Shown one piece after another: positions 1-64,000 of a stretch of DNA of 64,000 bases. The translations under genes were made by a program, and so were the position numbers. The notes under the pieces were generated by a model. It did not search any database. It saw nothing but the letters and a program-made list of their open reading frames with translations, and had not been told where the DNA came from. This stretch comes from Eubacterium sp. (lineage in GTDB: Bacteria > Bacillota > Clostridia > Christensenellales > CAG-314), in the NCBI GenBank assembly GCA_963653425.1, contig CAVJWC010000004.1:21244-85243 (forward strand), given 5' to 3'. The first letter of the stretch is position 1. Every line of letters starts with the position of its first letter.

Positions 1-669
1 AGAGTAGACAAAGAAAACACCACTATAGTTGACGGCGCAGGCGATAAGAACGCTATCGGCGACAGAATCAAACAGATCAAGAGCGCGATTGCCGCAACCA
101 CGAGCGAATACGACAAGGAAAAACTTCAGGAACGTCTTGCAAAACTCGCAGGCGGTGTTGCCGTTATCAGCGTAGGCGCAGCTACCGAAGTCGAACTTAA
201 AGAAAAGAAACTCAGAATCGAAGACGCTCTTGCAGCAACCAGAGCAGCAGTGGAAGAAGGTATCGTTCCCGGTGGCGGAGTTGCTCTTCTTTCGGCTCTT
301 CCCGCAATCAGACTTCTTCAGGACAGCCTCGAAGGCGACGAAAAGACGGGTGCGTCGGTTATCGCTTCGGCAATTCAGGCTCCCATTAAGCAGATCGCAA
401 GCAACGCAGGTCTTGACGGAAGCGTTATTATCTACAAAGTTCTGAGCGACGGTCAGGGCAGACCTAACTACGGTTACGACGCTCTTAAAGACAGATACGT
501 AGATATGGTAGCCGAAGGCATTATCGATCCTACCAAGGTTACGAGATCGGCTCTTCAGAACGCGGCAAGCGTAGCAAGCACTCTTCTTACCACCGAATCC
601 GTTGTATGTGACCTTCCCGAACCTCAGGCAGCTCCCGCAGCTCCCGATATGGGCGGAGGAATGTACTAA
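1..669 (+). CDS. groL: Chaperonin GroEL, C-terminal ~222 aa (5' end lies outside the window)
   Basis: Frame-1 translation from nt 1 reads ...[49 protein letters not shown]... and ends ...APDMGGGMY*, with the typical GGM tail. The ORF-track entry 250..669 starts at an internal Met. Confidence 0.95.
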
Positions 670-740
670 GCCGTAAATTCGGAGAAATGTACCAAGCCGT
701 AAATCCGGACGCACACAATATTATACAAAACCTCATTCAA

Positions 741-774
741 GGCTCTTTCCGTTTTTCGGAAGGAGCCTTTTTTA
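741..774 (+). terminator. Intrinsic terminator of groEL
   Basis: Hairpin ggctctttcc / ggaaggagcc followed by TTTTTT. Confidence 0.7.
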
Positions 775-777
775 TAA

Positions 778-955
778 GCCTTCCATTCTTCATAACCGAT
801 TATTTTTACGGGAACAAATCGGTTTATCCGTCGTTAAACTCCTTTATGCGTATTTTCCCCTAAGTTAAATATATCTCATTTTCCCCTTACTTAATTTATA
901 TATCGCTTTGTCGTGACAACGGAAAACAGCGGAAGCCGATTTGTTCCGTTAAGCT
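778..955 (+). repeat. MITE-like dispersed element, variant copy (left end conserved, own internal long inverted repeat)
   Basis: The left end gccttccattcttcataaccgattatttttacgggaacaaatcggtt is almost identical to 16362-16410. An internal inverted repeat pairs acgggaacaaatcgg (808-822) with ccgatttgttccgt (936-949). The copy begins 4 nt after the terminator T-tract. Confidence 0.45.
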
Positions 956-1115
956 ATTTTTTGTTAAAATAATAAAAAATAGCTACGTACAGCATATTTT
1001 TATTTGTGAAATATGCCAAATAGGGACGTTTCGGAAGAGTAAAATACGATATGCAAAACTTCTATAAAGCGGACGTTTTCTCAGGGCGTTCGGAGGGGGT
1101 GGCGTAAGAATGATG

Positions 1116-1130
1116 TTGGCAATATGCCAA
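1116..1130. promoter_or_regulatory. Perfect 15-bp palindrome TTGGCAATATGCCAA (candidate operator)
   Basis: Dyad symmetry seen directly. The identical site is conserved upstream of the paralogue at 16824-16838. Confidence 0.4.
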
Positions 1131-1170
1131 GATAAAAACCTGTTATTAAGGGATTTCACTTGCTTATTGA

Positions 1171-1185
1171 TTGGCATTTTGCCAC
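1171..1185. promoter_or_regulatory. Second TGGCA-N3-TGCCA dyad (TTGGCATTTTGCCAC), candidate operator
   Basis: Its centre lies 55 bp from the first dyad. The same sequence and spacing occur at 16879-16893. Confidence 0.4.
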
Positions 1186-1244
1186 TATGTTGAACGGCTA
1201 ATATTGTATTGTAATTTCGCTTTAACTAAATTGCAAAAAAAATC

Positions 1245-1273
1245 TTGACACCATTCAAAATTGGTGCTATTAT
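1245..1273 (+). promoter_or_regulatory. Sigma-70-type promoter of the protease-LRR gene
   Basis: TTGACA (1245-1250), 17-bp spacer, TATTAT (1268-1273), with an A-tract just upstream. It is conserved at 16952-16980. Confidence 0.6.
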
Positions 1274-1352
1274 GTATTTATACAATGGGTGGCTGTTTAT
1301 TCTCTCTATAAAGTTGCCCCGTATAACAAACTCAACTGAGGAGGAAAACAAG

Positions 1353-4300
1353 ATGCAAAGAAAAAGCTTAATAGCTGTTTTGCTTGTCGCAATGGTATTA
1401 CTGCTCATATCGTGCAGTTCGCTTCAAATTGACAAGCCGAACGTTATCGACTCGGATAACACTTCTGCCCGCTTCTCGCGGTCTTTACTGAAAGCGGCGC
1501 AGTTCCTTAACGGCGGAACGTCCGAAACACAAACGGATACGTCCGCTCTTCCTTCTAAGGACGACGAAGTTTACGTTACCGTAAAACTCGGTAGCGGTAT
1601 CGTCGATTCTTATTTTAACAGCGGATTTACGAGCGTTGCGGACTACGCACTTTCCAAAGAAGGCGAAGCCATGATCAGCGACTTTACCGCTCAGCAGGAC
1701 TCGGTTATAGCTTTAATGAGAGACAAGAAGCTTACCACCGAAATCAAGCATCGTTACAACATTCTCCAGAACGGTTTCGCAGCTAAAATCAAATTCGGCG
1801 ACATCGAAACCGTAAAGGCTCTTCCGGGCGTAAAACAGGTCGTTCTCGCAGAAGAGTACTCCATTCCGGAAGTTTCTTCAAAAGCTTTGGCTGCTTCCTT
1901 TGCAGACACGGGTATTTTCAATAACCCCACGAATTACGCAGGAGCAGGAACGGTTATAGCTATTCTGGATACGGGTATCTATCCCGAACACAGCGCGTTT
2001 GCAACCGCACCTTCCGTCGAAGCCATTAACTACGAATACGTAGAGAAAATACTTTCCGTTACCAATGCGGGCGAAAGAGGCGCAACGGCAGAAACAGCTT
2101 ATTACAGCGCAAAGATTCCTTTCGCTTTCAACTACGCGGACGCTAACGAAATATATTATCCCGACTTTATGGACATCTTTGCAGGTCACTCGCACGGCAC
2201 GCACGTTGCGGGTATCGCGGCAGGTAACGACGACACCATAAAGGGCGCTGCCTGGGACGCTCAGCTCGCGGTTATGAGAGTATTCGGCGCGGCAAGTCAG
2301 GGCGCTAACGACGTCGACATTTACGCTGCCGTAGAAGACTGCGTGCTTCTCGGCGTTCAGGTTGCTAACCTTTCGCTCGGCAGTAACTGCGGTTTCGCTT
2401 ACGAAAAGGCAGAACAGAATCAGTTCGTAAACGACATAGTAGCTCTTGCAAGAAAAGCAGGTCTCACTATGTGTTGCGCAACGGGTAACGTCGGTACGGC
2501 TTGGTGGTATTCGGATACTTTGGCTTCGTTCTCCGCCGTTGACGATCCCGATAACGGCACCATAAGTTCTCCCGCATCCTACGACGGAACCTTCGCTGTA
2601 GGTTCCGCAAACAATCTCGTAAAAGTCTACATCGACTTCAACGGCACGAGAATGATCGGCAGAAACGGCGTTGCGGACTCCGAAACGAGCAGAGAAATCG
2701 ACTTCTTCGCTATTCTTGACGGCAAAGACGAAGCAACCTTCGAATACGTGGCAGTTCCCGGAACGGGCGCACCCGAAGATTACGACGGACTTGACGTTAA
2801 AGGTAAGATCGCTCTCGTTCAGAGAGGCGAACTCTCCTTTGCAGAAAAGGTTCAGAACGCAAAGGATAAAGGCGCGATAGCTTGTATTCTTTACGACAAC
2901 GTAGCCGAAACAATAGAAAAGTTCGGTGCGGTCGTAGGTGAAGACGCTATTCCCACCATGGCTATCACTCTTGAGGACGGCACCACGCTTGTTAACGCAC
3001 AGGACAAACGCATTACCGTTAACGCTTCCAACTATTTCGTAGACTATTCTTACTTCTCCTCGATGGGTGCTCTTAACGATCTTTCCATCGGCGTAGATAT
3101 TCTCGGTATAGGCGCAGGCGTTTACTCTGCGGTTCCCCAGTATTACGACTGGCTTCAGGGTACCAACGGTTACGACTACATGGACGGTACCTCCATGGCA
3201 ACCCCCAACGTTTCGGGCGTTATGGCTGTTCTTAAAGGATACCTTAAACAGACCTATCCGAATAAGACTCCCGCCGAAATCTCAGCGCTTGCTATGCAAC
3301 GTCTTATGAGTACGGCTATTCTTCTTGAAAATGCCGAAGGCAATCCCATCACCCCCAGAAGACAGGGTTCGGGTCTTGCAGACATCGAAAGAGCCATTGA
3401 AACCGACGCATATATTACGGTAACAGGCTCCGACAGAACAAAACTTAATTTGGGTAGCGACACCGAGAGAGACGGTATCTACACCCTTAACTTCAACGTA
3501 GTAAACGACGGCGAAAACGCTCTCGGTTATAAACTCAACGTACTTACTTTCACAGAATCCGCAGTAACCGGTAAATCCATAAACTACACCTTAAAGGGCG
3601 CGGATAAACTCATGATTGCCGAAAAAGCTTATATGCTTGACGGCGCAGAAGTTAAGTATTACGTGAACGGCACGCTTCTCGAAGGCGACGAAATCACCGT
3701 GGAAGCAGGCGAAAAACTCAAGATCAAAGCCGTTATCACTCTTACGGAAGAAAACAAAGCTTACATGAACGAAACCTTCCCCAACGGTATTTACGTTGAA
3801 GGTTTTGCCGTTCTCGAAAGCACCGACGAAGAAGGCATCGACCTTCACATTCCGTACATATCTTTCTACGGCGACTGGATGAATCTTCCCGCATACGAAC
3901 CCACGGCTTCCGACGGAGCAGTTCCGACTTGGGGTAACTACTTCGGTCTTGGTTTCACGGTTTGGGAAGACGCAGGCAACGGCTGGCTTATGGGACAGGA
4001 AATTCAGGCAGGCGTATATTCTTACAGCCTTCCCGAAGGATACAAAGCTCCTACGGCTAATGCAGACAAAGCCGCTATCGGCAGAGGCGTTGACGAAAAC
4101 GGATACTTCGACGGAACGGTAGTTCTCAACACTCTCAGCCTCGCTATCAAACGTAACGCTTCGGCTATTTACATCAATTACATCAAGACCGACGTTAACG
4201 AAAGCCTCGGTCAGGACGTTTTCTATAACATCGGTAAAGCTTGCATAGGCACTAACGCCGGATATTCGCTCACTTTCACCGGATTCTATCCCGAAGCGAT

Positions 4301-7300
4301 GATGCTCGCAAACAACGAAGAGATTCTCTTCAGCTTCACCTACGACTTCAACGATAAGCCCGTCGGTCAGGTTGTGAATATGCCCGTATTCGTAGACCTC
4401 GAAGCTCCCACCCTTGAAAAAGCTGCCTGGAGAACGGAAGAAGGCAGAACTTACCTCGATCTTACCGTTTACGACAACCATTACCTTCAGGCAACCGGTC
4501 TTCTTACCTACGGAACGGAAGACAGTTACAATAAACTCTACAAATACATGTTCCCGTGCTACGGCGACGTAAGAAACGGTAGCTACTCCTACTCGATAGA
4601 CGTTACCGACTATCTTGCAGACGTTGTAAATAACACCTTTGCCGTTCAGCTCGTGGACTACGCAAGAAACGCTTCCGTTTACGAAATCGAACTTCCCGGT
4701 AGCGGTGAAAACAACGCAAACGCAGTTATTACAGGCAACGAAAACCGCACTCTTGCAGTTAAATACCGCACCGACAACGTTGTGGTTTACTACGACGTAA
4801 ACGATCCTTCCTATACGGAAATCCGCACCAACTACAGCTACGACAGCACTAACGTAAACAACGCGGTCGTTAACTCCGAAAGCGGAGACGAATTCGTTAT
4901 CGAAAACGGCGTTCTTACGGCTTATAACGGCGAAGGCGGAGAAGTTATAGTTCCCGACGGCGTTACCGCAATCGGCGAATACGTCTTCAGTGGCGACAGC
5001 AGAATCACCAAGCTCGTTCTTCCCGAAGGTCTTAAGACTATAGGTGCATACTCTGTTATGAATCTTTATAACCTTACCGAGATCGTTCTTCCCAAGTCGC
5101 TCGAAAGACTGGAATACGGTTCTTTCAGTACTCTTCCCAAGATTACGTCTCTTGACCTCGAAAACACCGGTCTTAACTATGCGAACAACGCTCTCAACGG
5201 TATAACTTCGGTTAAGACGCTTACCTTCCCCAAGACGGATACTCCTCTTTCCATAAACTTCTCGCTGGCTGTATGGTATAATCTCGAAAAGGTTACCTTC
5301 CTCGGCGACATCGAGTCTATGACGGCTACCGTTATGTTCAACGACGCCATTAAAGAAGTTGAATTTATGGGTAACGTTAAGGCTATCGATCCCTCAGGCG
5401 GAGGTTTGACTTTATCTCTGACAACGTGCGATAAGCTCGAAAGAATAGTCTTCCGCGGCACCGTAGGACAACTCGGCGGCGTTCTGGTTGAGGATTGGGG
5501 CGACTTTATTTCCGTAGATTACAGTCAGTCTGCATCTTCTCTTATGAGTCTTAAAGAAGTTATCTTCGAAAAAGACGTAGAAACCATCGACGGTTTCGCA
5601 TTCGCAAACTGCCCGAAACTTACAAGCGTATCTTTCGGCGGAACTATCGGTTCTATCGGTAACGGAGCATTCGGCGGAAGCGACATGCTTTACGGCGGTT
5701 TCACCGTACTTGAAGGCAACGATAAGCTCGTTAAAGACGAAAACGGTATCGTTTACAACGCAGAAAAGACCGTTATGTATAAACCCTTTGCCTGGGACTA
5801 TGACGGTATACTCGAACTGCCCGAAACCATAACCGAACTTAACGAAAGAGAATTCTCCATTCCCGAAATGATTCCCGATTACTCCAAACCGGATTTCGGT
5901 ATCCGTTCCGAAGAAGAAGGCGGAGGCTTCTATTGGTCCATAAGCTCCATGTTCAGTTCTGCCGACTACTACAAGACGCTTCTTAAGGGCGTTAAACTCG
6001 GAAGTCAGATAAAGACTTTACCCGCATATTGCTTCTATCATAACTACAACTTCGCGGAAATCAACCTCGAGAACATCGAAGTATTCGAAACGCAGTCCCT
6101 TGCGGGAACGGCTATCACCAGCTTCAAAACAACCGAAAACACCAAGAAGATCGGCGCGGGCGTATGGATGGAATGCCGTAACCTCACCGAAATCGTTATC
6201 GGCGAAGACGTCGAAGTAGAATCCTATAGCGCTTTCTATTACGGCACAGGTTTCGTTGAAATCGAAGTTCCCGAATATATCACCGCAGACGTTCCTTATC
6301 TGTTCGCAGAGTGCGAAAAACTCGAAAAGGTAACCTTCCTCAACACCGATTCTCAGACGATAGGTAACGGTTCGTTCCACGGTACGATTTCTCTTAAAGA
6401 AATTATAGGTATTGACAACGTAACCGCTATCGGCGAGTACGCATTCATCCAGACGGGTCTTACTCATCTCGAACTCGAAAACGTAACGACTATCGCAGGT
6501 ACGGCGTTTACCAATGCAAGCAAACTCGAATCGGTTTACTTCCCGGCTCTCGAAACCATCGAATCGGTAATGAGTTGGAGCGGTGAAACCTACAGCGCGT
6601 TTGCATACTGCACGTCGCTTAAATCCTTCTACATCGGCGAAAACCTCGGTTACTTCGATCCCGTAGGAACGTTCGAAGGTTGCGAATCTCTCGAAGAAAT
6701 CAACGTTCACGAAAACAACGAATACTTTGCTTCGGTAGAAGGCGTACTCTTCAACAAAGCGGAAACCGAGCTTATTCTCTATCCCGCTTCCAGCACCGCA
6801 ACCGAACTCGAACTGCCCGACACCATCAAGGCGATTAACGCAGGAACGTTTATGGGCGCGCCCAACCTCGAAAAAGTAGTTATGCCCGCGGTCGAAACCA
6901 TCGGCGCAAACGCATTCGCTTACTCGGCGGTTAAGGAAGTTGTCGTAAGCGACGCTCTCGTCGAAATCGGCTTAGGCGCGTTCAGAAATACCGCTATAAG
7001 CGAGTTTGATCTTTCCGACGTACTCGTTATCGACGACAACGCGTTCTATGCAAGCAAACTTACCGAAGTTACCCTGAATAAGGCTGAATACCTTGGAATC
7101 AGAGCTTTCGGCTCGATCGAAACGCTCGAAAAAGTAACGCTCGGCGCGCTTGATGAATTCAACTTCTCCAGAGTATTCTTCGGTTCCACCAACATCTCTT
7201 CCGTAGAACTTAACGGCTGTGAAGTTCTCACCGAATTCGAAGACGGACTTTACAACGCAGACAAGACCGTTCTCTACAGATACTTCGGAACGGAAGCAAA

Positions 7301-7634
7301 CGTAACTCTTCCCGAAGGAATCGTTAAGATCGATTCTCACGCATTTGCAGGCAACAAGAACATCAAATCAGTAGTTCTTCCCGCAAGCCTCGGATATATC
7401 GCTGACGGCGTGTTCTACGGATGCACTGCTCTTACCGAAATCACCTTCAACTCCGAAAAGGCACCCGTTCTGCAGAACTATTACAGAGACGGCGTAAGAT
7501 ACCTCTATAACCAGTTCGTAAACGATCTCGAAGAAGCAAACGGAAACGAAGGCGTTAAGATTTATGTAAGCAATGACGCATCTTACAACACCTACATCTG
7601 GAGAACTTATTTCAAAAACATAATCGTAAAATAA
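1353..7634 (+). CDS. Giant surface lipoprotein: subtilisin-like S8 serine protease (propeptide-like region, PA insert) fused to a long BspA-type leucine-rich-repeat region, copy 1 (~2,093 aa)
   Basis: The start is taken as ATG 1353, with GAGGAGG at 1338-1344. The N-terminus MQRKSLIAVLLVAMVLLLISC is a signal peptide plus lipobox. Catalytic motifs are AILDTGI, HGTHVAG and GTSMATP. The PA-like insert reads GKIALVQRGELSFAEKVQNAKDKGA. The C-terminal ~1,100 aa contain recurrent LRR_5-like units (e.g. VIVPDGVTAIGEYVFSGDSRITKLVLPEGLKTIGAYS...). Confidence 0.85.
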   Translation: MQRKSLIAVLLVAMVLLLISCSSLQIDKPNVIDSDNTSARFSRSLLKAAQFLNGGTSETQTDTSALPSKDDEVYVTVKLGSGIVDSYFNSGFTSVADYALSKEGEAMISDFTAQQDSVIALMRDKKLTTEIKHRYNILQNGFAAKIKFGDIETVKALPGVKQVVLAEEYSIPEVSSKALAASFADTGIFNNPTNYAGAGTVIAILDTGIYPEHSAFATAPSVEAINYEYVEKILSVTNAGERGATAETAYYSAKIPFAFNYADANEIYYPDFMDIFAGHSHGTHVAGIAAGNDDTIKGAAWDAQLAVMRVFGAASQGANDVDIYAAVEDCVLLGVQVANLSLGSNCGFAYEKAEQNQFVNDIVALARKAGLTMCCATGNVGTAWWYSDTLASFSAVDDPDNGTISSPASYDGTFAVGSANNLVKVYIDFNGTRMIGRNGVADSETSREIDFFAILDGKDEATFEYVAVPGTGAPEDYDGLDVKGKIALVQRGELSFAEKVQNAKDKGAIACILYDNVAETIEKFGAVVGEDAIPTMAITLEDGTTLVNAQDKRITVNASNYFVDYSYFSSMGALNDLSIGVDILGIGAGVYSAVPQYYDWLQGTNGYDYMDGTSMATPNVSGVMAVLKGYLKQTYPNKTPAEISALAMQRLMSTAILLENAEGNPITPRRQGSGLADIERAIETDAYITVTGSDRTKLNLGSDTERDGIYTLNFNVVNDGENALGYKLNVLTFTESAVTGKSINYTLKGADKLMIAEKAYMLDGAEVKYYVNGTLLEGDEITVEAGEKLKIKAVITLTEENKAYMNETFPNGIYVEGFAVLESTDEEGIDLHIPYISFYGDWMNLPAYEPTASDGAVPTWGNYFGLGFTVWEDAGNGWLMGQEIQAGVYSYSLPEGYKAPTANADKAAIGRGVDENGYFDGTVVLNTLSLAIKRNASAIYINYIKTDVNESLGQDVFYNIGKACIGTNAGYSLTFTGFYPEAMMLANNEEILFSFTYDFNDKPVGQVVNMPVFVDLEAPTLEKAAWRTEEGRTYLDLTVYDNHYLQATGLLTYGTEDSYNKLYKYMFPCYGDVRNGSYSYSIDVTDYLADVVNNTFAVQLVDYARNASVYEIELPGSGENNANAVITGNENRTLAVKYRTDNVVVYYDVNDPSYTEIRTNYSYDSTNVNNAVVNSESGDEFVIENGVLTAYNGEGGEVIVPDGVTAIGEYVFSGDSRITKLVLPEGLKTIGAYSVMNLYNLTEIVLPKSLERLEYGSFSTLPKITSLDLENTGLNYANNALNGITSVKTLTFPKTDTPLSINFSLAVWYNLEKVTFLGDIESMTATVMFNDAIKEVEFMGNVKAIDPSGGGLTLSLTTCDKLERIVFRGTVGQLGGVLVEDWGDFISVDYSQSASSLMSLKEVIFEKDVETIDGFAFANCPKLTSVSFGGTIGSIGNGAFGGSDMLYGGFTVLEGNDKLVKDENGIVYNAEKTVMYKPFAWDYDGILELPETITELNEREFSIPEMIPDYSKPDFGIRSEEEGGGFYWSISSMFSSADYYKTLLKGVKLGSQIKTLPAYCFYHNYNFAEINLENIEVFETQSLAGTAITSFKTTENTKKIGAGVWMECRNLTEIVIGEDVEVESYSAFYYGTGFVEIEVPEYITADVPYLFAECEKLEKVTFLNTDSQTIGNGSFHGTISLKEIIGIDNVTAIGEYAFIQTGLTHLELENVTTIAGTAFTNASKLESVYFPALETIESVMSWSGETYSAFAYCTSLKSFYIGENLGYFDPVGTFEGCESLEEINVHENNEYFASVEGVLFNKAETELILYPASSTATELELPDTIKAINAGTFMGAPNLEKVVMPAVETIGANAFAYSAVKEVVVSDALVEIGLGAFRNTAISEFDLSDVLVIDDNAFYASKLTEVTLNKAEYLGIRAFGSIETLEKVTLGALDEFNFSRVFFGSTNISSVELNGCEVLTEFEDGLYNADKTVLYRYFGTEANVTLPEGIVKIDSHAFAGNKNIKSVVLPASLGYIADGVFYGCTALTEITFNSEKAPVLQNYYRDGVRYLYNQFVNDLEEANGNEGVKIYVSNDASYNTYIWRTYFKNIIVK

Positions 7635-7728
7635 GCGATTTAATTAAAACCAAATCGTAAAACAAGCGATTAAGCAACAACAACCAATCGTAAAAGCGAT
7701 TAAATAGCCAATCGCAAAACAAACGATT
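7622..7728 (+). repeat. Four imperfect copies of AATCG-N6-9-CGATT (aatcgtaaaa..agcgatt), starting on the last codons and stop of the protease gene
   Basis: Units lie at 7622-7640, 7653-7671, 7686-7701 and 7710-7728. A homologous array with five units lies at 23342-23474. Confidence 0.6.
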
Positions 7729-7747
7729 AAACAAGCCGAAAGGCGAA

Positions 7748-7774
7748 GGCTCCGCATTTGCGGAGCCTTTTTTA
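7748..7774 (+). terminator. Intrinsic terminator
   Basis: ggctccgc-attt-gcggagcc followed by TTTTTT. An identical copy lies at 23494-23520. Confidence 0.8.
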
Positions 7775-7957
7775 TGAGGAAATACATTTATTGCAACTGT
7801 TGACAGAAATTCGTTTATTGAAATCGTTTATCGTAAAATACGGCTATTAAAACTATATATCCGTGCGGTCAGGTGAAGAAAGTTATCGTTGTTTTTGCGT
7901 AATTCCATATAAATTAAGCGCAAAAAGCAAGCTTTTCGAAAAACGAGGTTTTTATCG

Positions 7958-7986
7958 TTGACAAAAAGCGCGCGGAATGATAGTAT
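7958..7986 (+). promoter_or_regulatory. Sigma-70-type promoter of bioY
   Basis: TTGACA (7958-7963), 17-bp spacer, TAGTAT (7981-7986). Confidence 0.5.
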
Positions 7987-8014
7987 AAATCCAGCGAAAA
8001 AACGGAAGGTCTCA

Positions 8015-8734
8015 ATGAAAAACGAAGAAAACAACAAGCTTTCGGAAAAGGAAGAAAGCAACGATTTCTCGGAAAGAGAAGAAAAAGAAGGAAACGACGC
8101 TTTTCTTAAAAACGAAGAAAACGACAACTCCGAAAACCAAAAACGACAAGATAACGAAAACGCAAAACAATCCCGAAGCAAATTCTCGGATTCGGCAAAA
8201 AACGTCGTGTTTATAGGCTTATTCAGCGCGTTGACCGCAATCGGTGCGTTCATAAGGTTTCCTCTCGGCGCAATGAGCTTTACCATGCAATTCCTGTTTA
8301 CCGCGCTTGCGGGCGTGCTTCTCGGCGCGAAAAAAGGCGCGATTTCGCAGGCGGTCTACGTTTTTATAGGACTTATAGGCGTTCCGATTTTCACTCAGGG
8401 CGGAGGTTTCGGATACGTGCTTCAACCCAGTTTCGGCTTTCTTTTAGGGCTGATTCCGTCGGCTTTCGTTATCGGTAAGCTCACGGAAAAACGCAAAACT
8501 TTCCTATCCGTTGCGCTTGCCTGCCTTGCGGGACTGGGCGTGCTTTACCTCGTCGGACTGCCCTATATGTACGCAATCCTCACGCTCTACCTTAGCAAAA
8601 CTCTTTCCGTGTGGACGGCTGTCAAAACGGGTATGCTGGTGTATCTCCCGGGCGACGCCGTGAAAATCATAGTAACGACGGTAATTTCCGTACCGCTCCT
8701 CAAAAACCCCGTAATAGAAAGATTGAGCAGGTAA
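8015..8734 (+). CDS. bioY: BioY-family biotin transporter S-component with an acidic low-complexity N-terminal extension
   Basis: The core ...FSALTAIGAFIRFPLGAMSFTMQFLFTALAGVLLGAKKGAISQAVYVFIGLIGVPIFTQGGGFGYVLQPSFGFLLGLIPSAF... is BioY-like. ATG 8015 is preceded by GGAAGG. The TTG at 7958 in the ORF track is the promoter -35. Confidence 0.8.
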   Translation: MKNEENNKLSEKEESNDFSEREEKEGNDAFLKNEENDNSENQKRQDNENAKQSRSKFSDSAKNVVFIGLFSALTAIGAFIRFPLGAMSFTMQFLFTALAGVLLGAKKGAISQAVYVFIGLIGVPIFTQGGGFGYVLQPSFGFLLGLIPSAFVIGKLTEKRKTFLSVALACLAGLGVLYLVGLPYMYAILTLYLSKTLSVWTAVKTGMLVYLPGDAVKIIVTTVISVPLLKNPVIERLSR

Positions 8735-8757
8735 GGCTTGCTCTTCCGTTGCTCTAA

Positions 8758-8856
8758 CTGATTACAGATAAAGAACGTTTAGCTTTCCGTTCTGATTACA
8801 GACAAAGAACGCTTAGCTTTCCGTTATAATTACCGATAAAGAACGCAAGGTTTAGT
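8758..8856. repeat. 34-bp tandem repeat, ~2.9 copies (ctgattacagataaagaacgtttagctttccgtt)
   Basis: Units start at 8758, 8792 and 8826. Each contains gataaagaacg, which resembles the right end of the MITE-like family. Confidence 0.7.
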
Positions 8857-8884
8857 TGATTTTGCTGAATAAGCGATATAAAGA

Positions 8885-8923
8885 AATTCCGACGGCGTGA
8901 GCTTTCGGAATTTTCGTTTTTTT
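8885..8923 (+). terminator. Intrinsic terminator after bioY
   Basis: aattccga...tcggaatt hairpin followed by a T-rich tract. Confidence 0.7.
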
Positions 8924-9059
8924 GGAATAATAGTATGCGTTCCGTTTGAATACCCGAAGCTTAAATCGTCTTCCCGTAAAAAAATTTGCGTTAAGTGTTG
9001 AAAAATTTTTATAGATATAGTATAATAAATACGGAAGGTACGATTGTCGGAGGATATGA

Positions 9060-9974
9060 ATGAATATAGTCTATTTGAAGTATGCGATTACGATAGCCAA
9101 GGCAGGCTCGCTCAATAAAGCCGCCGAGGAACTCTTTATCGCTCAGCCCAATCTTTCGAGAGCCGTAAAGGAACTTGAAAGAGAACTCGGCATAACTATT
9201 TTCGACAGAAACTCCAAAGGAATAACTTTGACCGACGACGGAGAAAAACTGGTAAACGAAGGCAAAAAGATTATTTCCGCGATAGAGGAAGTCGAAGAAG
9301 AATTCCGTGAAAAGAGGGGCAAAAAGACTATATTTTCCATTTCCGTACCGCGTTCCGATTATATAGCGGGAGCGTTTGCGTCGTTTGCGTCCGTTCTTAA
9401 ATGCAACGACCGTTTCGACGCGGTTTTCAGAGAAACGGGTACCATTCAGGCTATATCGAATATTACCGAGAAGTCTTACAAGCTCGGTATAATACGCTAT
9501 CCGTCGGACAAGGACAAGTATTACAAGGAAATCTTAGGCAGTAAGAATCTTTCCTGCGAACTCGTGGCGGAATTCCGTCAGGTACTTATTATGAGAAAGG
9601 ATTCGCCCCTTGCCGAACTCGACGAAATCACCTATTCCGACCTCGAAAATTACGTGGAAGTAATTTATCCCGACTCTTTTATTCCGCTTACGGGGGACAA
9701 GAAAGAAGCTTCCTTTTCGGCGCGGAGAATTCCCGTGTACGACAGAGCGAGTATGACCGATATTCTTACCGCCAATTACGAAGCTTACGCGTGGGCGGCT
9801 CCCATAAGCGCGGATTCGCTTGAAAAACACGGTTTCGTTCAGAGGAATTGCGCAGGCAACGACGAAATTTATAAGGACGTTCTGATTTTTCATAAGAACT
9901 ATAAGTTCTCGCACTTCGATAAGGACTTTCTTACCGAATTATGCGCCTATAAACGAAAGATTATAGATACTTAA
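9060..9974 (+). CDS. LysR-family transcriptional regulator
   Basis: N-terminal HTH YLKYAITIAKAGSLNKAAEELFIAQPNLSRAVKELERELGITIFDR, ~300 aa length, GGAGGA RBS. Confidence 0.85.
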   Translation: MNIVYLKYAITIAKAGSLNKAAEELFIAQPNLSRAVKELERELGITIFDRNSKGITLTDDGEKLVNEGKKIISAIEEVEEEFREKRGKKTIFSISVPRSDYIAGAFASFASVLKCNDRFDAVFRETGTIQAISNITEKSYKLGIIRYPSDKDKYYKEILGSKNLSCELVAEFRQVLIMRKDSPLAELDEITYSDLENYVEVIYPDSFIPLTGDKKEASFSARRIPVYDRASMTDILTANYEAYAWAAPISADSLEKHGFVQRNCAGNDEIYKDVLIFHKNYKFSHFDKDFLTELCAYKRKIIDT

Positions 9975-10003
9975 CAAGCGTTCGTAGCGCTTGGTATAAA
10001 ACG

Positions 10004-10025
10004 GCTATATCGTTTTTGATATAGC
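10004..10025. promoter_or_regulatory. Inverted repeat GCTATATC-N6-GATATAGC just upstream of the rex promoter
   Basis: 8-bp perfect arms. It lies 18 bp upstream of the putative -35. Confidence 0.35.
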
Positions 10026-10042
10026 TATATAGAAAAAGGGTA

Positions 10043-10072
10043 TTTACGTTTTTTCGCTCTTAATGATATAAT
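10043..10072 (+). promoter_or_regulatory. Putative promoter of the rex-hydS-hydA cluster
   Basis: TTTACG, 18-bp spacer, TGaTATAAT (extended -10). Confidence 0.45.
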
Positions 10073-10098
10073 ATTATCAATAAAAACGGAGCGATACT

Positions 10099-10713
10099 AT
10101 GAACGGCAGAAATATACCAAAATCAGTAACTGCAAGACTTCCTATCTATCTCCATTTCCTTAAAAGCCTTAAAGCAGACGAAAACAGAACCATCTCTTCG
10201 TCTACCATAGCAAGAGCCTTAGGTCTCGGAGAAGTTCAGGTAAGAAAAGACCTTGCTTTAGTCAGCGGAACGGGAAGACCTAAAATCGGTTATTATCTCA
10301 GTGAGCTTATTCCCAGTCTCGAAGAAACTTTGGGTAGCGGAACGCCTACCAACGCGGTTATCGCGGGCGCGGGCAAGCTCGGAAACGCGCTTTTGTCTTA
10401 CGACGGATTTGCCGAATACGGACTTAACGTTATAGCCGCTTTCGATAAGGAAGGAGGAGTTTCTTCCGACGGCAGGGTAATTTATCCTATCTGCGATATG
10501 AAGGATTATTGCATAAAGAACAACGTAAAAATAGGTATTATTACCGTTCCCGAACAAGAAGCGCAGGACGTCTGCGATATTTTCGTGGAGAGCGGAGCAA
10601 ACGCAATCTGGAACTTTGCGCCCATAAGGCTGGAAGTTCCCGACACGGTAAGAGTCAAGAACGAAAATATGGCTGCTTCTTTGGCTGTGTTATCGGCAGG
10701 ACTCTCGGTTTAA
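10099..10713 (+). CDS. rex: Redox-sensing transcriptional repressor Rex
   Basis: IPKSVTARLPIYLHFLKSL..., winged-helix ISSSTIARALGLGEVQVRKDLA, and Rossmann motif GAGKLGNALL...GIITVPEQEAQDVCD...GANAIWNFAP. Confidence 0.9.
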   Translation: MNGRNIPKSVTARLPIYLHFLKSLKADENRTISSSTIARALGLGEVQVRKDLALVSGTGRPKIGYYLSELIPSLEETLGSGTPTNAVIAGAGKLGNALLSYDGFAEYGLNVIAAFDKEGGVSSDGRVIYPICDMKDYCIKNNVKIGIITVPEQEAQDVCDIFVESGANAIWNFAPIRLEVPDTVRVKNENMAASLAVLSAGLSV

Positions 10714-10761
10714 CGGCGGAAAGGTCTCGGATTGCTGAAAATCAACGGAGGTTGAACCCGA

Positions 10762-11496
10762 ATGAATCTGGACAGAATAATTGCCGTCAGAAACGACAGG
10801 ACTGTCTATAAAGACGGCAATGACTGCATAAAAGTTTTCTGCGACTGTTACCCGAAAGAAGAGGTGCTGAGCGAGGCTTTTTGCAGAGCTTTGGCGGAAA
10901 AATTCGGACTCCCCGTACCGAAACTCAAAGCCGTTACGACCGTCGAAGGCAAATGGGCAATCATTTCGGAATACGTCAGAGGACGTTCGATGAGTAAGCT
11001 TATGGCGGAAACACCGCAAAAAAGCCGTGAATATATAGAGAAGCTTATAAAGCTTCAGAAAGATATTCTCGCTTGCGACGGAACTCGGCTGCCTCGCCTT
11101 GCCGACAGACTTAAAGAAAAGATTTCTTCGGCGGAACTCGATTCCGCAAAGAAGAGCGAGCTTATAGCTAAACTTTCGTGTAAGCCCTACGAAACTCATT
11201 TATGTCACGGCGATATGTGTCCGTCCAACGTAATTATAGCGGAGGACGGCAAACTTTACGTTATAGATTGGGATAACGCGACGTCGGGAAGCGTATACGC
11301 GGACGCGGCGACGGCTTATCTGTATTTCGTTTTACAGGATCAGCCCGAAAACGCCGAAGAATATCTCAGGCTTTTTGCCGGAGATAAGAGCGCGGAGGTA
11401 CTCGATTGGGTGCCGATTATCGCGGCGGCGACGCTTAATTCAAGTCATTCATTGAAAAAAGAGAGGTTGCTCTCGGTTATAAACGCAGCCATATAA
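10762..11496 (+). CDS. APH/choline-kinase-fold phosphotransferase (kinase-like protein)
   Basis: Catalytic loop HGDMCPSNVII and metal-binding LYVIDWDNA (Brenner-type HxDxxxxN...D motifs). Confidence 0.7.
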   Translation: MNLDRIIAVRNDRTVYKDGNDCIKVFCDCYPKEEVLSEAFCRALAEKFGLPVPKLKAVTTVEGKWAIISEYVRGRSMSKLMAETPQKSREYIEKLIKLQKDILACDGTRLPRLADRLKEKISSAELDSAKKSELIAKLSCKPYETHLCHGDMCPSNVIIAEDGKLYVIDWDNATSGSVYADAATAYLYFVLQDQPENAEEYLRLFAGDKSAEVLDWVPIIAAATLNSSHSLKKERLLSVINAAI

Positions 11497-11515
11497 ATAA
11501 AGGAGTAAATAAAAA

Positions 11516-11761
11516 ATGTTGAAAGTCACTGTATGTATCGGAAGTTCCTGCCACATCAAAGGTTCTCGTCAGGTTGTCGAAGAACTCCAGAACATGATTG
11601 CCGCAAACGGACTTAAAGATAAGGTCGAACTCGGCGGAACGTTCTGTATGGGCAAATGTCAGATGGGCGTCTGCGTAACGATAGGCGACGAATTCTTTTC
11701 GGTAAGTCCCGAAACCGTCAAAGAATTTTTTGAGAAGGAAGTCCTTCCGAGGGTTAAATAA
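11516..11761 (+). CDS. Thioredoxin-like [2Fe-2S] ferredoxin-domain protein (81 aa)
   Basis: Four Cys in the pattern VCIGSSCH...FCMGKC. It is a tandem paralogue of the next ORF. Confidence 0.7.
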   Translation: MLKVTVCIGSSCHIKGSRQVVEELQNMIAANGLKDKVELGGTFCMGKCQMGVCVTIGDEFFSVSPETVKEFFEKEVLPRVK

Positions 11762-12024
11762 TGGTTACGGTTCAGGTATGCGTTGGCAGCTCTTGCCATC
11801 TTAAAGGGTCGGAAGAAATAGTCAATTTACTTGAACAGTACGTTCAGAATAATAAACTCGAAGACAAAATAGCTCTCGTGGGCTGTTTTTGCGCGGGAAA
11901 GTGTAACAGAATAGGCGTTACGGTCATAGTCAACGACAACGTTTACGCGGGCATTACGCCGGAAAACTTCGGTGAATTCTGGACGGATAAGATTATGAGC
12001 GAAGTGACTCGCATGGGAGAATAA
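11761..12024 (+). CDS. Thioredoxin-like [2Fe-2S] ferredoxin-domain protein (87 aa)
   Basis: VCVGSSCH...FCAGKC. Its start overlaps the previous stop (TAATG). Confidence 0.7.
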   Translation: MVTVQVCVGSSCHLKGSEEIVNLLEQYVQNNKLEDKIALVGCFCAGKCNRIGVTVIVNDNVYAGITPENFGEFWTDKIMSEVTRMGE

Positions 12025-12027
12025 GCA

Positions 12028-13701
12028 ATGGCAAGTTGTTTGACTTTGAAAAAATCAAATTGTAAAAACTGTTATAAGTGCATAAGGCATTGCCCGGTCA
12101 AATCCATAAGATTTACCGCAAATCAGGCGCACATAATAAGCGACGAATGCGTACTCTGCGGACATTGTTTCGTCGTCTGTCCCCAAAACGCAAAGGAAAT
12201 TGCGAGCGAAACCGAAAAGGTTAAGGTTCTTTTGCAGTCGGGCGATCCCGTCGTCGTAAGTCTTGCGCCGTCGTTTATCGCAAATTACGACGGAATAGGC
12301 ATTAACGGAATGAGAGCCGCGCTTAAAAAGCTCGGTTTTTACGACGTCGAAGAAACGGCTATCGGCGCGACTATCGTTAAGACCGAGTACGAGAAGATAC
12401 TTGCCGAACATCAGAAAGATATAGTTATCTCTTCCTGCTGTCATTCGGTAAACCTTCTGATTCAGAAGTATTTCCCGAACGAACTCCCCTATCTTGCAGA
12501 AGTTCTGTCCCCCATGCAGGCTCACGCTCAGGATATAAAGAGAAGGATTCCCAACGCTAAGGTCGTATTTATAGGTCCGTGCGTAGCCAAAAAGGACGAA
12601 GCTCAGGCTTACCCCGGATACGCCGACGCCGTTCTTACTTACGAAGACCTTGCGGTGTGGATGAAAGAAGCCAAAGTAACTCTCGTTCCGGACGTTGACG
12701 ATACCGAAGAGAGCCTTGCGAGATTTTTCCCGACTACGGGAGGCGTTCTCAAAACGATGGCAAAGGACAAGGAATATACCTATATGGCGATAGAAGGTAT
12801 GGACAACTGTATCGCCGCTCTTAAAGACGTCGAAAGCAAGAGAGTACACAGATGTTTCATAGAAATGTCGGCTTGTATCGGCAGTTGCGTGGGCGGTCCC
12901 GTTATGGAAAAATTCCACAGGAGTCCCGTACGCGATTACGCGGCTGTCGCAAGATATGCGGGCGATAAAGACTTCGTAGTCGATCAGCCTTCTTCCGAAG
13001 AGGTTAAAAAGCCCTTCGCGGCTATCGACACGAGAGCCGATTATCCTACCGAAGCGGAAATAACCGAAATCCTCAGAAAGATGGGTAAAACCAAACACGA
13101 GGACGAACTCAACTGCGGTTCCTGCGGATATAACACCTGCCGTGAAAAAGCCGTCGCTATCTATCAGGGAAAGGCGGAAATCTCCATGTGTCTGCCCTAC
13201 CTCAAAGAAAAAGCAGAGAGTTTCTCCGACTGCATAGTCAACAATACCCCCAACGGACTTATCGTTCTCAACGAAAATCTCGAAGTTCAGCAGATAAACG
13301 CGGCTGCGAGAAAGATAATGAATATCCGTTCGGCTTCGGACGTATTGGGCGACGGAGTAGTCAGAATTCTCGACACGGAAATCTTCACGAGAGTGCTTAA
13401 TTCAAAGCGTAGCGTAAGAAACGAAAGAACTTATCTTGCAGAATACAAAAAGTACGTTGAACAGACGGTCGTTTACGACTCGACTTATCATCTTCTCGTT
13501 TGTATTATGCGTGATATAACCGACGAGGAAAACGAAAGAGAAAAGAAAGAAAGTATTTCGCATCAGACCGTGGAAGTTGCCGATAAGGTCGTTGAAAAGC
13601 AAATGCGTATCGTTCAGGAGATAGCTTCGCTTCTCGGCGAAACGGCAGCCGAAACCAAGATAGCTTTAACCAAGCTGAAGGAGTCTATTGCCGATGAATG
13701 A
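12028..13701 (+). CDS. hydS: Sensory-type [FeFe]-hydrogenase-like protein with a C-terminal PAS domain (HydS, group C-like)
   Basis: N-terminal 2x CxxCxxCxxxCP ferredoxin motifs. H-cluster-domain motifs are altered from the catalytic consensus (ISSCCHS, IGPCVAKKDEA, IEMSACIGSCVGGP). An extra CGSCGYNTC motif is followed by a PAS-like region (NTPNGLIVLNENLEVQQINAAARKIM...). Confidence 0.8.
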   Translation: MASCLTLKKSNCKNCYKCIRHCPVKSIRFTANQAHIISDECVLCGHCFVVCPQNAKEIASETEKVKVLLQSGDPVVVSLAPSFIANYDGIGINGMRAALKKLGFYDVEETAIGATIVKTEYEKILAEHQKDIVISSCCHSVNLLIQKYFPNELPYLAEVLSPMQAHAQDIKRRIPNAKVVFIGPCVAKKDEAQAYPGYADAVLTYEDLAVWMKEAKVTLVPDVDDTEESLARFFPTTGGVLKTMAKDKEYTYMAIEGMDNCIAALKDVESKRVHRCFIEMSACIGSCVGGPVMEKFHRSPVRDYAAVARYAGDKDFVVDQPSSEEVKKPFAAIDTRADYPTEAEITEILRKMGKTKHEDELNCGSCGYNTCREKAVAIYQGKAEISMCLPYLKEKAESFSDCIVNNTPNGLIVLNENLEVQQINAAARKIMNIRSASDVLGDGVVRILDTEIFTRVLNSKRSVRNERTYLAEYKKYVEQTVVYDSTYHLLVCIMRDITDEENEREKKESISHQTVEVADKVVEKQMRIVQEIASLLGETAAETKIALTKLKESIADE

Positions 13702-14866
13702 TTTGTGCGTCGATATTGGTTATAAAAGTATAAATCACTACGGCGAACAGCTTTGCGGAGATCACGTTGACGTAGTCGAGCAGGGCGAGAATTCTTCCGT
13801 CATCGTTCTTGCGGACGGACTGGGAAGCGGAGTAAAAGCCAGTATTCTTTCCACGCTTACTTCCAAGATAATTTCCACCATGATGGCTGCGGGATTATCC
13901 ATAGAGGATTGCGTGGAAACCATTGCGGCGACTCTGCCCGTGTGTTCCGTAAGGGGCGTGGCTTATTCGACGTTTACCATTATCCATATCGTAAACAACG
14001 AAACGGCGGAAATTATCGAATTCGATAATCCGCAGGTCATAGCTCTTCGCGACGGCGAGAATTACGAAGCCCGCAGAACCGAAATGAACATCGGAGGAAA
14101 GAAAGTCTATAAAACCTCCGTTCATCTTCGCGACGGAGACGTGTTTATCGCAATGAGCGACGGCTGTCCGCACGCAGGTCTCGGAATTCAATACAATTTC
14201 GGTTGGAAACGAGACGACATTATAAGCTATATGGCTCCGCTTGTGTTTGCGGGTTATTCCGCGAAAACGCTTTCCACCATTCTCGTCGACGAGTGCAACA
14301 AGCTTTACGGCGAAAAACCGGGCGACGACGCCACGGCGTGCGTAGTAAAGGTAAGAAAGCGCGAGCCGATGAACATTCTTTTCGGACCTCCTGCCAACCG
14401 CGACGACGAAAACAGAATGATGTCCCTGTTCTTCTCGAAAGAGGGCAAGCACATTATCTGTGGCGGAACTACTTCGACCGTAGCCGCGCGTTATCTCGGT
14501 AAGCCCGTCAGGGCAAGCCTGAAATTTGCCCGCAGCGACGTTCCGCCCATAGCGGAAATAGAAGGCGTAGACCTCGTAACGGAAGGAGTTATAACGGTAA
14601 ATAAGGTTGTCGAATACGCAAACGACGCCTTGGGCGAAAACAAGCTTTACGAAAAATGGAGTTACGGTCAGGACGGAGCTTCTCTCATTTGCAGAATGCT
14701 TTTCGAAGAAGCGACGGACATTAACTTCTACGTCGGAAGAGCGGTTAATCCGGCTCATCAGAACCCTGATTTGCCCATTAACTTCAACATCAAAATGAAT
14801 TTGGTCGAAGAATTATCCAGATGTCTCAGACAGATGGGAAAGAGAATAAAAGTCAGTTATTTTTAA
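13694..14866 (+). CDS. PP2C/SpoIIE-family serine phosphatase
   Basis: GDHVDVVEQGENSSVIVLADGLGSGVKASILS... and ...IAMSDGCPHAG. The start is ATG 13694 (GAAGGAG at 13677-13683); the alternative is TTG 13688. It overlaps the hydS stop. Confidence 0.8.
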   Translation: MNDLCVDIGYKSINHYGEQLCGDHVDVVEQGENSSVIVLADGLGSGVKASILSTLTSKIISTMMAAGLSIEDCVETIAATLPVCSVRGVAYSTFTIIHIVNNETAEIIEFDNPQVIALRDGENYEARRTEMNIGGKKVYKTSVHLRDGDVFIAMSDGCPHAGLGIQYNFGWKRDDIISYMAPLVFAGYSAKTLSTILVDECNKLYGEKPGDDATACVVKVRKREPMNILFGPPANRDDENRMMSLFFSKEGKHIICGGTTSTVAARYLGKPVRASLKFARSDVPPIAEIEGVDLVTEGVITVNKVVEYANDALGENKLYEKWSYGQDGASLICRMLFEEATDINFYVGRAVNPAHQNPDLPINFNIKMNLVEELSRCLRQMGKRIKVSYF

Positions 14867-14875
14867 GGGATTATT

Positions 14876-16303
14876 ATGAGAATATTTGATACGAAAGTAC
14901 AGGAACTCAAATACAGAGTTCTGCGTGAAGTTGCCCGCGCGGCATGGGAAGACAAGCTTCCCGAAGCTGCGTTCGATATACCAAAGAAGATCGTTCCGGG
15001 AAAGATTCCCACGATGCGTTGTTGCGTATATAAAGAACGCGCCATTCTTGCCGAAAGAGTAAAGATTGCTATGGGTGCAAGCACCGACAACCCCAACGTT
15101 ATCGAAGTTATCGATATTGCCTGCGACGAATGTCCGATGGGCGGTTACGAAGTTACCAACGCTTGTCGCGGATGTCTTGCTCACCGTTGCGAAGACGCCT
15201 GCAAATTCGGCGCCATTACCACCGATAAGAACCACGTTGCTCACATAGACAAGAGTAAGTGTAAAGAATGCGGTTCGTGCGCTAAGGTTTGCCCCTACAG
15301 CGCAATACACAACTACAAACGTCCCTGCGAAACGGCTTGTAAAGTCAAAGCCATTTCTATGGGCGAAGAAAAACAGGCTTGCATAGACAACGATAAATGT
15401 ATAGCTTGCGGAGCGTGCGTATATCAGTGTCCGTTCGGCGCGATTACCGATAAGTCTTTCATTCTTGACGCCGTAAACCTGATTAAAAACAGCGAAAACA
15501 ACACGAAATACAAGGTCTACGCGGTAGTGGCTCCTTCCATTTCCAGTCAGTTTACTTACGCTAAACTCGGTCAGGTCATCACCGGTCTTAAAGAACTGGG
15601 CTTCCACACCGTTATCGAAGCCGCTCTGGGAGCAGATATGGTAGCTATGTCCGAATCCAAAGAACTTGCGGAAAAAGGCTTCCTCACCAGTTCCTGCTGT
15701 CCTGCGTTCGTGGCGTTTATAGAAAAGCACTATCCCGACCTGAAACCTCTCGTTTCTCATAATCCTTCGCCTATGACGGCTATAGCTCAGTACATCAAGG
15801 AACACGAAACCGATTCCAGGATTGTATTTATAGGTCCGTGTACCGCCAAGAAGCTCGAAGCTCAGAGAGAATCGGTTAAACCTTGGGTAGACGCCGTTCT
15901 TACGTTCGAAGAACTTCAGGCTCTTATCGACAGCAAAGATATAGACCTTACGACTCTTCCCGAAGGCGTACTCGACAACGCTTCCTACTACGGCAGAATT
16001 TTCGCCCGTGTCGGCGGTCTTTCCGACGCAGTCGTCGAGGCTCTTAAGGAACAGAATATGGAAGACTTCAAAGTTAAATCGGAAGTCTGCGACGGTATCG
16101 AAGCCTGCAAGATCGCTCTGCTTAAAAAGAGCAAGAACCTTCTTCAGTCCAACTTCATCGAAGGTATGGCTTGCGTTGGCGGTTGCATCAACGGCGCAGG
16201 TTGCCTGACTCACGGCGAAAAGAATAAAGCCGAAGTAGATAAGTACGGCAGAGAAGCCTTTGAAAAGACTATAACCGACGCCGTTTCCATTCTCGGCAAA
16301 TAA
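14876..16303 (+). CDS. hydA: Monomeric [FeFe] hydrogenase (group B-like, ~475 aa)
   Basis: Several 4Fe-4S Cys clusters, plus canonical H-cluster motifs TSSCCPAF, IGPCTAKKLEA and EGMACVGGCINGAG. Confidence 0.85.
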   Translation: MRIFDTKVQELKYRVLREVARAAWEDKLPEAAFDIPKKIVPGKIPTMRCCVYKERAILAERVKIAMGASTDNPNVIEVIDIACDECPMGGYEVTNACRGCLAHRCEDACKFGAITTDKNHVAHIDKSKCKECGSCAKVCPYSAIHNYKRPCETACKVKAISMGEEKQACIDNDKCIACGACVYQCPFGAITDKSFILDAVNLIKNSENNTKYKVYAVVAPSISSQFTYAKLGQVITGLKELGFHTVIEAALGADMVAMSESKELAEKGFLTSSCCPAFVAFIEKHYPDLKPLVSHNPSPMTAIAQYIKEHETDSRIVFIGPCTAKKLEAQRESVKPWVDAVLTFEELQALIDSKDIDLTTLPEGVLDNASYYGRIFARVGGLSDAVVEALKEQNMEDFKVKSEVCDGIEACKIALLKKSKNLLQSNFIEGMACVGGCINGAGCLTHGEKNKAEVDKYGREAFEKTITDAVSILGK

Positions 16304-16327
16304 AATTTTACTGCAATTATACTACAG

Positions 16328-16358
16328 CCCGCATTCAAAAAAGAGTGCGGGTTTTTTT
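16328..16358 (+). terminator. Intrinsic terminator after hydA
   Basis: cccgca...tgcggg hairpin followed by TTTTTTT. Confidence 0.8.
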
Positions 16359-16361
16359 ATT

Positions 16362-16584
16362 GCCTTCCATTCTTCATAACCGATTATTTTTACGGGAACA
16401 AATCGGTTCAGACTGTGTTAAACTCTCTCATACATACCCAAGTACGCCCTCAGCCCAAAGCCTTGTCTGAGCCAAGCCCGCAAGGGGCGTGTTTCTATCT
16501 TAAAAACGCTACGCGCCGTAAAGGAAGCTTTTTTTAAGAACAAAAAAATCCGTTTACGTTCATCGGTGATAAAGAATGTAATGC
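16362..16584 (+). mobile_element. Complete ~223-bp MITE-like element with imperfect terminal inverted repeats
   Basis: Left end GCCTTCCATTCTTCATAACCGAT versus the reverse complement of the right end GCATTACATTCTTTATCACCGAT (19/23). It has no coding capacity, and it contains an internal terminator-like hairpin followed by a T-run. It starts 3 nt after the hydA terminator T-tract. Confidence 0.55.
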
Positions 16585-16617
16585 TAAGCTTTCTATTCAA
16601 CACAAAACCTCATTCAA

Positions 16618-16652
16618 GGCTCTTTCCGTTTTTCGGAAGGACCTTCTTATTT
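16618..16652 (+). terminator. Relic copy of the groEL terminator (part of the segmental duplication)
   Basis: aaaacctcattcaaggctctttccgtttttcggaagga(c)c matches 728-767 with a slightly damaged stem. No gene precedes it. Confidence 0.5.
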
Positions 16653-16823
16653 TTATAAAAACATTAGCGATAACGAACGGAGTAACGGACTCAGATAACT
16701 TGTTTCCGTTTGCGGAAGGAGTAAATTCGCGAGTGGGGGAGCGGGAAAAAACAAATATACAAAATTTCTACAAAAACGGGTGTTTTTTAATGGTTTTCGG
16801 ATGGATTGGGCGTAAGAATGATG

Positions 16824-16838
16824 TTGGCAATATGCCAA
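16824..16838. promoter_or_regulatory. Palindrome TTGGCAATATGCCAA (copy 2)
   Basis: Identical to 1116-1130. Confidence 0.4.
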
Positions 16839-16878
16839 GATAAAAGCCTGTTATTAAGGGATTTTGTTCTATTACTGA

Positions 16879-16893
16879 TTGGCATTTTGCCAC
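16879..16893. promoter_or_regulatory. Dyad TTGGCATTTTGCCAC (copy 2)
   Basis: Identical to 1171-1185, with the same 55-bp centre-to-centre spacing. Confidence 0.4.
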
Positions 16894-16951
16894 TATATTG
16901 AGATGTTATTTTTGTATTGTAATTTCGCTTTAACTAAATTACAAAAAAATC

Positions 16952-16980
16952 TTGACACCATTCAAAATCGGTGCTATTAT
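16952..16980 (+). promoter_or_regulatory. Sigma-70-type promoter of protease-LRR paralogue 2
   Basis: TTGACA, 17-bp spacer, TATTAT, as at 1245-1273. Confidence 0.6.
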
Positions 16981-17063
16981 GTATTTGTATAATGGGTGTT
17001 TGTTTCGTTCTCTCCGTGCAATTATCCGTTTACAACACCAACCCACTGAGGAGGAAAAACAAG

Positions 17064-20000
17064 ATGCAAAGAAAAAGCTTGATAGCTGTTTTGCTTGTCG
17101 CAATGGTATTACTGCTCATATCGTGCAGTTCGCTTCAACTTGACAAGCCGAACGTTATCGATTCAAGTAACACAACAGCCCGCTTCTCTCGGTCTTTACT
17201 GAAAGCGGCGCAGTTCCTTAACGGCGGAACTTCCGAAACCGAATCGGATTCTTCCACCCTCCCCGCTAAAGACGACGAAGTTTACGTTACCGTAAAACTC
17301 GGTAGCGGTATCGTTGATTCTTACTTCGGTAGCGGATTTACGAGCGTTGCGGACTACGCACTTTCCAAAGAAGGCGAAGCCATGATCAGCGACTTTACCG
17401 CTCAGCAGGACTCGGTTATAGCTTTAATGAGAGACAAGAAGCTTACCACCGAAATCAAGCATCGTTACAACATTCTCCAGAACGGTTTCGCAGCTAAAAT
17501 CAAATTCGGCGACATCGAAACCGTAAAGGCTCTTCCGGGCGTAAAACAGGTCGTTCTCGCAGAAGAGTACTCCATTCCGGAAGTTTCTTCAAAAGCTTTG
17601 GCTGCTTCCTTTGCAGACACGGGTATTTTCAATAACCCCACGAATTACGCAGGAGCAGGAACGGTTATAGCTATTCTGGATACCGGTATTTATGCGGACC
17701 ATAGCGCATTTGCTACCGCTCCTTCCGTCGAAGCCATTAACTACGAATACGTAGAGAAAATACTTTCCGTAACCAATGCCGGCGCAGTAGGCGCAACGGC
17801 AGAAACAGCTTATTACAGCGCAAAAATCCCCTTCGCATTCAACTATGCGGACGGTAACGAAAGATTCCAGCCCGGTTATTCCGACATGAGCGTAGGTCAC
17901 GAACACGGCACTCACGTTGCGGGTATCGCGGCAGGTAACGACGACACTATAAAGGGTGCTGCCTGGGACGCTCAGCTCGCGGTTATGAGAGTATTCGGCG
18001 CAGGCAAGCAGGGCGCTAACGATACCGACATCTACGCGGCTGTAGAAGACTGCGTGATTCTCGGCGTTCAGGTTGCTAACCTTTCGCTCGGCAGTACGTG
18101 CGGTTTTGCTTACGAAAAGGCAGAACAGAATCAGTTCGTAAACGACATCGTTAACCTTGCAAGAAAAGCAGGTCTCACTATGTGTTGCGCAACGGGTAAC
18201 GTAGGTACGGCTTGGTGGGATTCGGATACTTTGGCTCCGTTCTCCGCCGTTGACGATCCCGATAACGGCACGGTAAGTTCGCCCGCTTCTTTCCCCAGCA
18301 CGTTTGCAGTAGGTTCCGCAAACAACCTCGTGAAGATTTACGTAAACTTCGAAGGTTCGAGAATAATCGGCAGAAACGGCGTTGTAGACTCCGAAACGAG
18401 CAAGGAAATCAACTTCTTCGCTATTCTTGACGGCAAAGACGAAGCGACCTTCGAATACGTTGCAGTTCCCGGCGCGGGCGCACCCGAAGATTACGACGGA
18501 CTTGACGTTACGGGTAAGATCGCTCTCGTTCAGAGAGGAGAAATCTCCTTTGCCGAAAAGGTTCAGAACGCAAAGGATAAAGGCGCGATAGCTTGTATTC
18601 TTTACGATAACGTAACCGAAAAGATTGAAAAATTCGGCGCGGTCGTAGGCGAAAACACTATTCCCACCATGACAATTACTCTTGAAGACGGCACCACGCT
18701 TGCCAATGCTCAGGACAAACGTATCACGATCGGCTCTTCCGACTATTTCGTGGAATACTCGTATTTCTCTTCGATGGGCGCTCTTAACGACCTTTCCATC
18801 GGCGTAGACATTCTCGGTATAGGCGCTGGCGTTTACTCCGCGGTTCCTCAGTACTATGACTGGCAGTTCGGAACAAACGGTTACACCTACATGGACGGTA
18901 CTTCCATGGCAACCCCCAACGTCGCAGGCGTTATGGCGGCTCTTAAAGGATACCTCAAACAGGCTTATCCCACCAAGACTCCTGCCGAAATCTCCAATCT
19001 CGCTATGCAACGTCTTATGAGCACGGCTACTATTCTCGAAAACTCCGACGGCAACCCCATCACCCCCAGAAGACAGGGTTCGGGTCTTGCAGACATCGAA
19101 AGAGCCATTGAAACCGACGCTTACATAACGGTAACCGGTTCGGACAGAACCAAACTCAACCTCGGTAGCGACACCGAAAAAGACGGTATTTATACGCTTA
19201 ACTTCAACGTTGTGAACGACGGCGAAAACGCTCTCGGTTATAAACTTAACGTACTTACCTTCACCGAATCCGCAGTAACCGGTAAATCCATAAACTACAC
19301 CTTAAAGGGCGCGGATAAACTCATGATTGCCGAAAAAGCTTATATGCTTGACGGCGCAGAAGTTAAGTATTACGTGAACGGCACGCTTCTCGAAGGCGAC
19401 GAAATCACCGTGGAAGCAGGCGAAAAACTCAAGATCAAAGCCGTTATCACTCTTACGGAAGAAAACAAAGCTTACATGAACGAAACCTTCCCCAACGGTA
19501 TTTACGTTGAAGGCTTTGCGGTTCTCGAAAGCACGGACGAAGAAGGCATCGACCTTCACATTCCGTACATATCTTTCTACGGCGATTGGATGACTCTTCC
19601 CGCATACGAACCCACGGCTTCCGACGGCACGGCTTCGACTTTCGGAAAATACTTCGGTCTTACGTTTATGTCCTATGAAGACGCAGGCAACGGCTGGTTC
19701 GTCGGACAGGAAATTCAGGCAGGCGTATATTCTTACACTCTTCCCGAAGGATACAAAGCTCCTACGGCTAATGCAGACAAAGCCGCTATCGGCAGAGGCG
19801 TTGACGACAACGGTTCTTTGGACGGAACGGTAATACTTAAAGCTATTAACCTTGCTATTAAGCGTAACGCTTCCTCGGTTTATCTCAGTTATACGAAGGT
19901 CGGCACCGGTGAAAGTCTCGGCAACGACGTTTTCTATAACATCGGTAAGGCTTGCGCAGGCACTAACGGCGGATATTCGCTCACTTTTAACGAATTCTAT

Positions 20001-23000
20001 CCCGAAACGCTGATGCTCGCAAACAACGAACAGCTTCTTTTCAGCTTTACCTACGACTTTAACGATAAGCCCGTCGGTCAGGTTGTTGATATGCCCGTAT
20101 TTATCGACCTCGAAGCTCCCACCCTTGAAAAAGCTTCCTGGAGAACGGAAGACGGCAGAACTTACCTCGACCTTACCGTTTACGACAACCATTACCTTCA
20201 GGCAACCGGTCTTCTTACCTACGGAACGGAAGACAGCTATAACAGCCTTTACAAATTCATGTTCCCGTGTTACGGCGACGTAAGAAACGGAGATTACTCC
20301 TACTCGATAGACGTTACCGATTATATGGCTAACGTTGTAAACGACACCTTTGCGGTTCAGCTCGTTGACTATGCAAGAAACGTTTCCGTTTACGAAATCG
20401 AACTTCCCGATAGCGGTGAAAACAACGCAAACGCTGTTATTACAGGCAACGAAAACCGTACTCTTGCGGTAAGATACCGTACCGACGACGCCGTAATTTA
20501 CTACGACGTAAACGATCCTTCCTATACGGAAGTTCACACTTACAGCAGTTTTGACAGCTCCAAGGCAAACAATGCCGTCGTTAACTCCGAAAGCGAAGGA
20601 ACGGACGAATTCGTTATCGAAAACGGCGTTCTTAAAGCTTACAACGGCGAAGGCGGAGAAGTTGTAATTCCCGACGGAGTTACCTCTATAGGCGCATACG
20701 TTTTCAACGGCGACAGCAGAATCACAAAACTCGTTCTTCCCGAAGGTCTTAAATCGATAGGTTATTATTCTATCAGAAATCTTTATCACCTCACCGAGAT
20801 CGTTCTTCCCAAGTCGCTCGAAAGAATGGAATATTATTCCTTCTGTACTCTTCCCTTGCTGACTTCTCTCGATCTTGAAAATACCAGCCTTAACTACGCG
20901 GCTTTCGCACTCAACGGTATAGCCGGCGTTAAGACTCTTACCTTCCCCAAGACGGAAACTCCGCTTACTCTTAACTTCACCTTGGACGTATGTTATAACC
21001 TCGAAAAGGTTACTTTCCTCGGCGACGTGGCGTCTATACATTCAAGCTTTATGTTCAACGATTCTCTTAAAGAAATCGAATTCATGGGCAACGTTACCTC
21101 TCTCGAAGGCGTAAGAGCAGGTATGGCTTTGTCGTTAACCGGTTGCGACGTTCTCGAAAGAATAGTATTCCACGGCAACGTAGACAAACTCGGCTACTGC
21201 ATAGTTCAGGATTACGGCGACTACGTTTACAAAGATTACAGTCAGGCAGCGTCCGCTCTTATCGGTCTTAAAGAAGTTATCTTCGAAAAAGACGTAGGAA
21301 GTATCGACGGTATATCCTTCTCCGGTTGCCCGAAACTTGAAAACGTAGCTTTCGGCGGAAACGTCGGCTACATAGGTAGCGGAGCATTCGGTGGAAGCGA
21401 CATGCTTTACGGCGGTTTCACCGTACTTGAAGGCAACGACAAGCTTATTAAAGACGAAACGGGTATCGTTTACAACGCAGACAAGACCGCTATGTTCAAG
21501 CCTTCGGCTTGGGATTACGACGGCGTACTCGAACTGCCCGAAACCATTACCGAACTTAACGAAAGAGAATTCTCCATTCCCGAATTCGTTCCCGAATACG
21601 TTAAACAGGATTACGGTATCTATCCCGAAGGAGAAAACGGCGGCGGTTATTACTGGAACCTCAACTCTATGTTCGGAAATCCCGACTACGACAAGACCCT
21701 CCTTAAAGGCGTTAAACTCGGAAGTCAGATAAAGACTTTACCCGCATATTGCTTCTACAGAAACTACAACCTTGCGGAAATCAACCTCGAAAACGTCGAA
21801 GTATTCAAAACGCAGTCCCTTTCGGGAACGGCTATAACAAGCTTCAGAACAACCGAAAACACCAAGAAGATCGGCGCGGGCGTTTGGAAAGGTTGCCGTA
21901 ACCTCACCGAAATCGTTATAGGCGAAAACGTTGAAGTGGAAACCTACGAAGAATTCTATTCCGGCACAGGTTTCGTTGAAATCGAAGTTCCCGAATATAT
22001 CACCGCAGACGCGGCTTACCTGTTCGCAGCCTGCAAGAACCTCGAAAAGGTAACCTTCCTTAATACCGGTTCTCAGAATATAGGTTCGGGCGCTTTCAGC
22101 GGTACGACTTCTCTTAAAGAAATCATAGGTATCGACAACGTAACCGCTATCGGCGAGTACGCATTCAATCTTTCGGGTATCACTCACCTCGAACTCGAAA
22201 ACGTAAAGAGTATATCCGGTCCTGCGTTCTACCATGCGGAGAAGATCGAATCCGTTTACTTCCCTGCTCTCGAAACCGTTGAACCGATATACGATTGGGA
22301 CGGCGAACTCTACAACGCGTTTGCATACTGCACGTCGCTTAAATCCTTCTACATCGGCGAAAACTGCGGTTACTTCAATCCTGTAGGAATGTTCGAAGGT
22401 TGCGACGCTCTCGAAGAAATCGTCGTTCACGAGAACAACCGTGTATTCTCTTCTATAGAAGGCATACTCTTCAACAAGGCAGAAACGGCTATTCTTCTCT
22501 ATCCGACGGCAAGCACCGCAACCGAACTCGAACTGCCCGACACCATCAAGGCGATTAACGCAGGAACGTTTATGGGCGCGCCCAACCTCGAAAAAGTAGT
22601 TATGCCCGCGGTCGAAACCATCGGCGCAAACGCATTCGCTTACTCGGCGGTTAAGGAAGTTGTCGTAAGCGACGCTCTCGTCGAAATCGGCTTAGGCGCG
22701 TTCAGAAATACCGCTATAAGCGAGTTTGATCTTTCCGACGTACTCGTTATCGACGACGACGCTTTCTATGCGACCAAGCTCACCGAAGTTACCGTAAACA
22801 AAGCGGAATACCTCGGAAACAAAGCTTTCGGCGCAATTGAAACGCTCGAAAAGGTAACTATCGGCGGAGTAGATGAATTCAACTTCTCCAGAGTATTCTT
22901 CGGTTCCACCAACATCTCTTCCGTTGAACTTAACGGCTGTGAAGTTCTCACCGAATTCGAAGACGGACTCTATAACGCAGACAAGACCGTTCTCTACAGA

Positions 23001-23354
23001 TACTTCGGAACGGAAGCAAACGTAACTCTTCCCGAAGGAATCGTTAAGATCGATTCTCACGCATTTGCAGGCAACACGACCGTTAAGAACGTAGTTCTTC
23101 CCGCAAGTCTCGGATATATCGCTGACGGCGCGTTCTACGGATGTACTGCTCTTACCGAAATCACCTTCAAATCCGAAAAAGCACCCGTTCTTCAGAACTA
23201 TTACAGAGACGGCGTAAGATACCTCTATAACCAGTTTGTAAACGATCTCGAAGAAGCTGACGGAAACGAAGACGTTAAGATTTACGTAAGCGGTGACGCA
23301 TCTTACAACACCTACATCTGGAGAACTTACTTCAAAAACATAATCGTAAAATAA
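17064..23354 (+). CDS. Giant S8 protease / BspA-type LRR lipoprotein, copy 2 (~2,096 aa)
   Basis: ATG 17064 with GAGGAGG upstream. It has the same lipobox N-terminus and the motifs AILDTGI, HGTHVAG and GTSMATP. It is collinear with copy 1 but diverges mainly in the catalytic-domain loops and the central LRRs. Confidence 0.85.
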   Translation: MQRKSLIAVLLVAMVLLLISCSSLQLDKPNVIDSSNTTARFSRSLLKAAQFLNGGTSETESDSSTLPAKDDEVYVTVKLGSGIVDSYFGSGFTSVADYALSKEGEAMISDFTAQQDSVIALMRDKKLTTEIKHRYNILQNGFAAKIKFGDIETVKALPGVKQVVLAEEYSIPEVSSKALAASFADTGIFNNPTNYAGAGTVIAILDTGIYADHSAFATAPSVEAINYEYVEKILSVTNAGAVGATAETAYYSAKIPFAFNYADGNERFQPGYSDMSVGHEHGTHVAGIAAGNDDTIKGAAWDAQLAVMRVFGAGKQGANDTDIYAAVEDCVILGVQVANLSLGSTCGFAYEKAEQNQFVNDIVNLARKAGLTMCCATGNVGTAWWDSDTLAPFSAVDDPDNGTVSSPASFPSTFAVGSANNLVKIYVNFEGSRIIGRNGVVDSETSKEINFFAILDGKDEATFEYVAVPGAGAPEDYDGLDVTGKIALVQRGEISFAEKVQNAKDKGAIACILYDNVTEKIEKFGAVVGENTIPTMTITLEDGTTLANAQDKRITIGSSDYFVEYSYFSSMGALNDLSIGVDILGIGAGVYSAVPQYYDWQFGTNGYTYMDGTSMATPNVAGVMAALKGYLKQAYPTKTPAEISNLAMQRLMSTATILENSDGNPITPRRQGSGLADIERAIETDAYITVTGSDRTKLNLGSDTEKDGIYTLNFNVVNDGENALGYKLNVLTFTESAVTGKSINYTLKGADKLMIAEKAYMLDGAEVKYYVNGTLLEGDEITVEAGEKLKIKAVITLTEENKAYMNETFPNGIYVEGFAVLESTDEEGIDLHIPYISFYGDWMTLPAYEPTASDGTASTFGKYFGLTFMSYEDAGNGWFVGQEIQAGVYSYTLPEGYKAPTANADKAAIGRGVDDNGSLDGTVILKAINLAIKRNASSVYLSYTKVGTGESLGNDVFYNIGKACAGTNGGYSLTFNEFYPETLMLANNEQLLFSFTYDFNDKPVGQVVDMPVFIDLEAPTLEKASWRTEDGRTYLDLTVYDNHYLQATGLLTYGTEDSYNSLYKFMFPCYGDVRNGDYSYSIDVTDYMANVVNDTFAVQLVDYARNVSVYEIELPDSGENNANAVITGNENRTLAVRYRTDDAVIYYDVNDPSYTEVHTYSSFDSSKANNAVVNSESEGTDEFVIENGVLKAYNGEGGEVVIPDGVTSIGAYVFNGDSRITKLVLPEGLKSIGYYSIRNLYHLTEIVLPKSLERMEYYSFCTLPLLTSLDLENTSLNYAAFALNGIAGVKTLTFPKTETPLTLNFTLDVCYNLEKVTFLGDVASIHSSFMFNDSLKEIEFMGNVTSLEGVRAGMALSLTGCDVLERIVFHGNVDKLGYCIVQDYGDYVYKDYSQAASALIGLKEVIFEKDVGSIDGISFSGCPKLENVAFGGNVGYIGSGAFGGSDMLYGGFTVLEGNDKLIKDETGIVYNADKTAMFKPSAWDYDGVLELPETITELNEREFSIPEFVPEYVKQDYGIYPEGENGGGYYWNLNSMFGNPDYDKTLLKGVKLGSQIKTLPAYCFYRNYNLAEINLENVEVFKTQSLSGTAITSFRTTENTKKIGAGVWKGCRNLTEIVIGENVEVETYEEFYSGTGFVEIEVPEYITADAAYLFAACKNLEKVTFLNTGSQNIGSGAFSGTTSLKEIIGIDNVTAIGEYAFNLSGITHLELENVKSISGPAFYHAEKIESVYFPALETVEPIYDWDGELYNAFAYCTSLKSFYIGENCGYFNPVGMFEGCDALEEIVVHENNRVFSSIEGILFNKAETAILLYPTASTATELELPDTIKAINAGTFMGAPNLEKVVMPAVETIGANAFAYSAVKEVVVSDALVEIGLGAFRNTAISEFDLSDVLVIDDDAFYATKLTEVTVNKAEYLGNKAFGAIETLEKVTIGGVDEFNFSRVFFGSTNISSVELNGCEVLTEFEDGLYNADKTVLYRYFGTEANVTLPEGIVKIDSHAFAGNTTVKNVVLPASLGYIADGAFYGCTALTEITFKSEKAPVLQNYYRDGVRYLYNQFVNDLEEADGNEDVKIYVSGDASYNTYIWRTYFKNIIVK

Positions 23355-23474
23355 GCGATTAAATAGCTAATCGTAAAATAAGCGATTAAGTAACAACAAC
23401 CAATCGTAAAAGCGATTACACAGCAACAACCAATCGTAAAAGCGATTAAATAGCTAATCGCAAAACAAACGATT
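23342..23474 (+). repeat. Five imperfect copies of AATCG-N6-9-CGATT overlapping the stop codon of paralogue 2
   Basis: Units start at 23342, 23369, 23402, 23432 and 23456. Confidence 0.6.
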
Positions 23475-23493
23475 AAACAAGCCGAAAGGCGAA

Positions 23494-23520
23494 GGCTCCG
23501 CATTTGCGGAGCCTTTTTTA
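23494..23520 (+). terminator. Intrinsic terminator
   Basis: ggctccgc-attt-gcggagcc followed by TTTTTT. Confidence 0.8.
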
Positions 23521-23683
23521 TGAGGAAATTCGTATTAAGAAGAAAATTCGCCTTAGCGTTAAGCGGAAATACGCCTTGAATTGAATACGATTGCCCTTCC
23601 TTGCGCATAGTTTATATATTGCATAGCTTTTATATCGCAGTGTCACGGCATAAAAAGTTAAAGAAAGCGGTGGGCGTTCTTTC

Positions 23684-23712
23684 TTGACAAAAAAGAAAAA
23701 CCGTGATAAAAT
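23684..23712 (+). promoter_or_regulatory. Promoter of the TM1266-family gene
   Basis: TTGACA, 17-bp spacer, TGaTAAAAT (extended -10). Confidence 0.55.
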
Positions 23713-23732
23713 ACAGTTAATCGGAGGCGAAT

Positions 23733-23990
23733 ATGGAATACAGAGTTGCGGTAATCAGCATTATCGTGGAAAAAAACGAAAAAGTGGAGGTTCTTAACGA
23801 GCTTCTGCACGAATACGGGGATTATATCCTCGGCAGAATGGGTATTCCGTACAGAAAACGCGGTATCAACATAATAAGTATCGCTCTCGACGCACCGCAG
23901 GACGTTATAAATTCTCTCGCCGGCAAAATCGGCAGAATAGAGGGTATAACCACAAAAACCGCCTATTCGGGAAGCGTTTATTCCGACTGA
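23733..23990 (+). CDS. TM1266-family putative [FeFe]-hydrogenase-system regulator (small ACT/NikR-C-like protein, 85 aa)
   Basis: Its size and the sequence VAVISIIVEKNEKVEVLNELLHEYGDYILGRMGIPYRKRGINIISIALDAP... are typical of the family found next to hydE/F/G. Confidence 0.7.
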   Translation: MEYRVAVISIIVEKNEKVEVLNELLHEYGDYILGRMGIPYRKRGINIISIALDAPQDVINSLAGKIGRIEGITTKTAYSGSVYSD

Positions 23991-24000
23991 CGATAACGGG

Positions 24001-24065
24001 TTAAAACGGAATTGCTCGTAGATTAAAACGGAATCGCTCGCAGATTAAAACGACGTCGGTCGTCC
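24001..24065. repeat. 22-bp tandem repeat x3 (ttaaaacggaattgctcgtaga)
   Basis: Units start at 24001, 24023 and 24045. Confidence 0.6.
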
Positions 24066-24254
24066 TTCCGAACGAAACCCGACGGAAACCGACAAAAAAT
24101 CCGTTAAAATCGATTCAAACCTACAGAAATCGATTGAAATTGAATAGAAATCGGTTAAAACCGACAAAAAACGACGAATAATAAAAAATCGAATCCCTGA
24201 CGCCGAAATTGCGATTGAGGCGAAAGATAAGGTTCGTGTGAGTGAGTTTGCTTT

Positions 24255-24288
24255 ACCGCACGCCTTTTTCGGGGGGTGCGGTTTTTTC
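24255..24288 (+). terminator. Terminator/attenuator hairpin immediately upstream of the ABC permease RBS
   Basis: accgcac...gtgcggt stem followed by TTTTTT, ending 3 nt before GGAGAA (24291-24296). Confidence 0.5.
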
Positions 24289-24299
24289 GTGGAGAAACA

Positions 24300-25298
24300 A
24301 TGAAAACAGGCTTTTCGACTAAAATCAATTATCCGCTGATTATCGGGCTTATACTTTTCCCCGTGGTAAGTATTCTCGTGTGCTTCTGTATAGGCAGGTA
24401 TTCCGTGTCCGTGGTGGAAATGCTGAGTTGGATTTTCGGCGGAAAGATAGATTCCGTCACGGCTTCGGTACTTTCGCAGAGATTGCCGAGAATTCTCACC
24501 GCGGCTCTCGTGGGCGGAGGACTTTCCGTTGCGGGTTGCGTACTGCAAAGCACCTTTTCCAATCCTCTGGCAACGCCCGACACGTTGGGTGTGGCTTCGG
24601 GCGCGAGTTTCGGCGCGGCTCTTTCCATTTTACTCGGCTTTTCGCTTATAGGAAGTCAGATTCTGGCTTTCGTTTTCGGCGTGGGGGCTTTGCTTCTCAC
24701 TATGCTTGCGGGAAAACGCCGTAGCGGAACGACTTCCATGATTCTTGCGGGCGTAATGATGGGTTCGCTCTTTTCGTCGCTGGTTTCGCTCGTGAAATAT
24801 CTTGCCGACACGGAATCCCAGCTTCCGTCGATAACCTACTGGCTTATGGGAAGTCTGAGCGGAGCGGGCAAAAAAACGCTGATTTTCGGCGCGCCCGTGA
24901 TAATTATCGGCATACTCGTGCTTTTCGTAATGAGAAGGAAACTCAACCTTCTGCCTCTTTCCGAAGACGAAGCCACTTCTCTCGGAACGGATATAAAGAA
25001 ACTGAGAATTACCGCTCTTACCGCGTCGGCGGCAATTACCGCTTCGTCGGTGGCTATGTGCGGTCCCGTGGGCTGGGTAGGGCTTCTCGTTCCTCACGTT
25101 TCGAAAATGCTTTTCGGGAACAATCATAAGATAACCGTTCCCGCTTCGATAAGTTTCGGTTCGGCTTTTCTTGTGGCGGTGGATACGCTTGCACGGTCGG
25201 TTACCGCTTCGGAAATCCCCATATCCGTATTGACGTCGGTTATCGGCGCGCCCTTTTTTATCTATATCCTCAGAAGAAAGGGAGGAAGCGGTTTATGA
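24300..25298 (+). CDS. FecCD/BtuC-type ABC permease (iron-chelate/cobalamin-type importer)
   Basis: A ~330-aa polytopic protein with ...LTAALVGGGLSVAGCVLQSTFSNPLATPDTLGVASGASFGAA... and ...SVLTSVIGAPFFIYIL. The start is taken at ATG 24300. Confidence 0.85.
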   Translation: MKTGFSTKINYPLIIGLILFPVVSILVCFCIGRYSVSVVEMLSWIFGGKIDSVTASVLSQRLPRILTAALVGGGLSVAGCVLQSTFSNPLATPDTLGVASGASFGAALSILLGFSLIGSQILAFVFGVGALLLTMLAGKRRSGTTSMILAGVMMGSLFSSLVSLVKYLADTESQLPSITYWLMGSLSGAGKKTLIFGAPVIIIGILVLFVMRRKLNLLPLSEDEATSLGTDIKKLRITALTASAAITASSVAMCGPVGWVGLLVPHVSKMLFGNNHKITVPASISFGSAFLVAVDTLARSVTASEIPISVLTSVIGAPFFIYILRRKGGSGL

Positions 25299-26347
25299 TT
25301 TTTCAGGTAAAAAACGGCTGTTTCCGCTATAATAAAAAAGAAGACGACGTGCTTTCAGACGTGAATTTCGACGTTAAAAGCGGAGAAATACTTGCCGTTC
25401 TCGGTCCCAACGGAGCGGGTAAGACTACGCTTTTAAGGTGCGCTCTGGGTTTTTTGAAGTTTGACAGGGGCGAAGCTTTGTTTGACGGAAAGAACGTGCG
25501 CTCGTATAGTCCGAGCGAACTTTGGAGGAAAGTGGCTTACGTTCCTCAGGCAAGGCAGACCATATCGCCCTATACGGTGGAAGAAACGGTACTTCTCGGA
25601 AGAAGCAGTTACGGCGATATACTCGGCAGAATTACCGCGGAAGACTATAAAGCAGCGGACGAAGTCATAGAAAAACTCAATTTAGAGCGCATACGGCATA
25701 AAAATTGCAGTGAAATAAGCGGAGGAGAACTTCAGATGGTTCTGATTGCCCGCGCGCTTGCCGTTTTCCCCGAACTTCTCGTACTCGACGAACCCGAATC
25801 CAACCTCGACTTCCGCAATCAGCTTCTCGTTCTCGATACGCTGACGAGACTTGCAAAAAACGGTACGGGTATAATTCTCAACACTCACTATCCCGCGCAC
25901 GCCCTCAGACGGGCGGATAAGGCTCTTATGCTGGGGAAGGACGGAAGTTCGGAATTCGGAAGAACGCAGGAAGTCGTGACGAGCGAAAATATCGGCAGGT
26001 TTTTCGGAGTGAACGCGGTTATAGGCGAAATCGAAACCGACACCAACCATTATATCGACGTTATTCCCGTGGACTTCGATTTGCCCAAGGAAAACACCGA
26101 CGATTCCGAAGTTATAGCTACCTTGTCGGTGATTATGAAAGACAATTCCGTAGCTCAGGAAGTCAACGCCGTTATCCACAAAGCCTTTCCCTTCGTTCTC
26201 GGAAGAATGGGAATGCCCGTAAGGGACGAAGGCTTATATATAATCAATCTCGTGCTTAAAGCTTCCCCGCGCGAAATCCGAGCCGTTTTAAGAGAACTTA
26301 ACGAAAAATCGGGCGTGAGCGTCAAAGCCGTTTTCGAAAGGAGATGA
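25295..26347 (+). CDS. ABC transporter ATP-binding protein (FepC/BtuD-like) fused to a C-terminal TM1266-like domain
   Basis: Walker A GPNGAGKTT, signature SGGELQ, Walker B LLVLDEP. The extra C-terminal ~85 aa (VIATLSVIMKDNSVAQEVNAVIHKAFPFVLGRMGMPVRDEGLYIINLVLKASP...) align with the stand-alone TM1266 protein. Confidence 0.85.
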   Translation: MIFQVKNGCFRYNKKEDDVLSDVNFDVKSGEILAVLGPNGAGKTTLLRCALGFLKFDRGEALFDGKNVRSYSPSELWRKVAYVPQARQTISPYTVEETVLLGRSSYGDILGRITAEDYKAADEVIEKLNLERIRHKNCSEISGGELQMVLIARALAVFPELLVLDEPESNLDFRNQLLVLDTLTRLAKNGTGIILNTHYPAHALRRADKALMLGKDGSSEFGRTQEVVTSENIGRFFGVNAVIGEIETDTNHYIDVIPVDFDLPKENTDDSEVIATLSVIMKDNSVAQEVNAVIHKAFPFVLGRMGMPVRDEGLYIINLVLKASPREIRAVLRELNEKSGVSVKAVFERR

Positions 26348-26351
26348 ACTT

Positions 26352-27404
26352 ATGGTCAGGGATTTAATAGTAAAGCTTAAAGAAAACCGCAGTCTTTCTC
26401 ATTCCGAATGGGTTGAGGTTTTAAGTCGTTACACGGACGAAGACAGAGTTTTTGCCGAAAACGAAGCAAGAAATCTTACCGAAAGAATATTCGGCAGAAA
26501 GATTTTCTTCCGAGGAATAATCGAATTCACCAATTACTGCAAAAACGACTGCTACTACTGCGGAATAAGACGTTCCGACTTAAACGCCGTTCGCTACAGG
26601 CTTTCAAAGGAAGAAATTCTCGAATGCGCCCGAGAAGGCTACGCTTTGGGATACAGAACTTTCGTCCTTCAGGGCGGAGAAGACGCGTTTTTCACCGACG
26701 AAAGACTGATCGATATTATAAAAGCCATAAAGGCGGAATTCCCCGAATGCGCGATTACTTTATCCGTAGGCGAGCGCGACAGAGCTTCCTACGAAAAGCT
26801 GTTCGAAGCGGGCGCGGACAGATACCTTCTTCGTCACGAAACGGCAGACTGCAAGCTTTATAGTAAGCTTCACCCAAAGGAACTTTCACTCGAAAACAGA
26901 ATGAGATGTTTAAGAGACCTTAAAGAAATCGGTTTCCAGACGGGCGCGGGAATGATGATAGGCGCGCCTTATCAGACGGCGGAAGAACTTGCGGAAGACA
27001 TGGAATTTTTGTCCGAATTTAAGCCTCAGATGGTGGGTATAGGTCCGTTTATCCCCCATAAAGACACGCCCTTTTGCGGTTTTCCGTCGGGTAACGAAAA
27101 TCTGACTCTCTTTTGCCTGAGTCTCGTTCGGCTTATGCTTCCCTGTTCGCTTTTGCCCGCGACTACCGCGCTCGGAACGGTTGACGGACGGGGCAGACAA
27201 AAGGGCGTTCTTGCGGGCTGCAACGTCGTTATGCCCAATCTTTCGCCTTTGTCCGTCAGAAAAAAGTACCTTTTATACGACGGAAAGGCAGGAACCGACA
27301 GCGACGCCGAAGAAGGTCTTAAAGTCCTCAGAAAACAGATGGAAGAAATCGGCTACGAGGTCGTAACGGGCAGAGGAGACTATAAACGGGAGGAGAATTT
27401 ATGA
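26352..27404 (+). CDS. hydE: [FeFe]-hydrogenase H-cluster radical-SAM maturase HydE
   Basis: [19 protein letters not shown] (CX3CX2C), [19 protein letters not shown], and [14 protein letters not shown]...LPATTALGT all closely recall the T. maritima HydE sequence as I remember it. Confidence 0.85.
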
Positions 27405-28165
27405 TAAGAATCGCGATTTACGGCAAAGGCGGAATAGGAAAATCCACGACGGTTTCCAATATTTCCGCGGCTCTTTCCGAAAAAGGGCTTAAAGTAATGC
27501 AGATAGGGTGCGATCCCAAAGCAGATTCCACGGTGAACCTTCTTCACGGTGAAAAAATCAATACCGCGCTCGATCTTATACGGGAAAAAGGCAACGATTT
27601 TGTGCTTTCCGATATGGTAAAAATCGGATTCGGAGGAGTGGTTTGCGCCGAAGCGGGCGGTCCCGTCCCCGGTCAGGGTTGTGCGGGAAGAGGTATTATA
27701 GCGGCACTTGAAAAGCTCGAAGAAAAAGGTGCGTACGAAGTCTATAAGCCCGACGTGGTTTTTTACGACGTTTTAGGCGACGTCGTGTGCGGAGGTTTTG
27801 CCATGCCCATGAGAGCAGGTTACGCGCAAAAGGTCTTTATTATAACTTCGGGCGAAAATATGGCTATCCACGCCGGTGCAAATATCGCCGTCGCCTTAGA
27901 TAACTTCAAAGGCAGAGGTTACGCCACGCTCGGAGGAATTATCCTTAACAGAAGGAACGTCCGTAACGAAGAAGAAAAGGTTGCGGAGCTTTGCGACGAC
28001 ATTCATTCGTCGATAACGGGAAGTCTTTCGTTCAGTCCCGTGGTTCAGGAAGCGGACGAGAAGAAGAAGACGGTTATCGAAGCTTTCCCGGACAGCGAAA
28101 TGGCGGAAGAATACAGAAAGCTTGCCGTAAGCGTGATAAAAGCCTGCGGAGGAGATATATGCTGA
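27401..28165 (+). CDS. NifH/BchL-family ATPase (nitrogenase iron-protein-like, short form, 254 aa)
   Basis: [15 protein letters not shown]-loop, [12 protein letters not shown], and both cluster Cys ([18 protein letters not shown]). Confidence 0.85.
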
Positions 28166-29472
28166 AAAGATTGGGCGAAAGCGCGGATATAAAGCCCGTT
28201 AAGATTTCCGAAGCCTCTTTTCCGTCGCCCTTTTCCTCGGGTCTCGAATATTCGGCGCCCGCGAGAGGCGTTTTCAACATAGTCCACACGGGTATGCTTA
28301 TACCCGAAATTCACGAAATTTTCGTGTGCGCGCAGGGTTGTCTCAGAGGAGTGGTTTTAACCGCTGCGGAAATGGGTGCGCAGGAGAGATTCTCTACAGT
28401 TACCGTCAAGGAAAACAACCTTCTTGAAGGCGATATGGAAAGCCTTATAATAGAAGGCGTTTCGGATATTCTTTCAAGGCTCGGTTCGGTTCCGCCCGCC
28501 GTTCTCGTATATACGAGTTGCATCCATCATTTTACGGGGTGTGACCTTAACTACTGCTACGCCGAGCTGAGAAAGAGATTCCCGTCGGTTGAGTTTACCG
28601 ACTGTTATATGAACCCCATTATGCGTAAAAGCGGACTTACGCCCGATCAGATTATGCGCAAACAGCTTTACAGCCTGTTAACGCCAATGAGTTCCGACGG
28701 CGGAATAAATATCATCGGGAACAACTATTCAACGGACGACGAAAGCGACATAGTAAAGCTTATATTAAAGTCGGGAAGGAAACTCAGAGAAGTCACGAGA
28801 TGCAGTAGCTACTCGGAATACAAAGAAATGGCTATGTCTGCGCTTAACGTGAGCTACAACCCGTCGGCTCGCGCTGGCGGAGAAGCTCTCGGAAAAAGGC
28901 TTAACCGAAAACACCTGTTTTTGCCTATGAGCTTCTCGGAAGACAAGATAATCCGTAATATGACCTTGCTTTCAAACGAACTCAACGTAAGTTACGACTG
29001 CGAAGAAGATAAAGAACGCGCCGTAGAAGCCATTAAAAAAGCCCGTAAAGCGGTTGGCGACCGTCCCGTCGCCGTGGACTATACGGCTGTCATTGCGCCA
29101 CTCAGCCTCATAAAACTGCTCGTAGAATTCGGTTTCAACGTCAAAAGGTTTTATACCGATTCTTTTATGCCTATGGAAAGAGAAGAATTCGACTATCTTA
29201 AAGAGAATCTTCCGAATCTTGAAATTCTGCCGACCGTCCGTCCCGAAATGGGAGTAGCAGGCAGGAATCAACCCGAATTCCTTTGCGTGGGACAGAAATC
29301 CGCCTATTTTACGGGTACGAAAAACTTCGTGAATATCGTCGAAGGCGCGGGTTTATACGGGTTTTACGGCATAAGGAGAATTGCTGAACTCATAGAAGAA
29401 GCGAATGCCACGGAAAAAGAAGCGCGCGACTGCATTCAGCAAAAAGGTTGGGGGTGCAACTGCTGTTTATGA
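28159..29472 (+). CDS. Nitrogenase component-1-type (NifD/NifE/BchN-like) protein, 437 aa
   Basis: ATG 28159 overlaps the upstream stop. It has Cys at 57/61/121 and a family-like strand [13 protein letters not shown]...[10 protein letters not shown]. The tail is Cys-rich (GWGCNCCL). Confidence 0.65.
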
Positions 29473-30584
29473 AACAAACTCAGAAGATAATTTCCACTTA
29501 CACGGCGGACGTTTCGGGCGTATGCTCGGCGCTATACGAACTCGAAGGAATGACGGTTATACACGACGCGTCGGGCTGTAATTCCACCTATAACACTCAC
29601 GACGAACCTCGTTGGTACGACAGTCCGAGTCTCGTTTTCATATCGGGACTTACCGAAACCGAGGCTATTATGGGGGACGACGAGAAACTCGTCCGCGACA
29701 TAACCGAAACCGCAAAGGAATTAAAACCGCGTTTTATAGCCATAGCGGGTTCGCCCGTTCCTATGATGACGGGGTGCGACATTCCTGCGATTGCGCGCGA
29801 AACGGAAGCCTTGACGGGCATTCCTTCCTTCGGTTTTCAGACGAGCGGAATGCATTCCTACGTTTCAGGCGCGGGAGAGGCGCTTGAGGCGTATATCGAT
29901 CGTTTCGCGGAACGAAAAGAGAAGAAGAAAAGAAGCGCGAATATCTTAGGCGTAACGCCCGTGGATTTTTCGGTTAACGGGCAGAACGAGAGTATGAAAA
30001 CCTTTCTTATCGAAAACGGATGGGAGGTTATAAGTACGGTAGCTCAGGGAAGTTCACGGCAGGAAATCGCTCTTACGGCTCAGGCGGAAGTCAACCTCGT
30101 CGTCTCTTCCGTAGGACTTAAAACCGCCCGCCTTCTTTATAAGAAGTTCGGAACGCCCTACGTCATAGGTACGCCCTACGGAAAAGAATTCGGAAATCGT
30201 CTCGTTCGTATGATGGAAAAATCCTCGGAAACGGGAGAAAACGCAGTGGGGTTCGGTGACTTTGCGGGTTTCGGCGACGTCTTTATTATAGGCGAATGCG
30301 TAACTTCCCGTTCTTTGGCTATGGCTATAAACATTAAATACGGCAAAGAAGTCCGCGTTATCTGTCCGCTTGAAATGAGCGAAGGACTGCTTTCTACTGG
30401 CGACTACGCTTTATCGGAAGAAGAGGACGTCGAAAACGCGCTTAAAAACGCTTCCGCCGTTATAGCCGATCCGCTTTATAAGCCCATAGTTCCCAAGTCC
30501 GCGAAGTTTTTCGCTCTTCCGCACGAAGGCTTTTCGGGCAGACTTTACAGAAAGAACATTCCCGACCTTATAAAAGGAATATAG
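29469..30584 (+). CDS. Nitrogenase component-1-type (NifK/NifN/BchB-like) protein, 371 aa
   Basis: ATGA overlap with the upstream gene. Motifs include YTADVSGVCSAL, IHDASGCNS, LTETEAIMGDDEKL and AIAGSPVPMMTGCD. Confidence 0.65.
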   Translation: MKQTQKIISTYTADVSGVCSALYELEGMTVIHDASGCNSTYNTHDEPRWYDSPSLVFISGLTETEAIMGDDEKLVRDITETAKELKPRFIAIAGSPVPMMTGCDIPAIARETEALTGIPSFGFQTSGMHSYVSGAGEALEAYIDRFAERKEKKKRSANILGVTPVDFSVNGQNESMKTFLIENGWEVISTVAQGSSRQEIALTAQAEVNLVVSSVGLKTARLLYKKFGTPYVIGTPYGKEFGNRLVRMMEKSSETGENAVGFGDFAGFGDVFIIGECVTSRSLAMAINIKYGKEVRVICPLEMSEGLLSTGDYALSEEEDVENALKNASAVIADPLYKPIVPKSAKFFALPHEGFSGRLYRKNIPDLIKGI

Positions 30585-30753
30585 CGGAGTTCTTCCCTGC
30601 TTAATCGAAGGAATATAATCCTTTCGGTTTAGTCAAAGGAACGTAAAAACGCTTTGGTTTAATCGAGCGTACAAAACGAAGACGTTGACGTTACGAAAAA
30701 CGAAAAAGTAACGTTCGATAGGATATAAAAACCAATTGAAAAAGGAGAAAAAT

Positions 30754-31866
30754 ATGAAAAAAACAGTATTGATTTTACTGCTCGTGTGCCTTACGCTGAC
30801 GCTTTGCGCCTGCCCGTCGCCCGAGCCTCAACCCGACGCAGACACGATTACCGTGACCGACCACGCGGGAAACCAAGTTACTCTTCCCAAAGAAATCAAC
30901 AGAATAGTAGTCGCGGATATATTTCCGCTTCCGTCAATTCTCTCGGTGTTTTTCGGTTCCGCAAGCAAGCTTGTGGGCATAGCGCCTACAAGTATGGCTG
31001 CCGCTAAAAACAGCCTTCTTTCCGAGCTTTATCCCGAAATTCTGAACGCCGAAACGAGTTTTATGCAGGGCGCCGTCGTTAATGCGGAAGAACTCGCAAA
31101 ACTCAGACCCGACGTCGTTTTCGTAAGCACGGGAAGCGCGAAACAGGGCGAAACTTTAAGAAACGCAGGCTTTAACGTAGTGGAAATTTCCGCAAGCAAG
31201 TGGGAATACAACGCAATCGAAACGCTTAACGAGTGGATAAGTCTGCTTTCCGAAATCTTCCCCGCAAGTCAGGAAAGAGCTGAGCTTGCAAAGAAAGCCA
31301 GCCTCGAAGCTTACGACCTCGTAACAAAGAGAGTAAGTTCGCTTAAAACCGAAGAAAAGAAACGCGTGTTCTTTATGTTCCAGTACGGCAAAGACAACAT
31401 TCTGACTTCGGGCAAGAACTTCTTCGGTCAGTGGTGGGCGGAAGCTATGGGCGCGGTCAACGTTGCGGAAGAACTTACCAAAGATAATTCCGTAGCCGTA
31501 AATCTCGAACAGGTTATAGAATGGAATCCCGATATAATCTTCATTACCAACTTCACTACGGCTCAGCCCAAAGACCTTTACGAAAACACTATAGGCAACT
31601 ACGACTGGTCGGAAGTTTCGGCTGTCAAGAACAGAAAGGTATATAAAATGCCTCTCGGTATGTACAGAAGCTACACGCCCGGCATAGATACGCCCGTAAC
31701 TCTTCTCTGGTTTGCAAAGACGGCTTACCCCGAGCTTTTCGGCGACATAGACATAATTGATGAAGTTATAAGCTACTATAAGGACGTTTTCGGAGCGGAA
31801 CTCACTAAGGCTCAGGCTGAATCCATCTTTGCTCCCTCGGGAAACGCAGGAAAAATCGATTATTAG
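30754..31866 (+). CDS. ABC substrate-binding lipoprotein, FhuD/BtuF (chelate-binding) type
   Basis: MKKTVLILLLVCLTLTLCAC lipobox. ITVTDHAGNQVTLPKEINRIVV... is typical of cluster-A binding proteins. The start is ATG 30754, with AAGGAG at 30742-30747. Confidence 0.8.
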   Translation: MKKTVLILLLVCLTLTLCACPSPEPQPDADTITVTDHAGNQVTLPKEINRIVVADIFPLPSILSVFFGSASKLVGIAPTSMAAAKNSLLSELYPEILNAETSFMQGAVVNAEELAKLRPDVVFVSTGSAKQGETLRNAGFNVVEISASKWEYNAIETLNEWISLLSEIFPASQERAELAKKASLEAYDLVTKRVSSLKTEEKKRVFFMFQYGKDNILTSGKNFFGQWWAEAMGAVNVAEELTKDNSVAVNLEQVIEWNPDIIFITNFTTAQPKDLYENTIGNYDWSEVSAVKNRKVYKMPLGMYRSYTPGIDTPVTLLWFAKTAYPELFGDIDIIDEVISYYKDVFGAELTKAQAESIFAPSGNAGKIDY

Positions 31867-31876
31867 GAGATAAACT

Positions 31877-33079
31877 ATGGGACTTAACGATACGCCTTCT
31901 TCCGAAAGAGTGCATATAGGATTTTTCGGACTGAGAAACGCGGGAAAATCCAGTCTCGTCAACGCCGTTACGGGACAGAACCTTTCCCTCGTTTCCGAGA
32001 TAAAGGGAACGACTACCGATCCCGTTCAGAAAACCATGGAGCTTCTTCCCATTGGTCCCGTGGTAATCATAGATACCCCCGGCATTGACGACAGCGGTTC
32101 GTTGGGCGAAATGCGGGTTACCCGGGCAAGAAGAATGCTTGATAAAACCGATATAGCCGTTCTCGTAGTTGACGCCACTTTGGGACTTAACGGCGGAGAT
32201 AAGGAACTTATCGAACTGTTCACCGAAATGAAGATTCCTTATATCGTCGCTATGAATAAGTGCGACCTCCTCACTAAAATACCCGAAACCAAAGATAACG
32301 TTATCTACGTAAGCGCGGAAAAACGTCTGAACGTTTACGAGCTTAAAGAAATGATAGGCAGGCTTTCTGGAGTGCAGGATAAAGGCAAAAGGCTTATAGG
32401 CGACCTGATTTCAAAAAAAGACGTAATAATTCTCGTTACGCCCGTAGATTCGGCTGCTCCGAAGGCAAGACTTATTCTTCCTCAGCAGGAAACAATACGT
32501 GACATTCTCGATTCCGACGCGATAAACGTCGTGGTCAAAGAAACCGAACTTAAGGACGCTCTTGAACTTCTTAGCGGAAAAGTCAGAATGGTTGTTACCG
32601 ACTCTCAGGCTTTCGGAAAGGTCAGCAAAGAAACTCCCGAAGACATTCTGCTTACCTCCTTTTCCATACTGTTTGCCCGCTATAAAGGCGAACTCGACGA
32701 AGCTGTGAAGGGCGCGACTGCTCTTAAAACATTGAAGGACGGCGACAAAGTGCTTATCTCCGAAGGCTGTACTCACCACAGACAGTGCGGAGACATAGGC
32801 TCGGTGAAGCTTCCGAATTGGATAAGCGGTTTTACGGGCAGGAAACTTTCCTTCGATTTCACGTCGGGCGGAACTTTCCCCCAAGACCTTTCGGAATACG
32901 CTCTGGTCGTCCATTGCGGAGCGTGTATGCTCAACGAACGCGAAATGCATTCCCGCATAGAAAAGGCAAGAAACGCAGGCGTTCCCATAACCAATTACGG
33001 AATAGCCATAGCTATGATTCACGGCATATTGAAGCGTTCGCTTTCGCCCTTTCCCGAGCTTATAAAGAGGTATTTTTAA
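31877..33079 (+). CDS. hydF: [FeFe]-hydrogenase H-cluster maturation GTPase HydF
   Basis: G1 motif GLRNAGKSSL, G3 DTPGIDD, G4 NKCD, and C-terminal cluster motif EGCTHHRQC...VHCGACM. Confidence 0.85.
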   Translation: MGLNDTPSSERVHIGFFGLRNAGKSSLVNAVTGQNLSLVSEIKGTTTDPVQKTMELLPIGPVVIIDTPGIDDSGSLGEMRVTRARRMLDKTDIAVLVVDATLGLNGGDKELIELFTEMKIPYIVAMNKCDLLTKIPETKDNVIYVSAEKRLNVYELKEMIGRLSGVQDKGKRLIGDLISKKDVIILVTPVDSAAPKARLILPQQETIRDILDSDAINVVVKETELKDALELLSGKVRMVVTDSQAFGKVSKETPEDILLTSFSILFARYKGELDEAVKGATALKTLKDGDKVLISEGCTHHRQCGDIGSVKLPNWISGFTGRKLSFDFTSGGTFPQDLSEYALVVHCGACMLNEREMHSRIEKARNAGVPITNYGIAIAMIHGILKRSLSPFPELIKRYF

Positions 33080-33161
33080 CGGTAAAACTCAACGTACGGC
33101 GTTAGTGTGTTCTTGTTTCTGTCAAAAGGATAAAATTATAAACCGTAATGCCGAAACTTAA

Positions 33162-33187
33162 AGAGCAGTGCAAACTGCTCTTTTTTA
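33162..33187 (+). terminator. Intrinsic terminator after hydF
   Basis: agagcag-tgcaaa-ctgctct followed by TTTTTT. Confidence 0.8.
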
Positions 33188-33298
33188 TACGGATTTATAC
33201 AGAACGTTTGTGACTATATGGGAATGAGCTTTGCTTATAAGAAAGCTTTAACCGTTTGTCCGAAAGCCGACGACCGATTACGTTCGCGCGGTAAACGC

Positions 33299-33327
33299 TT
33301 GACAGTGGCGAAAAAGCGTACTATAAT
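33299..33327 (+). promoter_or_regulatory. Consensus sigma-70 promoter of the MATE gene
   Basis: TTGACA, 17-bp spacer, TATAAT. Confidence 0.6.
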
Positions 33328-33359
33328 AAACGGGTTGTGTATTTACGGAGGTAGAAAAA

Positions 33360-34709
33360 ATGAAGTCGCCGACAGCAAAAAACGCGATTAAATTATCCGA
33401 TCATTTTAATTACGGTAAGCTTTTAAGGTTTACTCTCCCGTCCATCGTAATGATGATTTTTACGTCTATTTACAGCATAGTAGACGGCTTTTTCGTATCC
33501 AATTTCGTAGGAAAAACGGCTTTTGCGGCGGTTAATTTCGCTATGCCTCTTCTTATGATAATGGGTTGCGTGGGCTTTATGTTCGGTTCGGGCGGAAGCG
33601 CGCTTATCTCCAAGTTCTTAGGCGAAGGCAATAGCGAAAAAGCAAACTCCGCCTTTTCTTTTATAGTTTACTGCGCCGGAGTTATAGGTATTATCCTTGC
33701 CGTTCTCGGTGAAATCTTCGCGCGCTCGCTTATTTCTCTTATGGGAGCTTCGGGCGAACTTCTCGATCAGGCGGTGCTTTACAGCAGAATATACCTTATA
33801 GGTCTGCCCTTTTTCGTTCTGCAATACGAATTCCAGTGTCTTTTCGCAACGGCTGAAAAACCAAAACTCGGTCTTTTCGTAACCTTGGCTGCGGGATTCA
33901 CCAATATAATTCTCGACGCGGTTTTCGTTATGGCGTTTAATTGGGGACTTATAGGAGCCGCGGTAGCGACCGTTCTCAGTATGGTTGTGGGCGGATTTGT
34001 CCCTCTGGTTTACTTTATGAGAAAGAACGACAGTCTTTTAAGACTTACCAAGTGCGGTTTCGACAGGAGCGTGCTTTTCAAGACCTGTACCAACGGTTCT
34101 TCTGAATTTTTAAGCAACATTTCCATGTCCGTCGTAAGTATGCTCTATAATCTTCAGCTTATGAAATACGCGGGCGAAAACGGAATATCCGCATACGGCG
34201 TTCTTATGTACGTATCGATGATTTTTCAGGCGATATTCATAGGTTACGCGGTGGGCGTAGCGCCCGTCACGGGCTACAATTTCGGCGCGCAGAACAAGGC
34301 TGAACTTAAAAACGTTTTAAGAAAGAGTTTCGTTATCATAGGAATAGCGGCGGTGGCAATGTTCGGCGCGGGCGAACTTTTTTCGCATCCCCTTGCAAAG
34401 CTTTTCGTAGGATACGACGAAGAACTTATGGAAATGACCAACCACGCTTTCAGAATATTCTCCTTCTCCTTCCTGTTCTGCGGTTTCACGATATACGTTT
34501 CGTCTTTCTTTACCGCACTCAACGACGGACTGACTTCCGCGCTCGTTTCCTGTCTCAGAACGTTGGTATTTCAGATTGCAAGCGTAATCGTCTTCCCGCT
34601 TTTATGGCAACTCGACGGAATATGGCTTTCTATCGTCGCTGCGGAAGTTATGGCGATAATCGTTTCCTTCACGTTCCTTAAAATAAAGCAGAAGAAGTTC
34701 GGCTATTAA
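33360..34709 (+). CDS. MATE-family efflux transporter
   Basis: A 449-aa protein with ~12 TM segments. The N-terminus ...LLRFTLPSIVMMIFTSIYSIVDGFFVSNFVGKTAFAAVNFAMPL is typical of MATE. Confidence 0.85.
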   Translation: MKSPTAKNAIKLSDHFNYGKLLRFTLPSIVMMIFTSIYSIVDGFFVSNFVGKTAFAAVNFAMPLLMIMGCVGFMFGSGGSALISKFLGEGNSEKANSAFSFIVYCAGVIGIILAVLGEIFARSLISLMGASGELLDQAVLYSRIYLIGLPFFVLQYEFQCLFATAEKPKLGLFVTLAAGFTNIILDAVFVMAFNWGLIGAAVATVLSMVVGGFVPLVYFMRKNDSLLRLTKCGFDRSVLFKTCTNGSSEFLSNISMSVVSMLYNLQLMKYAGENGISAYGVLMYVSMIFQAIFIGYAVGVAPVTGYNFGAQNKAELKNVLRKSFVIIGIAAVAMFGAGELFSHPLAKLFVGYDEELMEMTNHAFRIFSFSFLFCGFTIYVSSFFTALNDGLTSALVSCLRTLVFQIASVIVFPLLWQLDGIWLSIVAAEVMAIIVSFTFLKIKQKKFGY

Positions 34710-34958
34710 GCCTCAAAGATAACTTCGGATTGCCCGGAATTCCGAGAAATTGCCGACAACTCAGAACGCTGAGGTAAATTCGGCTTGTTTGTCGGCTTAA
34801 AATCAAGACGCACATTCCCTTGACTTAAACGGGAAAAACCCGACGAAAAAAACGAAAATTGTAGCAATAGTGAAAAATTTGCCGAAAAGGGTTGAAAAAC
34901 CGTTCTTCGTGTGGTATAATCCGTATAGAATGGGGAGAAGCCCGAAGGACGGAAAATT

Positions 34959-35810
34959 ATGAAGAAATTTGCGGTAGTACTGCTATGTTTCGTTATCATC
35001 TCAGCCACCTTGGTGTTCGGAAGCTACTTTTATATGAAGCAGTCTTACGGTATAGACGTTTTCGTCGCCATAGGTCAGTTTGAAAAGCTTTCGGAAAAGG
35101 TGGACGAAAAAAGCGTTTTTCCGATGAAATTCAGCGAAGAGGACGCGTCGGCGGCATTCGAAAGCGTCAACAGTTGCGGAACGGACGTTATTACCTGTAA
35201 CGAAAAGGGAGAGTGCGTTTTTAATTACCGGTCGGGCAAAATGACGCGCGCGGTTATACTTACCGAAAAGCAAACGGCAGGTCTTCTTTCCGTGCTTATG
35301 AAAAACTCCTCGGGCAGTCTTACCGTCGGGGACAAAGAGCTTTCCGCCGAAGTTATTCAGGTTATTATCGATAACGTTGACGAAAAGGGCGGAGCGGAGG
35401 TAAAACTTACACTGAAGATAAAAACGGACAACCTCAAAAAGTTCATGAACGCCTTTCCGAGCAGCGTTATGAGAGGACTTTTTCCCGACGAATTGTACGT
35501 TACGTCGGTTTTCCGTATGGAAAAGAGCGACTCGGAGTTTTCTTTCGAAGTTAAACCGCAAAGCCTTTTGTTAAACGGTTTTTCGTCTGCCGAAACGCAG
35601 GATATTCTGAATTCTTTGGGTTCGTTCGTGAAAATCGACGCCGACGTTTTCAATTCCGCGCTCGCGGAGACCTTTACGGGACTTCTTATCGGAACGGACG
35701 AAAACCTCGGTTTCGCAACATCGCTCAAAGCCTTGGGCGCGAAAGACGTGAAGTTCGCCGACCTTTCCGCAGGCGCCGGTTTCGAAAAAGTCTTCGCCGT
35801 CGTCATTTAA
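34959..35810 (+). CDS. Hypothetical membrane-anchored protein (one N-terminal TM helix)
   Basis: An ORF with an RBS-like GAAGGA upstream. I recognise no family. Confidence 0.45.
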   Translation: MKKFAVVLLCFVIISATLVFGSYFYMKQSYGIDVFVAIGQFEKLSEKVDEKSVFPMKFSEEDASAAFESVNSCGTDVITCNEKGECVFNYRSGKMTRAVILTEKQTAGLLSVLMKNSSGSLTVGDKELSAEVIQVIIDNVDEKGGAEVKLTLKIKTDNLKKFMNAFPSSVMRGLFPDELYVTSVFRMEKSDSEFSFEVKPQSLLLNGFSSAETQDILNSLGSFVKIDADVFNSALAETFTGLLIGTDENLGFATSLKALGAKDVKFADLSAGAGFEKVFAVVI

Positions 35811-35964
35811 TCGCAGAACCAAACGAGACTCCCTGCAATATTTAAGCAGAGGACATAACAAGACCCTCCTGCAACGTTTAAGCAAAGAACAAAAAAGACT
35901 TTCCGGCAACGTTTAAGCAAAGAATCAAACGAGAGAGAACCCTTGCAAAAAGTAATCTCGTATA

Positions 35965-36335
35965 CCCTAAAAAACAGGCGATTTCGGTAACTTCAAAATA
36001 AAAAACGAAACTACTCGGTAAATTTGAGATAAAAACAAAGATATTCGGGAATTTTAAGCGACATAAAAGAATGCTTGGTAATTTGAGATAAAAAACAGAG
36101 ACATTCTGTAACTTGAGATAAAAAACAAAGATATTCTGTAACTTTGAGAGACATAAAAACAAGAATATCAGGCAAACTTTGAGATAAAACCGGAGACATT
36201 CGGTAACTGCAAGATAAAAAGCAAGAATGCTTGGTAATTTGGGACAAAAACGAAGATATTCGGTAAATTAAGATAAAAACAGAGACGTTTATCACCCTTC
36301 GATATAAAAACAAAGACGTTTATCAATCTTCAATA
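35965..36335. repeat. Degenerate ~30-bp minisatellite, ~12 units (gagataaaaacaaagatattcggtaattt)
   Basis: Anchor motif spacing is 31,30,30,30,30,34,31,31,29,29,31 bp. Each unit contains an A5-6 tract. Confidence 0.7.
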
Positions 36336-36341
36336 CAAAAA

Positions 36342-36378
36342 ACACAGTCGCCTTCGTTTGAAAGCGACTGTGTTTTTT
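36342..36378. terminator. Bidirectional terminator hairpin
   Basis: acacagtcgc...gcgactgtgt (10-bp stem), flanked by an A-run and a T-run. Confidence 0.7.
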
Positions 36379-36452
36379 GGTACTCCCGACGGGAATCGAA
36401 CCCATAACTAACCCTTAGGAGGGGTTTATTATATCCATTTAACTACGGAAGC
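36378..36452 (-). tRNA. tRNA-Arg (anticodon CCT), CCA encoded
   Basis: The reverse complement GCTTCCGTAGTTAAATGGATATAATAAACCCCTCCTAAGGGTTAGTTATGGGTTCGATTCCCGTCGGGAGTACCA folds by hand into a cloverleaf. The anticodon loop is CTCCTAA and the T-loop is TTCGATT. Confidence 0.85.
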
Positions 36453-36563
36453 GTATTCGTTTTTCGTGCGCGTTGGTTTCTTTCGGCATTTTTTATCCGG
36501 CATATCAGACGTCCGAGGCTGTTTCCGGCAATAGAAGTCTGAATTTCCGAGGCGTTTTCACGG

Positions 36564-36597
36564 CAAAAAAACGGGGCGGAGCAAACGCTCAGCCCGT
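36564..36597 (-). terminator. Putative terminator of the minus-strand glycolipid operon
   Basis: On the minus strand: acgggctgagcgtttgctccgccccgt followed by TTTTTTT. Confidence 0.45.
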
Positions 36598-36818
36598 TAA
36601 TTCTAATACTTACCCGTGTTTTTGTCAAGCGTTCTGCGGAAGTTTGTTTTTTCTTGCCTTCACGGCGGTTTTGCCGGGGTAATGTGAAGCGACGAATGTA
36701 AGACAAAAACTCTTTTTTACTGCTTTTTATCAGTCGGTTATCGCTTATTATCCGCTTCTTTTGCAGTCGGTCGCAGAACTTTTAACTTGCTTTTCCGCAG
36801 TCCGATATCGGATTCGGC

Positions 36819-37970
36819 TTATTTCTTCGTTTTTTTGATGGCGGCGGTTTCTTCCAGCATTTTTTCCATACGTTGCATACATTTTTCCTGATCGAATTTA
36901 TCGTCCGCCATTTCTATGTAACGTTTGCTTGCTTCTTCTCTTTCCTCGGGATGTTCTATCCAGTAATCTATCTTGTCCGCGAGATTCTGAGGGTCTCCGA
37001 AGCGGAATTTGCTTCTGTCGTCTATCGCGTAAGACTGAGTAGCGCATCTTTCCGAATCGGAAATAACGGGAACCAATCCGCAGGCTATGGCTTCGAGACA
37101 GCTTATTCCTTCGGCTTCGATTTCCGCCGGGTGAACGTAAAGATAAGCCGTGTTTATAAGCTTAACCATATCGTCGCGACTGAAGAAGTTTATCTCGGGC
37201 TTATTGGGGAGCTTTTCTCCGCGTTTCTCTACTTTCTCTTTAAGAGGACCGCTTCCCGCGAAAACGAGCTGAATCTTATCTCTGTATTTGGAAAGATTTA
37301 CGCCGTCTATAAGAAGAGAGTGCGATTTTTCTCTCGACAGTCTGCCCGTAAACAAAATTACGATTTTTCCGTCGTATTTGGCGTCGGGCGTGACTTTCAT
37401 GGGTTTGAATCTCGAATTAACGCCGTTCGAGATAACGTAGCCGTTGGTTTTTCCGTACATCTTTTCGTTTATGTCGCGGAGATATTGAGTGGGGTAATGT
37501 ATGGCGTCTACGTTCTTATAAGTTTTGTGATAGGTGTCGTAAGTAAGCTTATTGGCGAAATTCCAGTTCTCCATATGAAGATGACAGGTGAAGTTTTCCG
37601 CCATTGCGTGGAATCCCGCGCTCGTCGGAATTCCTTCTTCGAGTGCGATTTTCGAGGCTTTTCTGCTGAGTGCGAAAGGAACGAGGCAATGTACGACGTC
37701 CGCGCCTTTTATTGCTTCGCGAATAGTGCTTTCGACGGGTTTGGCAAGGCTTACTCCGTTTTTTCTGACGTAATCGTTAAACGGACCGAAGTTTCTCGTC
37801 GGAACGATATAGAAGTTCTCCATATCCTTCTTATCTGCGTCGGGGCATACGACTCTTACGGTATGTCCGCTCTTTTTAAGGAATCTGTAAAGATTCATGG
37901 CGGCTATGGTGGTTCCGTTATTCTCCGGTCCCAGAACGTCGCATACTAAGGTAACTATCATAGCTGTCAA
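36819..37970 (-). CDS. Glycosyltransferase family 4 (GT-B) protein
   Basis: The N-terminus VCDVLGPENNGTTIAAMNLYRFLKKSGHTVRVV and the C-terminus ...YVHPAEIEAEGISCLEAIACGLVPV (E-x7-E-like) are typical of GT4. The start is ambiguous (TTG 37970 or ATG 37961). Confidence 0.7.
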   Translation of the reverse strand: MTAMIVTLVCDVLGPENNGTTIAAMNLYRFLKKSGHTVRVVCPDADKKDMENFYIVPTRNFGPFNDYVRKNGVSLAKPVESTIREAIKGADVVHCLVPFALSRKASKIALEEGIPTSAGFHAMAENFTCHLHMENWNFANKLTYDTYHKTYKNVDAIHYPTQYLRDINEKMYGKTNGYVISNGVNSRFKPMKVTPDAKYDGKIVILFTGRLSREKSHSLLIDGVNLSKYRDKIQLVFAGSGPLKEKVEKRGEKLPNKPEINFFSRDDMVKLINTAYLYVHPAEIEAEGISCLEAIACGLVPVISDSERCATQSYAIDDRSKFRFGDPQNLADKIDYWIEHPEEREEASKRYIEMADDKFDQEKCMQRMEKMLEETAAIKKTKK

Positions 37971-38746
37971 TTACTCTCCTTTTTAACGTATTCGTAATAA
38001 GCGAAGTTGTTTTCGTCCGAAACGATTTCCTGTATAAAGTCGTAAACCTGATTGCGCATTTCGTTTTTGTTTTCGCAATCTTCGGGATATACGGGTTCTC
38101 CTAAAGTTACGGTCATAAGCGGAGGAAGTTTTTTGAAAATCCTGCGCTTTCTGTAAGTAACGGCAAATCCCACCGCGGGGACTTTCGCCATAAAAGCGTA
38201 ACGGAAAGAAGTGTCGGGAAAAGGTCTTACGCCCGTATAAAACGGCCATATATGAGCTTCGGGATAAATGCCTACGGCTTGTCCCTTATTAAGTCTCGAT
38301 TTCATTTCCTCTATCATGTTTATGCTTCCCCTGTAAGTGTCGTTTAAGGGTATAGCTCCCAAAAGAGGAATGATTTTGTCGACTACGGGAATAGAAACGG
38401 CTTGTTGCGAAGAAATTATCGACGATCTTCTCGGAAAGGAAATCAGCGACGGAATAAACGCGTCCGTAGAACCGTTGGTGTGATTTCCGTAAAGAATATA
38501 TCCGCCTTTGATTTTACGCACGGCTTTAAGATTCTTGAAACGCATTCCGTATACGGCTTTCACGAAGAGAAAAACCAGAGGAGTGGCAATAAGCCTGTAT
38601 AAAACGAATGAAAGCAGTTTCCAGAATACGTTTTTATGGCTATAGGGGTAGTCTTTCCCTACGGGCTTTTGTGTGATTTTTTTACCGCTTGCGGCAAAAT
38701 CGTCGTTGAGTTCGTCCGAGTAGTAAATAGTCCGTTTCTTTCCCAT
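37967..38746 (-). CDS. Lysophospholipid (PlsC-like) acyltransferase family protein
   Basis: GNHTNGSTDAF (variant of the NHxxxxD box), YPEAHIW, and a hydrophobic N-terminal segment. Confidence 0.55.
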   Translation of the reverse strand: MGKKRTIYYSDELNDDFAASGKKITQKPVGKDYPYSHKNVFWKLLSFVLYRLIATPLVFLFVKAVYGMRFKNLKAVRKIKGGYILYGNHTNGSTDAFIPSLISFPRRSSIISSQQAVSIPVVDKIIPLLGAIPLNDTYRGSINMIEEMKSRLNKGQAVGIYPEAHIWPFYTGVRPFPDTSFRYAFMAKVPAVGFAVTYRKRRIFKKLPPLMTVTLGEPVYPEDCENKNEMRNQVYDFIQEIVSDENNFAYYEYVKKESN

Positions 38747-38761
38747 AATACCGTTTTTTGT

Positions 38762-39214
38762 TTATTTGCAGAGCTGTTTGATGTAGGTGCGTTCTCTTAA
38801 AGAGATTCTGCCGTCCATAGAGGTTACGCACAGACAGATAATGATAACGTCTCTGCGGATGTCTTCGTCGAGAAGGTCAAGAATGCGGATAAGGTTCTGG
38901 GTATATTCGCGCATCTGTTTTCTTTCTGCGAAATTGGTTGCGAAAAGCTGTTTAATGGATTCGAAATCGAAATCCGAACCGAAAACCTTTACGAGAGCGG
39001 GGTACATAAGAATGTATTCCTGTTCGTTTACCTTTCCGTCGGAAACGATAGAACCGAGAATGAAGGTTGCAAGAGTTTCTACCGAGTCTATTCCCGGAAC
39101 GGAAGCTTCTTCGAGCTTAGCAAGAACGCTTACGGATTTGGAAACGAGAAGCGCGCTTCTTTCGATAACGCTGAGCTGTTCATAATCGTCACATACTTTT
39201 TTGAATTCAAACAT
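38762..39214 (-). CDS. TerB-like domain protein (hypothetical)
   Basis: Two ...DG+i..E... repeats (VSDGKVNEQEYILM, SMDGRISLRERTYIKQL). AAGGAG RBS. Confidence 0.4.
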   Translation of the reverse strand: MFEFKKVCDDYEQLSVIERSALLVSKSVSVLAKLEEASVPGIDSVETLATFILGSIVSDGKVNEQEYILMYPALVKVFGSDFDFESIKQLFATNFAERKQMREYTQNLIRILDLLDEDIRRDVIIICLCVTSMDGRISLRERTYIKQLCK

Positions 39215-39384
39215 TTTCTTTTTCTCCTTATTGATTTTTGTGTCTGAAGCGAATCTTTCCTGCGCGCCGATTTAACCCACAGCCTTTTCCCGAAAAAGCA
39301 AAGCCTCTTTCTGCGGTTACCGCACATAAAGAACAATTCGCTGAATGTAAAGTTAAAAATATTTTATTTTTTAACTGAACATAG

Positions 39385-39413
39385 TTGACATTTCAACACT
39401 GTTGAATTATAAT
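39385..39413 (+). promoter_or_regulatory. Perfect-consensus sigma-70 promoter with no adjacent ORF
   Basis: TTGACA, 17-bp spacer, TATAAT. The nearest + strand ORF (TetR) starts 388 bp downstream. Confidence 0.55.
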
Positions 39414-39537
39414 ATAAATGTACGGTAATGAAAACTACAAAACTGTAGCGTTTGTTCATATTTTAACACAAAACGACATATTGTACAAGAAAAAACCGTA
39501 CATATTGCAGAAAAATGATAAGCCATAAGGCTTTTTG

Positions 39538-39695
39538 TCCGTCTTTTTCGTTCCGTTAAGCTTTTACGGAGCAAAAAACGAAGAAAAAGTTGTGGCGTTC
39601 CGTTTTTTACAAAGCTCTTCGCGCCGTAAAGGAAGTCTTTTCTTAAGTAACCGCAAAATTCGTTTTACGGTTATCGGCGATAAAGAAGGTCGCGC
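39538..39695 (+). repeat. Diverged, shorter copy of the MITE-like element
   Basis: The right half ...ctcttcgcgccgtaaaggaagtctttt...cgttttacggttatcggcgataaagaaggtcgcgc matches the right halves of 16362-16584 and the 53.4-kb array. It follows a small hairpin followed by a T-run (39520-39537). Confidence 0.4.
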
Positions 39696-39800
39696 TCAGT
39701 CGTTCCGTTTGGGGTAAGAACGCTGTAAGACGTTGCGTTTCGAAACGAAAAACGTAGCTGTAATCGATGAGAAAAAACGGTAACGCCGAAGGAGGAATAT

Positions 39801-40397
39801 ATGAAAGCTCAGAATGTCAACAATTCGTCGAAAAAAACGCGCGAAGCCATCAAGCGCGTGTTTGCGGAAATGATCAGCGAGAAAAAATCCATCGATAAGA
39901 TTTCCGTTACCGAACTGGTCAAGCGCGCGGGAATTCACCGCGGAACCTTTTATTCGCACTACGACGACATATACGGAGTTGCGGAAGATTTCGAGAACGA
40001 ACTTCTCCGCGATTTTTTCGACAACACAAAACTGTCTTCGATAAACGACATCGATCAGTTTATCGACAGCTTTTTCGATTATATACGTCAGAACGAGTAT
40101 TATTACAGAATGATCTGCCGTTCGGACGAAATCCTGTTTACGGCTAACAGACTCACGCTTATTGCCAGCAACAAGATATACGAAGTCATGAATTCCGATC
40201 CGCAGGTAAAAAGAAAGGATTACCTCGAAATAGAAATCAACATATTTATCGAAGGCGTTGTATGCGAATACGTTAAATATTGTCGCGGATACAGCGAATT
40301 CGACCTCGAATATCTCTACAAATTCGCTAAATTGTGGAGAAAGGGCATAGAAAGCAGAAGAGTCGAAGTTTCCGCTCTTCCCGATACGCAGGAATAA
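39801..40397 (+). CDS. TetR/AcrR-family transcriptional regulator
   Basis: N-terminal HTH REAIKRVFAEMISEKKSIDKISVTELVKRAGIHRGTFYSHY. Confidence 0.85.
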   Translation: MKAQNVNNSSKKTREAIKRVFAEMISEKKSIDKISVTELVKRAGIHRGTFYSHYDDIYGVAEDFENELLRDFFDNTKLSSINDIDQFIDSFFDYIRQNEYYYRMICRSDEILFTANRLTLIASNKIYEVMNSDPQVKRKDYLEIEINIFIEGVVCEYVKYCRGYSEFDLEYLYKFAKLWRKGIESRRVEVSALPDTQE

Positions 40398-40424
40398 CCG
40401 TCTGCGTCAATCCGTAACCAATTT

Positions 40425-40461
40425 ACCGCTCGCCCGTAAAAAGACGAGCGGTTCGGTTTTT
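40425..40461 (+). terminator. Intrinsic terminator after the TetR gene
   Basis: accgctcg...cgagcggt stem followed by a T-run. Confidence 0.6.
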
Positions 40462-40817
40462 CGCGCGTTTTGTGATTTAACTAAAGCGTGATTTTCCGCG
40501 TTTTGCGCCTTGTTGCGTTTCGTGATTTAAGTAAAGGGTAAGTTTTTTCCGCGTTTGTGATTTAAGAAGCGCAAGCGTTTTTCGCGTTTTAAGTAAAGCG
40601 CAAGCGTTTTTCGTTTTGTTTTTTCGTGTTTTACGCGTTTAGATTATATTGCGTGCGTCTTTGAGGCTTTTTGCTTTAACGAAAGAAACCGCCTGCGATT
40701 GCTTTAACTTATGAAAATTAAGAGTATATATAATAATTCGGGTGTCAAACTTATCCGAATGTGCTATAATAGGCGTAACTCATTAAGGAGGGGGCGCACA
40801 GACGCGCTTACGATTAT

Positions 40818-42185
40818 ATGAAGATTGTAGTTGCGGGCTGCGGAAAAATCGGAAAAACCATAGTACGCAGTCTTATCGAAGAAAAGCACGAAGTTACGGT
40901 AATAGACGTAAATCAGACGGTAGTGGAAGAAATTGCCCGTGAAACCGACGTTCTCTGTTTCAGCGGTAACGCCGCCGAATACGAAACGCTTAAAAACGCG
41001 GGCGCGGACAAAGCCGATTTGTTCATAGCGGCTACCGATTCGGACGAAATGAATATGCTTTCGTGTTTTGCCGCAAAAAGAATGGGCGCAAGACATACCG
41101 CCGCAAGAATAAGGAATTCCGCGAACAACACGGTCGAAAGCATGGAGTTTATGAAACAACAGCTCGAACTTTCGCTTTCCTTCAATCCAGAAATGCTTAC
41201 CGCGCGGGCTATATGCGACATACTTAAACTTCCGTCCGCTCTTAAAGTCGAAACCTTTGCGAGAAAAAGGTTCGAGATGATAGAGCTGGTTCTGGGTTCG
41301 GATTCGGCTCTCGACGGAGTGGCTCTCATTAACCTCAAAAAGTTCGTTAAAGCAAAGATGCTGGTATGTATCGTCAGCAGAAACGGAGAGGTCTTTATCC
41401 CCAACGGCTCGTTCGTTCTGAAGAGCGGAGACAAACTGGGCGTACTCGTTTCCGACGAGAACACCGAAAGAATTCTCAAAGCCATGGGTATAGCTCATAA
41501 GCCCGTAAAAAACGTGCTTATACTCGGCGCGGGAAAGACCACGACTTACCTTTGCAGACTTCTTATGAAGAACAAAATCACGCCCAAGGTTATCGAAGTC
41601 AAAGCGGAGAGATGCGACGCTCTTCTCGAAGAAATCGACGGACTTTCGGTTATTCACGGCGACGGAATGAACAGAGAACTTCTTGCCGAAGAGGGTATAG
41701 CCGATACCGACGCACTCGTGGCTTTAACGGGAATAGACGAACAGAATATACTTATTTCCTTTTACGCAATGGCTGAAAAGGTGGATAAAGTCGTTACAAA
41801 AGTCAGCCGAGACGAACTTTCTTCGCTTGCCCGTCAGCTTGGACTTGAATGTATGGTTTCCACCAAGGCTATAACCGCGGACTTAATCGTTCAGTACGCA
41901 AGAGGACTGAGAAACTCCATAGGCAGTAAGATGGAAACGCTTTATTCGCTTATGGACGGCAAGGCTCAGGCTCTCGAATTCAAAGTAATGTCCGATTTCA
42001 GATTGAGCGGAGTACCCTTAAAAGCAATGAAGATAAAGGACGAAGTTCTCGTTGCGGGTATAATCCGAGGCAGAGAAACGATAATCCCGGGAGGCGACGA
42101 CGTAATCGTTCCCGGCGACAGAGTAATCATAATTTCCGCGGGCATAAGAATAGACGAACTCGCAGACATATCGGAGGCTGAATAA
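40818..42185 (+). CDS. trkA: Trk potassium-uptake system NAD-binding subunit TrkA
   Basis: MKIVVAGCGKIGKT Rossmann motif, a second NAD domain VLILGAGKTT, and ~455 aa length. Confidence 0.9.
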   Translation: MKIVVAGCGKIGKTIVRSLIEEKHEVTVIDVNQTVVEEIARETDVLCFSGNAAEYETLKNAGADKADLFIAATDSDEMNMLSCFAAKRMGARHTAARIRNSANNTVESMEFMKQQLELSLSFNPEMLTARAICDILKLPSALKVETFARKRFEMIELVLGSDSALDGVALINLKKFVKAKMLVCIVSRNGEVFIPNGSFVLKSGDKLGVLVSDENTERILKAMGIAHKPVKNVLILGAGKTTTYLCRLLMKNKITPKVIEVKAERCDALLEEIDGLSVIHGDGMNRELLAEEGIADTDALVALTGIDEQNILISFYAMAEKVDKVVTKVSRDELSSLARQLGLECMVSTKAITADLIVQYARGLRNSIGSKMETLYSLMDGKAQALEFKVMSDFRLSGVPLKAMKIKDEVLVAGIIRGRETIIPGGDDVIVPGDRVIIISAGIRIDELADISEAE

Positions 42186-43627
42186 TGAATCACCGTATGA
42201 TCGTCCGCGTTCTTGGGAAGGTCGTTCTCATAGAAGCGGGACTTTTGGTTTTTCCTTTAATAGTCGCTCTTATAACGGGAGAAGCTTCCGTTCTGGCGTT
42301 TCTGATAACTTTCGGTATCTGTCTTGCTTTGGGGCTTCTTATATTGCTTCTCGTAAAGCCCACTAAGAAAGACCTTTTCGCAAAAGAAGGACTTATAATA
42401 GTTTCGGTGTCCTGGATAGCCGTTTCCGCCTTGGGAGCTTTGCCTTTCGTTATAAGCGGAGAAATGCCTTCGTATATAGACGCCCTGTTCGAAACCGTTT
42501 CGGGCTTTACGACTACGGGCGCGTCGGTTCTCGCGAACGTCGAAGCAATGGGAAAGGCTATGCTTTTCTGGAGAAGTTTTACCCATTGGATAGGCGGAAT
42601 GGGCGTTCTCGTTTTCCTTACCGCGATAACTTCCAACACCGATAAGAGCATAAACATTCTGCGCGCGGAAATGCCCGGTCCGTCGGTGGACAAGATAGTT
42701 CCGAGAGCGAAAGACACGGCTAAGATTCTTTATCTTATGTATATAGGACTTACCGCCCTATGCGTGATAATGCTTCTCTGCGGAGGACTTCCGCTTTTCG
42801 AAAGTCTCGTATATTCCTTCGGCGCTGCGGGAACGGGCGGTTTTTCGATAAAAGCCGACTCCATCGCAGGTTGCACGCCCTACGTTCAGTGGGTTTTAGG
42901 CGTGTTTATGTTGCTTTTCGGCGTAAACTTCAACCTCTACTACCTGATTATCGCGGGTAAGATAAAAGATATGCTTAAAAGCAAAGAACTCAGACTCTAT
43001 CTCGGCATAGTCGTCTTTTCAACTGCGGTTATCTGCATAAACATAGGAAAAACGTGCAGTAGTTTCGGCGAAACTCTGAGGCTGTCTTTCTTTCAGGTGT
43101 CTTCGATAATGACCACCACGGGTTACGCCACGGCAGACTTCAATCTCTGGCCGGTGTTTTCCAAAGCCGTCCTTTTGATGCTTATGTTTATAGGCGGTTG
43201 CGCGGGTTCTACGGCAGGCGGTTTCAAAGTCGTCCGCGTGGGTATTCTTCTGGAAAAGCTTAAAGGCGAAATCCGTAAAGCTCTTCATCCGCACGCGGCG
43301 TACGTAGTCAAATACGACGGCAAGAAGCTTTCCGACGACACTCTCGCGGGCGTGCTTTCTTACCTTGCGCTCTACGTGATAACCATAACGATTATCTTTC
43401 TTCTTGTGTGCGCGGAAGGAAGTTTCGACCTCGAAACCAATATAAGCGCGGTTGCTTCCTGTTTCAATAACATCGGTCCGGCTCTCGGAGCGGCAGGTCC
43501 TATGTCGAGTTTCTACGGTTACGGAGACTTCGCGAAAATCGTTCTGACTATCGCAATGCTTCTGGGCAGACTGGAAATCTATCCTCTGCTTTTAACCCTT
43601 AACCCCGCAACCTGGACCAAGAAATAG
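42185..43627 (+). CDS. trkH: TrkH/KtrB-family potassium transporter membrane subunit
   Basis: A 480-aa polytopic protein with selectivity-filter-like FETVSGFTTTGAS, SIMTTTGYAT and GGCAGSTAGGFK. Its start overlaps the trkA stop. Confidence 0.9.
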   Translation: MNHRMIVRVLGKVVLIEAGLLVFPLIVALITGEASVLAFLITFGICLALGLLILLLVKPTKKDLFAKEGLIIVSVSWIAVSALGALPFVISGEMPSYIDALFETVSGFTTTGASVLANVEAMGKAMLFWRSFTHWIGGMGVLVFLTAITSNTDKSINILRAEMPGPSVDKIVPRAKDTAKILYLMYIGLTALCVIMLLCGGLPLFESLVYSFGAAGTGGFSIKADSIAGCTPYVQWVLGVFMLLFGVNFNLYYLIIAGKIKDMLKSKELRLYLGIVVFSTAVICINIGKTCSSFGETLRLSFFQVSSIMTTTGYATADFNLWPVFSKAVLLMLMFIGGCAGSTAGGFKVVRVGILLEKLKGEIRKALHPHAAYVVKYDGKKLSDDTLAGVLSYLALYVITITIIFLLVCAEGSFDLETNISAVASCFNNIGPALGAAGPMSSFYGYGDFAKIVLTIAMLLGRLEIYPLLLTLNPATWTKK

Positions 43628-43685
43628 ACCCTGCGGATTAAGAAAGAGAAACTTGCTGAAAGAAGTAAAATCCTTGCAGACTAAG

Positions 43686-43757
43686 GCTGAGAGCAAACGT
43701 CGGGCTGAAGCTGAGAGCAAACGTCGGGCTGAAGCTGAGAGCAAACGGTTTGCTTTG
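43686..43757. repeat. 24-bp tandem repeat x3 (gctgagagcaaacgtcgggctgaa)
   Basis: Units start at 43686, 43710 and 43734. Confidence 0.7.
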
Positions 43758-43911
43758 CAGAGTTTAGTAAATCTTTGTAAAGCAATGCTCTATAGAGCTT
43801 AGTGAATTTTGCCCTACAGAGCTTAGTAAATCTTTGTTCTACAGAGTTTAGTAACTCTTTGCCCTACAGAGTTTAGTAACTCTTTGCTTACAGAGTTTAA
43901 CGACTCTTTAT
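43757..43911. repeat. ~25-bp tandem repeat x6 (tacagagtttagtaactctttgccc)
   Basis: Six imperfect units, each with the small dyad agag-N8-ctct. Confidence 0.65.
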
Positions 43912-43932
43912 AATAAACCGTCACAAAAAAAG

Positions 43933-43967
43933 AACTGCCGTAAGCGCTCGTCTCACGGCAGTTTTTT
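43933..43967. terminator. Terminator hairpin (A-run / T-run flanked)
   Basis: aactgccg...cggcagtt stem followed by TTTTTT. Confidence 0.7.
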
Positions 43968-44069
43968 ATATGAATTTATTGTTTTACGCGTAATCTTCTT
44001 CGTTTTGTCGTTTTACGCTAATCGGCGATAAAGAATGTAATGCGTAATCTTCGTTTTGTCGTTTTATGC

Positions 44070-44831
44070 TTAATTTTTACTTTCTTCGTTTTCTTCGTTT
44101 TCGGGGCTTTGCTCATAAACGTCCGAACCGTTTTCGTTCGTTTCCGAAAGTTTTTCGTTTTCGGAAGCGTTATGTTTTTCGGCTTCAAGGTTATCGCCGT
44201 TTAAGTTCTGCCCGTTTTCGTTGATTTCAGAATTGTTTTGACTTGCGACCTCGGCTTTTTTCTTTTTATCGATAAGGTATACGATAAGCGTAGGAATGCC
44301 CGTTACCGCAAGAGTTATAAGCGAAAGGACGTAAAACCTCAGACTTACTTTTTTCATAGGTTCGACCCGTCCGACGCGGTAGGCTTCTTTTGCGGCTTCG
44401 ATCGTTTCCGTTTCCGTGGAAGGCGTACTGTCCAAAATGCGCAGGAATTCCGTTTCGACGGGCTTGGTTTTCATAGCTTCGCACATATAATCCAGTCTGA
44501 AAAGCATTACGCAGATAATCAGAACCAAAAGAGCCACTGTAACCGTGCAGTTAAGAAGGGAAGCTTTGGTCTTTTTCAGCCTTACTATCTCGGTAATCGC
44601 CATAATCGCGTAAAGAATAAGCAGAAGGGTTGTTACCGAAAGGAAAGTGTCGTTTATTTCCGAAAGGGAATTGGACGTATACCACAAAATCGCGAAAGTC
44701 ACGATTACCGATATTCCGATAATCGCCCTGAAAAGGTCAAAGCGCGAAAGTTTTTCTTTCGTTTCCGCCTTGGGGTTATTAACTATTGCGTTTTCGGTGT
44801 ATCCGTCTTGATTTTTCTTGTTTTTTCTCAT
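44070..44831 (-). CDS. Hypothetical 4-TM membrane protein with an N/E-rich C-terminal tail
   Basis: An ORF with a [11 protein letters not shown] and hydrophobic segments. I recognise no family. Confidence 0.45.
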   Translation of the reverse strand: MRKNKKNQDGYTENAIVNNPKAETKEKLSRFDLFRAIIGISVIVTFAILWYTSNSLSEINDTFLSVTTLLLILYAIMAITEIVRLKKTKASLLNCTVTVALLVLIICVMLFRLDYMCEAMKTKPVETEFLRILDSTPSTETETIEAAKEAYRVGRVEPMKKVSLRFYVLSLITLAVTGIPTLIVYLIDKKKKAEVASQNNSEINENGQNLNGDNLEAEKHNASENEKLSETNENGSDVYEQSPENEENEESKN

Positions 44832-45029
44832 TTTTCTCCGCGCAGAATGGTTTTAGTGGTGTAGCTACCCGAAACTTAATTCGTCTGTTTTTTCGTGCGT
44901 AAGTGCATTATCCGTTAAAAGTCGTTTTTTGTCAAGTAAAAAGTACAGACAACGTATAAAAGATAAGGGAACGCGTTTTTGCGTTCCCTTAAAATCTTTA
45001 TATAAATTATAAAATTACCGCTCCGTTTG

Positions 45030-46784
45030 TTATTTGGAAAGTCTTTCTTTAAGAGCTTCGAGCTGAGCGCGCAGTTCTTTGGGAAGTCTTTCGCCGAATT
45101 TTTCGTAGTGCTTTTCGATGTCTTTTGCTTCGGCTTTCCACATTTCCCTGTCGACGGTGAGAATGCCTTTAAGCGTGTTTATATCGACGTTCGTGCCTTC
45201 GATATTGATGTCTTCGGGATAAGGAACGTAACCTATGGGCGTTTCCTGCGCGCCGATCTTGCCTTCGCATCTGTCGATAATCCAGTCAAGCACTCTGATG
45301 TTGTCGCCGAATCCCGGCCAGATAAAGTTGCCGTTATCGTCCGTTCTGAACCAGTTGACGTTGAATATCTTGGGAAGATTTGCGTTATCCTTGCCCATAT
45401 CCAGCCAATGCGCGAAGTAGTCGCTCATATTGTAACCGCAGAAGGGAAGCATAGCCATGGGGTCTCTTCTCAAAACGCCTACCGCGCCCGTTGCCGCAGC
45501 CGTCGTTTCGCTCGCCATAACCGAACCTACGAATACGCCGTGTTTCCAGTCGAAAGACTGATAAACGAGGGGAGCGGTCTTGGCTCTTCTTCCGCCGAAG
45601 ATAATAGCCGAAAGTCTGACACCGTGCGGATCTTCGAACTTATCGGAAATACACGGACAGTTGACGGCGGGAGCGGTGAATCTGCTGTTGGGATGCGCGC
45701 CTTTGCTTCCGTCGGTGTAATCCCACTTTTCGCCCTTCCAGTTGATGGCGTTCTTGGGCGGATTCTTATCCATACCTTCCCACCATACCGTGTTGTTGTC
45801 GGTATTAAGAACAACGTTGGTGAAGATACTGTTCTTCTTCGTGGAAAGCAGAGCGTTGGGGTTGGATTTCATACTCGTGCCGGGAGCTACGCCGAAGAAT
45901 CCGTTTTCGGGGTTGACGGCAAAGAAACTTCCGTCGGCGGAGGGTTTGATCCAGGCAATATCGTCGCCTACGGTTTCTACCTTATAGCCCTTTTTGCGAT
46001 ATTCCTCGGGAGGAATAAGCATAGCGAGGTTGGTCTTTCCGCAAGCCGAGGGGAAGGCTGCCGCTATATAACGGGTAATTCCGTCGGGCTTCGTAAGACC
46101 TAAGATAAGCATATGCTCGGCAAGCCAGCCTTCTTTTCTCGCAAGATAAGAAGCTATTCTTAAAGCGAAGCATTTCTTTCCGAGAAGAACGTTTCCGCCG
46201 TAACCCGAGTTGACCGACCATATGGCGTTGTCTTCGGGGAAGTGACAGATATAGCGTTTTTCTTCGTCGAGGTCGGCTTTGGAATGGAAACCTCTTACGA
46301 AATCGTTGCTGTCGCCGAGTTCTTCGAGAACTTTATCGCCTATACGCGTCATTATGTTCATGGAAAGAACGACGTAAATGCTGTCGGTGATTTCTATGCC
46401 GATTTTGGAGAAAGGACTTCCGATTGCGCCCATAGAGTAGGGAATAACGTACATCGTGCGGTCTTTCATCGAACCCGTGAAGATTTCCGTAAGTTTCTTA
46501 TAAGCCGACTGCGGTTCCATCCAGTTATTGGTGGGACCTGCGTCTTCTTCCTTTCGGCAACAGATAAAGGTTCTTCCTTCCACTCTCGCGACGTCGTTCA
46601 ATGCGCTTCTGTGGAGATAACATCCGGGAAGAAGCTCTTCGTTGAGCTTAATGAGTTCTCCCGATTTAAGAGCGATTTCGGTAAGACGATCGAGCTGAGC
46701 TTTTTCGCCCGTTATCCATTCCACTTTCCGAGGCATAGCGATTCTCTCGCAGGAATCGACGAAAGCCTTAAGATTTGTATTCAT
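45030..46784 (-). CDS. pck: Phosphoenolpyruvate carboxykinase (GTP)
   Basis: 584 aa. Motifs include ...RSALNDVARVEGRTFICC..., AAAFPSACGKTNLAML (kinase-1a P-loop), WEGMD and FGGRR. Confidence 0.9.
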   Translation of the reverse strand: MNTNLKAFVDSCERIAMPRKVEWITGEKAQLDRLTEIALKSGELIKLNEELLPGCYLHRSALNDVARVEGRTFICCRKEEDAGPTNNWMEPQSAYKKLTEIFTGSMKDRTMYVIPYSMGAIGSPFSKIGIEITDSIYVVLSMNIMTRIGDKVLEELGDSNDFVRGFHSKADLDEEKRYICHFPEDNAIWSVNSGYGGNVLLGKKCFALRIASYLARKEGWLAEHMLILGLTKPDGITRYIAAAFPSACGKTNLAMLIPPEEYRKKGYKVETVGDDIAWIKPSADGSFFAVNPENGFFGVAPGTSMKSNPNALLSTKKNSIFTNVVLNTDNNTVWWEGMDKNPPKNAINWKGEKWDYTDGSKGAHPNSRFTAPAVNCPCISDKFEDPHGVRLSAIIFGGRRAKTAPLVYQSFDWKHGVFVGSVMASETTAAATGAVGVLRRDPMAMLPFCGYNMSDYFAHWLDMGKDNANLPKIFNVNWFRTDDNGNFIWPGFGDNIRVLDWIIDRCEGKIGAQETPIGYVPYPEDINIEGTNVDINTLKGILTVDREMWKAEAKDIEKHYEKFGERLPKELRAQLEALKERLSK

Positions 46785-47152
46785 AATTTCCTCCGTTATG
46801 ATAGTTTTTGCGGCTTACAGCCTGTATTTACACGGATTGTTATTTATCCGCTTCTCGTTGTTGGTTTGCCTTACGGCGTAGAAAATTAAATTATATCTGT
46901 ATTATACTATCGATTGATAAATAAAACAAGCGTCTGAGCCAAGAAATAATTTTGCTTTTATTTTATCGCTTTTATCCGATAACGGAAATAAGCGACTTTT
47001 ATCTATTAAAGCGAGAAATTCGGGTTGACTTTCCGTTTGTATAAACCTGCGCTTTTTATGCGCGGAAAAGTATTTGAAAGCCTAAAAACTTGACAAAATC
47101 GGTTAAAAGTGCTTTACTGTAAACATCACATATTGACTGAACGGAGGCACGG

Positions 47153-47629
47153 ATGACGGAGATAAGAAAAGTGTCGGCAGAGGAATTGTATCCTTTAAGA
47201 CTTGCGGTTTTGAGAAACGGAAGTCAAAATCCCGCGGACGCGTATTTTTCGGGCGACGAGGAAGAAAGTTCTCTTCACGTAGCTCTTTACGAAGGCGGAG
47301 TTTTGGCCGCGGGCGGTTCGCTTATTTCTTCGACCAACGATTTTATCGGGGCGGATAATCCCTACCGCGTGAGAGGACTTGCGGTTTATCCCGAATATCG
47401 GGGCAACGGATACGCGAAGGCGATTTTGGCTTATATCGAGTTTTACGGTTTCGAAGAAAAGAAAGCCGACGTTATCTGGCTTTACGCGAGAGAGAAAGCG
47501 GCGGGACTGTACGAAAAGCTGGGATACGTCGTTTCGGGCGAAGCCGTGGAAATTCAGGGTATAGGCAGACATTATCTTATGTATAAAGCCGTCTGCGATT
47601 ACCGCCCGGGCTGTAAAGGCTGTCATTAA
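47153..47629 (+). CDS. GNAT-family N-acetyltransferase
   Basis: RGLAVYPEYRGNGYAKAILAYIE (acetyl-CoA-binding motif A), 158 aa. Confidence 0.8.
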   Translation: MTEIRKVSAEELYPLRLAVLRNGSQNPADAYFSGDEEESSLHVALYEGGVLAAGGSLISSTNDFIGADNPYRVRGLAVYPEYRGNGYAKAILAYIEFYGFEEKKADVIWLYAREKAAGLYEKLGYVVSGEAVEIQGIGRHYLMYKAVCDYRPGCKGCH

Positions 47630-47811
47630 AGTTCTTTATAAAAGCGTTGAAAGCGCCGATACTCGGGAAAACTTAAAAAAATCGGAAAAAACCGCGAAAC
47701 ATTGCTTTCAAACGCTTGACGAAAATCCGCTTGTATGCTAAGATATACAGGCACTCTCGGAGTGTAATTTTTTTGTTGCGTTTTTTTGCGGCAAAAAACG
47801 GAGGTAGCGAT

Positions 47812-47979
47812 ATGGCAAACGCAAAGGGAGCTCGTGTTAAGATTACTCTTGCCTGCACCGAATGCAAGCAGCGTAACTATGATAATATGAAAAACAAGAA
47901 AAACACGACGGACAGAGTCGAGCTTAATAAATATTGTCGTTTTTGCAGGAAACATACTTTACACCGCGAAGCGAAATAA
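47812..47979 (+). CDS. rpmG: 50S ribosomal protein L33
   Basis: [55 protein letters not shown]. The start is ATG 47812, with GGAGGT upstream. Confidence 0.9.
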
Positions 47980-48050
47980 CGGGGTCCCGCAGATTTGCCG
48001 CGTGACGTATCGTGCGGTGCTATAATCGGGATTAAAAAGGAAGGTTTATT

Positions 48051-48290
48051 ATGGCAAATACTGAAAAAAAGAATAACGAACGCGGCGAAGGCAAATTTAA
48101 GGCGTGGTTCAAAAGATTGGGCAATAAACTTAAACGCAGTTTCTCCGAACTTAAAAAGGTAAACTGGCCTACTTTTCCGGAAGTTATTAAAAACACCGGC
48201 GTAGTTCTGCTCGTAGTTTTGAGCTTCACCGTCGTCGTATGTCTTTTCGACGCCGGACTGGGCGCTCTTCTTAAACTTATCGTAGGCTGA
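48051..48290 (+). CDS. secE: Preprotein translocase subunit SecE
   Basis: Its position between rpmG and nusG, ELKKVNWPT, and a single C-terminal TM helix. Confidence 0.8.
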   Translation: MANTEKKNNERGEGKFKAWFKRLGNKLKRSFSELKKVNWPTFPEVIKNTGVVLLVVLSFTVVVCLFDAGLGALLKLIVG

Positions 48291-48295
48291 GACAT

Positions 48296-48814
48296 ATGAG
48301 CGAACAAGCCAAGTGGTACGTTCTGCATACTTATGCAGGTTATGAAAATAACGTCAAGAAAAGCCTTCAACAGCTTACGGAGAACAACAATCTTCAGGAT
48401 ACCATTCTGGATATAGTTATTCCTACCGAGCAGGTTATCGAAGAGAAGAACGGCAAGAAGCGCGTCGTGGAAACCAAGATATTCCCGACTTACGTTTACG
48501 TAAAGCTGGTATATTCTTCTCAGATATGGTATCTGCTTACCAATACGAGGGGCGTAACGGGATTCGTAGGTCCTAACGGAAAAGCCTGCCCCATCACCGA
48601 CGAAGAAGTCAAACGTCTTCGTCTGGAAACGAAGGTAGATAACTTCACTCTTAAAGCCGGCGATAAAGTCAAGGTTGTTTCGGGTCCTTTCGAAGGACTT
48701 TTAGGCGAGATAAGAAGTCTCGACGAAGCGTCGCAGAAAGCAAAAGTGGCGCTTATGCTTTTCGGCAGAGAACAGGTCGTAGAGCTCGATTTCATTCAGG
48801 TCGAAGCTTTATAG
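48296..48814 (+). CDS. nusG: Transcription termination/antitermination factor NusG
   Basis: KWYVLHTYAGYENNVKKSL NGN domain and the KOW motif GDKVKVVSGPFEGLLGEI. Confidence 0.9.
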   Translation: MSEQAKWYVLHTYAGYENNVKKSLQQLTENNNLQDTILDIVIPTEQVIEEKNGKKRVVETKIFPTYVYVKLVYSSQIWYLLTNTRGVTGFVGPNGKACPITDEEVKRLRLETKVDNFTLKAGDKVKVVSGPFEGLLGEIRSLDEASQKAKVALMLFGREQVVELDFIQVEAL

Positions 48815-48922
48815 TTTCGGCGCGCGACGGAAGTCGCAAAAATTATGATACTTACGCGGAAAGCGTTCGTATAAAGGCGGAAGGGCGTAGCCCGTTATAC
48901 CGCTTATTGGAGGTTAATATTT

Positions 48923-49348
48923 ATGGCAAAGAAAGTCACCGCAGTAGTTAAACTGCAGTTGCCTGCCGGAAAAGCTACTCCTGCTCCCCCGGTCGGCAGT
49001 GCGTTGGGTCCTCACGGAATCAACATTCCCAGCTTCACCAAAGAATTCAACGCTAAAACAAACGATCAGGCGGGTCTTATCATCCCGGTTATCGTTACTA
49101 TTTATCAGGATCGTTCCTTTACGTTCATTCTCAAAACGCCCCCGGCACCCGTTCTTATCAAGAAAGCTTGCAAGATCGAAACCGCGTCGGCTCGTCCCAA
49201 TAAGGACAAGGTAGCTACCATAACCAAAGCTCAGGTTGAAGAAATCGCCAAGATCAAGATGGTTGACCTCAACGCAGCGTCTATGGAAGCGGCTTGCTCC
49301 ATGATCGCAGGTACCGCAAGAAGCATGGGTATCGTAGTAGAAGGTTAG
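48923..49348 (+). CDS. rplK: 50S ribosomal protein L11
   Basis: [35 protein letters not shown]... Confidence 0.95.
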
Positions 49349-49358
49349 GAGGCAGGCA

Positions 49359-50048
49359 ATGAAACACGGAAAGAAATATCAGGATTCTCTTAAGCTCATC
49401 GAAAAGAGCAAGAGTTATGAAATAGAAGACGCGCTTAAGCTTGCTGTCGAAACGGCAAAAGCTAAGTTCGACGAAACCATGGAAGTTCACGTAAAACTGG
49501 GCGTTGACCCCAGACACGCAGACCAGCAGGTAAGAGGCGTTGTGGTTCTTCCCAACGGAACGGGTAAAACCGTCAAAGTTCTCTGTATCGCAAAGGGCGC
49601 GAAAGCCGACGAAGCTCTGGCAGCAGGCGCGGATTTCGTAGGTGGCGACGAAATAGTCGCTAAGATCAAGGACGAAAACTGGTTCGGATTCGACGTATGT
49701 ATCACCACTCCCGATATGATGGGCGTCGTAGGCAGAATCGGTAAGATCCTCGGTCCTAAAGGTTTGATGCCCAACCCCAAGAGCGGTACCGTTACGATGG
49801 ACGTAACCAAGGCTATCAAGGACGTTAAAGCAGGTAAGGTTGAATACAGAGTAGACAAAACCGCTATCTGTCACGTTATCTTCGGTAAGAAGAGCTTCGG
49901 CGAAGAAAAACTTCTCGAAAACTTCAGAACCCTTATGGACGCTATCGTCAAAGCTAAGCCCGCAGCTGCAAAAGGCACCTACATCAAGAGCGTTACCGTA
50001 ACCTCTACGATGGGCCCCGGTATTAAAGTAAATTACCGTATAGGCTAA
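49359..50048 (+). CDS. rplA: 50S ribosomal protein L1
   Basis: ...[34 protein letters not shown]... Confidence 0.95.
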
Positions 50049-50208
50049 AAAACAGAATAATACGCCCTGTCCCTAAGACAGCAAGTGCAAAAGTAAATCT
50101 TGCCGAGGTACAAAGAAGTGATTTTTTCACGCCCTTGTACGATAGGTACGAGGGCGTTTTATTGTATAGCCGTGTTTTTACGGCGCAAATATGTAAAGGA
50201 GGAAGAAA
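50049..50208 (+). promoter_or_regulatory. rplJ leader region with an attenuator hairpin (probable L10-leader-type autoregulatory element)
   Basis: A 160-nt untranslated gap. It contains a strong hairpin cgcccttgtac...gtacgagggcg followed by a T-run at 50130-50162. The location is the expected one for the Firmicute L10 leader. Confidence 0.45.
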
Positions 50209-50706
50209 ATGAACGAAATCAGAAAACAAAAAGAGCAGATGGTTGCCGAGATCAAAGAAAAGATCGAAAAATGTTCTTCTTTCGTAGTTATCGACTATAA
50301 GGGATTGACCGTTGACGCAGACACCGCTCTCAGAAAAGAATTCAGAAGCAACGGAATCGAGTACAAAGTTCTTAAGAACACGCTCGTGAGAATTGCTCTC
50401 AACGAACTCGGATATACCGATTTTGACGAGCATCTCAACAATCCTACGGCTATCGCTTTCGGTTACGACGACGCTATTTTGCCTATCAAGATAACCGCCG
50501 ACAACATCGAAAAGCTCAAGAAGATGGAAATTAAGTGCGGTATGGTGGATAAGTCTTATTGCGACGCAGCTACCATGAACGCTCTGTCCAAAGTTCCGGG
50601 CAAGACCGCTCTGCTTTCCATGCTCTGCAACGTATTGCAGGCTCCTATCCGCAATCTGGCTGTCGTATGTGACCAGGCTGCAAAGAAGATGGGTGAAGCT
50701 CAGTAA
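50209..50706 (+). CDS. rplJ: 50S ribosomal protein L10
   Basis: Its position and the sequence ...VVIDYKGLTVDADTALRKEFRSNGIEYKVLKNTL... Confidence 0.95.
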   Translation: MNEIRKQKEQMVAEIKEKIEKCSSFVVIDYKGLTVDADTALRKEFRSNGIEYKVLKNTLVRIALNELGYTDFDEHLNNPTAIAFGYDDAILPIKITADNIEKLKKMEIKCGMVDKSYCDAATMNALSKVPGKTALLSMLCNVLQAPIRNLAVVCDQAAKKMGEAQ

Positions 50707-50758
50707 CGGGCAAAATCACATACTCTGAAATATTGAATTTTACAAGGAGATTATAAAA

Positions 50759-51133
50759 ATGGCAGACATCCAGAAGTTTGTAGAAGAAGTTAAATCTTTA
50801 ACCGTATTGGAACTCAATGAATTAGTAAAGGCATTGGAAAATGAATTCGGCGTTTCCGCAGCAGCAGCTATGGTAGTAGCAGGCGGTGCAGGCGCAGCAG
50901 CAGCTCCCGCAGTAGAAGAAAAGACCGAATTCGACGTTATCCTTAAAGAAGTCGGCGCAAACAAGATCAACGTTATCAAGGCTATCAGAGAAATCACCTC
51001 TTTGGGACTCGTTGAAGCTAAGGCTCTCGTTGATAAAGTTCCCAGCACCATCAAAGAAGCTCAGCCCAAAGAACTTGCAGATCAGATCGCTGAAAAACTT
51101 AAGGCAGCAGGCGCAACCGTTGAACTTAAATAA
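50759..51133 (+). CDS. rplL: 50S ribosomal protein L7/L12
   Basis: ...[24 protein letters not shown]...[24 protein letters not shown]... Confidence 0.95.
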
Positions 51134-51165
51134 TCGGCTTTAACCGAACTTAAAATAACGGATAC

Positions 51166-51209
51166 ACTCGGGATAACGTAACTATGGTTGCGTTTCCCGA
51201 GTTTTTTTA
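51166..51209 (+). terminator. Intrinsic terminator after rplL
   Basis: ctcggga...tcccgag stem followed by TTTTTTT. Confidence 0.75.
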
Positions 51210-51210
51210 T

Positions 51211-51275
51211 GCATTCAATTCGTTTTCACCGATATTTTTACTTGAATAAATCGGTTTAGAGTGCGTTAAACGACC
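51211..51275 (+). repeat. Left-end fragment of the MITE-like element
   Basis: gcattcaattcgttttcaccgatatttttacttgaataaatcggtttagagtgcgttaaac parallels the left ends at 778, 16362 and 53428. It starts 2 nt after the terminator T-tract. Confidence 0.4.
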
Positions 51276-51462
51276 TTTTCCGTACCGTTAATCTTTCCTG
51301 CAAAGAAAATCGGATGGATTTGCGTTTCTTACTTGCATTTTGTAAATAAATAGTGTATAATAATTACACGCGACAAAAATTTTTATGAATTCACTTTTGT
51401 TTTCGGACGAAAGGGCAAAAGTCTTCGTCTTTATAGATGAGAACAAAACGAGGTGAATTGCT

Positions 51463-52125
51463 TTGAGTATAGTCAGTAACGTTCCGTTTTACGATTTAAG
51501 AACGATTAAAAATCCCTGCGAAGCTCAGTCTATCGTCAGGATTAACGAAGTTCCCGTGGTGATTATGCCCAAGTCTCCGAGAGAACCGAAAGTTCTCTGG
51601 GCGATAAGGGGTATAGACGTCACCGACTCGGCTTGCGTTATAGATCTTGAAGACAACGCCGTTATAAGGACGTGCAACGGGCTGTGCGAACTTGACGGAG
51701 AGAGTTTCAACAGGTGCGGATATACCCTCTATATCGTCAACGGAATATGCTTTATGCACGATATTCCCGAAAACGTAAGGGGCGGAGTCGTCGTCAACGG
51801 TATGCTTATAGTGGCTAAAAATCTCAAAGGAAAAATCAATCTCGATATTCCGCTCGTGAACGGCAGAGTCGAGTACGTGGACGCGGACAAAATGATGTCC
51901 TACGACAATAAAGTAACGATAAGCAGGGAGTTTCTCGGTTACGTGAAGCAAGGAACGCTTATCGTTTCGGGTAATAAAATAGAGGTCGAGCCTGACGTGG
52001 ACGCGCAGACGCTTGACCGTTCGGGAATAACTTTACTTGCGGCAGGCAAGATATGTTGCGACGAAAAGCTTTTCCCCTATATGCAGGCTCACGCTTTTTA
52101 CGGAAACAAGATAAGCGAACTTTAG
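51463..52125 (+). CDS. Hypothetical protein (220 aa, TTG start)
   Basis: An ORF with a GAGGTG RBS (51450-51455). I recognise no family. Confidence 0.45.
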   Translation: MSIVSNVPFYDLRTIKNPCEAQSIVRINEVPVVIMPKSPREPKVLWAIRGIDVTDSACVIDLEDNAVIRTCNGLCELDGESFNRCGYTLYIVNGICFMHDIPENVRGGVVVNGMLIVAKNLKGKINLDIPLVNGRVEYVDADKMMSYDNKVTISREFLGYVKQGTLIVSGNKIEVEPDVDAQTLDRSGITLLAAGKICCDEKLFPYMQAHAFYGNKISEL

Positions 52126-52161
52126 CACGAGCGGTCGATCCGCCAAACCAACGAAAAGGAA

Positions 52162-52662
52162 ATGGAAGAACTGTTTGAATCGCTGTACGAAGAGTACGCG
52201 AGAAAAATTTACGGATATTATTATATGTGCTTTTCCAATCGCGAAACGGCGGAAGATCTTACGCAAACCGTTTTTATGAAGGTATACAGGCACCTTAAAC
52301 GAAACCGATTTTTTATGCCCGACTCGTGGAAAGCCTGGATTTTCAGGATTGCGGTCAACGTAAAAAACGACCATTTAAGAGAAATGCAGAGACTTGTTGA
52401 GTGCGAAGACATAGAAAGCCTTCAACTTGCCGATACCTTACATAATCCCGAAAACGCCGTGGATTCCATAAGCGTGAACAGCGCGCTCGAAAAACTCAGC
52501 AGAAGCGACAGGGATATTATCCGCATGAAGAACGAAGGCTACACCAGCGAAGAAATCGGCAGGTATATGGGCGTGTGCGATTCTACCGCGAGAAGCAGGG
52601 CTCAGACCGCTAAAAACAACTTTATAGGCGCCCTGAAAGCCGAAGATGCCGAACTCAGCTGA
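52162..52662 (+). CDS. Sigma-70-family (ECF-type) RNA polymerase sigma factor
   Basis: Region 2 reads AEDLTQTVFMKVYRHL...WIFRIAVNVKND. Region 4 HTH reads LSRSDRDIIRMKNEGYTSEEIGRYMGVCDSTARSR. 166 aa. Confidence 0.8.
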   Translation: MEELFESLYEEYARKIYGYYYMCFSNRETAEDLTQTVFMKVYRHLKRNRFFMPDSWKAWIFRIAVNVKNDHLREMQRLVECEDIESLQLADTLHNPENAVDSISVNSALEKLSRSDRDIIRMKNEGYTSEEIGRYMGVCDSTARSRAQTAKNNFIGALKAEDAELS

Positions 52663-52674
52663 AAAGGAGAAGAT

Positions 52675-53322
52675 ATGCCCGATATAAAGATTAAAATAAA
52701 CGATAACCAATCTTTTGACGGCGAAGGATCCGACAAAAAAAAGAACGGCTTTGACGGATACAGCGATTTTTTCTCTGCCAAAAAAGGCGGTAACGACGGC
52801 ACTTTTGACGTTGACATAGAAGCGGACTTGACCAGGATAGGCGATAAGGTGAGGGCGTCGTTGAACGTTGCCCGCCAAAAAGCCCGCGAAGCGGAGGACT
52901 TCAGGAAGAAGGCTTCCGATGAAAACGCCGACATGAACGAGATTTACGATATGGTACGCGAATCCGTCAGTCTTGCCCGTAAACAAGTCAGAGAAGCGGA
53001 AGATTTAGCGCAAAGAACCGTCGATAAAGTCAGAGTCCATATAACCAAAACCTTCGACGACGTCGATTACGACGATTTCCGCGAAGAAAATTACGCGGAT
53101 TATACGCCCGATTTCGATTTCGACGAATTTTATAAACAAAAACGCGCGGGAAGTAAGACGAACTTCGATTACGGAAAGTTCAGCGGTGAAAAATGGGACG
53201 ATTTTTGTCCCGACGACGCAACTTTCAACCGGATCAAGTTCGACTGCACAGAACAAAATTACGGCGCTATGTCCGAAAAACAGCGCGTGAACGCTATTTT
53301 CCGAAAGGCTTTCGGGAAGTAA
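52675..53322 (+). CDS. Hypothetical acidic soluble protein downstream of the sigma factor
   Basis: An ORF with an AAGGAG RBS, no TM helix, and a D/E/F-rich composition. I recognise no family. Confidence 0.5.
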   Translation: MPDIKIKINDNQSFDGEGSDKKKNGFDGYSDFFSAKKGGNDGTFDVDIEADLTRIGDKVRASLNVARQKAREAEDFRKKASDENADMNEIYDMVRESVSLARKQVREAEDLAQRTVDKVRVHITKTFDDVDYDDFREENYADYTPDFDFDEFYKQKRAGSKTNFDYGKFSGEKWDDFCPDDATFNRIKFDCTEQNYGAMSEKQRVNAIFRKAFGK

Positions 53323-53373
53323 CGATAACCAATCAAGACGTTTTCCGATTATCGTTTCAAAAAGTATTAAGAG

Positions 53374-53421
53374 AAACCGCAAGAGAGAAGGGAGTAATAC
53401 CGTTTCTGTTTTGCGGTTTTT
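53374..53421 (+). terminator. Putative terminator
   Basis: aaaccgcaa...ttgcggttt stem with a long loop, followed by a T-run. Confidence 0.45.
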
Positions 53422-53427
53422 CTTATC

Positions 53428-54098
53428 GCTTCATTCGTTATCACTAATTATTTTTACGGGAATAAATCGGTTTAGCCTTCGTTAAACTCCTTCGCACGTA
53501 CACGCAGTACGCTCTCGGTCGTTTGCCTCGGCTAAACTAAACCCTTGAGGGCGATTTCTTCTTCGTAAAAACGCTTCGCGCCGTAAAAGGAAGCTTTTTT
53601 CTCTCAAAGAGCAAAAATTCCGTTTACGTTAATTATTGATAACGAATGTCGCTCGTCGCTCCGTTCGTACACTATTTGTGGGAATAAATCGGTTTAGCCT
53701 TCGTTAAACTCCTTCGCACGTACACGCAGTACGCTCTCGGTCGTTTGCCTCGGCTAAACTAAACCCTTGAGGGCGATTTCTTCTTCGTAAAAACGCTTCG
53801 CGCCGTAAAAGGAAGCTTTTTTCTCTCAAAGAGCAAAAATTCCGTTTACGTTAATTATTGATAACGAATGTCGCTCGTCGCTCCGTTCGTACACTATTTG
53901 TGGGAATAAATCGGTTTAGCCTTCGTTAAACTCCTTCGCACGTACACGCAGTACGCTCTCGGTCGTTTGCCTCGGCTAAACTAAACCCTTGAGGGCGATT
54001 TCTTCTTCGTAAAAACGCTTCGCGCCGTAAAAGGAAGCTTTTTTCTCTCAAAGAGCAAAAATTCCGTTTACGTTAATTATTGATAACGAATGTCGCTC
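53428..54098 (+). repeat. Three head-to-tail copies of the ~222-bp MITE-like element (period exactly 222 bp; internal copies identical by eye)
   Basis: The motif aataaatcggtttagcc recurs at 53461, 53683 and 53905. Unit ends are CATTCGTTATCACTAAT and ATTATTGATAACGAATG (16/17 inverted match). Confidence 0.9.
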
Positions 54099-54122
54099 TA
54101 TTTAAATAAACGATACAAAACG

Positions 54123-54151
54123 TTGACAGTGCGTATAAGATATGGTATCAT
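54123..54151 (+). promoter_or_regulatory. Promoter of the NfeD/flotillin operon
   Basis: TTGACA, 17-bp spacer, TATCAT. Confidence 0.55.
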
Positions 54152-54187
54152 CTATCTGACGATATAAGTGTGCGGGAGGTGAAGAAT

Positions 54188-54874
54188 TTGAACGTAGGAA
54201 TTATTTTGTCTGAACTTACGCTTACGGCGCAGATTATCGACTGGAACGCTCAGAGCGACCTGCAGAAAGTTCTGTTTATCGTGGCGTGCGTTTCTATGGG
54301 CATTTTCGTTTTGCGCACCATACTTATGCTTATAGGTTGCATAGGAATAGACGCGGGCGACGGTTGGGTGGATATTGACGGCGACGGAATTCCCGATGTG
54401 CCTGCGGGCGACTCGCTATTTGATATGGCGGGGCTTAATCTCTTTTCGGTAAACGCAGTGACGGCAGGTCTTGCGATAGGAACGTGGGCAGGTTACTTTT
54501 CAGCGCCTTACGTGCCTTTATGGGCGGATATTATAATATCCGTCGCGGCTATTCTGGCGATTATGTTCCTGTACGCTGTTATAATGCGGGCAATTTACAG
54601 GCTTCAGAGTAACGGTACGCTTCAGATTTCCAACGCGATAGGAAAGGAAGGCACGGTTTATCTTACCGTACCTGCCGAAAGAACGGGCGAAGGCAAAGTC
54701 AACGCCGTCGTTCAGAACAGATATTGCGAATTCGAAGCCGTTACCGACAGCAGAACGAAAATCGTCACGGGATCACGGATCAGAATCGTCGGAGTTACGG
54801 GTAGCGACGTAGTTGTCGTAGAGCCTGCAGGCGACGATAAAAATAAAGAAAATCAAGGAGGAACACAAAATTGA
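54188..54874 (+). CDS. NfeD-like membrane protein (C-terminal OB-fold domain)
   Basis: Several TM helices, then GKEGTVYLTVPAERTGEGKVNAVVQNRYCEFEAVTD...IRIVGVTGSDVVVVEP. The start is probably TTG 54188 (GGGAGG at 54174-54179) rather than the GTG 54170 in the ORF track. Confidence 0.6.
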   Translation: MNVGIILSELTLTAQIIDWNAQSDLQKVLFIVACVSMGIFVLRTILMLIGCIGIDAGDGWVDIDGDGIPDVPAGDSLFDMAGLNLFSVNAVTAGLAIGTWAGYFSAPYVPLWADIIISVAAILAIMFLYAVIMRAIYRLQSNGTLQISNAIGKEGTVYLTVPAERTGEGKVNAVVQNRYCEFEAVTDSRTKIVTGSRIRIVGVTGSDVVVVEPAGDDKNKENQGGTQN

Positions 54875-56295
54875 AAGGTTTGATCGCTTCGCTTCTTTTA
54901 GACGCAAACGCAACGATTTTTCCCTTTATTGCGGTTGGTATAGTTATTTTATTCATAATAATATGGATGATCACAAGAATACGCAGATGTCCGCCCGATA
55001 AAATTCTCGTTATCTACGGTAAAGTTAAAAACAACAAAGACGGCTCGGGTAAATCCGCTAAGTGTATTCACGGCGGAATGGCTTTCGTCTGGCCCGTTTT
55101 TCAGGCGTATAAGTATATGGACCTTACGCCTATGTCCATAAGCGTGGACCTCAGAAACGCTCTTTCCAAACAGAACATTCGTATAGACGTTCCCAGTACC
55201 TTCACGGTAGGTATTTCCACCGAAACGGCAACCATGACCAACGCTGCCGAAAGACTTGGAGAACTTCGCCCCAACGAAATTCAGGAACTCGCAAAGGATA
55301 TTATCTTCGGTCAGCTTCGTCTTATCATAGCGACCATGGAAATCGAAGAAATCAACACCGACAGAGACAAGTTCCTCGATCAGATTCAGAAGAACGTCGA
55401 AACCGAACTCAAAAAGATCGGTCTTAAACTTATCAACGTTAACGTTACCGATATTAACGACGCGTCGGGATATATCGAAGCTCTCGGAAGAGAAGCCGCT
55501 GCAAAGGCTCTCAACGACGCTAAGAAGTCCGTTGCCGAAAAGAACAGAGACGGTAGCATAGGCGAAGCCAACGCTCTTATGGAACAGAGAGTAAGAGTCG
55601 CCGATTCCAACCAGCAGGCTATTGCCGGCGAAAACGAAGCTATGGCGAAGATGTCCCAGAGTAACGCCGAACGTCGCGAAGTCGAAGCCGAATCATTAAG
55701 ACGCGCAACCACAGCCGAGAAAATCGCCGCCGCAAAAGCTCTCGAAGACGCTTACGAAGCCGAAAAGAACGCCGAACTTGCCCGCGCTCAGAGGGAAAAA
55801 GCAACTCTCGAAGCCGATACGATAGTTAAAGCCGAAATCGCAAAACGCGAACTTGAAATTCAGGCTGAAGCTCAGGCAGAGAAGATGAGAAAGATTGCGC
55901 AAGGCGAAGCCGACGCGATTTACGCAAAACTCGCCGCCGAAGCAAGAGGCGCGCAGGAAATGCTTATGAAGCAGGCAGACGGTTATAAAGCCATAGTCGA
56001 CGCCGCCGGCGGAGACGCAAACGAAGCCGTTAAGCTTATGATTTCCGATAAGCTCGAAGAACTCGTCAAGACTCAGGTCGAAGCTATAAAGAACGTCAAG
56101 ATAGATAAGGTAACCGTCTGGGATTCCATGAGCGGAAAGGACGGTTCGAGTACGACCAGTAACTTCGTAAGCTCGCTCTTTAAGGCTGTTCCGCCCCTTA
56201 ACGAAATGTTCGATCAGGCGGGCATGAACCTTCCCGACTATCTCGGTAAAAAGAAAGAACCTTCCGAAGAAACCGACGGTAAAAAAGAAGACTAA
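54871..56295 (+). CDS. Flotillin-family SPFH-domain protein (FloT-like)
   Basis: An N-terminal TM helix, an SPFH core, and a long A/E/K-rich coiled-coil (EAEKNAELARAQREKATLEAD...). TTG start with an AAGGAGG RBS. It overlaps the NfeD stop. Confidence 0.85.
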   Translation: MKGLIASLLLDANATIFPFIAVGIVILFIIIWMITRIRRCPPDKILVIYGKVKNNKDGSGKSAKCIHGGMAFVWPVFQAYKYMDLTPMSISVDLRNALSKQNIRIDVPSTFTVGISTETATMTNAAERLGELRPNEIQELAKDIIFGQLRLIIATMEIEEINTDRDKFLDQIQKNVETELKKIGLKLINVNVTDINDASGYIEALGREAAAKALNDAKKSVAEKNRDGSIGEANALMEQRVRVADSNQQAIAGENEAMAKMSQSNAERREVEAESLRRATTAEKIAAAKALEDAYEAEKNAELARAQREKATLEADTIVKAEIAKRELEIQAEAQAEKMRKIAQGEADAIYAKLAAEARGAQEMLMKQADGYKAIVDAAGGDANEAVKLMISDKLEELVKTQVEAIKNVKIDKVTVWDSMSGKDGSSTTSNFVSSLFKAVPPLNEMFDQAGMNLPDYLGKKKEPSEETDGKKED

Positions 56296-56457
56296 AAGCC
56301 TCTTATAAACCGAGAAACCCAAACGGGTATCGCCCTTATGCGTAAGAGAATACGCGTAAATCCGATTAAATTCGTTTTAATTAAGCCCGTTTAATCGGTC
56401 GGTTTAATTAAAGAGGTTTAATCGGCTTAAAAAACTATTGCTCTATAAAACAGAAAA

Positions 56458-56487
56458 ACTCTCCATAGCCGCGCGGGGAGTTTTTTT
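56458..56487 (+). terminator. Intrinsic terminator after the flotillin gene
   Basis: actctcc...ggggagt stem followed by TTTTTTT. Confidence 0.75.
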
Positions 56488-56689
56488 GTAAAAAAGCGGC
56501 GACCGTCAAGCTTTCGCCCACAGCCGCCGTTTACGAGAAGGGAGTAATTAATGAAGAACACAGCTTTTGCTTCTGTAATTCTTATGCCCCGATTATAACG
56601 TTCAAATGTTAATATTTTATGAAGTAAGTATGAATATTCGGAAAAATCCGAAATTATCCGAGGTTTTTACTTCCATCTACTAAAGTGAT

Positions 56690-57007
56690 TTACAGAAGCT
56701 TGTTGATAACGTCCGTAATTTCCGACTTGTCTACAGCGCCTACGATTTTTTCCGCAACTTCGCCGTTCTTGAAGAAGAGGAAGGTAGGAATGTTTCTGAT
56801 ACCGTAATTCATTGCGATTTCTTTGGATTCGTCAACGTTAACCTTTCCGACAACGACCTTATCTGCCATTTCTTCCGCGATTTCGTCGATAACGGGAGCC
56901 ATCATCGAGCAGGGACCGCACCATACCGCGTAAAAATCTACCAGCACGGGCTTTTGGGATTTAAGAACTTCTTCCGTGAAGTTTTCGCTTGTGAATATTT
57001 TAGACAT
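56690..57007 (-). CDS. trxA: Thioredoxin
   Basis: 105 aa, VLVDFYAVWCGPCSMMAPV active site, AAGGAGGA RBS. Confidence 0.9.
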   Translation of the reverse strand: MSKIFTSENFTEEVLKSQKPVLVDFYAVWCGPCSMMAPVIDEIAEEMADKVVVGKVNVDESKEIAMNYGIRNIPTFLFFKNGEVAEKIVGAVDKSEITDVINKLL

Positions 57008-57289
57008 AATATCCTCCTTATTGATTGGTTTCGGGCTTGGTTTTCTAATCGAAAGTTACGGAAAACGCCCGTTTTCGTTCGCCATAAGTTATCTGCACGT
57101 CAGCCGGGACAAAGCTACGGCTTTTTACGGATAAATTATACCACAGAATATATCCTCCTGCAAATATTTTTATAACGTAAAACGGTTATTTTTTTCGGTT
57201 GACACCGACAACATTTAGTGTTAAACTTTTTACGGGCATTCCGTCGAAGCACCCGCTACAAAAAACAATCCGATTAAGGTAAACTGCCG

Positions 57290-58072
57290 ATGAAAAAAGA
57301 AAGAACGAAGATAGTAATAACGGGCGTACTGCTGTTTGTCGCGGTGGCGGCGGGGTATTACTGCGCGAAAAAGCTTATTACGGACGAAAAACTTTCGGAT
57401 TACCTTTCGGACGTAATTATCCGCGTTGCGTGTTCGGCAGTTCTCGTTTACCTCATAAAAAGAACGGGTTACGACGCTTTGAGTTTCAAAGGAATAACAC
57501 TTTCTTCGCTTATAGTGATTCTGCCCGTTTTTCTCGTTTCGGTCAACAACTTCCCCTTCGTCTCTTTTATAAGGGGCGAAACCGGGATAATCCGCGGTGA
57601 ACTTATCCTTCCTTTCGCGCTTAACTGCGTAGCGACGGCGATTTTCGAAGAACTTATCTTCCGCGGTCTGTTTTTCCCGTGGTGCCTGTCGGTAACGGGC
57701 AACGCTACGAAAAAGCAGGTCTTTAAGGCTGTGCTTATATCGTCGGCGGTTTTCGGACTCATGCACCTTTTCAATATTTTCTCGTCTCCCGTCTCAGCCG
57801 TACTTATGCAGGTAGGCTACACTTTCCTTCTGGGCGGGGCAATGTGTTTCGTTATGCTGAAAACGGGGTGCGTGTGGATATGCGCGTTTATGCACGCCGT
57901 CTATAACTTCGGAGGCTTACTCTATAAAGAACTCGGCAACGGTTTCATTTGGAGCGGAGGACAGGTAGCTTTAACGGCGACAGTCGCGGTTTTATGCGCA
58001 ACCGAAATTCTTCTCGTTCTGTTTTTGGGTAAGTCACCGTGCGCAGACTTTACCGAACAAGATAAACGGTAA
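57290..58072 (+). CDS. CPBP-family intramembrane glutamic endopeptidase (CAAX protease-like)
   Basis: Motifs FEELIFRGLFF, FGLMHLFN and HAVYNF in a polytopic protein. Confidence 0.8.
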   Translation: MKKERTKIVITGVLLFVAVAAGYYCAKKLITDEKLSDYLSDVIIRVACSAVLVYLIKRTGYDALSFKGITLSSLIVILPVFLVSVNNFPFVSFIRGETGIIRGELILPFALNCVATAIFEELIFRGLFFPWCLSVTGNATKKQVFKAVLISSAVFGLMHLFNIFSSPVSAVLMQVGYTFLLGGAMCFVMLKTGCVWICAFMHAVYNFGGLLYKELGNGFIWSGGQVALTATVAVLCATEILLVLFLGKSPCADFTEQDKR

Positions 58073-58292
58073 ACAGGTATAGACTTTACGGGAAAAATAT
58101 AAATAACAAAGCAAGCCGAGGCTACGGAAAGAGATAAAAAACAAAGCAAGCCGAAGCTATAAAAAAGAGATAAAATCAACGCAAATGCGGATTTCCCGGG
58201 TAATAAACTAAAAAAACAAACGCAAGTATTACGTTCTTTATAACCGATTACCGCAGTAACCGCTTTTAATTCACCGAAAAACAAACGCAATA

Positions 58293-58322
58293 AAAAAGGA
58301 TAAGCCTAAGACTTATCCTTTA
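58293..58322 (-). terminator. Terminator of the SRP RNA gene
   Basis: On the minus strand: aaggataagtcttaggcttatcctt followed by a T-run. Confidence 0.7.
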
Positions 58323-58334
58323 TTCATCTTATTT

Positions 58335-58601
58335 GCTGTGCATCCTCAGTCGACGTAATTCACCGAAGCGGTATCCGATCAGGTGACTCCTCTTCAGCAC
58401 CCCCGTGGCACACCGTAATATCCGCTTAATGCTGCTGCATCCCTGCCCTGACATGGTTCACGGGTTACAGTTGCACGGGACCAAAAAATCAACGTTCCTT
58501 AATCGTTCCAAACCTTCCATAAAATGCGCCTCGTGAGGCCTTCGGCCCTGCTGTAGCGGATTGCAGGTAAAGGGCACCGCTAGCTCCCCACTTAGCACAG
58601 C
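58335..58601 (-). ncRNA. ffs: Signal recognition particle RNA, long (Bacillus/Alu-domain) type
   Basis: The minus-strand sequence ...gtggggagctagcggtgccctttacctgcaatccgctacagcagggccgaa... and ...tgaaccatgtcagggcagggatgcagcagcattaagcgga... closely parallel B. subtilis scRNA as I recall it. The 5' ctgtgc pairs with the 3' gcacag. The upstream minus-strand promoter is TTGTCA (58636-58631), 17-bp spacer, TATAAT (58613-58608). The ends are approximate. Confidence 0.85.
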
Positions 58602-58767
58602 GTATGTATTATAACCGATTTTCCCGTTTTTGACAAGGGTTTTAAGATATTTTTTTCCTCTGCCATAATTTTTTTATTCGTCGGCTTTTTTACTTTTCAC
58701 TCTTTAACAACCTTCTTCGTCTTTTTCATATAATACATTGCGGACACGAACCGCAACGGAGGTTTCG

Positions 58768-59793
58768 ATGAAAAAGAAGACGAAAACACAAAGTTATTTA
58801 AGGAAAATTCTGCTTATTTTAACGCTTGCTCTTGCGGTAACGGCGCTTGCTTCCTGTTTTTCGGGTTGTAATCCCGACGAAAACGGCAAAGACAGGATAG
58901 TTCTTAACGAAGTTACCCACTCGATTTTTTACGCTCCCCAATATCTTGCCATGGCTCTCGATTATTTCGGCGAAGAAAACATCGAAGTTCGGCTTGTAAA
59001 CGGAGGCGGAGCAGATAAGAGTATGATTGCGCTTTTAACGGGCGAAGCCGATATAGGACTTATGGGTCCCGAAGCCGCAATTTATACCGTTCTCGAAGGA
59101 AAGAAAGACCATCCCGTAGTTTTCGGACAGCTAACGAAGCGCGACGGAAGTTTTCTCGTCGGAAGAAAGCCCGAAGAGAATTTCGACTGGTCAGCTCTCG
59201 AAGGCAAGCGCATAATAATGGGCAGGCAGGGCGGAGTTCCCGCGATGACGCTTCAATATATCCTTAACAACCACGGCTATTTCGACGGCGTGAATATAAC
59301 CATGGATTATTCCGTGGAATTCAACATGCTTGCGCCTGCTTTTATTGCGGGAACGGGCGACTACGTTCCTCTTTTCGAACCCACGGCAAGCGCTCTCGTA
59401 AAGTCGGGACAGGGGCATATCGTTGCTTCTGTAGGCAAAGAAAGCGGAGAAGTCCCCTACACTGCCTATATGGCGATAAAAAGCAAAATCGCCCGTAATC
59501 CCGACCTCTTCCGTCGCTTCTTAAGAGCCGTAAAGAAAGCCGCCGACTACCTTTTCACCGCCCCGCCCGAATGTTGCGCCGAGCTTCTTCTCCCCTATTT
59601 CGGCGGTTCCGACAAAGAAGATATTCTCCTCGCTCTGACAGCCTACAAAGCAAACGATACCTGGATGACGTCACCCGTAATGACGAAAGAAAGCTTCGAA
59701 AGATTGCAGGATATTATGGAAAACGCAGGTAAACTCGAAAAACGCGCCGACTTCTCCGTAGTCGTCGACAACTCTATAGCCAAAACCCTGTAA
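58768..59793 (+). CDS. NMT1/THI5-like (NitT/TauT-type) ABC substrate-binding lipoprotein, orphan
   Basis: Lipobox LTLALAVTALASC. NEVTHSIFYAPQYLAMALDYFGEENIEVRLVNGGGADKSMIALLTGEADIGLMGPEAAI. ATG 58768 with a GGAGG RBS. No permease or ATPase gene is adjacent. Confidence 0.7.
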   Translation: MKKKTKTQSYLRKILLILTLALAVTALASCFSGCNPDENGKDRIVLNEVTHSIFYAPQYLAMALDYFGEENIEVRLVNGGGADKSMIALLTGEADIGLMGPEAAIYTVLEGKKDHPVVFGQLTKRDGSFLVGRKPEENFDWSALEGKRIIMGRQGGVPAMTLQYILNNHGYFDGVNITMDYSVEFNMLAPAFIAGTGDYVPLFEPTASALVKSGQGHIVASVGKESGEVPYTAYMAIKSKIARNPDLFRRFLRAVKKAADYLFTAPPECCAELLLPYFGGSDKEDILLALTAYKANDTWMTSPVMTKESFERLQDIMENAGKLEKRADFSVVVDNSIAKTL

Positions 59794-59800
59794 GCTTTTT

Positions 59801-59834
59801 GCCCCTTCTTTCTTCGTACGAAGAAAGTAGGGGC
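59801..59834 (+). terminator. Long perfect-stem hairpin after the binding-protein gene
   Basis: gccccttctttcttcg-ta-cgaagaaagtaggggc. A second hairpin cttctttcttc-tgc-gaagaaagaag follows at 59843-59867. Confidence 0.55.
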
Positions 59835-59839
59835 GTGTT

Positions 59840-60545
59840 TTCCCTTCTTTCTTCTGCGAAGAAAGAAGCAAAGACGCACCTACTTTTTTGTAAAAAAGCA
59901 GGCAAAAAACTTTCACCGAGCTTCGCATACCTTTTAGAATAATGCGAATTTTACAAGAAAGAAAGTAGGCAAAAAACTTTCACCGTGGGGGCAATCAGAA
60001 ACAATACGCATTCCGCTCTTGAAAGAGTAATGCGAACATTATAAAAAGTAAACGAAAAACTTTCATTGAGCTTCGCGGAGCCGTCAAAGCAATGCGAATT
60101 TTACGAAAAAAAGAAAACAGACAAAAAACTTTCACCGTTTGGCGCAAAGAAAGACAAAACTGAATCCGCATATAAAAAGAAAGTCTGTAATTACAAAACT
60201 ATTTGTAGTTACAGACTTTTTGTTAGTTACTTATATTAAAGTTCTTCGTTGAGCTTTTCCTTTCAATCTTCTTTCTTTCGAAAAGAAAGAAAGCAATGAA
60301 ATTTTCATTGTTCCCATAATGAAGTTCTTTGTTGAGCTTTCCCAACCAGAAAGTTGCAAGTTCTTTGGTTCTTTCTTTCAGGAAAGAACGTAAAATATTC
60401 GGCTACCGAATCGTATAGTCTTGCGAAGCTATAATGGGTCCGGCGTCACGCCGGTCTGTGGTTCTTTCTTTCAGGAAAGAACACTAACGAACAGACGCGA
60501 AGCTCGGTGAAAGTTTCTTTGCGTACTTTCTTTTCTAAAGAAAGT
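59840..60545. repeat. Palindrome- and repeat-dense non-coding region (CTTTCTT...AAGAAAG-type hairpins; ~60-bp 'aaaaactttcaccg' units)
   Basis: At least six hairpins have tctttc/gaaaga arms, including the exact duplicate ggttctttctttcaggaaagaac at 60368 and 60460. There are four direct copies of aaaaactttca(c/t)(c/t)g... and one inverted copy at 60498-60522. Confidence 0.6.
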
Positions 60546-60635
60546 AAGAAATATCTTGAAAAAAAGAGAAATGTATGTTATACTGAAAGGGATTATATAT
60601 TTTATACGGGTTTTTATGCTCGTTTGGAGAATAAA

Positions 60636-62138
60636 ATGAAACAACTTCTTGAAAAATATGACCTTTATCGCAAAGAGATGTTATCTTCTCAATTTATCAA
60701 TTTCCTTATCGGTTGGGACAACGAGACCGAGGCTCCCGAGAAGACTATCGAGTCGAGGGAGTTTATCGAAGGAATTTTCGCGCGCAAGCACTTCGATTAC
60801 GTAACGTCGCCCGAGACGATTGCGCTTATAGACGAACTTTACGAAAGAAGGGACGAAATCGAAGACGAAGTTTTGCGTTACGAGATAAAACAGCAGAAGA
60901 AAGCGGTAGATCAGACGAGAAAGCTTCCGTCTGAGTTTTACGTAGAGCTTGTTACGCTTGTAACCAAGAGTCAGTCGGCTTGGGGAAGAGCCAAGAGAAG
61001 CAACGATTTCGAGTCTTTTAAGCCTTTCCTTGCGAAGATGGTGGAAATGAAGAAGAAAGAAGCCGAATATCTTGCTACGGATAAGCTTAAAGGTTATAAC
61101 GTTCTTCTCGATCAGTATGCGGAAGGAATGACTATGAGCGAGTACGACGTATTTTTCGGGAAGCTTGAAAAAGACCTCGTTCCTTTCATAAGAAAAGTGA
61201 CTTCGGTTAAGAGAACGGAAGATTTTTCCTTTGCGAAAAAGAGTTTCCCCGTTAGCGGACAGAAGGAATTTTCGGACTACGTAATGGACGTTATGTGTTT
61301 TGACAAAAAGCGCGGAGGAATAAAAGAGAGCGAACATCCTTTCACGTCGGGATTCGGAAGAAACGACGTAAGAGTTACCAACCATTATTACGAGAACAAG
61401 TTCGATTCCGCGGTATTTTCGGCTATTCACGAACTGGGACACGGAACTTACGAACAGCAGAGCGGAGAAAACCTCGTAGGAACGTTGTGCGAAGGTTGCG
61501 TATCGCTTGCTCTTCACGAATCTCAGTCGAGATTTTACGAAAACATAATAGGCAGAAGCCGTGAATTCTGGCAGGCTCATTTCGGAAAGCTCAAAGAGAT
61601 TTTCCCCGAACAGCTTAAAGACGTGGACGAAGATAAGATGTACAGATTCGTCAATATCGCCGAATGCAGTTACGTAAGAACGGAAGCCGACGAACTTACC
61701 TATCCGCTTCATATTATGCTGAGATATCGGCTTGAAAAGGAACTCTTCGAAGGTAACCTTACCGTGGACGAACTTCCTTCAAGGTGGAACGAACTCTTCA
61801 AAGAATATTTCGGACTCGAAGTCAGGAGCGACGCGGAAGGCGTTTTGCAGGACATTCACTGGGCGCAGGGCTGTTTCGGATACTTCCCGACCTACGCTTT
61901 GGGTTCGGCGTACGCTTCGCAGATATTCGACGCAATGAACGAAGATTTCGACGTTTTGGGTTCGCTTAAAGAGGGAACGACGGCTGAAATCAACGCATGG
62001 CTGGAAAGAAAGCTTCACAGATTCGGCGCAAGCAAACCTCCCAAGGAACTTTTCAGAAACGCAGCGGGCGCGGATTTCGACGCGGACCATTACGTTAACT
62101 ACCTTACAGGCAAGTACGGAAAGCTTTATAACGTATAG
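60636..62138 (+). CDS. M32-family metallocarboxypeptidase (Taq-type)
   Basis: HELGHGTYEQ zinc site, HPFTSGF, VRTEADELTYPLHIMLRYRLE, and DIHWAQGCFGYFPTYALG. The start is ATG 60636 (GGAGA RBS; promoter TTGAAA-17-TATACT upstream) rather than 60507. Confidence 0.85.
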   Translation: MKQLLEKYDLYRKEMLSSQFINFLIGWDNETEAPEKTIESREFIEGIFARKHFDYVTSPETIALIDELYERRDEIEDEVLRYEIKQQKKAVDQTRKLPSEFYVELVTLVTKSQSAWGRAKRSNDFESFKPFLAKMVEMKKKEAEYLATDKLKGYNVLLDQYAEGMTMSEYDVFFGKLEKDLVPFIRKVTSVKRTEDFSFAKKSFPVSGQKEFSDYVMDVMCFDKKRGGIKESEHPFTSGFGRNDVRVTNHYYENKFDSAVFSAIHELGHGTYEQQSGENLVGTLCEGCVSLALHESQSRFYENIIGRSREFWQAHFGKLKEIFPEQLKDVDEDKMYRFVNIAECSYVRTEADELTYPLHIMLRYRLEKELFEGNLTVDELPSRWNELFKEYFGLEVRSDAEGVLQDIHWAQGCFGYFPTYALGSAYASQIFDAMNEDFDVLGSLKEGTTAEINAWLERKLHRFGASKPPKELFRNAAGADFDADHYVNYLTGKYGKLYNV

Positions 62139-62215
62139 TGCGTTATAAAGGCGGGTATTACGCATAAAATAGGTATTATACGGAAGGCGCGAGGCTGAAA
62201 ATCGGAGGACGGACT

Positions 62216-64000
62216 GTGAGAAAAGACGGCGGAAAAGACTTAAAAGAAATGAGCATAACGGAGCTTAACGGATTATCCGCAAAGCTCAGAGAAGATATTA
62301 TTTCCATCGTGGATAAAAAGGGCGGACATCTTTCGTCCAATTTAGGCGCGGTGGAACTTACGGTTGCCCTTCACAGGTGCCTTTCGCTTCCCGAAGACAA
62401 ATTGCTTTTCGACGTGGGACATCAGTGTTACGCGCATAAGCTTCTTTCGGAAAGATCGGAAGAAATGAGCAGGTTCCGCGAAAGAGACGGAGCGAGCGGA
62501 TTTTGCGATCCCGTGGAAAGCGAGTTCGACGCCTACGGAAGCGGTCATGCGGGAAGTACCGTTGCCGCGGCTTACGGAATGTGTCTTGCGCGCGACGAAA
62601 GAGGAAGCGACGAGAAGATCGTCTGCGTGGTGGGCGACGGAGCTTTGGCTTCGGGCGAATCGCTCGAAGCTGTCAACGCGCTTTCGGGGTACGAAGGTCA
62701 GCTTCTTATCGTCATAAACGACAACGGAATGGCTATTTCGGCGGGAAAAGGCGGACTTTACAGACATTTTTCCGCGCTTACCATAAAACGCGGATACGGA
62801 AAAACCAAACTGCGCTGGAAAAGAATTCTCAGTAAAAACGCCTTGGGCAGAGGCATTATGAAATGCCTGTCGGGCGTAAAGCATTTTATCAAGCGAGTAA
62901 CGGGCGGAGACAATTTCTTTGAAGAGATGGGCGTGAAGTATATAGGACCGCTTAACGGTCACGACTTCAAACCTCTTTTAAGGGTTTTCGGCAACGCTCT
63001 TTCGTATAAAAGACCTCTCGTAGTTCACGTAAAAACGGTAAAAGGCAAAGGTTCTCCCCTTGCCGAAAACGATCCCGAGTTTTACCACGGCGTGTGCGCG
63101 GGCTTGGATAAGTCCGTCAACACTTTTTCCGAAGCTCTCGGAGAAACTCTCGGCGAACTTAACGGAAAATTCGGTAATATCACCGCCGTAACCGCCGCCA
63201 TGGAAGAAGGAACGGGACTTAAAGCTTTCCGTGAACGCGGAGGAAAGGTAGTAGACGTAGGAATATGCGAACAGACAGCCGTTTCGCTTGCCGCGGGAAT
63301 GGCTATAAGCGGAAGCAGGCCCGCCGTGTGCGTTTACTCTACGTTTTTGCAGAGAGCCTTCGATCAGATTCAGCAGGAAGTCTGTCTTTACGGATTGCCC
63401 GTGGCGTTCTTTATAGACAGAGCGGGATTCGTGGGCGCGGACGGAAAGACTCATCAGGGACTTTTCGATATAGCTTATATGCGTCTTCTCGGAATGACGA
63501 TTCTTGCGCCGTCTTCCGTAAAAGAACTTAAACTTGCCGCAGAATACGCCTTTTCGCACGATATTCCCGTGGCTGTGAGATATTGTAACGGAGACCTTTC
63601 GGTATGGGAGGGCGCGGAAGCCGTAGACAACGCTCCGTCTCACCCCATAGACCGCTGGCAACTTCTTAAAGAGGGCAAGGACGGAGTTTTCCTTGCGGTA
63701 GGTCCGAGATGCGTGAGCGTGGCTTTAAGAGCGGCGGAAATTTCGGGCAAAAGCGTAGCCGTCTACAACTGCACGTCGGTTAATCCCGTGGACGAAGGAG
63801 TTCTTTCGTTTATAGGTTCGAAAGCCATAGTTACGGTGGAAGAAGGTACGGTTTACGGCGGATTCGGTTCGGCGGTCGCAGAGTTTTACGCAAAGAACAA
63901 TTCTCTTGCCGACATAAGGAAAACGGCTTCACCCGTCTGGGGAGGCAGAAGACTCGTAATGCTCGGAGCGGAAAATCTTTCAGTGGGTCACGATTCGGTG
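62216..64000 (+). CDS. dxs: 1-deoxy-D-xylulose-5-phosphate synthase, N-terminal ~595 aa (runs off the window)
   Basis: It is not in the ORF track because no stop lies inside the window. GTG 62216 follows GGAGGA. The hand translation reads ...GGHLSSNLGAVELTVALHRCL...DKLLFDVGHQCYAHKLL...GSGHAGSTVAAAYGM...VCVVGDGALASGE...DVGICEQTAVSLAAGM.... Confidence 0.9.
   Translation, partial: MRKDGGKDLKEMSITELNGLSAKLREDIISIVDKKGGHLSSNLGAVELTVALHRCLSLPEDKLLFDVGHQCYAHKLLSERSEEMSRFRERDGASGFCDPVESEFDAYGSGHAGSTVAAAYGMCLARDERGSDEKIVCVVGDGALASGESLEAVNALSGYEGQLLIVINDNGMAISAGKGGLYRHFSALTIKRGYGKTKLRWKRILSKNALGRGIMKCLSGVKHFIKRVTGGDNFFEEMGVKYIGPLNGHDFKPLLRVFGNALSYKRPLVVHVKTVKGKGSPLAENDPEFYHGVCAGLDKSVNTFSEALGETLGELNGKFGNITAVTAAMEEGTGLKAFRERGGKVVDVGICEQTAVSLAAGMAISGSRPAVCVYSTFLQRAFDQIQQEVCLYGLPVAFFIDRAGFVGADGKTHQGLFDIAYMRLLGMTILAPSSVKELKLAAEYAFSHDIPVAVRYCNGDLSVWEGAEAVDNAPSHPIDRWQLLKEGKDGVFLAVGPRCVSVALRAAEISGKSVAVYNCTSVNPVDEGVLSFIGSKAIVTVEEGTVYGGFGSAVAEFYAKNNSLADIRKTASPVWGGRRLVMLGAENLSVGHDSV

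Follow-up and report, generated by a model that had tools for sequence, protein, structure and literature searches.

The window analysed here is a 64,000-nucleotide stretch of a 35-contig draft genome of 1.56 Mb, probably a metagenome-assembled genome (MAG), from an uncultured gut Clostridia. It opens with the 3' end of groEL, which is followed by a giant protease gene (copy A), the biotin-uptake gene bioY, a block running from lysR to hydA that is bracketed by copy A and a second protease gene (copy B), and a TM1266-like regulator gene. The features are listed below by position in the window.

1-669, forward: 3' end of groEL (Pfam Cpn60_TCP1), 86% nucleotide identity to groEL of the sister species.
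724-773, forward: native groEL intrinsic terminator found by terminator scan, a 13-bp stem at 739-769 plus a T-run; source of the relic at 16602.
768-852, no strand: partial copy of a MITE-like element, X, outside the duplication; family defined by genome-wide BLAST matches.
853-1025, no strand: spacer A, between terminator/MITE and cassette core; no homology to the sister species or the donor relic.
1026-1352, forward: cassette 5' region of copy A, with TGGCA dyads (1116-1130, 1171-1185), promoter TTGACA-17-TATTAT (1245-1273), 5' UTR and RBS.
1353-7634, forward: protease A, a lipoprotein of 2093 aa; its Pfam domains are an I9 propeptide, an S8 subtilase carrying a PA insert, an Fn3-like domain and roughly 1100 aa of BspA-type LRR.
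1620-1972, forward: longest tract identical in A and B, 353 nt, matching 17331-17683; copy C is identical as well from about 1650 to 1800.
3555-3802, forward: A/B identical tract of 248 nt (19266-19513).
6792-7037, forward: A/B identical tract of 246 nt (22512-22757).
7635-7783, forward: cassette 3' region of copy A, an array of AATCG..CGATT units, a terminator (-20.6 kcal/mol) and the 8 nt GAGGAAAT.
8015-8734, forward: bioY (ECF biotin S-component; Pfam BioY), unduplicated; absent here in the sister species.
8871-8918, forward: bioY terminator, with a second copy at the gutted donor locus (86% over 49 nt, E = 1e-8).
9013-16358, forward: ancestral block of lysR, rex, a kinase-like gene, two [2Fe-2S] genes, hydS (PAS), PP2C and hydA with the hydA terminator (Pfam, gene calls); collinear with the sister species at 80% nucleotide identity.
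16346-16584, no strand: X', a full-length MITE-like element inserted independently after the hydA terminator; absent after hydA in the sister species.
16602-16648, forward: groEL terminator relic at the B locus, with weakened stem and broken U-tract.
16649-16705, no strand: spacer B, unalignable with spacer A.
16706-17063, forward: cassette 5' region of copy B, with dyads (16824-16838, 16879-16893) and promoter (16952-16980).
17064-23354, forward: protease B, an intact 2096-aa paralogue, about 85% amino acid and 87.6% nucleotide identity to A.
23355-23529, forward: cassette 3' region of copy B; array exceeding that of A by one unit of about 30 nt, identical terminator plus GAGGAAAT.
23733-23990, forward: TM1266-like regulator gene, first of a hydrogenase-maturation operon; directly follows hydA in the sister species.

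The duplication is real. Self-BLAST yields a single match in direct orientation, with 1049-7783 collinear to 16755-23529 over 6810 columns, and local alignment pushes its 5' edge to about 1026 in copy A and 16706 in copy B, with an overall identity of 87.4% for this core. The preliminary description had a segment of ~726-7786 recurring in the same orientation at ~16602-23531 with one common end, and both points stand: the match comprises the core and a terminator piece, and both copies stop at ...TTTTTTATGAGGAAAT (7783 and 23529). Homology runs past the open reading frame by 300 nt upstream and 150 nt downstream, promoter and terminator included. Identity between A and B falls short of near-identity and forms a mosaic of 70-100% per 200 nt, with 81-92% in the non-coding promoter and 3' regions. 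Parts of that description need correction. The terminator piece is split from the core by spacers that cannot be aligned with each other (853-1025 and 16649-16705; p = 0.05 and 0.27), so the stretch from the terminator through the 3' array is not one contiguous homologous segment, and B may not have come from A in one contiguous copy step. The copies are more than two, since a third close and intact copy, C, lies on another contig and shares the core limits of A and B, about 1045 to 7775 in copy A coordinates. Finally, the ~7 kb is not recombination-ready repeat throughout, being 13% diverged with longest identical tracts of 353, 248 and 246 nt.

The cassette 5' region is common to A, B, C and the relic at the donor locus described below. 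Each of the three copies has a promoter (an 11/12 match in the promoter scan of copy A, or its homologue), an RBS, an intact reading frame and a terminator; the 8 nt GAGGAAAT after the terminator belong to A and B only, and copy A is 100% identical to copy C over 7630-7775. The proteases possess Pfam S8, PA and fn3_5 domains, and their PDB matches are C5a peptidase/SpyCEP and BspA-type LRR proteins. The catalytic triad D/H/S, the S8 motifs IAILDTG, HGTHV and GTSMATP and the N-terminal lipobox LLISC are intact in A, B and C, all indels among the three are in frame, and the LRR region is followed by a C-terminus ending in ...YFKNIIVK with no LPXTG sortase anchor. Together with a dN/dS of 0.23-0.28 (0.28 for A-B), the intact motifs and signals indicate that all three proteases are functional and under purifying selection. 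The family has about 15 loci in this genome, and fusions of S8 with BspA LRR are widespread in uncultured Clostridia (>1200 database proteins); a literature search on this fusion family found nothing specific. Rfam gave no known RNA in 1-24500. Of a programmed phase-variation layout, neither promoterless silent donors (A, B and C all bear promoters) nor an invertase was found.

The groEL-terminator piece at 725-769 recurs at 16602-16645 with 44 of 45 positions identical, and just these two copies exist genome-wide. The second was described earlier as slightly damaged, in agreement with a hairpin of -14.8 kcal/mol against -21.9 kcal/mol for the groEL terminator and with the broken U-tract; in a conspecific strain an extra G at 16641 supplies the base absent from the relic 3' arm relative to the groEL terminator. 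Relic and source agree at 98-100%, compared with 87% for the core (p~0.02 if equally old), which hints at later exchange or constraint. The 85-nt X element after the groEL terminator (768-852) is also found after the hydA terminator, i.e., before the relic. X is a dispersed family with >50 genomic copies by BLAST, usually 3' of terminators, and does not belong to the duplication.

The preliminary description proposed comparing synteny in related genomes. One same-genus genome, referred to here as the sister species, is the sole one with the groEL|lysR and hydA|TM1266 adjacencies, neither of which occurs in other genera of the family. It has both sites empty and the ancestral block collinear: groEL is followed by a 155-bp gap and lysR...hydA, then by a 236-bp gap and TM1266, with neither protease nor bioY there. 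The groEL terminator is orthologous to that of the sister species (score 45, p~0.003) and is therefore native to groEL. Because the sister species lacks protease and bioY at these sites and the terminator is orthologous, A and B are both lineage-specific insertions and B derives from the groEL-linked A, as had been proposed from the terminator relic.

In the sister species, bioY lies downstream of a protease orthologue on the same strand. The stretch from bioY(-) to the protease orthologue(-) corresponds in the present genome to an 870-bp gap on another contig, C1 (around 24 kb), which keeps A 1028-1185 at 78% and the bioY terminator 8871-8918 at 86%. This gap is the gutted donor locus, retaining the cassette 5' dyads and the bioY terminator, and bioY came in along with copy A. 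The donor relic adjoins a MarR gene (C1:24345-24833), for which TTGGCAATATGCCAA is a predicted candidate target sequence. The dS values are 0.32 for A-B and 0.46-0.48 for A-C and B-C, compared with 1.14 to the sister-species orthologue and 0.7-1.9 for flanking orthologues; the duplication is thus old (dS 0.32) and not a fresh repeat. With a single informative outgroup, the call of insertion versus loss rests on the sister species, the donor relic and these dS values. Two further correspondences were examined and rejected. Copy C is not the positional orthologue of the sister-species gene, as they have no flanks in common and the flanks of C lie 31 kb apart in the sister species. The sequence after the cassette terminator (GAGGAAAT...) was compared with the ancestral post-groEL-terminator sequence of the sister species (CGAGGAAAAT...), giving p~0.007-0.01 with the terminator arm included and p = 0.14 (B) and 0.73 (A) with the terminator excluded.

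The three copies exchange sequence by gene conversion. Their identical tracts are longer than the divergence predicts (permutation of polymorphic sites, p <= 0.0005 for AB, 0.005 for AC and 0.001 for BC), the closest pair changes along the alignment, being AB, AC or BC, and the site patterns (545/358/320) are clustered into 654 runs against 909 in shuffles. In most of the diverged windows the copies are mutually 15-25% different. Phase errors at identical tracts could shift closest-pair calls in some windows; the phase of B is reproduced by an independent assembly. Between two near-identical strains, 9 of 14 protease differences match the state of a paralogue, five of them 35-41 nt from a contig end, where they could be assembly noise. 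Strain differences cluster, for instance in hydA at 14983-15628.

Independent conspecific assemblies back three of the four junctions, namely A-3'/bioY, hydA/relic/B-5' and B-3'/TM1266. Among them, GCA_963637745.1 spans 5663-17142 and 17968-33990 of the window at 99.9% identity; the groEL-to-A junction and A 1353-5662 are seen in the present assembly only. Conspecific contigs that reach a junction run from the repeat end into bioY, from hydA through the relic into B, or from the repeat end into TM1266 (at least four samples, two strain lineages), and conspecific strains at 99% identity carry repeat ends at both loci. In five further assemblies of this species the contigs end precisely at an edge of the repeat or within the tract that is identical among the three copies, which bears out the earlier remark that the repeat is an assembly risk. 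Exact look-ups found neither protein A nor protein B at full length in any other assembly on record and no contig with HydA beyond the one known, and exact scans for the shared terminator 40-mer gave 0 matches in genome contigs and 0 in metagenome contigs.

These observations describe ordinary gene-family expansion with gene conversion, and we consider it quite probable that the family grew as a self-contained expression cassette was duplicated to dispersed sites in this lineage only. Such a cassette would consist of an operator-like dyad pair, the promoter, the 6.3-kb gene for the lipid-anchored S8/PA/Fn3/BspA-LRR protease, the 3' hairpin array and the terminator. In the order of events that we infer, the ancestral gene stood beside a divergent MarR gene with bioY downstream (the donor locus on C1), and cassette and bioY were copied into the space after the groEL terminator and ahead of the lysR promoter to give copy A, after which the donor locus was gutted. 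A segment that starts with the groEL terminator and stops 8 nt beyond that of the cassette would then have been copied, by illegitimate recombination, into the gap that separates the hydA terminator from the TM1266 promoter, giving copy B, which carried along the now-useless groEL terminator; the route may have been direct insertion, or tandem duplication of a 15.9-kb unit from which the second bioY-hydA block was later lost. The core alone would have been copied to a third locus as copy C, and the three functional genes would have been partly homogenised by repeated interlocus gene conversion.

The preliminary description expected recombination between the direct repeats to delete or amplify the intervening block. 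In principle, unequal crossing-over in the identical tracts could indeed delete or amplify the intervening 8.8 kb. An active structural polymorphism, in which RecA-mediated crossing-over between A and B maintains subpopulations with bioY-lysR-rex-hydS-hydA deleted or amplified at appreciable frequency, is nevertheless unlikely. The copies are directly oriented, their in-frame identical tracts (353, 248 and 246 nt) are longer than homologous recombination usually requires, and the strain differences that switch to the paralogue state may point to ongoing exchange. The part of the claim that holds is that the copies interact, as the conversion footprints prove their physical contact. Against the polymorphism, the overall divergence is 13%, and all conspecific contigs reaching junctions show the one parental arrangement, with no deletion or amplification variant and no trace of such an event in the available assemblies, although consensus contigs are blind to rare variants. 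A deletion would also lose the sole good bioY (the next BioY-like gene in the genome has 26% identity) and the sensory hydrogenase module, and would therefore probably be selected against.

A recent duplication, with A and B identical until lately and their diverged stretches imported from other alleles or strains, is still less probable. It would fit the near-identity of the relic to its source, the sharp bounds of the identical tracts and the clustering of strain differences like recombination imports. However, divergence of 15-25% among A, B and C in most of the diverged windows would need many independent foreign imports per paralogue, the non-coding regions are not identical, and strains at 99% identity already have repeat ends at both loci. 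A mobile element that targets sites just downstream of intrinsic terminators, perhaps helped by X, with the cassette as the element itself or as its passenger, seems very improbable. The intergenic sites of A, B and C are all particular to this species and the core boundaries are the same, and A and B directly follow terminators with X at each left boundary; the adjacency of X is expected by chance, however, because it has so many copies and usually follows terminators, and genome-wide BLAST found no X adjoining copy C or the donor relic. The ends show no terminal inverted repeats or target-site duplications, their alignments being no better than shuffles (p = 0.17-0.93), and, apart from the proteases and bioY, the inserted segments hold ORFs of at least 100 aa only in antisense, none of which has a Pfam match; there is no transposase, integrase or recombinase. 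The groEL-locus DNA that hitchhiked with copy B is typical of illegitimate recombination, not of precise transposition. An assembly artefact, i.e., one protease gene assembled twice or a chimeric contig, has next to no probability: the source is a fragmented draft and other assemblies break at these genes, but some 13% of positions differ between the copies, which also show in-frame indels and each have an intact reading frame, and the reproduction of three junctions at 99.9% identity effectively refutes it there.

Under the favoured reading of dispersed cassette duplication with gene conversion, two molecular fossils, the displaced groEL terminator and the gutted donor locus, let the order and direction of a family expansion be read directly. 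The locus is a clean, datable example in uncultured gut Clostridia with about 15 giant surface protease loci, and its copies are dispersed, bracketing unrelated operons. Paralogues of this kind fragment short-read assemblies, and variant calls inside them can be artefacts of conversion or mis-phasing. The case would carry greater weight if the biotin-uptake/H2-sensing block were truly lost or amplified in subpopulations, which nothing found suggests. A more speculative and improbable extension is that the cassette is a discrete unit that copies into terminator-proximal intergenic 'safe harbours' without any element-encoded enzyme, and that conversion among its copies serves as a reservoir from which a gut symbiont with a small genome could vary its LRR surface; because the cassette carries its own operator, every new copy would stay in one putatively MarR-controlled regulon.

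The rrn operons and IS repeats of Salmonella and E. coli are kilobases long and >99% identical, and rearrangements between them have been observed. Here too direct repeats bracket a dispensable-looking block, so that the same mechanism could act, whereas the present copies are 87% identical with identical tracts of at most 353 nt and no rearranged molecule was seen. For dispersed bacterial paralogues, tufA/tufB is an example of concerted evolution by gene conversion. Interlocus gene conversion is likewise exemplified by the gingipain/HagA adhesin domains of Porphyromonas gingivalis (PMC5266723) and the PE/PPE genes of M. tuberculosis (PMC13061034). As in these systems, the paralogues described here are non-tandem, retain perfectly identical patches amid diverged sequence and switch phylogenetic signal along the gene, and surface-exposed proteins are involved. 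They differ in that a 6.3-kb protease gene is present in three complete copies, each under its own promoter, that neither silent donors feeding an expression site nor host-driven antigenic selection is in evidence, and that dN/dS is well below 1 throughout. The protein itself resembles C5a peptidase, SpyCEP and lactocepin (PDB 3eif, 1xf1 and 5xyr; E = 1e-44 to 1e-37 over residues about 196-854) in its S8 domain with an inserted PA domain and in the Fn3-like domains that come after, while it is anchored by an N-terminal lipobox instead of a C-terminal LPXTG, and its C-terminal half is composed of about 1100 aa of BspA/TpLRR-type LRR_5 repeats.

Self-comparison of the window, as proposed in the preliminary description, returned one long collinear direct match, 1049-7783 against 16755-23529 (87.4% identity, 6810 columns), which reaches approximately 1026/16706 under sensitive local alignment. 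The direct match behind the proposed ~7-kb duplication is real, but its identity is a mosaic of 70%-100% per 200 nt, with three perfectly identical tracts. Copy A, linked to groEL, ends at 7783 and copy B at 23529, in both cases with an identical terminator and then ATGAGGAAAT. Upstream of the core, a piece of the groEL terminator, 725-769, is found again at 16602-16645 with 44 of 45 positions identical, and this 45-mer has only these two sites genome-wide. The piece had been described as continuous with the rest of the cassette; unalignable spacers (853-1025 in A and 16649-16705 in B; p = 0.05 and 0.27) part it from the alignable core. The genes between the two copies are bioY, a LysR regulator gene, rex, a kinase-like gene, two small [2Fe-2S] genes, hydS (PAS), a PP2C phosphatase gene, and hydA.

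Both copies form full expression cassettes, each composed of TGGCA-type dyads, a promoter near consensus (TTGACA-17-TATTAT with a TG extension), a 5' UTR with an RBS, a 6.3-kb protease gene, an array of short AATCG...CGATT units that is longer by ~30 nt in B, and a strong terminator of the same sequence in A and B (-20.6 kcal/mol).

Features of copies A and B and of the MITE-like dispersed repeat X
1116-1130 and 1171-1185, TGGCA-type dyads, copy A
16824-16838 and 16879-16893, TGGCA-type dyads, copy B
1353-7634, protease A gene, 2093 aa
17064-23354, protease B gene, 2096 aa
7635-7745, short-unit array, copy A
23355-23490, short-unit array, copy B
1620-1972, A and B perfectly identical, 353 nt
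3555-3802, A and B perfectly identical, 248 nt
6792-7037, A and B perfectly identical, 246 nt
768-852, X, 85 nt, after the groEL terminator
16346-16584, X, directly after the hydA terminator and before the displaced groEL-terminator piece
53412-54098, X

The protease combines an S8 subtilase domain, into which a PA domain is inserted, with a lipoprotein signal (lipobox LLISC), an I9 propeptide, an Fn3-like domain, and ~1100 aa of BspA-type LRR_5 repeats. Two minus-strand ORFs inside protease B, 17589-19010 (473 aa) and 19302-21041 (579 aa), lack any Pfam match, and their length is not conserved in copy A; they are probably spurious. Other short tandem arrays occur in 3' UTRs or intergenic regions: a 34-nt unit repeated 2.6 times after bioY (8758-8846) and a 22-nt unit repeated 2.4 times after the TM1266 gene (24001-24052).

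Two copies had been described, but three close ones exist. Copy C is located on another contig of the genome, C1 (114145-120752, minus strand), is intact (2078 aa), and has 84-90% DNA identity to A over about 1045-7775, rising to 100% over 7630-7775. It has the cassette core, but without the groEL-terminator piece and without the final 8 nt (GAGGAAAT) common to A and B. A reading of C as interrupted by stop codons was rejected, as both apparent stops fall 5' of the true ATG. The Asp/His/Ser motifs are undamaged in A, B, and C. The genome (35 contigs, 46% GC, 95% complete, 1.56 Mb) has ~15 loci that match the protease over >600 aa; their products are S8/PA/Fn3/BspA-LRR proteins about 2000 aa long or, at contig ends, fragments of such proteins, a striking investment for a genome of this size.

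The sole same-genus genome has one orthologue of the protease (O; 70% nt and 66% aa identity) at another location. At its groEL locus, 155 bp separate groEL from lysR...hydA, a further 236 bp separate hydA from TM1266 and the hyd maturation genes, and the block common to both genomes is 80% identical. Since neither protease nor bioY was found there from groEL to TM1266, two stretches are specific to the lineage of the present species: 671-9012, with A and bioY, and 16359-23728, with the MITE, the relic, and B. The synteny comparison that had been suggested consequently has empty sites at both loci in a single outgroup, the only one because neither the groEL|lysR nor the hydA|TM1266 adjacency exists in the family's other genera. 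Clear orthology links the groEL terminator of this outgroup to 724-773 (score 45, shuffle maximum 29) and also to the relic, the displaced piece at 16602-16648 (score 37); the terminator is hence native to groEL. As the relic follows no gene and hydA has its own terminator (16326-16353), its source must, on this comparison, have been the groEL locus, which supports the earlier proposal that copy B derives from copy A. The relic is degraded (-14.8 against -21.9 kcal/mol for the groEL terminator) with a broken U-tract, and a near-identical conspecific strain has a G at 16641, the base that the relic's 3' arm lacks when set against the groEL terminator.

In the same-genus genome, bioY and O, both on the minus strand, lie 22 kb apart on one contig, in the order and orientation of A followed by bioY. 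This interval holds a further 2206-aa paralogue without a close counterpart in the present genome, and the orthologue belongs to a cluster, at 116-160 kb of contig C1 of that genome, that includes three or more other family members. The genes flanking bioY and O have orthologues only 870 bp apart in the present genome (C1:23475-24345). Still present in the gap are the cassette 5' sequences as far as the second dyad, 78-80% identical to A 1028-1185 and to B 16744-16893, and the bioY terminator (86% identity to 8871-8918 of the window, E = 1e-8), with no trace of promoter, protease, or bioY. Because of the gene order in the sister genome and both remnants, the cassette and bioY would have been copied together from this donor locus into the groEL-lysR gap, as a single block 7.9 kb or more in length, the donor then being gutted. 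The gutted locus (C1:23476-24345) adjoins a divergent gene for a MarR-family regulator, keeps two TGGCA dyads, and has two more family members downstream. The perfect 15-bp dyad TTGGCAATATGCCAA has only four sites in the genome (1116-1130, 16824-16838, C2:127281, and C1:24067), of which three are 228-240 nt upstream of the ATG of a family protease (A, B, and a distant member on contig C2), with the remaining one in the donor remnant beside marR. This distribution suggests that the operator travels with the cassette, TTGGCAATATGCCAA being a candidate for a MarR operator common to the protease family.

No transposase or integrase, terminal inverted repeats, or target-site duplications were found in the inserted segments, and Rfam returned nothing in 1-24500. 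Each insertion occupies the interval from a terminator to the following promoter, a neutral position, and the groEL DNA carried along is indicative of illegitimate recombination. Copy B might have arisen by direct insertion of a copy of about 725-7783 or by tandem duplication of a 15.9-kb unit (725-16601) and subsequent loss of the second bioY-hydA block; both routes fit the data equally. Element X, about 222 bp at full length, has >50 copies dispersed over nearly every contig, sits just 3' of intrinsic terminators, and forms tandem 222-bp units with 100% identity at 53458-54098. Because its B-side copy precedes the relic and the family is so numerous, the 85-nt element at 768-852 is judged unrelated to the duplication and no part of it.

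The dS is 0.32 for A-B, 0.46 for A-C, 0.48 for B-C, 1.14 for A-O, and 0.7-1.9 for eight flanking orthologue pairs between the two genomes; speciation thus came well before the copies arose or were last homogenised. They are older than the conspecific strain split, because the repeat ends already precede bioY and TM1266 in strains differing by about 1%. Overall, dN/dS is 0.23-0.28, with 0.35-0.5 in the central part of the LRR region, and every indel among the copies is in frame; selection therefore maintains all three protease genes.

The closest pair changes along the gene (AB, AC, or BC), the site patterns (545/358/320) are clustered into 654 runs versus 909 in shuffles, and the maximal concordant runs are far above chance.

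Maximal concordant runs (permutation of polymorphic sites)
AB, observed 33, highest in any shuffle 23, p <= 0.0005
AC, observed 9, highest in any shuffle 10, p 0.005
BC, observed 11, highest in any shuffle 11, p 0.001

One 150-nt stretch is identical in A, B, and C, with the outgroup 71% identical there. On these alignments, a conversion mosaic spanning the three copies is confirmed. Between two 99.9%-identical strains, nine of the 14 differences in the proteases switch to the state of a paralogue, five of these nine adjoining a contig end and possibly artefacts. The differences from the 99.9%-identical GCA_963637745.1 cluster at 14983-15628 (hydA) and 33019-33724, five in about 650 nt at each, a pattern typical of homologous-recombination imports between strains.

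Recombination between the repeats had been proposed to delete or amplify the bracketed block. The copies are direct and in frame, and the length of the identical tracts suffices for RecA-mediated exchange. Against this, the divergence between the repeats is 13%, and all conspecific contig evidence has the parental arrangement, in consensus contigs that rare variants could escape. An unequal crossover between A and B would shorten the locus by about 15.7 kb, with a single hybrid gene remaining between groEL and TM1266, while the reciprocal product would duplicate the block. In the independent assembly GCA_963637745.1, two separate contigs cover 5663-17142 and 17968-33990, each with 99.9% identity to the window. 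In three samples, Logan contigs begin exactly 30 nt inside the repeat 3' end, at 7754 and 23500, as is usual in a k=31 graph where a repeat runs into differing flanks; the repeat was rightly flagged as an assembly risk. The groEL-to-A junction is seen in this assembly alone, with the relic as an indirect witness, and exact-sequence pattern scans and exact-protein look-ups gave no additional evidence on junctions or variants.

The case is real, well resolved, and ordinary: a dispersed surface-protease paralogue expansion, homogenised by gene conversion, brackets an H2-sensing operon by happenstance. What is unusual in it are two fossils, from which the events can be dated and oriented, and an operator's apparent co-transfer with the gene. 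The nearest solved structures to residues ~196-854 are streptococcal C5a peptidase and SpyCEP, those to the C-terminal half are BspA/TpLRR-type LRR proteins, and among uncultured Clostridia the same fusion is widespread, as 1269 database proteins match at E <= 1e-30.

Follow-up and report, generated by a model that had tools for sequence, protein, structure and literature searches.

An apparently undescribed family of small, structure-constrained intergenic repeats, probably MITE-like, in gut Clostridia

IS630 is the family of insertion sequences that duplicates TA on insertion, and RUP is a small non-coding intergenic MITE with terminal inverted repeats and TA flanks, which is present in tens of copies and has spread in lineage bursts. 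Elements derived from IS200/IS605 have separate subterminal hairpins and no inverted termini, and go with a Y1 transposase (TnpA) and often with TnpB. The ERIC/IRU repeats of Enterobacteria are imperfect palindromic intergenic sequences in which paired changes preserve the stems, probably at the RNA level; ERIC sequences are simple rods of ~127 nt that are largely inherited vertically and rarely insert. For the Correia elements of Neisseria (CREE/NEMIS) we know of no cognate transposase. Correia elements consist of ~26-bp inverted repeats around a conserved core, measure 69–151 bp and are mostly intergenic (PMC5039591), and they can affect the expression of neighbouring genes and are substrates of RNase III (PMC2649163). 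Among REPINs, lone halves look like remnants of decay, and some copies are situated at the ends of operons, where they may have been recruited as terminators (PMC3337134). Group IIC introns typically lie just downstream of a terminator stem-loop followed by T's, or of other inverted repeats, and are oriented like the upstream gene (PMC1702495).

Here we describe a repeat family that shares features with several of these systems. It came to attention in a 64-kb stretch of contig C4 (the window; contig coordinate = window position + 21243) of a metagenome bin of 1.56 Mb on 35 contigs, estimated to be 95% complete, through one copy at positions 16362–16584 that lies behind the hydA gene. The features of this locus are as follows:

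16326..16358, plus strand: intrinsic terminator of hydA, stem-loop and T-run, host DNA outside the element (terminator scan)
16359..16587 including 3-nt flanks, plus strand: complete, worn copy of the element, subfamily 'a' (nhmmer profile 1–218)
16362–16384 and 16562–16584, plus strand: arms of the terminal stem of this copy (fold)
16588..16598, plus strand: left-end-like 11-mer GCTTTCTATTC, 3 nt past the right end of the copy

The stem of the hydA terminator occupies positions 16326–16353 and the copy starts 3–4 nt past the T-run. The letters quoted for this copy in a preliminary description of the DNA proved correct on re-reading, and direct reading agreed with its terminal inverted repeats, the ends GCCTTCCATTCTTCATAACCGAT and ATCGGTGATAAAGAATGTAATGC being complementary at 19 of 23 positions. 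The internal terminator attributed to the copy (cttcgcgccgtaaaggaag) is the sequence of other copies; the copy itself has ctacgcgccgtaaaggaag, a hairpin that the terminator scan did not call a terminator, and no promoter or IHF site was identified in it. The element is 215–235 nt long and contains no transposase-sized open reading frame. A covariance model of the family (R1, see below) matched the copy with 187 bits over model positions 1–227. When compared with shuffled sequences, the copy folded weakly (z = -1.9 as RNA and -1.5 as DNA) and a well-kept copy of the family strongly (z = -7.4, none of 200 shuffles being as good), indicating that the copy behind hydA is a worn member. The 11-mer beyond its right end is a leftover of a stacked second copy or of a partial tandem repeat. 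The family as a whole is real, non-coding, dispersed and structure-constrained; it is apparently undescribed, its presence differs between congeners, and it has undergone bursts elsewhere, with a sister subfamily of 281–295 nt living in other gut Clostridia. The stretch behind hydA is probably one copy, old and no longer active, of a MITE-like, non-autonomous element whose landing sites are TA dinucleotides in T/A-rich DNA, with terminator T-tracts followed by A among its favoured harmless sites.

Full copies have the conserved termini (R)GCRTTCCRTTC and GAAYGGAAYGC(Y), which run on into a terminal stem of 22–27 bp, the inner part of which varies between copies (TTTATAAATAATTA, GCTCTCACTAATA and GCGTAAGCGATTG, each with a matching partner) yet stays complementary. 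Folds of single sequences concurred in a terminal stem that closes a three-way junction, the further parts of which are a long arm (ATTTTTACGGGAAYAAATCG paired with CGATTTCTTCCGCGTAAAAA), a tiny CGC-NNN-GCG hairpin and a variable right arm; in a second subfamily, which includes the copy behind hydA, the long arm uses a G-U-rich alternative partner. When a plain MAFFT alignment was folded with RNAalifold, indels in the arms left hardly any consensus, and a ribosum-weighted fold followed by a covariance-model alignment was used instead. In an alignment of 29 sequences, 84.4% of the cells were paired, compared with ~42% when the partners were slid, and 30 of the 73 pairs changed on both sides, including 14 of the 22 pairs of the terminal stem, so that the compensatory stem changes reported in the preliminary description are real. 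Covariance model R1 was built from this alignment. In the R1 alignment (21 copies from this genome, G014, G041, G053, G065, G078, G083 and two metagenome contigs), 88.4% of the cells were paired (40–45% when slid) and both sides changed in 50 of the 73 pairs, including 13 of the 17 pairs of helix 2 and all 3 of the small hairpin, figures that lean toward structure because the alignment was fitted to the model. All major helices covary, both within this genome and in other genomes. When weighted by genome, the core was better conserved (1.27 bits per column) than the two terminal arms (1.01 and 0.80 bits), with 40 of 121 core columns reaching at least 1.6 bits; the best-conserved words were ATTTTT, TAAAC, TTCGGTC, TTGCCT and AAAAA.

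Conservation of this kind bears on two alternatives to a MITE-like element. In the first, the family would be an RNA module serving the host, the fold acting in read-through or leader transcripts as a reserve terminator, as a stabiliser of 3' ends or as a substrate of RNase III, and mobility having been merely the original means of spread. We consider this quite improbable. It agrees with the covariation of all helices, with the conservation of the unpaired core motifs (the first four of the words listed above), with the presence in some copies of a plus-strand hairpin followed by T6, and with precedents for such co-option among the Correia elements and the REP doublets (PMC2649163, PMC3337134), but the copy behind hydA has no detected promoter and an internal hairpin that is not terminator-like, and Rfam 15 gave no family over the element at the gathering threshold and only unrelated weak matches at E values up to 10. 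In the second, the element would be directed by its structure, with folded single-stranded DNA being excised and inserted at the replication fork, into one strand and directly on the 3' side of a DNA hairpin, which could be a terminator or another copy with its stem closed; adjacency to terminators would then be true targeting, the right-hand TA would belong to the element, and the process, carried out by an as yet unrecognised enzyme, would resemble that of REPINs or IS200/IS605 or the way in which group IIC introns home to terminators. This is possible, though doubtful. Covariation of the whole fold, with the arms of the terminal stem changing together from copy to copy, is in line with it, as are two pairs of helix 3 that are G-U in most sequences (34 versus 2) and, as G-T or G-U pairs, fit the plus strand only. 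These two pairs alone favour the plus strand; in the terminal stem, wobble pairs are balanced between the strands (41 G-U versus 38 A-C) and carry no strand signal, which counts against such a route, as does the fact that the ends are true inverted repeats that pair mutually and not separate subterminal hairpins.

A genome-wide search with the unit, as the preliminary description had called for, yielded 55 pieces by BLASTN and 96 with an iterated nhmmer profile, the latter distributed over 29 of the 35 contigs. Among the 96 pieces were 30 full-length copies, ~37 lone left ends and ~27 right-hand fragments; the lone left ends stop between profile positions 41 and 125 and mostly have no matching right end inside 450 nt. 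Most copies in this genome are broken, and a few internally deleted mini-forms of 67–115 nt were also found. Decay into lone ends parallels the REP singlets (PMC3337134), a point in favour of single-strand transposition, and the broken state of most copies argues against a function for the host. The copies are all intergenic or nearly so, and make up 0.71% of the genome and 4.6% of its intergenic DNA; many of them lie at contig ends. Their median pairwise identity is 65%, that between nearest neighbours 76% and the maximum 84%, values by which the copies in this genome can be judged old.

Besides the copy behind hydA, the window contains the following pieces:

778..852 (nhmmer 782–852), plus strand: lone left end, profile 1–71, directly behind the groEL terminator
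39557..39690, plus strand: right-hand fragment, profile 93–214, within a ~300-nt block of repeat debris
44009..44042, plus strand: lone right terminal repeat, profile 185–218, downstream of trkH
51211..51288 (nhmmer 51218–51288), plus strand: lone left end, profile 4–75, 2 nt past the T-run of the rplL terminator
53428..54098 (nhmmer 53431–54093), plus strand: three head-to-tail units of 222 nt
58229..58280 (C4:79523–79472), minus strand: right-end fragment, profile 167–216, found by nhmmer and absent from the preliminary description

The profile thus recovered every related copy reported previously (at 778, 39538, ~43975, 51211 and 53428). The statement that left ends in the window sit behind terminators holds for the four true left ends (778, 16362, 51211 and 53428) and does not extend to 39557 and 44009, which are right-hand fragments without a profile-matched left end. 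In the array at 53428, unit 2 is identical to unit 3, and both have a left arm that is shorter than, and different from, that of unit 1, and close strains have one, two or three units at this site; the array is a head-to-tail stack whose last unit was later duplicated. The debris block around 39557 sits between a conserved promoter and its gene, a location that would suit an RNA-level role. The first 57 nt of the copy at 778 are identical to those of the copy at 16362, and these two copies adjoin the two arms of a 7-kb segmental duplication. Such a situation is what one would expect if the similarity were due to local or segmental duplication in the window, an explanation that, like chance, has practically no probability: the family is represented on 29 of the 35 contigs, seven other genomes and 46 metagenome contigs contain it as well, and a control pattern read backwards gave 0 matches in genome G041, compared with 40 for the real end. 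The genome-wide census refutes both, and the family is a dispersed mobile repeat, as had been proposed.

Empty sites, which had been suggested as a check, were found in a genome of the same genus, G001, which has no copy by BLAST or covariance model and is syntenic with window positions 38500–58400 at 68–91% identity. After rplL, the terminator is kept in G001 and the sequences then diverge, the element being missing; at the site corresponding to 53428, the same terminator runs straight into the same promoter; at that of 39557, the 300-nt debris block is absent between the conserved promoter and the start codon; and after hydA, the terminator is followed by the next operon, with neither the element nor the 7-kb duplication, which marks the latter as peculiar to the present lineage. 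That a congener manages copy-free at the same operon ends argues against a module on which the host relies. Close strains of the species share all insertions of the window and differ only in the number of tandem units, and one insertion of the sister subfamily was fixed in all 10 places read, of 87 indexed. Copies were found in 5 of 82 genomes of the same taxonomic family, namely the present one, G078 (14 copies), G083 (9), G065 (3) and G014 (1); another family of the same order gave one partial match, and an even sample of the class (149 genomes) contained no genome with copies. A pattern scan led to G041, another Clostridia genome, which has 26 copies, twelve of them 91–97% identical to each other (mean 94%) and others 95–99% identical to a reference copy; its relative G053 has at least 18 copies. 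The core pattern was present on the 46 metagenome contigs mentioned above, mostly from the human gut and often at contig ends; the element was not found in IMG/VR or in phage and plasmid collections. The distribution of the family is therefore very patchy, with near-identical bursts in some lineages.

The recent copies of the sister subfamily in G041 (n = 12, 294 nt) have crisp ends, TA-GGGATTCC...GGAATCCC-TA, with the TA at the right end in all 12 copies and that at the left end in 9 of them. When 62 distinct ends of this subfamily from G041, G053 and metagenome contigs were considered, the flanking bases were T in 55 and A in 58, and the next base outward of the TA was W in about three quarters; in the present genome the flank consensus is weaker (left T-W, right T-R). 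A target-site duplication was sought, as had been advised, but no copy-specific duplication of 2–4 nt exceeded the permutation expectation at any offset among the copies of this genome, and no filled/empty pair was found between close strains. TA is self-complementary and could be part of the repeat itself. Taken together, the TA flanks and the lack of a copy-specific duplication make TA clear as the target and leave its duplication not proven, and the invariant right and less constant left TA of G041 would also fit a TA target plus an element-borne TA. The lack of copy-specific duplication and this asymmetry between the two ends both fit an element that is inserted as a single strand.

The preliminary description held that the element always follows an intrinsic terminator, from which terminator-directed targeting had been proposed. 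Genome-wide, only 17 of 62 left ends (27%) lie 0–9 nt past the T-run of a hairpin terminator, as judged by a detector that missed at least the 53428 case, as do 3 of 53 right ends (6%) and 4.35% of 4000 random intergenic positions. The link to terminators in this genome is thus real, about six-fold above chance and specific to left ends, and it is not universal: the remaining 73% of the left ends are elsewhere, and the recently active sister subfamily (62 ends) shows a TA/W-rich target only, without a left-end-specific link to terminators. A preference for terminator-proximal positions therefore stands, and with it part of the case for insertion just 3' of hairpins, against which the behaviour of the sister subfamily speaks. 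Copies also lie behind copies. The 11-mer of the left end follows 11 of 53 right ends (21%) at a distance of at most 7 nt, compared with 1.3% of random intergenic positions, which shows that copies stack head to tail with a joint of 2–4 nt, again as expected if a closed stem can serve as the hairpin behind which a single strand inserts.

The strongest placement signal is the strand. Among copies that bear a left end, the plus strand coincides with the G-rich (leading) strand in a ratio of 45:6, which was stable over windows of 10–60 kb and over thresholds and rose to 38:1 where the skew is strong; right-hand fragments show no strand bias (15:11). When the upstream gene is oriented against the G-rich strand, the copy follows the strand in 15 cases and the gene in 3. 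In G041 the ratio is 14:6. The counts of 45:6, 15:3 and 14:6 agree with transposition through one replication strand, but many DDE families of Firmicutes are also biased with respect to the replication strand (PMC3971601), and the bias is therefore no proof of a single-strand route. Genes lie on the G-rich strand in 80.6% of cases, and if 88% of the copies keep to this strand and 81% of the genes lie on it, one would expect a ratio of ~73:27 for the adjacency of left and right ends to T-runs, near the observed 17:3, so that the specificity of left ends for terminators needs no separate cause. With neighbour orientations taken from a codon-usage-scored gene call, full copies are co-oriented with the downstream gene in 24:5 and with the upstream gene in 21:9, in line with an RNA module. 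However, the recent copies of G041 have no orientation bias with respect to neighbouring genes, which argues against a transcript-bound function, and the roughly one quarter of copies that start behind an efficient-looking terminator should seldom be transcribed. The strand-following of 45:6, the head-to-tail stacking and the better conservation of the core than of the termini are new in this analysis.

A cognate transposase was sought, as the preliminary description had recommended, and its view of the element as non-autonomous agrees with the outcome: Y1, IS630-type DDE_3, IS4/IS5 DDE, IS110, rve, reverse transcriptase, TnpB and Y2 (the last searched for without a positive control) are all absent from this genome, and none of these eight families is common to the element-rich genomes. 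Y1 (PF01797) is absent from this genome (G000), G001, G014, G041 and G053, with controls matched, and reverse transcriptase (PF00078) from this genome, G053, G078 and G083. That no Y1 or Y2 HUH enzyme, reverse transcriptase or IS110 enzyme turned up in the element-rich genomes searched tells against a single-strand route, and the failure to find an autonomous partner with the ends of the element counts against the MITE-like reading; the absence of enzymes weighs little in either direction, because insertion sequences are often lost from metagenome bins such as these genomes. Neither in G041 nor in the metagenome loci is a gene enclosed by a pair of ends. Several candidates were rejected: the additional ends of G041 proved to be truncated and solitary, pairs of ends at odd distances were spurious, and the genes between facing ends in this genome code for housekeeping functions (a hydrolase, a small HTH protein and SpoIVA). 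Most IS630-like genes of G041 are internal-deletion derivatives on small contigs; the termini of these IS630-like genes are unrelated to those of the element, and such genes are absent from this genome and G053 (G078 and G083 were outside that search). An IS481-like rve gene beside one G041 copy shares no ends with the element.

On the MITE-like reading that we prefer, an enzyme encoded elsewhere and gone from this genome would insert the element at TA where the DNA is rich in T and A. Among such sites, the commonest harmless one would be the T-tract of an intrinsic terminator with an A after it, and this, together with a strong preference for one strand, would put the left end directly behind terminators about one time in four. 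That the whole fold is conserved suggests that a single-stranded form matters, either as a transposition intermediate or as read-through RNA, and in this genome the family would now be breaking down into lone ends and short arrays. The covariation of all helices, the better-conserved core, the strand bias and the stacking behind closed stems are not accounted for by a plain double-strand cut-and-paste MITE. These features, as well as the absence of a transposase, would be explained if a folded single strand integrated on one replication strand just 3' of a hairpin, by means of a hijacked host enzyme or of one that belongs to none of the families searched (HUH, DDE, IS110 and reverse transcriptase). 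We think this unlikely; if true, hairpin-directed integration of a single strand would be a new route of transposition.

Small structured repeats of this kind make up several percent of the intergenic DNA in uncultured gut Clostridia and are missing from repeat and RNA catalogues; they break assemblies and mislead the annotation of terminators, leaders and small RNAs. The present family is a clean case, in which the whole fold is constrained and orientation follows the chromosome strand, and covariance model R1 can be used to mask and count it in gut metagenomes. If the fold reflects a single-stranded stage of transposition with an enzyme yet to be recognised, the family hints at an unrecognised system of mobilisation; if it reflects tolerance or use at the RNA level, the family would be a Firmicutes counterpart of the Correia and ERIC elements.

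When compared with the known systems, the element resembles RUP and the MITEs of IS630-Tc1-mariner in being small, non-coding, dispersed in intergenic DNA and bounded by terminal inverted repeats, and RUP-type MITEs in particular in the TA on both sides (sister subfamily), the tens of copies per genome and the lineage-specific bursts. It differs from RUP-type MITEs in that no IS630 element with matching ends was found, that duplication of the TA is not proven and that the whole element, not only its ends, is constrained by its fold, and it is strongly strand-biased, whereas IS630 has no such bias in Firmicutes (PMC3971601). With the Correia elements it shares inverted repeats around a conserved core and the occurrence of full-length and internally deleted forms; however, it occurs in another phylum, is ~220–295 nt long, forms a three-way junction and not a rod, and has arms that covary. 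The likeness is one of architecture only, and no promoter or IHF site was identified in the element. REPINs and their RAYT are similar in their complementary ends and long hairpin, with a spacer that varies but keeps the fold, and in lone halves that look like decay remnants; in contrast to REPINs, the arms of our element are not short palindromes, its termini look like classical inverted repeats with TA flanks, and this genome, G041 and G053 contain no RAYT/Y1 gene. Like group IIC introns, about a quarter of the left ends lie behind terminators and copies are stacked behind copies, but kinship with group II introns, which the preliminary description had considered, finds no support, since no reverse transcriptase was found and the element, at ~220 nt and without ribozyme domains, is too small, and no intron RNA family was detected in the window. 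A relationship with IS200/IS605, suggested in the same place, fares no better: inverted termini are present that pair mutually, subterminal hairpins are absent, and neither a Y1 nor a TnpB gene was found. As in ERIC, stems are kept by paired changes, but there is no relation in sequence or host. Because defining features of these systems were looked for without success (a parent IS, a RAYT, a reverse transcriptase or ribozyme), we place it among the small structured intergenic mobile repeats. By analogy, its nearest counterparts would be the Correia elements and TA-flanked MITEs such as RUP in architecture, the REPINs in fold behaviour and decay into lone ends, and the group IIC introns in adjacency to terminators. 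As a kind of element it is fairly ordinary; its conserved whole fold, its strand bias and its missing enzyme set it apart.

The 7-kb direct segmental duplication beside the flagged element has its left junction at the site of that element, and it carries a giant gene (2127 aa), both copies of which contain arrays of a short repeat at the 3' end:

window 726-7786, copy 1 of the 7-kb direct duplication
window 16602-23531, copy 2 of the 7-kb direct duplication
window 7606-7730 and 23326-23476, 3'-end arrays, repeat of ~27-37 nt with core AATCGTAAAATAAGCGATTAA

A relic of the groEL terminator (window 16604-16652) follows the flagged element. Behind the terminator, a left-end fragment of the element is retained in copy 1 of the duplication and a right-end-like fragment, GCGATAACGAACGGAGTAACGG, in copy 2. 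In G001, a genome of the same genus, the hydA terminator is directly followed by the TM1266-type regulator operon, showing that the duplication is specific to the lineage of the window's genome.

Other short repeats were found in the window. Downstream of trkH lie two short tandem arrays, the unit numbers of which differ between close strains, GCA_963637745.1 having one unit fewer in each; direct repeats were also found immediately upstream of a tRNA gene, and a 32-nt word recurs further along:

window 43685-43890, array A (units of ~24 nt, gctgagagcaaacgtcgggctgaa) and array B (units of 25 nt, ctacagagtttagtaactctttg)
window 35998-36329, 5-6 direct repeats of 60-90 nt, core AATTTGAGATAAAAACAAAGATATTCGG
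window 36381-36452, minus strand, tRNA gene
window 59888-60138, four occurrences of the 32-nt word, spaced ~70-80 nt, core AAAGTAGGCAAAAAACTTTCACCG

Copies of the element were located at contig ends in the window's genome (contigs C30, C33 and C34) and in many metagenome contigs (L061, L067, L070, L074, L075, L077, L091 and L099). The family is therefore a frequent source of assembly breaks in these bins, and the element copy numbers are thus lower bounds.

In G041, the Clostridia genome with a recent burst of the 294-nt sister element, an intact rve-type (IS481-like) transposase gene (337 aa; locus L119, G041:C5:65645-68968) is situated ~300 nt from one copy of this element, and no ends common to the two were seen at this locus. 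The same genome contains an IS630-like insertion sequence whose transposase frame is split (contigs C19, C20, C22, C39 and C41, loci L050-L056), together with several internal-deletion derivatives of ~380 nt each, which constitute a second MITE-forming family in G041, unrelated to the 294-nt element.

Follow-up and report, generated by a model that had tools for sequence, protein, structure and literature searches.

An operon with a conserved leader RNA in Clostridia joins the hydrogenase maturases HydE and HydF to a nitrogenase-like trio and a predicted metal importer

HydE, HydF and HydG suffice on their own for HydA maturation, both in vitro and in E. coli (summarized in PMC9431212), a result that speaks against a need for accessory proteins. 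Dos Santos et al. (2012) described, in one sentence, NifHEN-like genes that neighbor those for hydrogenase maturation and for ABC transporters, and had already offered the same speculation as the initial annotation of the DNA analysed here, namely that such genes serve hydrogenase cofactor maturation; the association had thus been reported before, and it goes unmentioned in a 2026 review of nitrogenase-like systems. The "red clade" of Dos Santos et al. (2012), with members in Coprococcus catus and Dorea longicatena as well as Dhaf_1539/1540 and Mlab_1040/1039, resembles the family studied here: its NifHEN-like proteins come from Firmicutes, the D/E-like subunit has two conserved Cys and the K/N-like subunit one, and the genes adjoin those of hydrogenase maturation proteins or ABC transporters. 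To judge by that description, the two are probably the same family. In contrast to the present analysis, their sentence came without a survey, a regulatory element or an analysis of HydE and HydF.

The locus lies in a 64,000-nt stretch of a Eubacterium sp. genome, hereafter the window, with the following features.

12028-13701, + strand: sensory-type [FeFe]-hydrogenase-like gene, context (Fe_hyd_lg_C, 159 bits)
13688-14866, + strand: PP2C phosphatase, context (SpoIIE, 52 bits)
14876-16303, + strand: 475-aa [FeFe]-hydrogenase with CCP, PCxxKK and MACxxGC motifs, context (Fe_hyd_lg_C, 214 bits)
23684-23712, + strand: sigma-70-type promoter-like site, TTGACA-17-TAAAAT with TG extension (consensus scan, 11/12)
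23733-23990, + strand: TM1266-family small ACT-like protein, 85 aa, putative regulator (TIGR03959, PF21699)
24189-24238, + strand: conserved leader hairpin, CUGAC-NNN-GAAA...UUGAG-N'N'N'-GAAAG-AUA (covariance model R1)
24255-24288, + strand: intrinsic terminator of the leader, CCGCACGCCUUUUUCGGGGGGUGCGG then U6 (fold; terminator scan, stem 24261-24278)
24301-25298, + strand: FecCD/BtuC-type (type II) ABC importer permease (PF01032, 288 bits)
25295-26347, + strand: ABC ATPase with C-terminal TM1266-like domain (ABC_tran, 108 bits; PF21699, 48 bits)
26352-27404, + strand: HydE, radical-SAM H-cluster maturase, CX3CX2C = C63/C67/C70 (TIGR03956, 538 bits, cut-off 254.6)
27401-28165, + strand: NifH-like ATPase, [4Fe-4S] reductase subunit (PF00142, Fer4_NifH, 291 bits)
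28159-29472, + strand: NifD/E-like subunit, 437 aa, nitrogenase-like component 1 (PF00148, Oxidored_nitro, 52 bits)
29469-30584, + strand: NifK/N-like subunit, 371 aa (PF00148, 103 bits)
30754-31866, + strand: lipoprotein substrate-binding protein, class III, Peripla_BP_2 (PF01497, 79 bits)
31877-33079, + strand: HydF, GTPase scaffold for the [2Fe] subcluster, EGCTHH...HCGAC (TIGR03918, 555 bits, cut-off 325.6)
33160-33190, + strand: operon-end intrinsic terminator, 10-bp stem then U-run (-18.3 kcal/mol, z = -5.85)

All nine ORFs between 23733 and 33079 are present and co-directional on the + strand, and the junctions given in the initial annotation are correct: overlaps of 4 nt for permease/ATPase (25295-25298), HydE/NifH-like (27401-27404) and D-like/K-like (29469-29472), an overlap of 7 nt for NifH-like/D-like (28159-28165), and gaps of 4 nt for ATPase/HydE and 10 nt for binding protein/HydF. 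Two longer gaps had been passed over, one of 310 nt between TM1266 and the permease (23991-24300), which contains the leader hairpin and its terminator, and one of 169 nt between the K-like and binding-protein genes. Database gene calls place the permease start at 24301 (332 aa) and that of the binding protein at 30754 (370 aa). The proposed promoter is near-consensus, and 20 nt separate it from the ribosome-binding site of TM1266 downstream; the proposed strong terminator at the operon end was recovered by folding, though not among the pattern-scan terminators, and the promoter of the next gene (33299-33327, 12/12) lies downstream of it. HMM searches supported the assignments of TM1266, HydE, HydF, the NifH-like protein, the two PF00148 subunits and the FecCD-type importer. 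Together, the nine genes make up a single transcription unit, under predicted control by the leader, in which three modules are joined.

The NifH-like protein falls under every curated cut-off, scoring 320 bits on nifH (cut-off 394), 306 on CfbC (402) and 178 on BchL (345), and lying below methan_mark_13 (268) as well. Its Walker A motif, C94 and C130 align to A. vinelandii NifH (C94/C130 = C97/C132), and C82, C94 and C130 are 100% conserved. The D-like subunit matched no NCBIfam model; its AlphaFold model (pLDDT 82) matches NifK/N/E/D, BchN/B and MarD/K with TM scores of 0.54-0.66 at 10-16% identity. Conserved in it are C57, C61, C121, C149 and a C-terminal CxCC motif, together with H43, H52, H123 and H124, and the alignment contains no equivalent of C275 or H442. 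For the K-like subunit the best curated model is nifE (68 bits, cut-off 505), and its only invariant Cys, C37 in HDASGC, aligns with the HGxQGC cysteine of NifN/NifK. By sequence, the trio belongs to the ATP-dependent nitrogenase-like two-component enzymes, with a predicted NifH-like dimer bridged by a [4Fe-4S] cluster; in the D/K core, D-C57/C61, D-C121 and K-C37 probably bind a single [4Fe-4S] cluster between the subunits, while ligands for FeMo-co or an L-cluster are lacking.

HydE and HydF are bona fide maturases, as initially annotated: both score above their cut-offs, share ~50% identity with their Thermotoga counterparts and retain all universally conserved positions. HydE matches the T. 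maritima HydE structures at 277 bits, and a search for clade-specific substitutions found no column separating HydE linked to the NifH-D-K (NFL) trio from canonical HydE, while HydF carries both the HydF_dimer and HydF_tetramer domains and matches Thermotogae HydF structures at 346 bits with the cluster motif aligned. To judge from these comparisons, they are orthodox maturases and not a divergent paralogue class, which favors a role for the trio as an accessory to the maturation pathway. Also in favor of such a role are the two [FeFe]-hydrogenase genes in the window (block 12028-16303), 7-11 kb upstream of the operon; in one close relative (L001), an ORF of matching length with the MACxxGC motif of the 475-aa hydrogenase lies ~240 nt upstream of TM1266.

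The dependency could also run in reverse, with HydE and HydF building a special cofactor for the nitrogenase-like D/K proteins and replacing the NifB-type maturase of other Group IV systems. Consistent with this, the locus has no NifB homologue, the D-like subunit has extra conserved residues (C149, the four histidines and CxCC), and in a neighbor-joining tree NFL-linked HydE form their own clade, apart from one uniting the four HydG-adjacent HydE. This split, which weighs against an accessory role too, means that separate HydE paralogues in one genome are possible. However, HydF sequences from HydG-type and NFL-type contexts are intermingled in the tree, one or both of hydE and hydF are missing from many NFL loci, the conservation of HydE and HydF is as described above, and the organism's own hydrogenases need these maturases; we regard reverse dependency as extremely unlikely.

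A further possibility, the boldest raised in the initial annotation, is that the trio and importer replace HydG and provide HydE and HydF with an Fe(CO)x(CN) unit or with its CO/CN ligands. Reduction of CO2 to CO is within the capacity of nitrogenase-family proteins. The initial annotation was right that the 64 kb contain no HydG-like radical-SAM ORF, and hydG was absent from the operon and ±10 kb at all 80 related loci, whereas canonical leader/TM1266 operons (L177, L210) place hydG between hydE and hydF, the slot that the trio fills here. Canonical-motif HydG was also not found in five members of a set of eight acetogenic clostridia (Di Leonardo et al.); the set includes C. ljungdahlii and C. 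ragsdalei, both of which were found here to carry trios flanking hypFCDE. Yet HydG is ubiquitous and >80% identical across the same bacterial families, and solitary hydG, TM1266-hydG-hydF and TM1266-hydE-hydG arrangements all exist, exactly complementing NFL operons that have hydE and hydF together, just one of them, or none, as expected if each genome keeps one copy per maturase. The operon has no evident cyanide source, and the absence of hydG refers to the operon and ±10 kb only, in a window taken from a MAG. A HydG-independent route is improbable.

The best NCBIfam matches of the permease are BtuC, FecC, FecD and FhuB, all under their cut-offs. The binding protein, whose lipobox Cys20 is 98% conserved, has as nearest structures 4OVK (Veillonella), MolA (molybdate) and H. 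pylori CeuE (Ni-His). Of the metal-chelate importer initially proposed, the FecCD-type importer stands, but the nearest solved relatives bind molybdate, Ni-histidine and Fe complexes rather than large siderophores, identifying the module as a predicted type II ABC importer for small metal species. The fusion of a TM1266-like domain, a putative sensor (residues 274-345, nt 26114-26329), to the importer ATPase is new here; it occurs in 49 of 64 cluster ATPases and favors an accessory role.

The TM1266 protein itself scores 114 bits on TIGR03959 (cut-off 60.8) and 108 bits on PF21699, its sole solved relative is T. maritima TM1266 (2NZC), and its gene is present in 50 of 55 testable related loci. 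The leader hairpin (50 bits, E = 1.4e-9 with R1) contains two tandem G.A/A.G internal loops; when 32 sequences were aligned, pairing held for 96% of cells and covariation was seen at three pairs, the observed score was reached by none of 500 shuffles, and the chance expectation of the pattern in the window is 0.00. No Rfam family matched the hairpin, and this covarying element with its terminator (24189-24288) is new here. In related loci the 5' arm of the terminator is complementary to the 3' tail of the hairpin, and a terminator/antiterminator arrangement is visible across them. Transcription would begin at 23684-23712 and run through TM1266, whereupon the hairpin and terminator would gate it, the signal perhaps being sensed directly by the RNA or via TM1266. 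Leader and TM1266 also head hydE-hydG-hydF operons (L177, L146, L149; HydG there scores 943 bits), a further new observation and one in favor of an accessory role. They likewise head importer-only and NFL-only operons, so the tie of TM1266 to hydEFG proposed earlier is not specific, and some loci that lack a stand-alone TM1266 gene (L036, L078, L035) carry the leader motif as well.

The D-like protein was found in at least 585 species genomes, and the operon type in hundreds of gut and rumen Clostridia. Of the 80 nearest loci, 71 could be tested for an adjacent hydE, which 58 of them have (82%), and 56 for an adjacent hydF, which 34 have (61%), a wide and stable linkage that speaks against a chance insertion. 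The same gene order recurs across many genera. TM1266-permease-ATPase-HydE-NifH-D-K-SBP-HydF or close variants occur in Oscillospiraceae, Lachnospiraceae, Christensenellales, Clostridiaceae, Peptococcaceae and a Synergistaceae MAG, and rearranged variants keep parts together (HydE-H-D-K-SBP-ATPase-HydF-TM1266; TM1266-HydE-HydF-H-D; TM1266-HydE-H-D-K-HydF), both in favor of an accessory role; no further gene family recurs in the flanks. A second, independent link in favor of that role comes from C. ljungdahlii and C. ragsdalei: both have a pair of such trios on either side of hypF-hypC-hypD-hypE, with K' overlapping hypF. This arrangement is new here, and its observation in a single lineage (acetogenic clostridia) lessens its weight.

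Because one operon unites two genuine maturases with a predicted nitrogenase-like reductase and an importer for metal complexes, a helper module probably takes part in building the hydrogenase active site. We assign a probability of about 0.5 to the trio working in the same process as HydE and HydF, as an accessory to the HydE/HydG/HydF pathway and not a HydG replacement. Fed by the importer, the trio would serve the Fe-CO/CN center as a scaffold or as a low-potential reductase driven by ATP, and what it prepares or hands over could be iron, an Fe-S unit, reducing power or diatomic-ligand chemistry.

Speaking against this, the modules are separable: Intestinibacter bartlettii has the NFL trio and importer without hydE or hydF, TM1266-NFL stands alone at L234, and the importer stands alone elsewhere. 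Such separability fits shared regulation equally well as shared chemistry. Importer and nitrogenase-like enzyme may instead be a co-regulated, independent module for general metabolism, importing and reductively converting a metal complex or, as in MarHDK and IsrHDK, an organosulfur compound, and sharing operon and leader with hydE and hydF only through response to one nutritional signal. Importer-only, NFL-only and hydEGF-only cassettes do mix behind the leader and TM1266, the commonest operon behind the leader in gut metagenomes being an SsuA/SsuC-like importer without hyd or NFL genes (~63 of 120 metagenome matches). The characterized Group IV systems MAR and ISR are sulfur-salvage enzymes co-induced with Ssu-type transporters, and the TM1266-like domain of the ATPase seems, by inferred comparison, to resemble substrate-sensing trans-inhibition domains of other importers. 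However, overlaps of start and stop codons tie hydE and hydF into the trio more closely than mere proximity would, the interleaving survives rearrangements and spans families, the hypFCDE linkage is a second, independent one, and neither NifB, MarB or IsrB homologues nor sulfur-assimilation genes recur in the flanks. We therefore consider an independent module rather unlikely.

Among known systems, NifH/NifEN likewise combines a NifH-type ATPase with a heterotetramer-type pair of PF00148 subunits placed among cofactor maturases; NifE is the best PDB sequence match for both window subunits, and their Cys pattern is like the single inter-subunit [4Fe-4S] site of NifEN (D-C121 = NifE C124; K-C37 = NifN C44). 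The resemblance to any solved member nonetheless goes no further than 10-16% identity and TM scores of 0.6-0.66, the nifE score is far under its cut-off, and the window trio has neither L-cluster/FeMo-co ligands nor NifB, its partners being HydE, HydF and an importer rather than nif genes. Group IV MarBHDK (methylthio-alkane reductase) and IsrBHDK (isethionate reductase) share the H-D-K layout in anaerobes, a function other than N2 fixation, the association with an ABC importer and the missing FeMo-co histidine ligand. Unlike the window, they carry a NifB-like B gene and sulfur-assimilation neighbors; the window importer is FecCD-type, not Ssu-type, and the MarD and MarK structures are no nearer to its subunits than NifDK or BchNB. 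The CfbC/CfbD-type system also couples an ATP-driven NifH-like reductase to a catalytic component with a simple [4Fe-4S] cluster and fewer than six Cys ligands, and the NifH-like score on CfbC nearly equals that on nifH, but the protein lies below the CfbC, methan_mark_13 and BchL cut-offs, the window lacks a tetrapyrrole-biosynthesis context, and its core is a D/K heteromer, not a CfbD homomer.

As in hutP-hut-type attenuation and transcriptional riboswitches, the leader has a short, conserved hairpin, and pairing is possible between its 3' tail and the 5' arm of the intrinsic terminator downstream; its sequence and structure match no Rfam family. The hairpin lies just before or after a small regulator gene, and in hutP-hut, too, a small regulator gene precedes a terminator and then structural genes. 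Finally, the canonical TM1266-hydE-hydG-hydF operons of Clostridia and Thermotoga share the TM1266 head, HydE and HydF orthologues (54-65% identity) and, in some, the leader RNA, whereas the window has permease and ATPase genes upstream of hydE and, in place of hydG, the NifH-D-K trio and a binding-protein gene.

The trio operon in the window is a real, widespread and uncharacterised nitrogenase-like (NFL) variant, and its link to hydrogenase maturation is specific and can be tested. As proposed in the initial annotation, nine co-directional ORFs lie at 23733-33079 on the forward strand, in the order TM1266, permease, ATPase, HydE, NifH-like, D-like, K-like, substrate-binding protein (SBP) and HydF. 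The overlaps and gaps described for this operon proved exact, with 4-nt overlaps at permease/ATPase, HydE/NifH-like and D-like/K-like, a 7-nt overlap at NifH-like/D-like, and gaps of 4 nt (ATPase/HydE) and 10 nt (SBP/HydF); however, tightness does not extend to two further junctions, a 310-nt gap directly 3' of the TM1266 gene and a 169-nt gap between the K-like and SBP genes. The promoter-like site at 23684-23712 was recovered with an 11/12 consensus score and a TG extension, and the terminator at the 3' end of the operon folded into a 10-bp hairpin with a U-run (-18.3 kcal/mol, z = -5.85), although it was absent from the pattern-scan output.

Sites within and next to the operon
24189-24238, + strand: leader hairpin, between TM1266 and permease
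24255-24288, + strand: leader terminator (fold)
33299-33327: perfect-consensus promoter of the next gene (consensus scan)

The K-like to SBP gap (30585-30753) is non-coding, spans 32-450 nt among relatives, and had no promoter-like or terminator-like site called within it. The spacer 3' of TM1266 and upstream of the conserved hairpin (23995-24190) carries direct repeats, GATTAAAACGGAAT[T/C]GCTCG[T/C]A, in two copies and a partial third, as well as several AAATCGATT/TAAAAC repeats. Upstream of TM1266, Rex operators were found in only 2/48 loci and Fur operators in 4-5/48, so few that there is no consistent operator site.

Curated-model assignments of TM1266, HydE and HydF, all expected from the initial annotation, are decisive. 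HydE scored 538.4 bits with TIGR03956 (cut-off 254.6) over its full length (6-344 of 340 model positions) and 277 bits with Thermotoga maritima HydE structures over residues 38-336, and its CX3CX2C cysteines (C63/C67/C70) aligned with the CRKNCLYC motif of the T. maritima protein. HydF scored 554.9 bits with TIGR03918 (cut-off 325.55) and 346 bits with Thermotogae HydF; the MMR_HSR1, HydF_dimer and HydF_tetramer domains are all present, and EGCTHH and HCGAC align with the CxH...HCxxC cluster motif of the Thermotogae HydF structure 5LAD. The TM1266 protein exceeded the cut-offs of both TIGR03959 (114 bits vs 60.8) and PF21699 (108 vs 27), and matched structure 2NZC at E = 4e-13. This putative regulator heads hydEGF operons, but also importer-only and NFL-only operons.

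A HydE would be expected to act on the HydG-derived Fe(Cys)(CO)2(CN) synthon. The HydE and HydF of the NFL operon are orthodox: they share 54-65% identity with those of hydE-hydG-hydF operons, which is the same range as among NFL-linked proteins themselves (median 61%). Alignment with HydG-adjacent and Thermotoga HydE yielded no clade-specific substitutions, and no column invariant in those sequences was fixed differently in NFL-linked HydE. In a neighbor-joining tree, HydF from the two contexts interleaved; all four HydG-adjacent HydE sequences fell into one clade, which we treat as a caution since it comprises four sequences in a tree without support values. Neofunctionalized HydE/HydF paralogs are rejected on present evidence, given the overlapping identity ranges and the lack of any differently fixed HydE column. 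That maturases of such ordinary type serve the trio is, in our judgment, very unlikely.

The NifH-like protein is a clear member of PF00142 (Fer4_NifH; 291 bits), with a GKGGIGKST Walker A motif and two cysteines, C94 and C130, that are 100% conserved and align with C97 and C132 of Azotobacter vinelandii NifH. It nonetheless scored under every curated subfamily cut-off (nifH 320 vs 394; CfbC 306 vs 402; BchL 178 vs 345), and the remaining models placed the trio outside the CfbCD, DPOR and COR groups (methan_mark_13 28 vs 268; BchX 153 vs 331; BchB 46 vs 490).

Profile matches of the component-1-like subunits
D-like subunit: PF00148, 52 bits (cut-off 28.6)
K-like subunit: PF00148, 103 bits (cut-off 28.6)
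K-like subunit: nifE, 68 (cut-off 505)

Among NCBIfam models there was no match to the D-like protein, and scores with the nifD, nifK and nifE models were far under their cut-offs. Cysteines C57, C61, C121 and C149 of the D-like subunit are conserved at 98-100% and C128, C215, C433 and C436 at 85-96%, alongside conserved histidines H43, H52, H123 and H124, and the sole invariant cysteine of the K-like subunit is C37. The D-like C121 aligned with the NifE [4Fe-4S] ligand in 'YNTCVPALIGDD' and the K-like C37 with the cysteine of NifN 'HGAQGC'; the position of the FeMo-co ligand Cys275 is Asn or Ser rather than cysteine in the D-like alignment. Instead of the six P-cluster cysteines, Cys275 and His442 of true nitrogenases, the pair offers three or four candidate cysteines (C57, C61 and C121 of the D-like subunit; C37 of the K-like subunit). 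This ligand pattern fits one inter-subunit [4Fe-4S] cluster, with neither FeMo-co nor an L-cluster.

Modelled with AlphaFold (pLDDT 82, pTM 0.83), the D-like subunit has the component-1 fold and matched NifK/N/D/E, BchN/B and MarD/K at a probability of 1.0 each. It was roughly equidistant from NifK/N/D/E, Vnf/Anf, BchN/B and MarD/K (TM 0.54-0.66, 10-16% identity), so that the clade branches deeply. The C-terminal tail of the subunit, GCxCCL (residues 433-437, 29455-29469), is conserved, with C433 at 89% and C436 at 96%. Some relatives of 730-1,010 aa (P0380, P0412, P0414 and P0436) are fused, apparently as NifH-D or D-K.

The ABC importer is of type II (BtuCD/FecCD-like), with a FecCD permease (PF01032, 288 bits), an ABC ATPase (PF00005, 108 bits) and a binding protein (PF01497, 79 bits). 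Its SBP is a Peripla_BP_2 class III lipoprotein with 67% mean column identity and many invariant aromatics, and the SBP model is closest to 4OVK, a Veillonella structural-genomics protein (TM 0.79), and to Haemophilus influenzae MolA (0.71). Further nearest solved relatives by sequence and structure are CeuE, 4HN9 (an iron-ABC binding protein of Eubacterium eligens), T. maritima TM0189 and YiuA. MolA binds molybdate/tungstate and Helicobacter pylori CeuE binds Ni-histidine. These relatives point to a metal oxyanion or small metal complex as the probable substrate; the structural neighbors bind molybdate, Ni-His and Fe complexes, which names no single ligand. The ATPase ends in a TM1266-like domain (residues 274-345, 26114-26329; 48 bits with PF21699), which is kept in 49/64 cluster ATPases. 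Such recurrent fusion to an importer ATPase suggests a sensor of small molecules in the TM1266 fold, which may serve trans-inhibition.

Relatives of the D-like protein number more than 2,351 at 90% clustering, and 1.84 billion clusters at 50% identity contain 245 representatives with E <= 1e-30. Of 185,579 species genomes, at least 585 carry the gene. Neighbors were surveyed in the 80 nearest loci, the denominators being loci with enough flanking sequence.

Neighbors of the trio in the 80 nearest loci
hydE: 58/71 (82%)
hydF: 34/56 (61%)
TM1266: 50/55 (91%)
binding protein: 63/68 (93%)
ATPase: 48/55 (87%)

The linkage noted in the window is recurrent across families and is not a chance insertion. 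The commonest architecture was TM1266-(permease)-ATPase-HydE-H-D-K-SBP-HydF, where H-D-K denotes the trio, and the full order was found in Oscillospiraceae, Lachnospiraceae, Christensenellales, Clostridiaceae, Peptococcaceae and one Synergistaceae MAG. Clustering of all ORFs in the 80 loci returned the nine families and antisense shadow ORFs, with no further conserved partner genes. We put at roughly even odds (about 0.5) that the trio takes part in assembling hydrogenase metallocentres, where it would be a reductase or scaffold driven by ATP and supplied by the importer. Variant operons lack hydE, hydF or both; that of Intestinibacter bartlettii consists of importer and trio alone. The modules shuffle freely, which supports the rival reading of independent cassettes under shared regulation; we consider this explanation possible but less likely. 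One Clostridium sp. isolate (L234 7554-13421, GCA_001705235.1) has a minimal leader-TM1266-NifH-D-K arrangement, with PDDEXK_2 (transposase/recombination-nuclease-like) genes on both sides that hint at a mobile cassette.

A leader RNA, new here, surfaced during the operator search. The motif CUGAC-NNN-GAAA-(loop)-UUGAG-N'N'N'-GAAAG-AUACGG stands upstream of most operons, with a terminator 20-90 nt 3' of it whose 5' arm is complementary to the 3' tail of the motif, an antiterminator/terminator layout; the chance expectation of the pattern in the window is 0.00. In an alignment of 32 sequences, 96% of cells were paired, with three covarying pairs (AU/GC, UA/CG and AU/UA) in a stem flanked by two tandem G.A/A.G loops; 0/500 shuffles reached the observed score, and slid controls paired at only 26-49%. 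A covariance model located the motif in at least 43/80 loci, always at the head of the operon and including loci without a stand-alone TM1266 gene. Rfam 15 had nothing over 24189-24288 at E <= 1, nothing at the gathering score in the leaders of seven related loci, and no family matching the 310-nt gap. The scanned sets with leader carriers were the 80 nearest loci (L001-L080), metagenome pattern matches (L085-L204) and the Clostridium sp. locus.

The leader might act as a riboswitch or bind TM1266. Its reading as a strict partner of TM1266 is weakened both by TM1266-hydE-hydG operons found via HydG, which lack the motif, and by the loci that carry the motif without a stand-alone TM1266 gene. 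A metagenome pattern scan returned at least 120 loci, and TM1266 came next in nearly all good-scoring copies with enough 3' sequence, preceding the leader in a few; low-scoring matches without TM1266 were discarded as chance matches. Among the matches listed, an SsuA/SsuC-like NitT/TauT importer followed the leader in ~63 loci, the same FecCD-type importer as in the window, alone, in ~12 and an NFL-type operon in ~12, making the NitT/TauT type the commonest operon behind leader and TM1266 in gut metagenomes among these matches. This operon (metagenome loci L095, L102, L115, L117, L151 and ~58 others) encodes an SsuA-like SBP, an SsuC/SaoP-like permease and an ATPase, without hyd or NFL genes. 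Three of the matches listed were leader-headed hydG loci (L177, hydE-hydG-hydF; L146, hydE-hydG; L149, hydG-hydF), with HydG scoring 943 bits (TIGR03955). Leader and TM1266 together offer an experimental entry to the signal controlling the whole regulon.

Operons found independently via HydG were arranged as TM1266-hydE-hydG-hydF, TM1266-hydE-hydG, TM1266-hydG-hydF and solitary hydG, some without the motif and one with a weak copy. We infer that these complement the NFL operons, which carry hydE and hydF together, singly or not at all, as would be expected of one copy per maturase per genome. None of the HydG loci sampled shared an assembly accession with the 80 NFL loci. As first noted, the 64-kb window has no HydG-like radical-SAM ORF (~470 aa), and HydG (TIGR03955) was found neither in the contig stretches reached beyond the window, which matches the MAG GCA_963637745.1, nor within +-10 kb in the 80 related loci. 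Replacement of HydG by the trio might be read from this, but HydG is widespread in the same families and we hold replacement to be quite improbable.

The organism carries hydrogenases that need maturation, in a cluster upstream of the operon at 10099-16303. In L001, the closest relative, an ORF that equals the 475-aa [FeFe]-hydrogenase of this cluster in length and shares its MACxxGC motif is located ~240 nt upstream of TM1266.

Hydrogenase cluster and RNA features of the window
within 10099-16303: Rex-like regulator; APH-like kinase; two small 2Fe-2S thioredoxin-like genes
within 10099-16303: sensory-type [FeFe]-hydrogenase-like gene; PP2C phosphatase
within 10099-16303: 475-aa [FeFe]-hydrogenase with CCP, PCxxKK and MACxxGC motifs
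36378-36452, - strand: tRNA-Arg(CCU)
50054-50171, + strand: ribosomal protein L10 leader
58336-58600, - strand: large bacterial SRP RNA

Two very large forward-strand ORFs bracket the cluster (1245-7634 and 16971-23354; 2,129 and 2,127 aa). A signal peptide, subtilisin-like HGTHVAG/GTSMATP motifs and many leucine-rich-type repeats mark the second, and the pair may be paralogs that act as proteases at the cell surface.

In one lineage, the trio family is also tied to the Fe(CN)2CO maturases of [NiFe]-hydrogenase. Clostridium ljungdahlii ERI-2 (L049 628-12408) and C. ragsdalei P11 (L046) carry a window-type trio 0.8 kb 3' of hypF-hypC-hypD-hypE, and in both a second, distant trio lies directly upstream of hypF, its K' gene overlapping hypF by 13 nt. 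Di Leonardo et al. (2022) credit these acetogens with a group 1a [NiFe]-hydrogenase and HypCDEF but no HypA/HypB, and found no canonical-motif HydG in 5/8 species; the flanking trios go unmentioned. For a 2025 review, where the CO ligand comes from under anaerobic conditions and what donates electrons to HypD are the questions in [NiFe] maturation that most urgently await an answer; it also states that CO2 -> CO would need about -530 mV and ATP. A more ambitious reading, speculative and improbable, makes the trio a reductase of very low potential, driven by ATP and dedicated to building the Fe-carbonyl/cyanide unit found at hydrogenase active sites, acting for HydE/HydF in most Clostridia (HydG-assisting or HydG-independent) and for HypCDEF in acetogenic clostridia, with the undescribed leader RNA and TM1266 sensing a shared precursor. 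Such a reductase might make CO from CO2 or a C1 donor, or might supply electrons for ligand installation; if real, it would bear on where the CO ligand comes from when [NiFe]-hydrogenases mature anaerobically.

By the textbook account, just HydE, HydF and HydG are needed to mature [FeFe]-hydrogenases. An energetically expensive NFL enzyme and a metal importer are nevertheless kept within the hydE-hydF operon in most loci examined, across gut, rumen and environmental Clostridia (at least 585 species with the D-like gene), and if trio and importer contribute to maturation, that account leaves out a part of the pathway behind much of the H2 metabolism of the gut microbiota. For the NFL field, the operon adds a clade that is large and branches deeply, has an unusual set of ligands and gives a hint of its function through gene context, at a time when such context is mostly lacking for uncharacterised NFL groups according to a 2026 Chemical Reviews survey, in which HydE, HydF and TM1266 are not mentioned. 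Literature searches pairing 'nitrogenase-like' with HydE/HydF or HypF/HypD found nothing relevant except Dos Santos et al. (2012), who also reported other nitrogenase-like sequences adjoining ABC transporters. The link to hydrogenase maturation had been noticed this once before; the survey of synteny, the leader, the fused TM1266-like domain and the association with hyp genes now extend it.

Compared with known systems, the operon differs from the MAR/ISR Group IV type, which has a NifB-like MarB/IsrB gene and a sulfur-metabolism context; neither an adjacent NifB-like radical-SAM gene nor such a context was found here, and among ORFs of 300 aa or more in the operon and its flanks, HydE alone is a radical-SAM protein. 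The D/K pattern of the window agrees with the two-plus-one cysteine pattern of the Firmicutes clade of Dos Santos et al.
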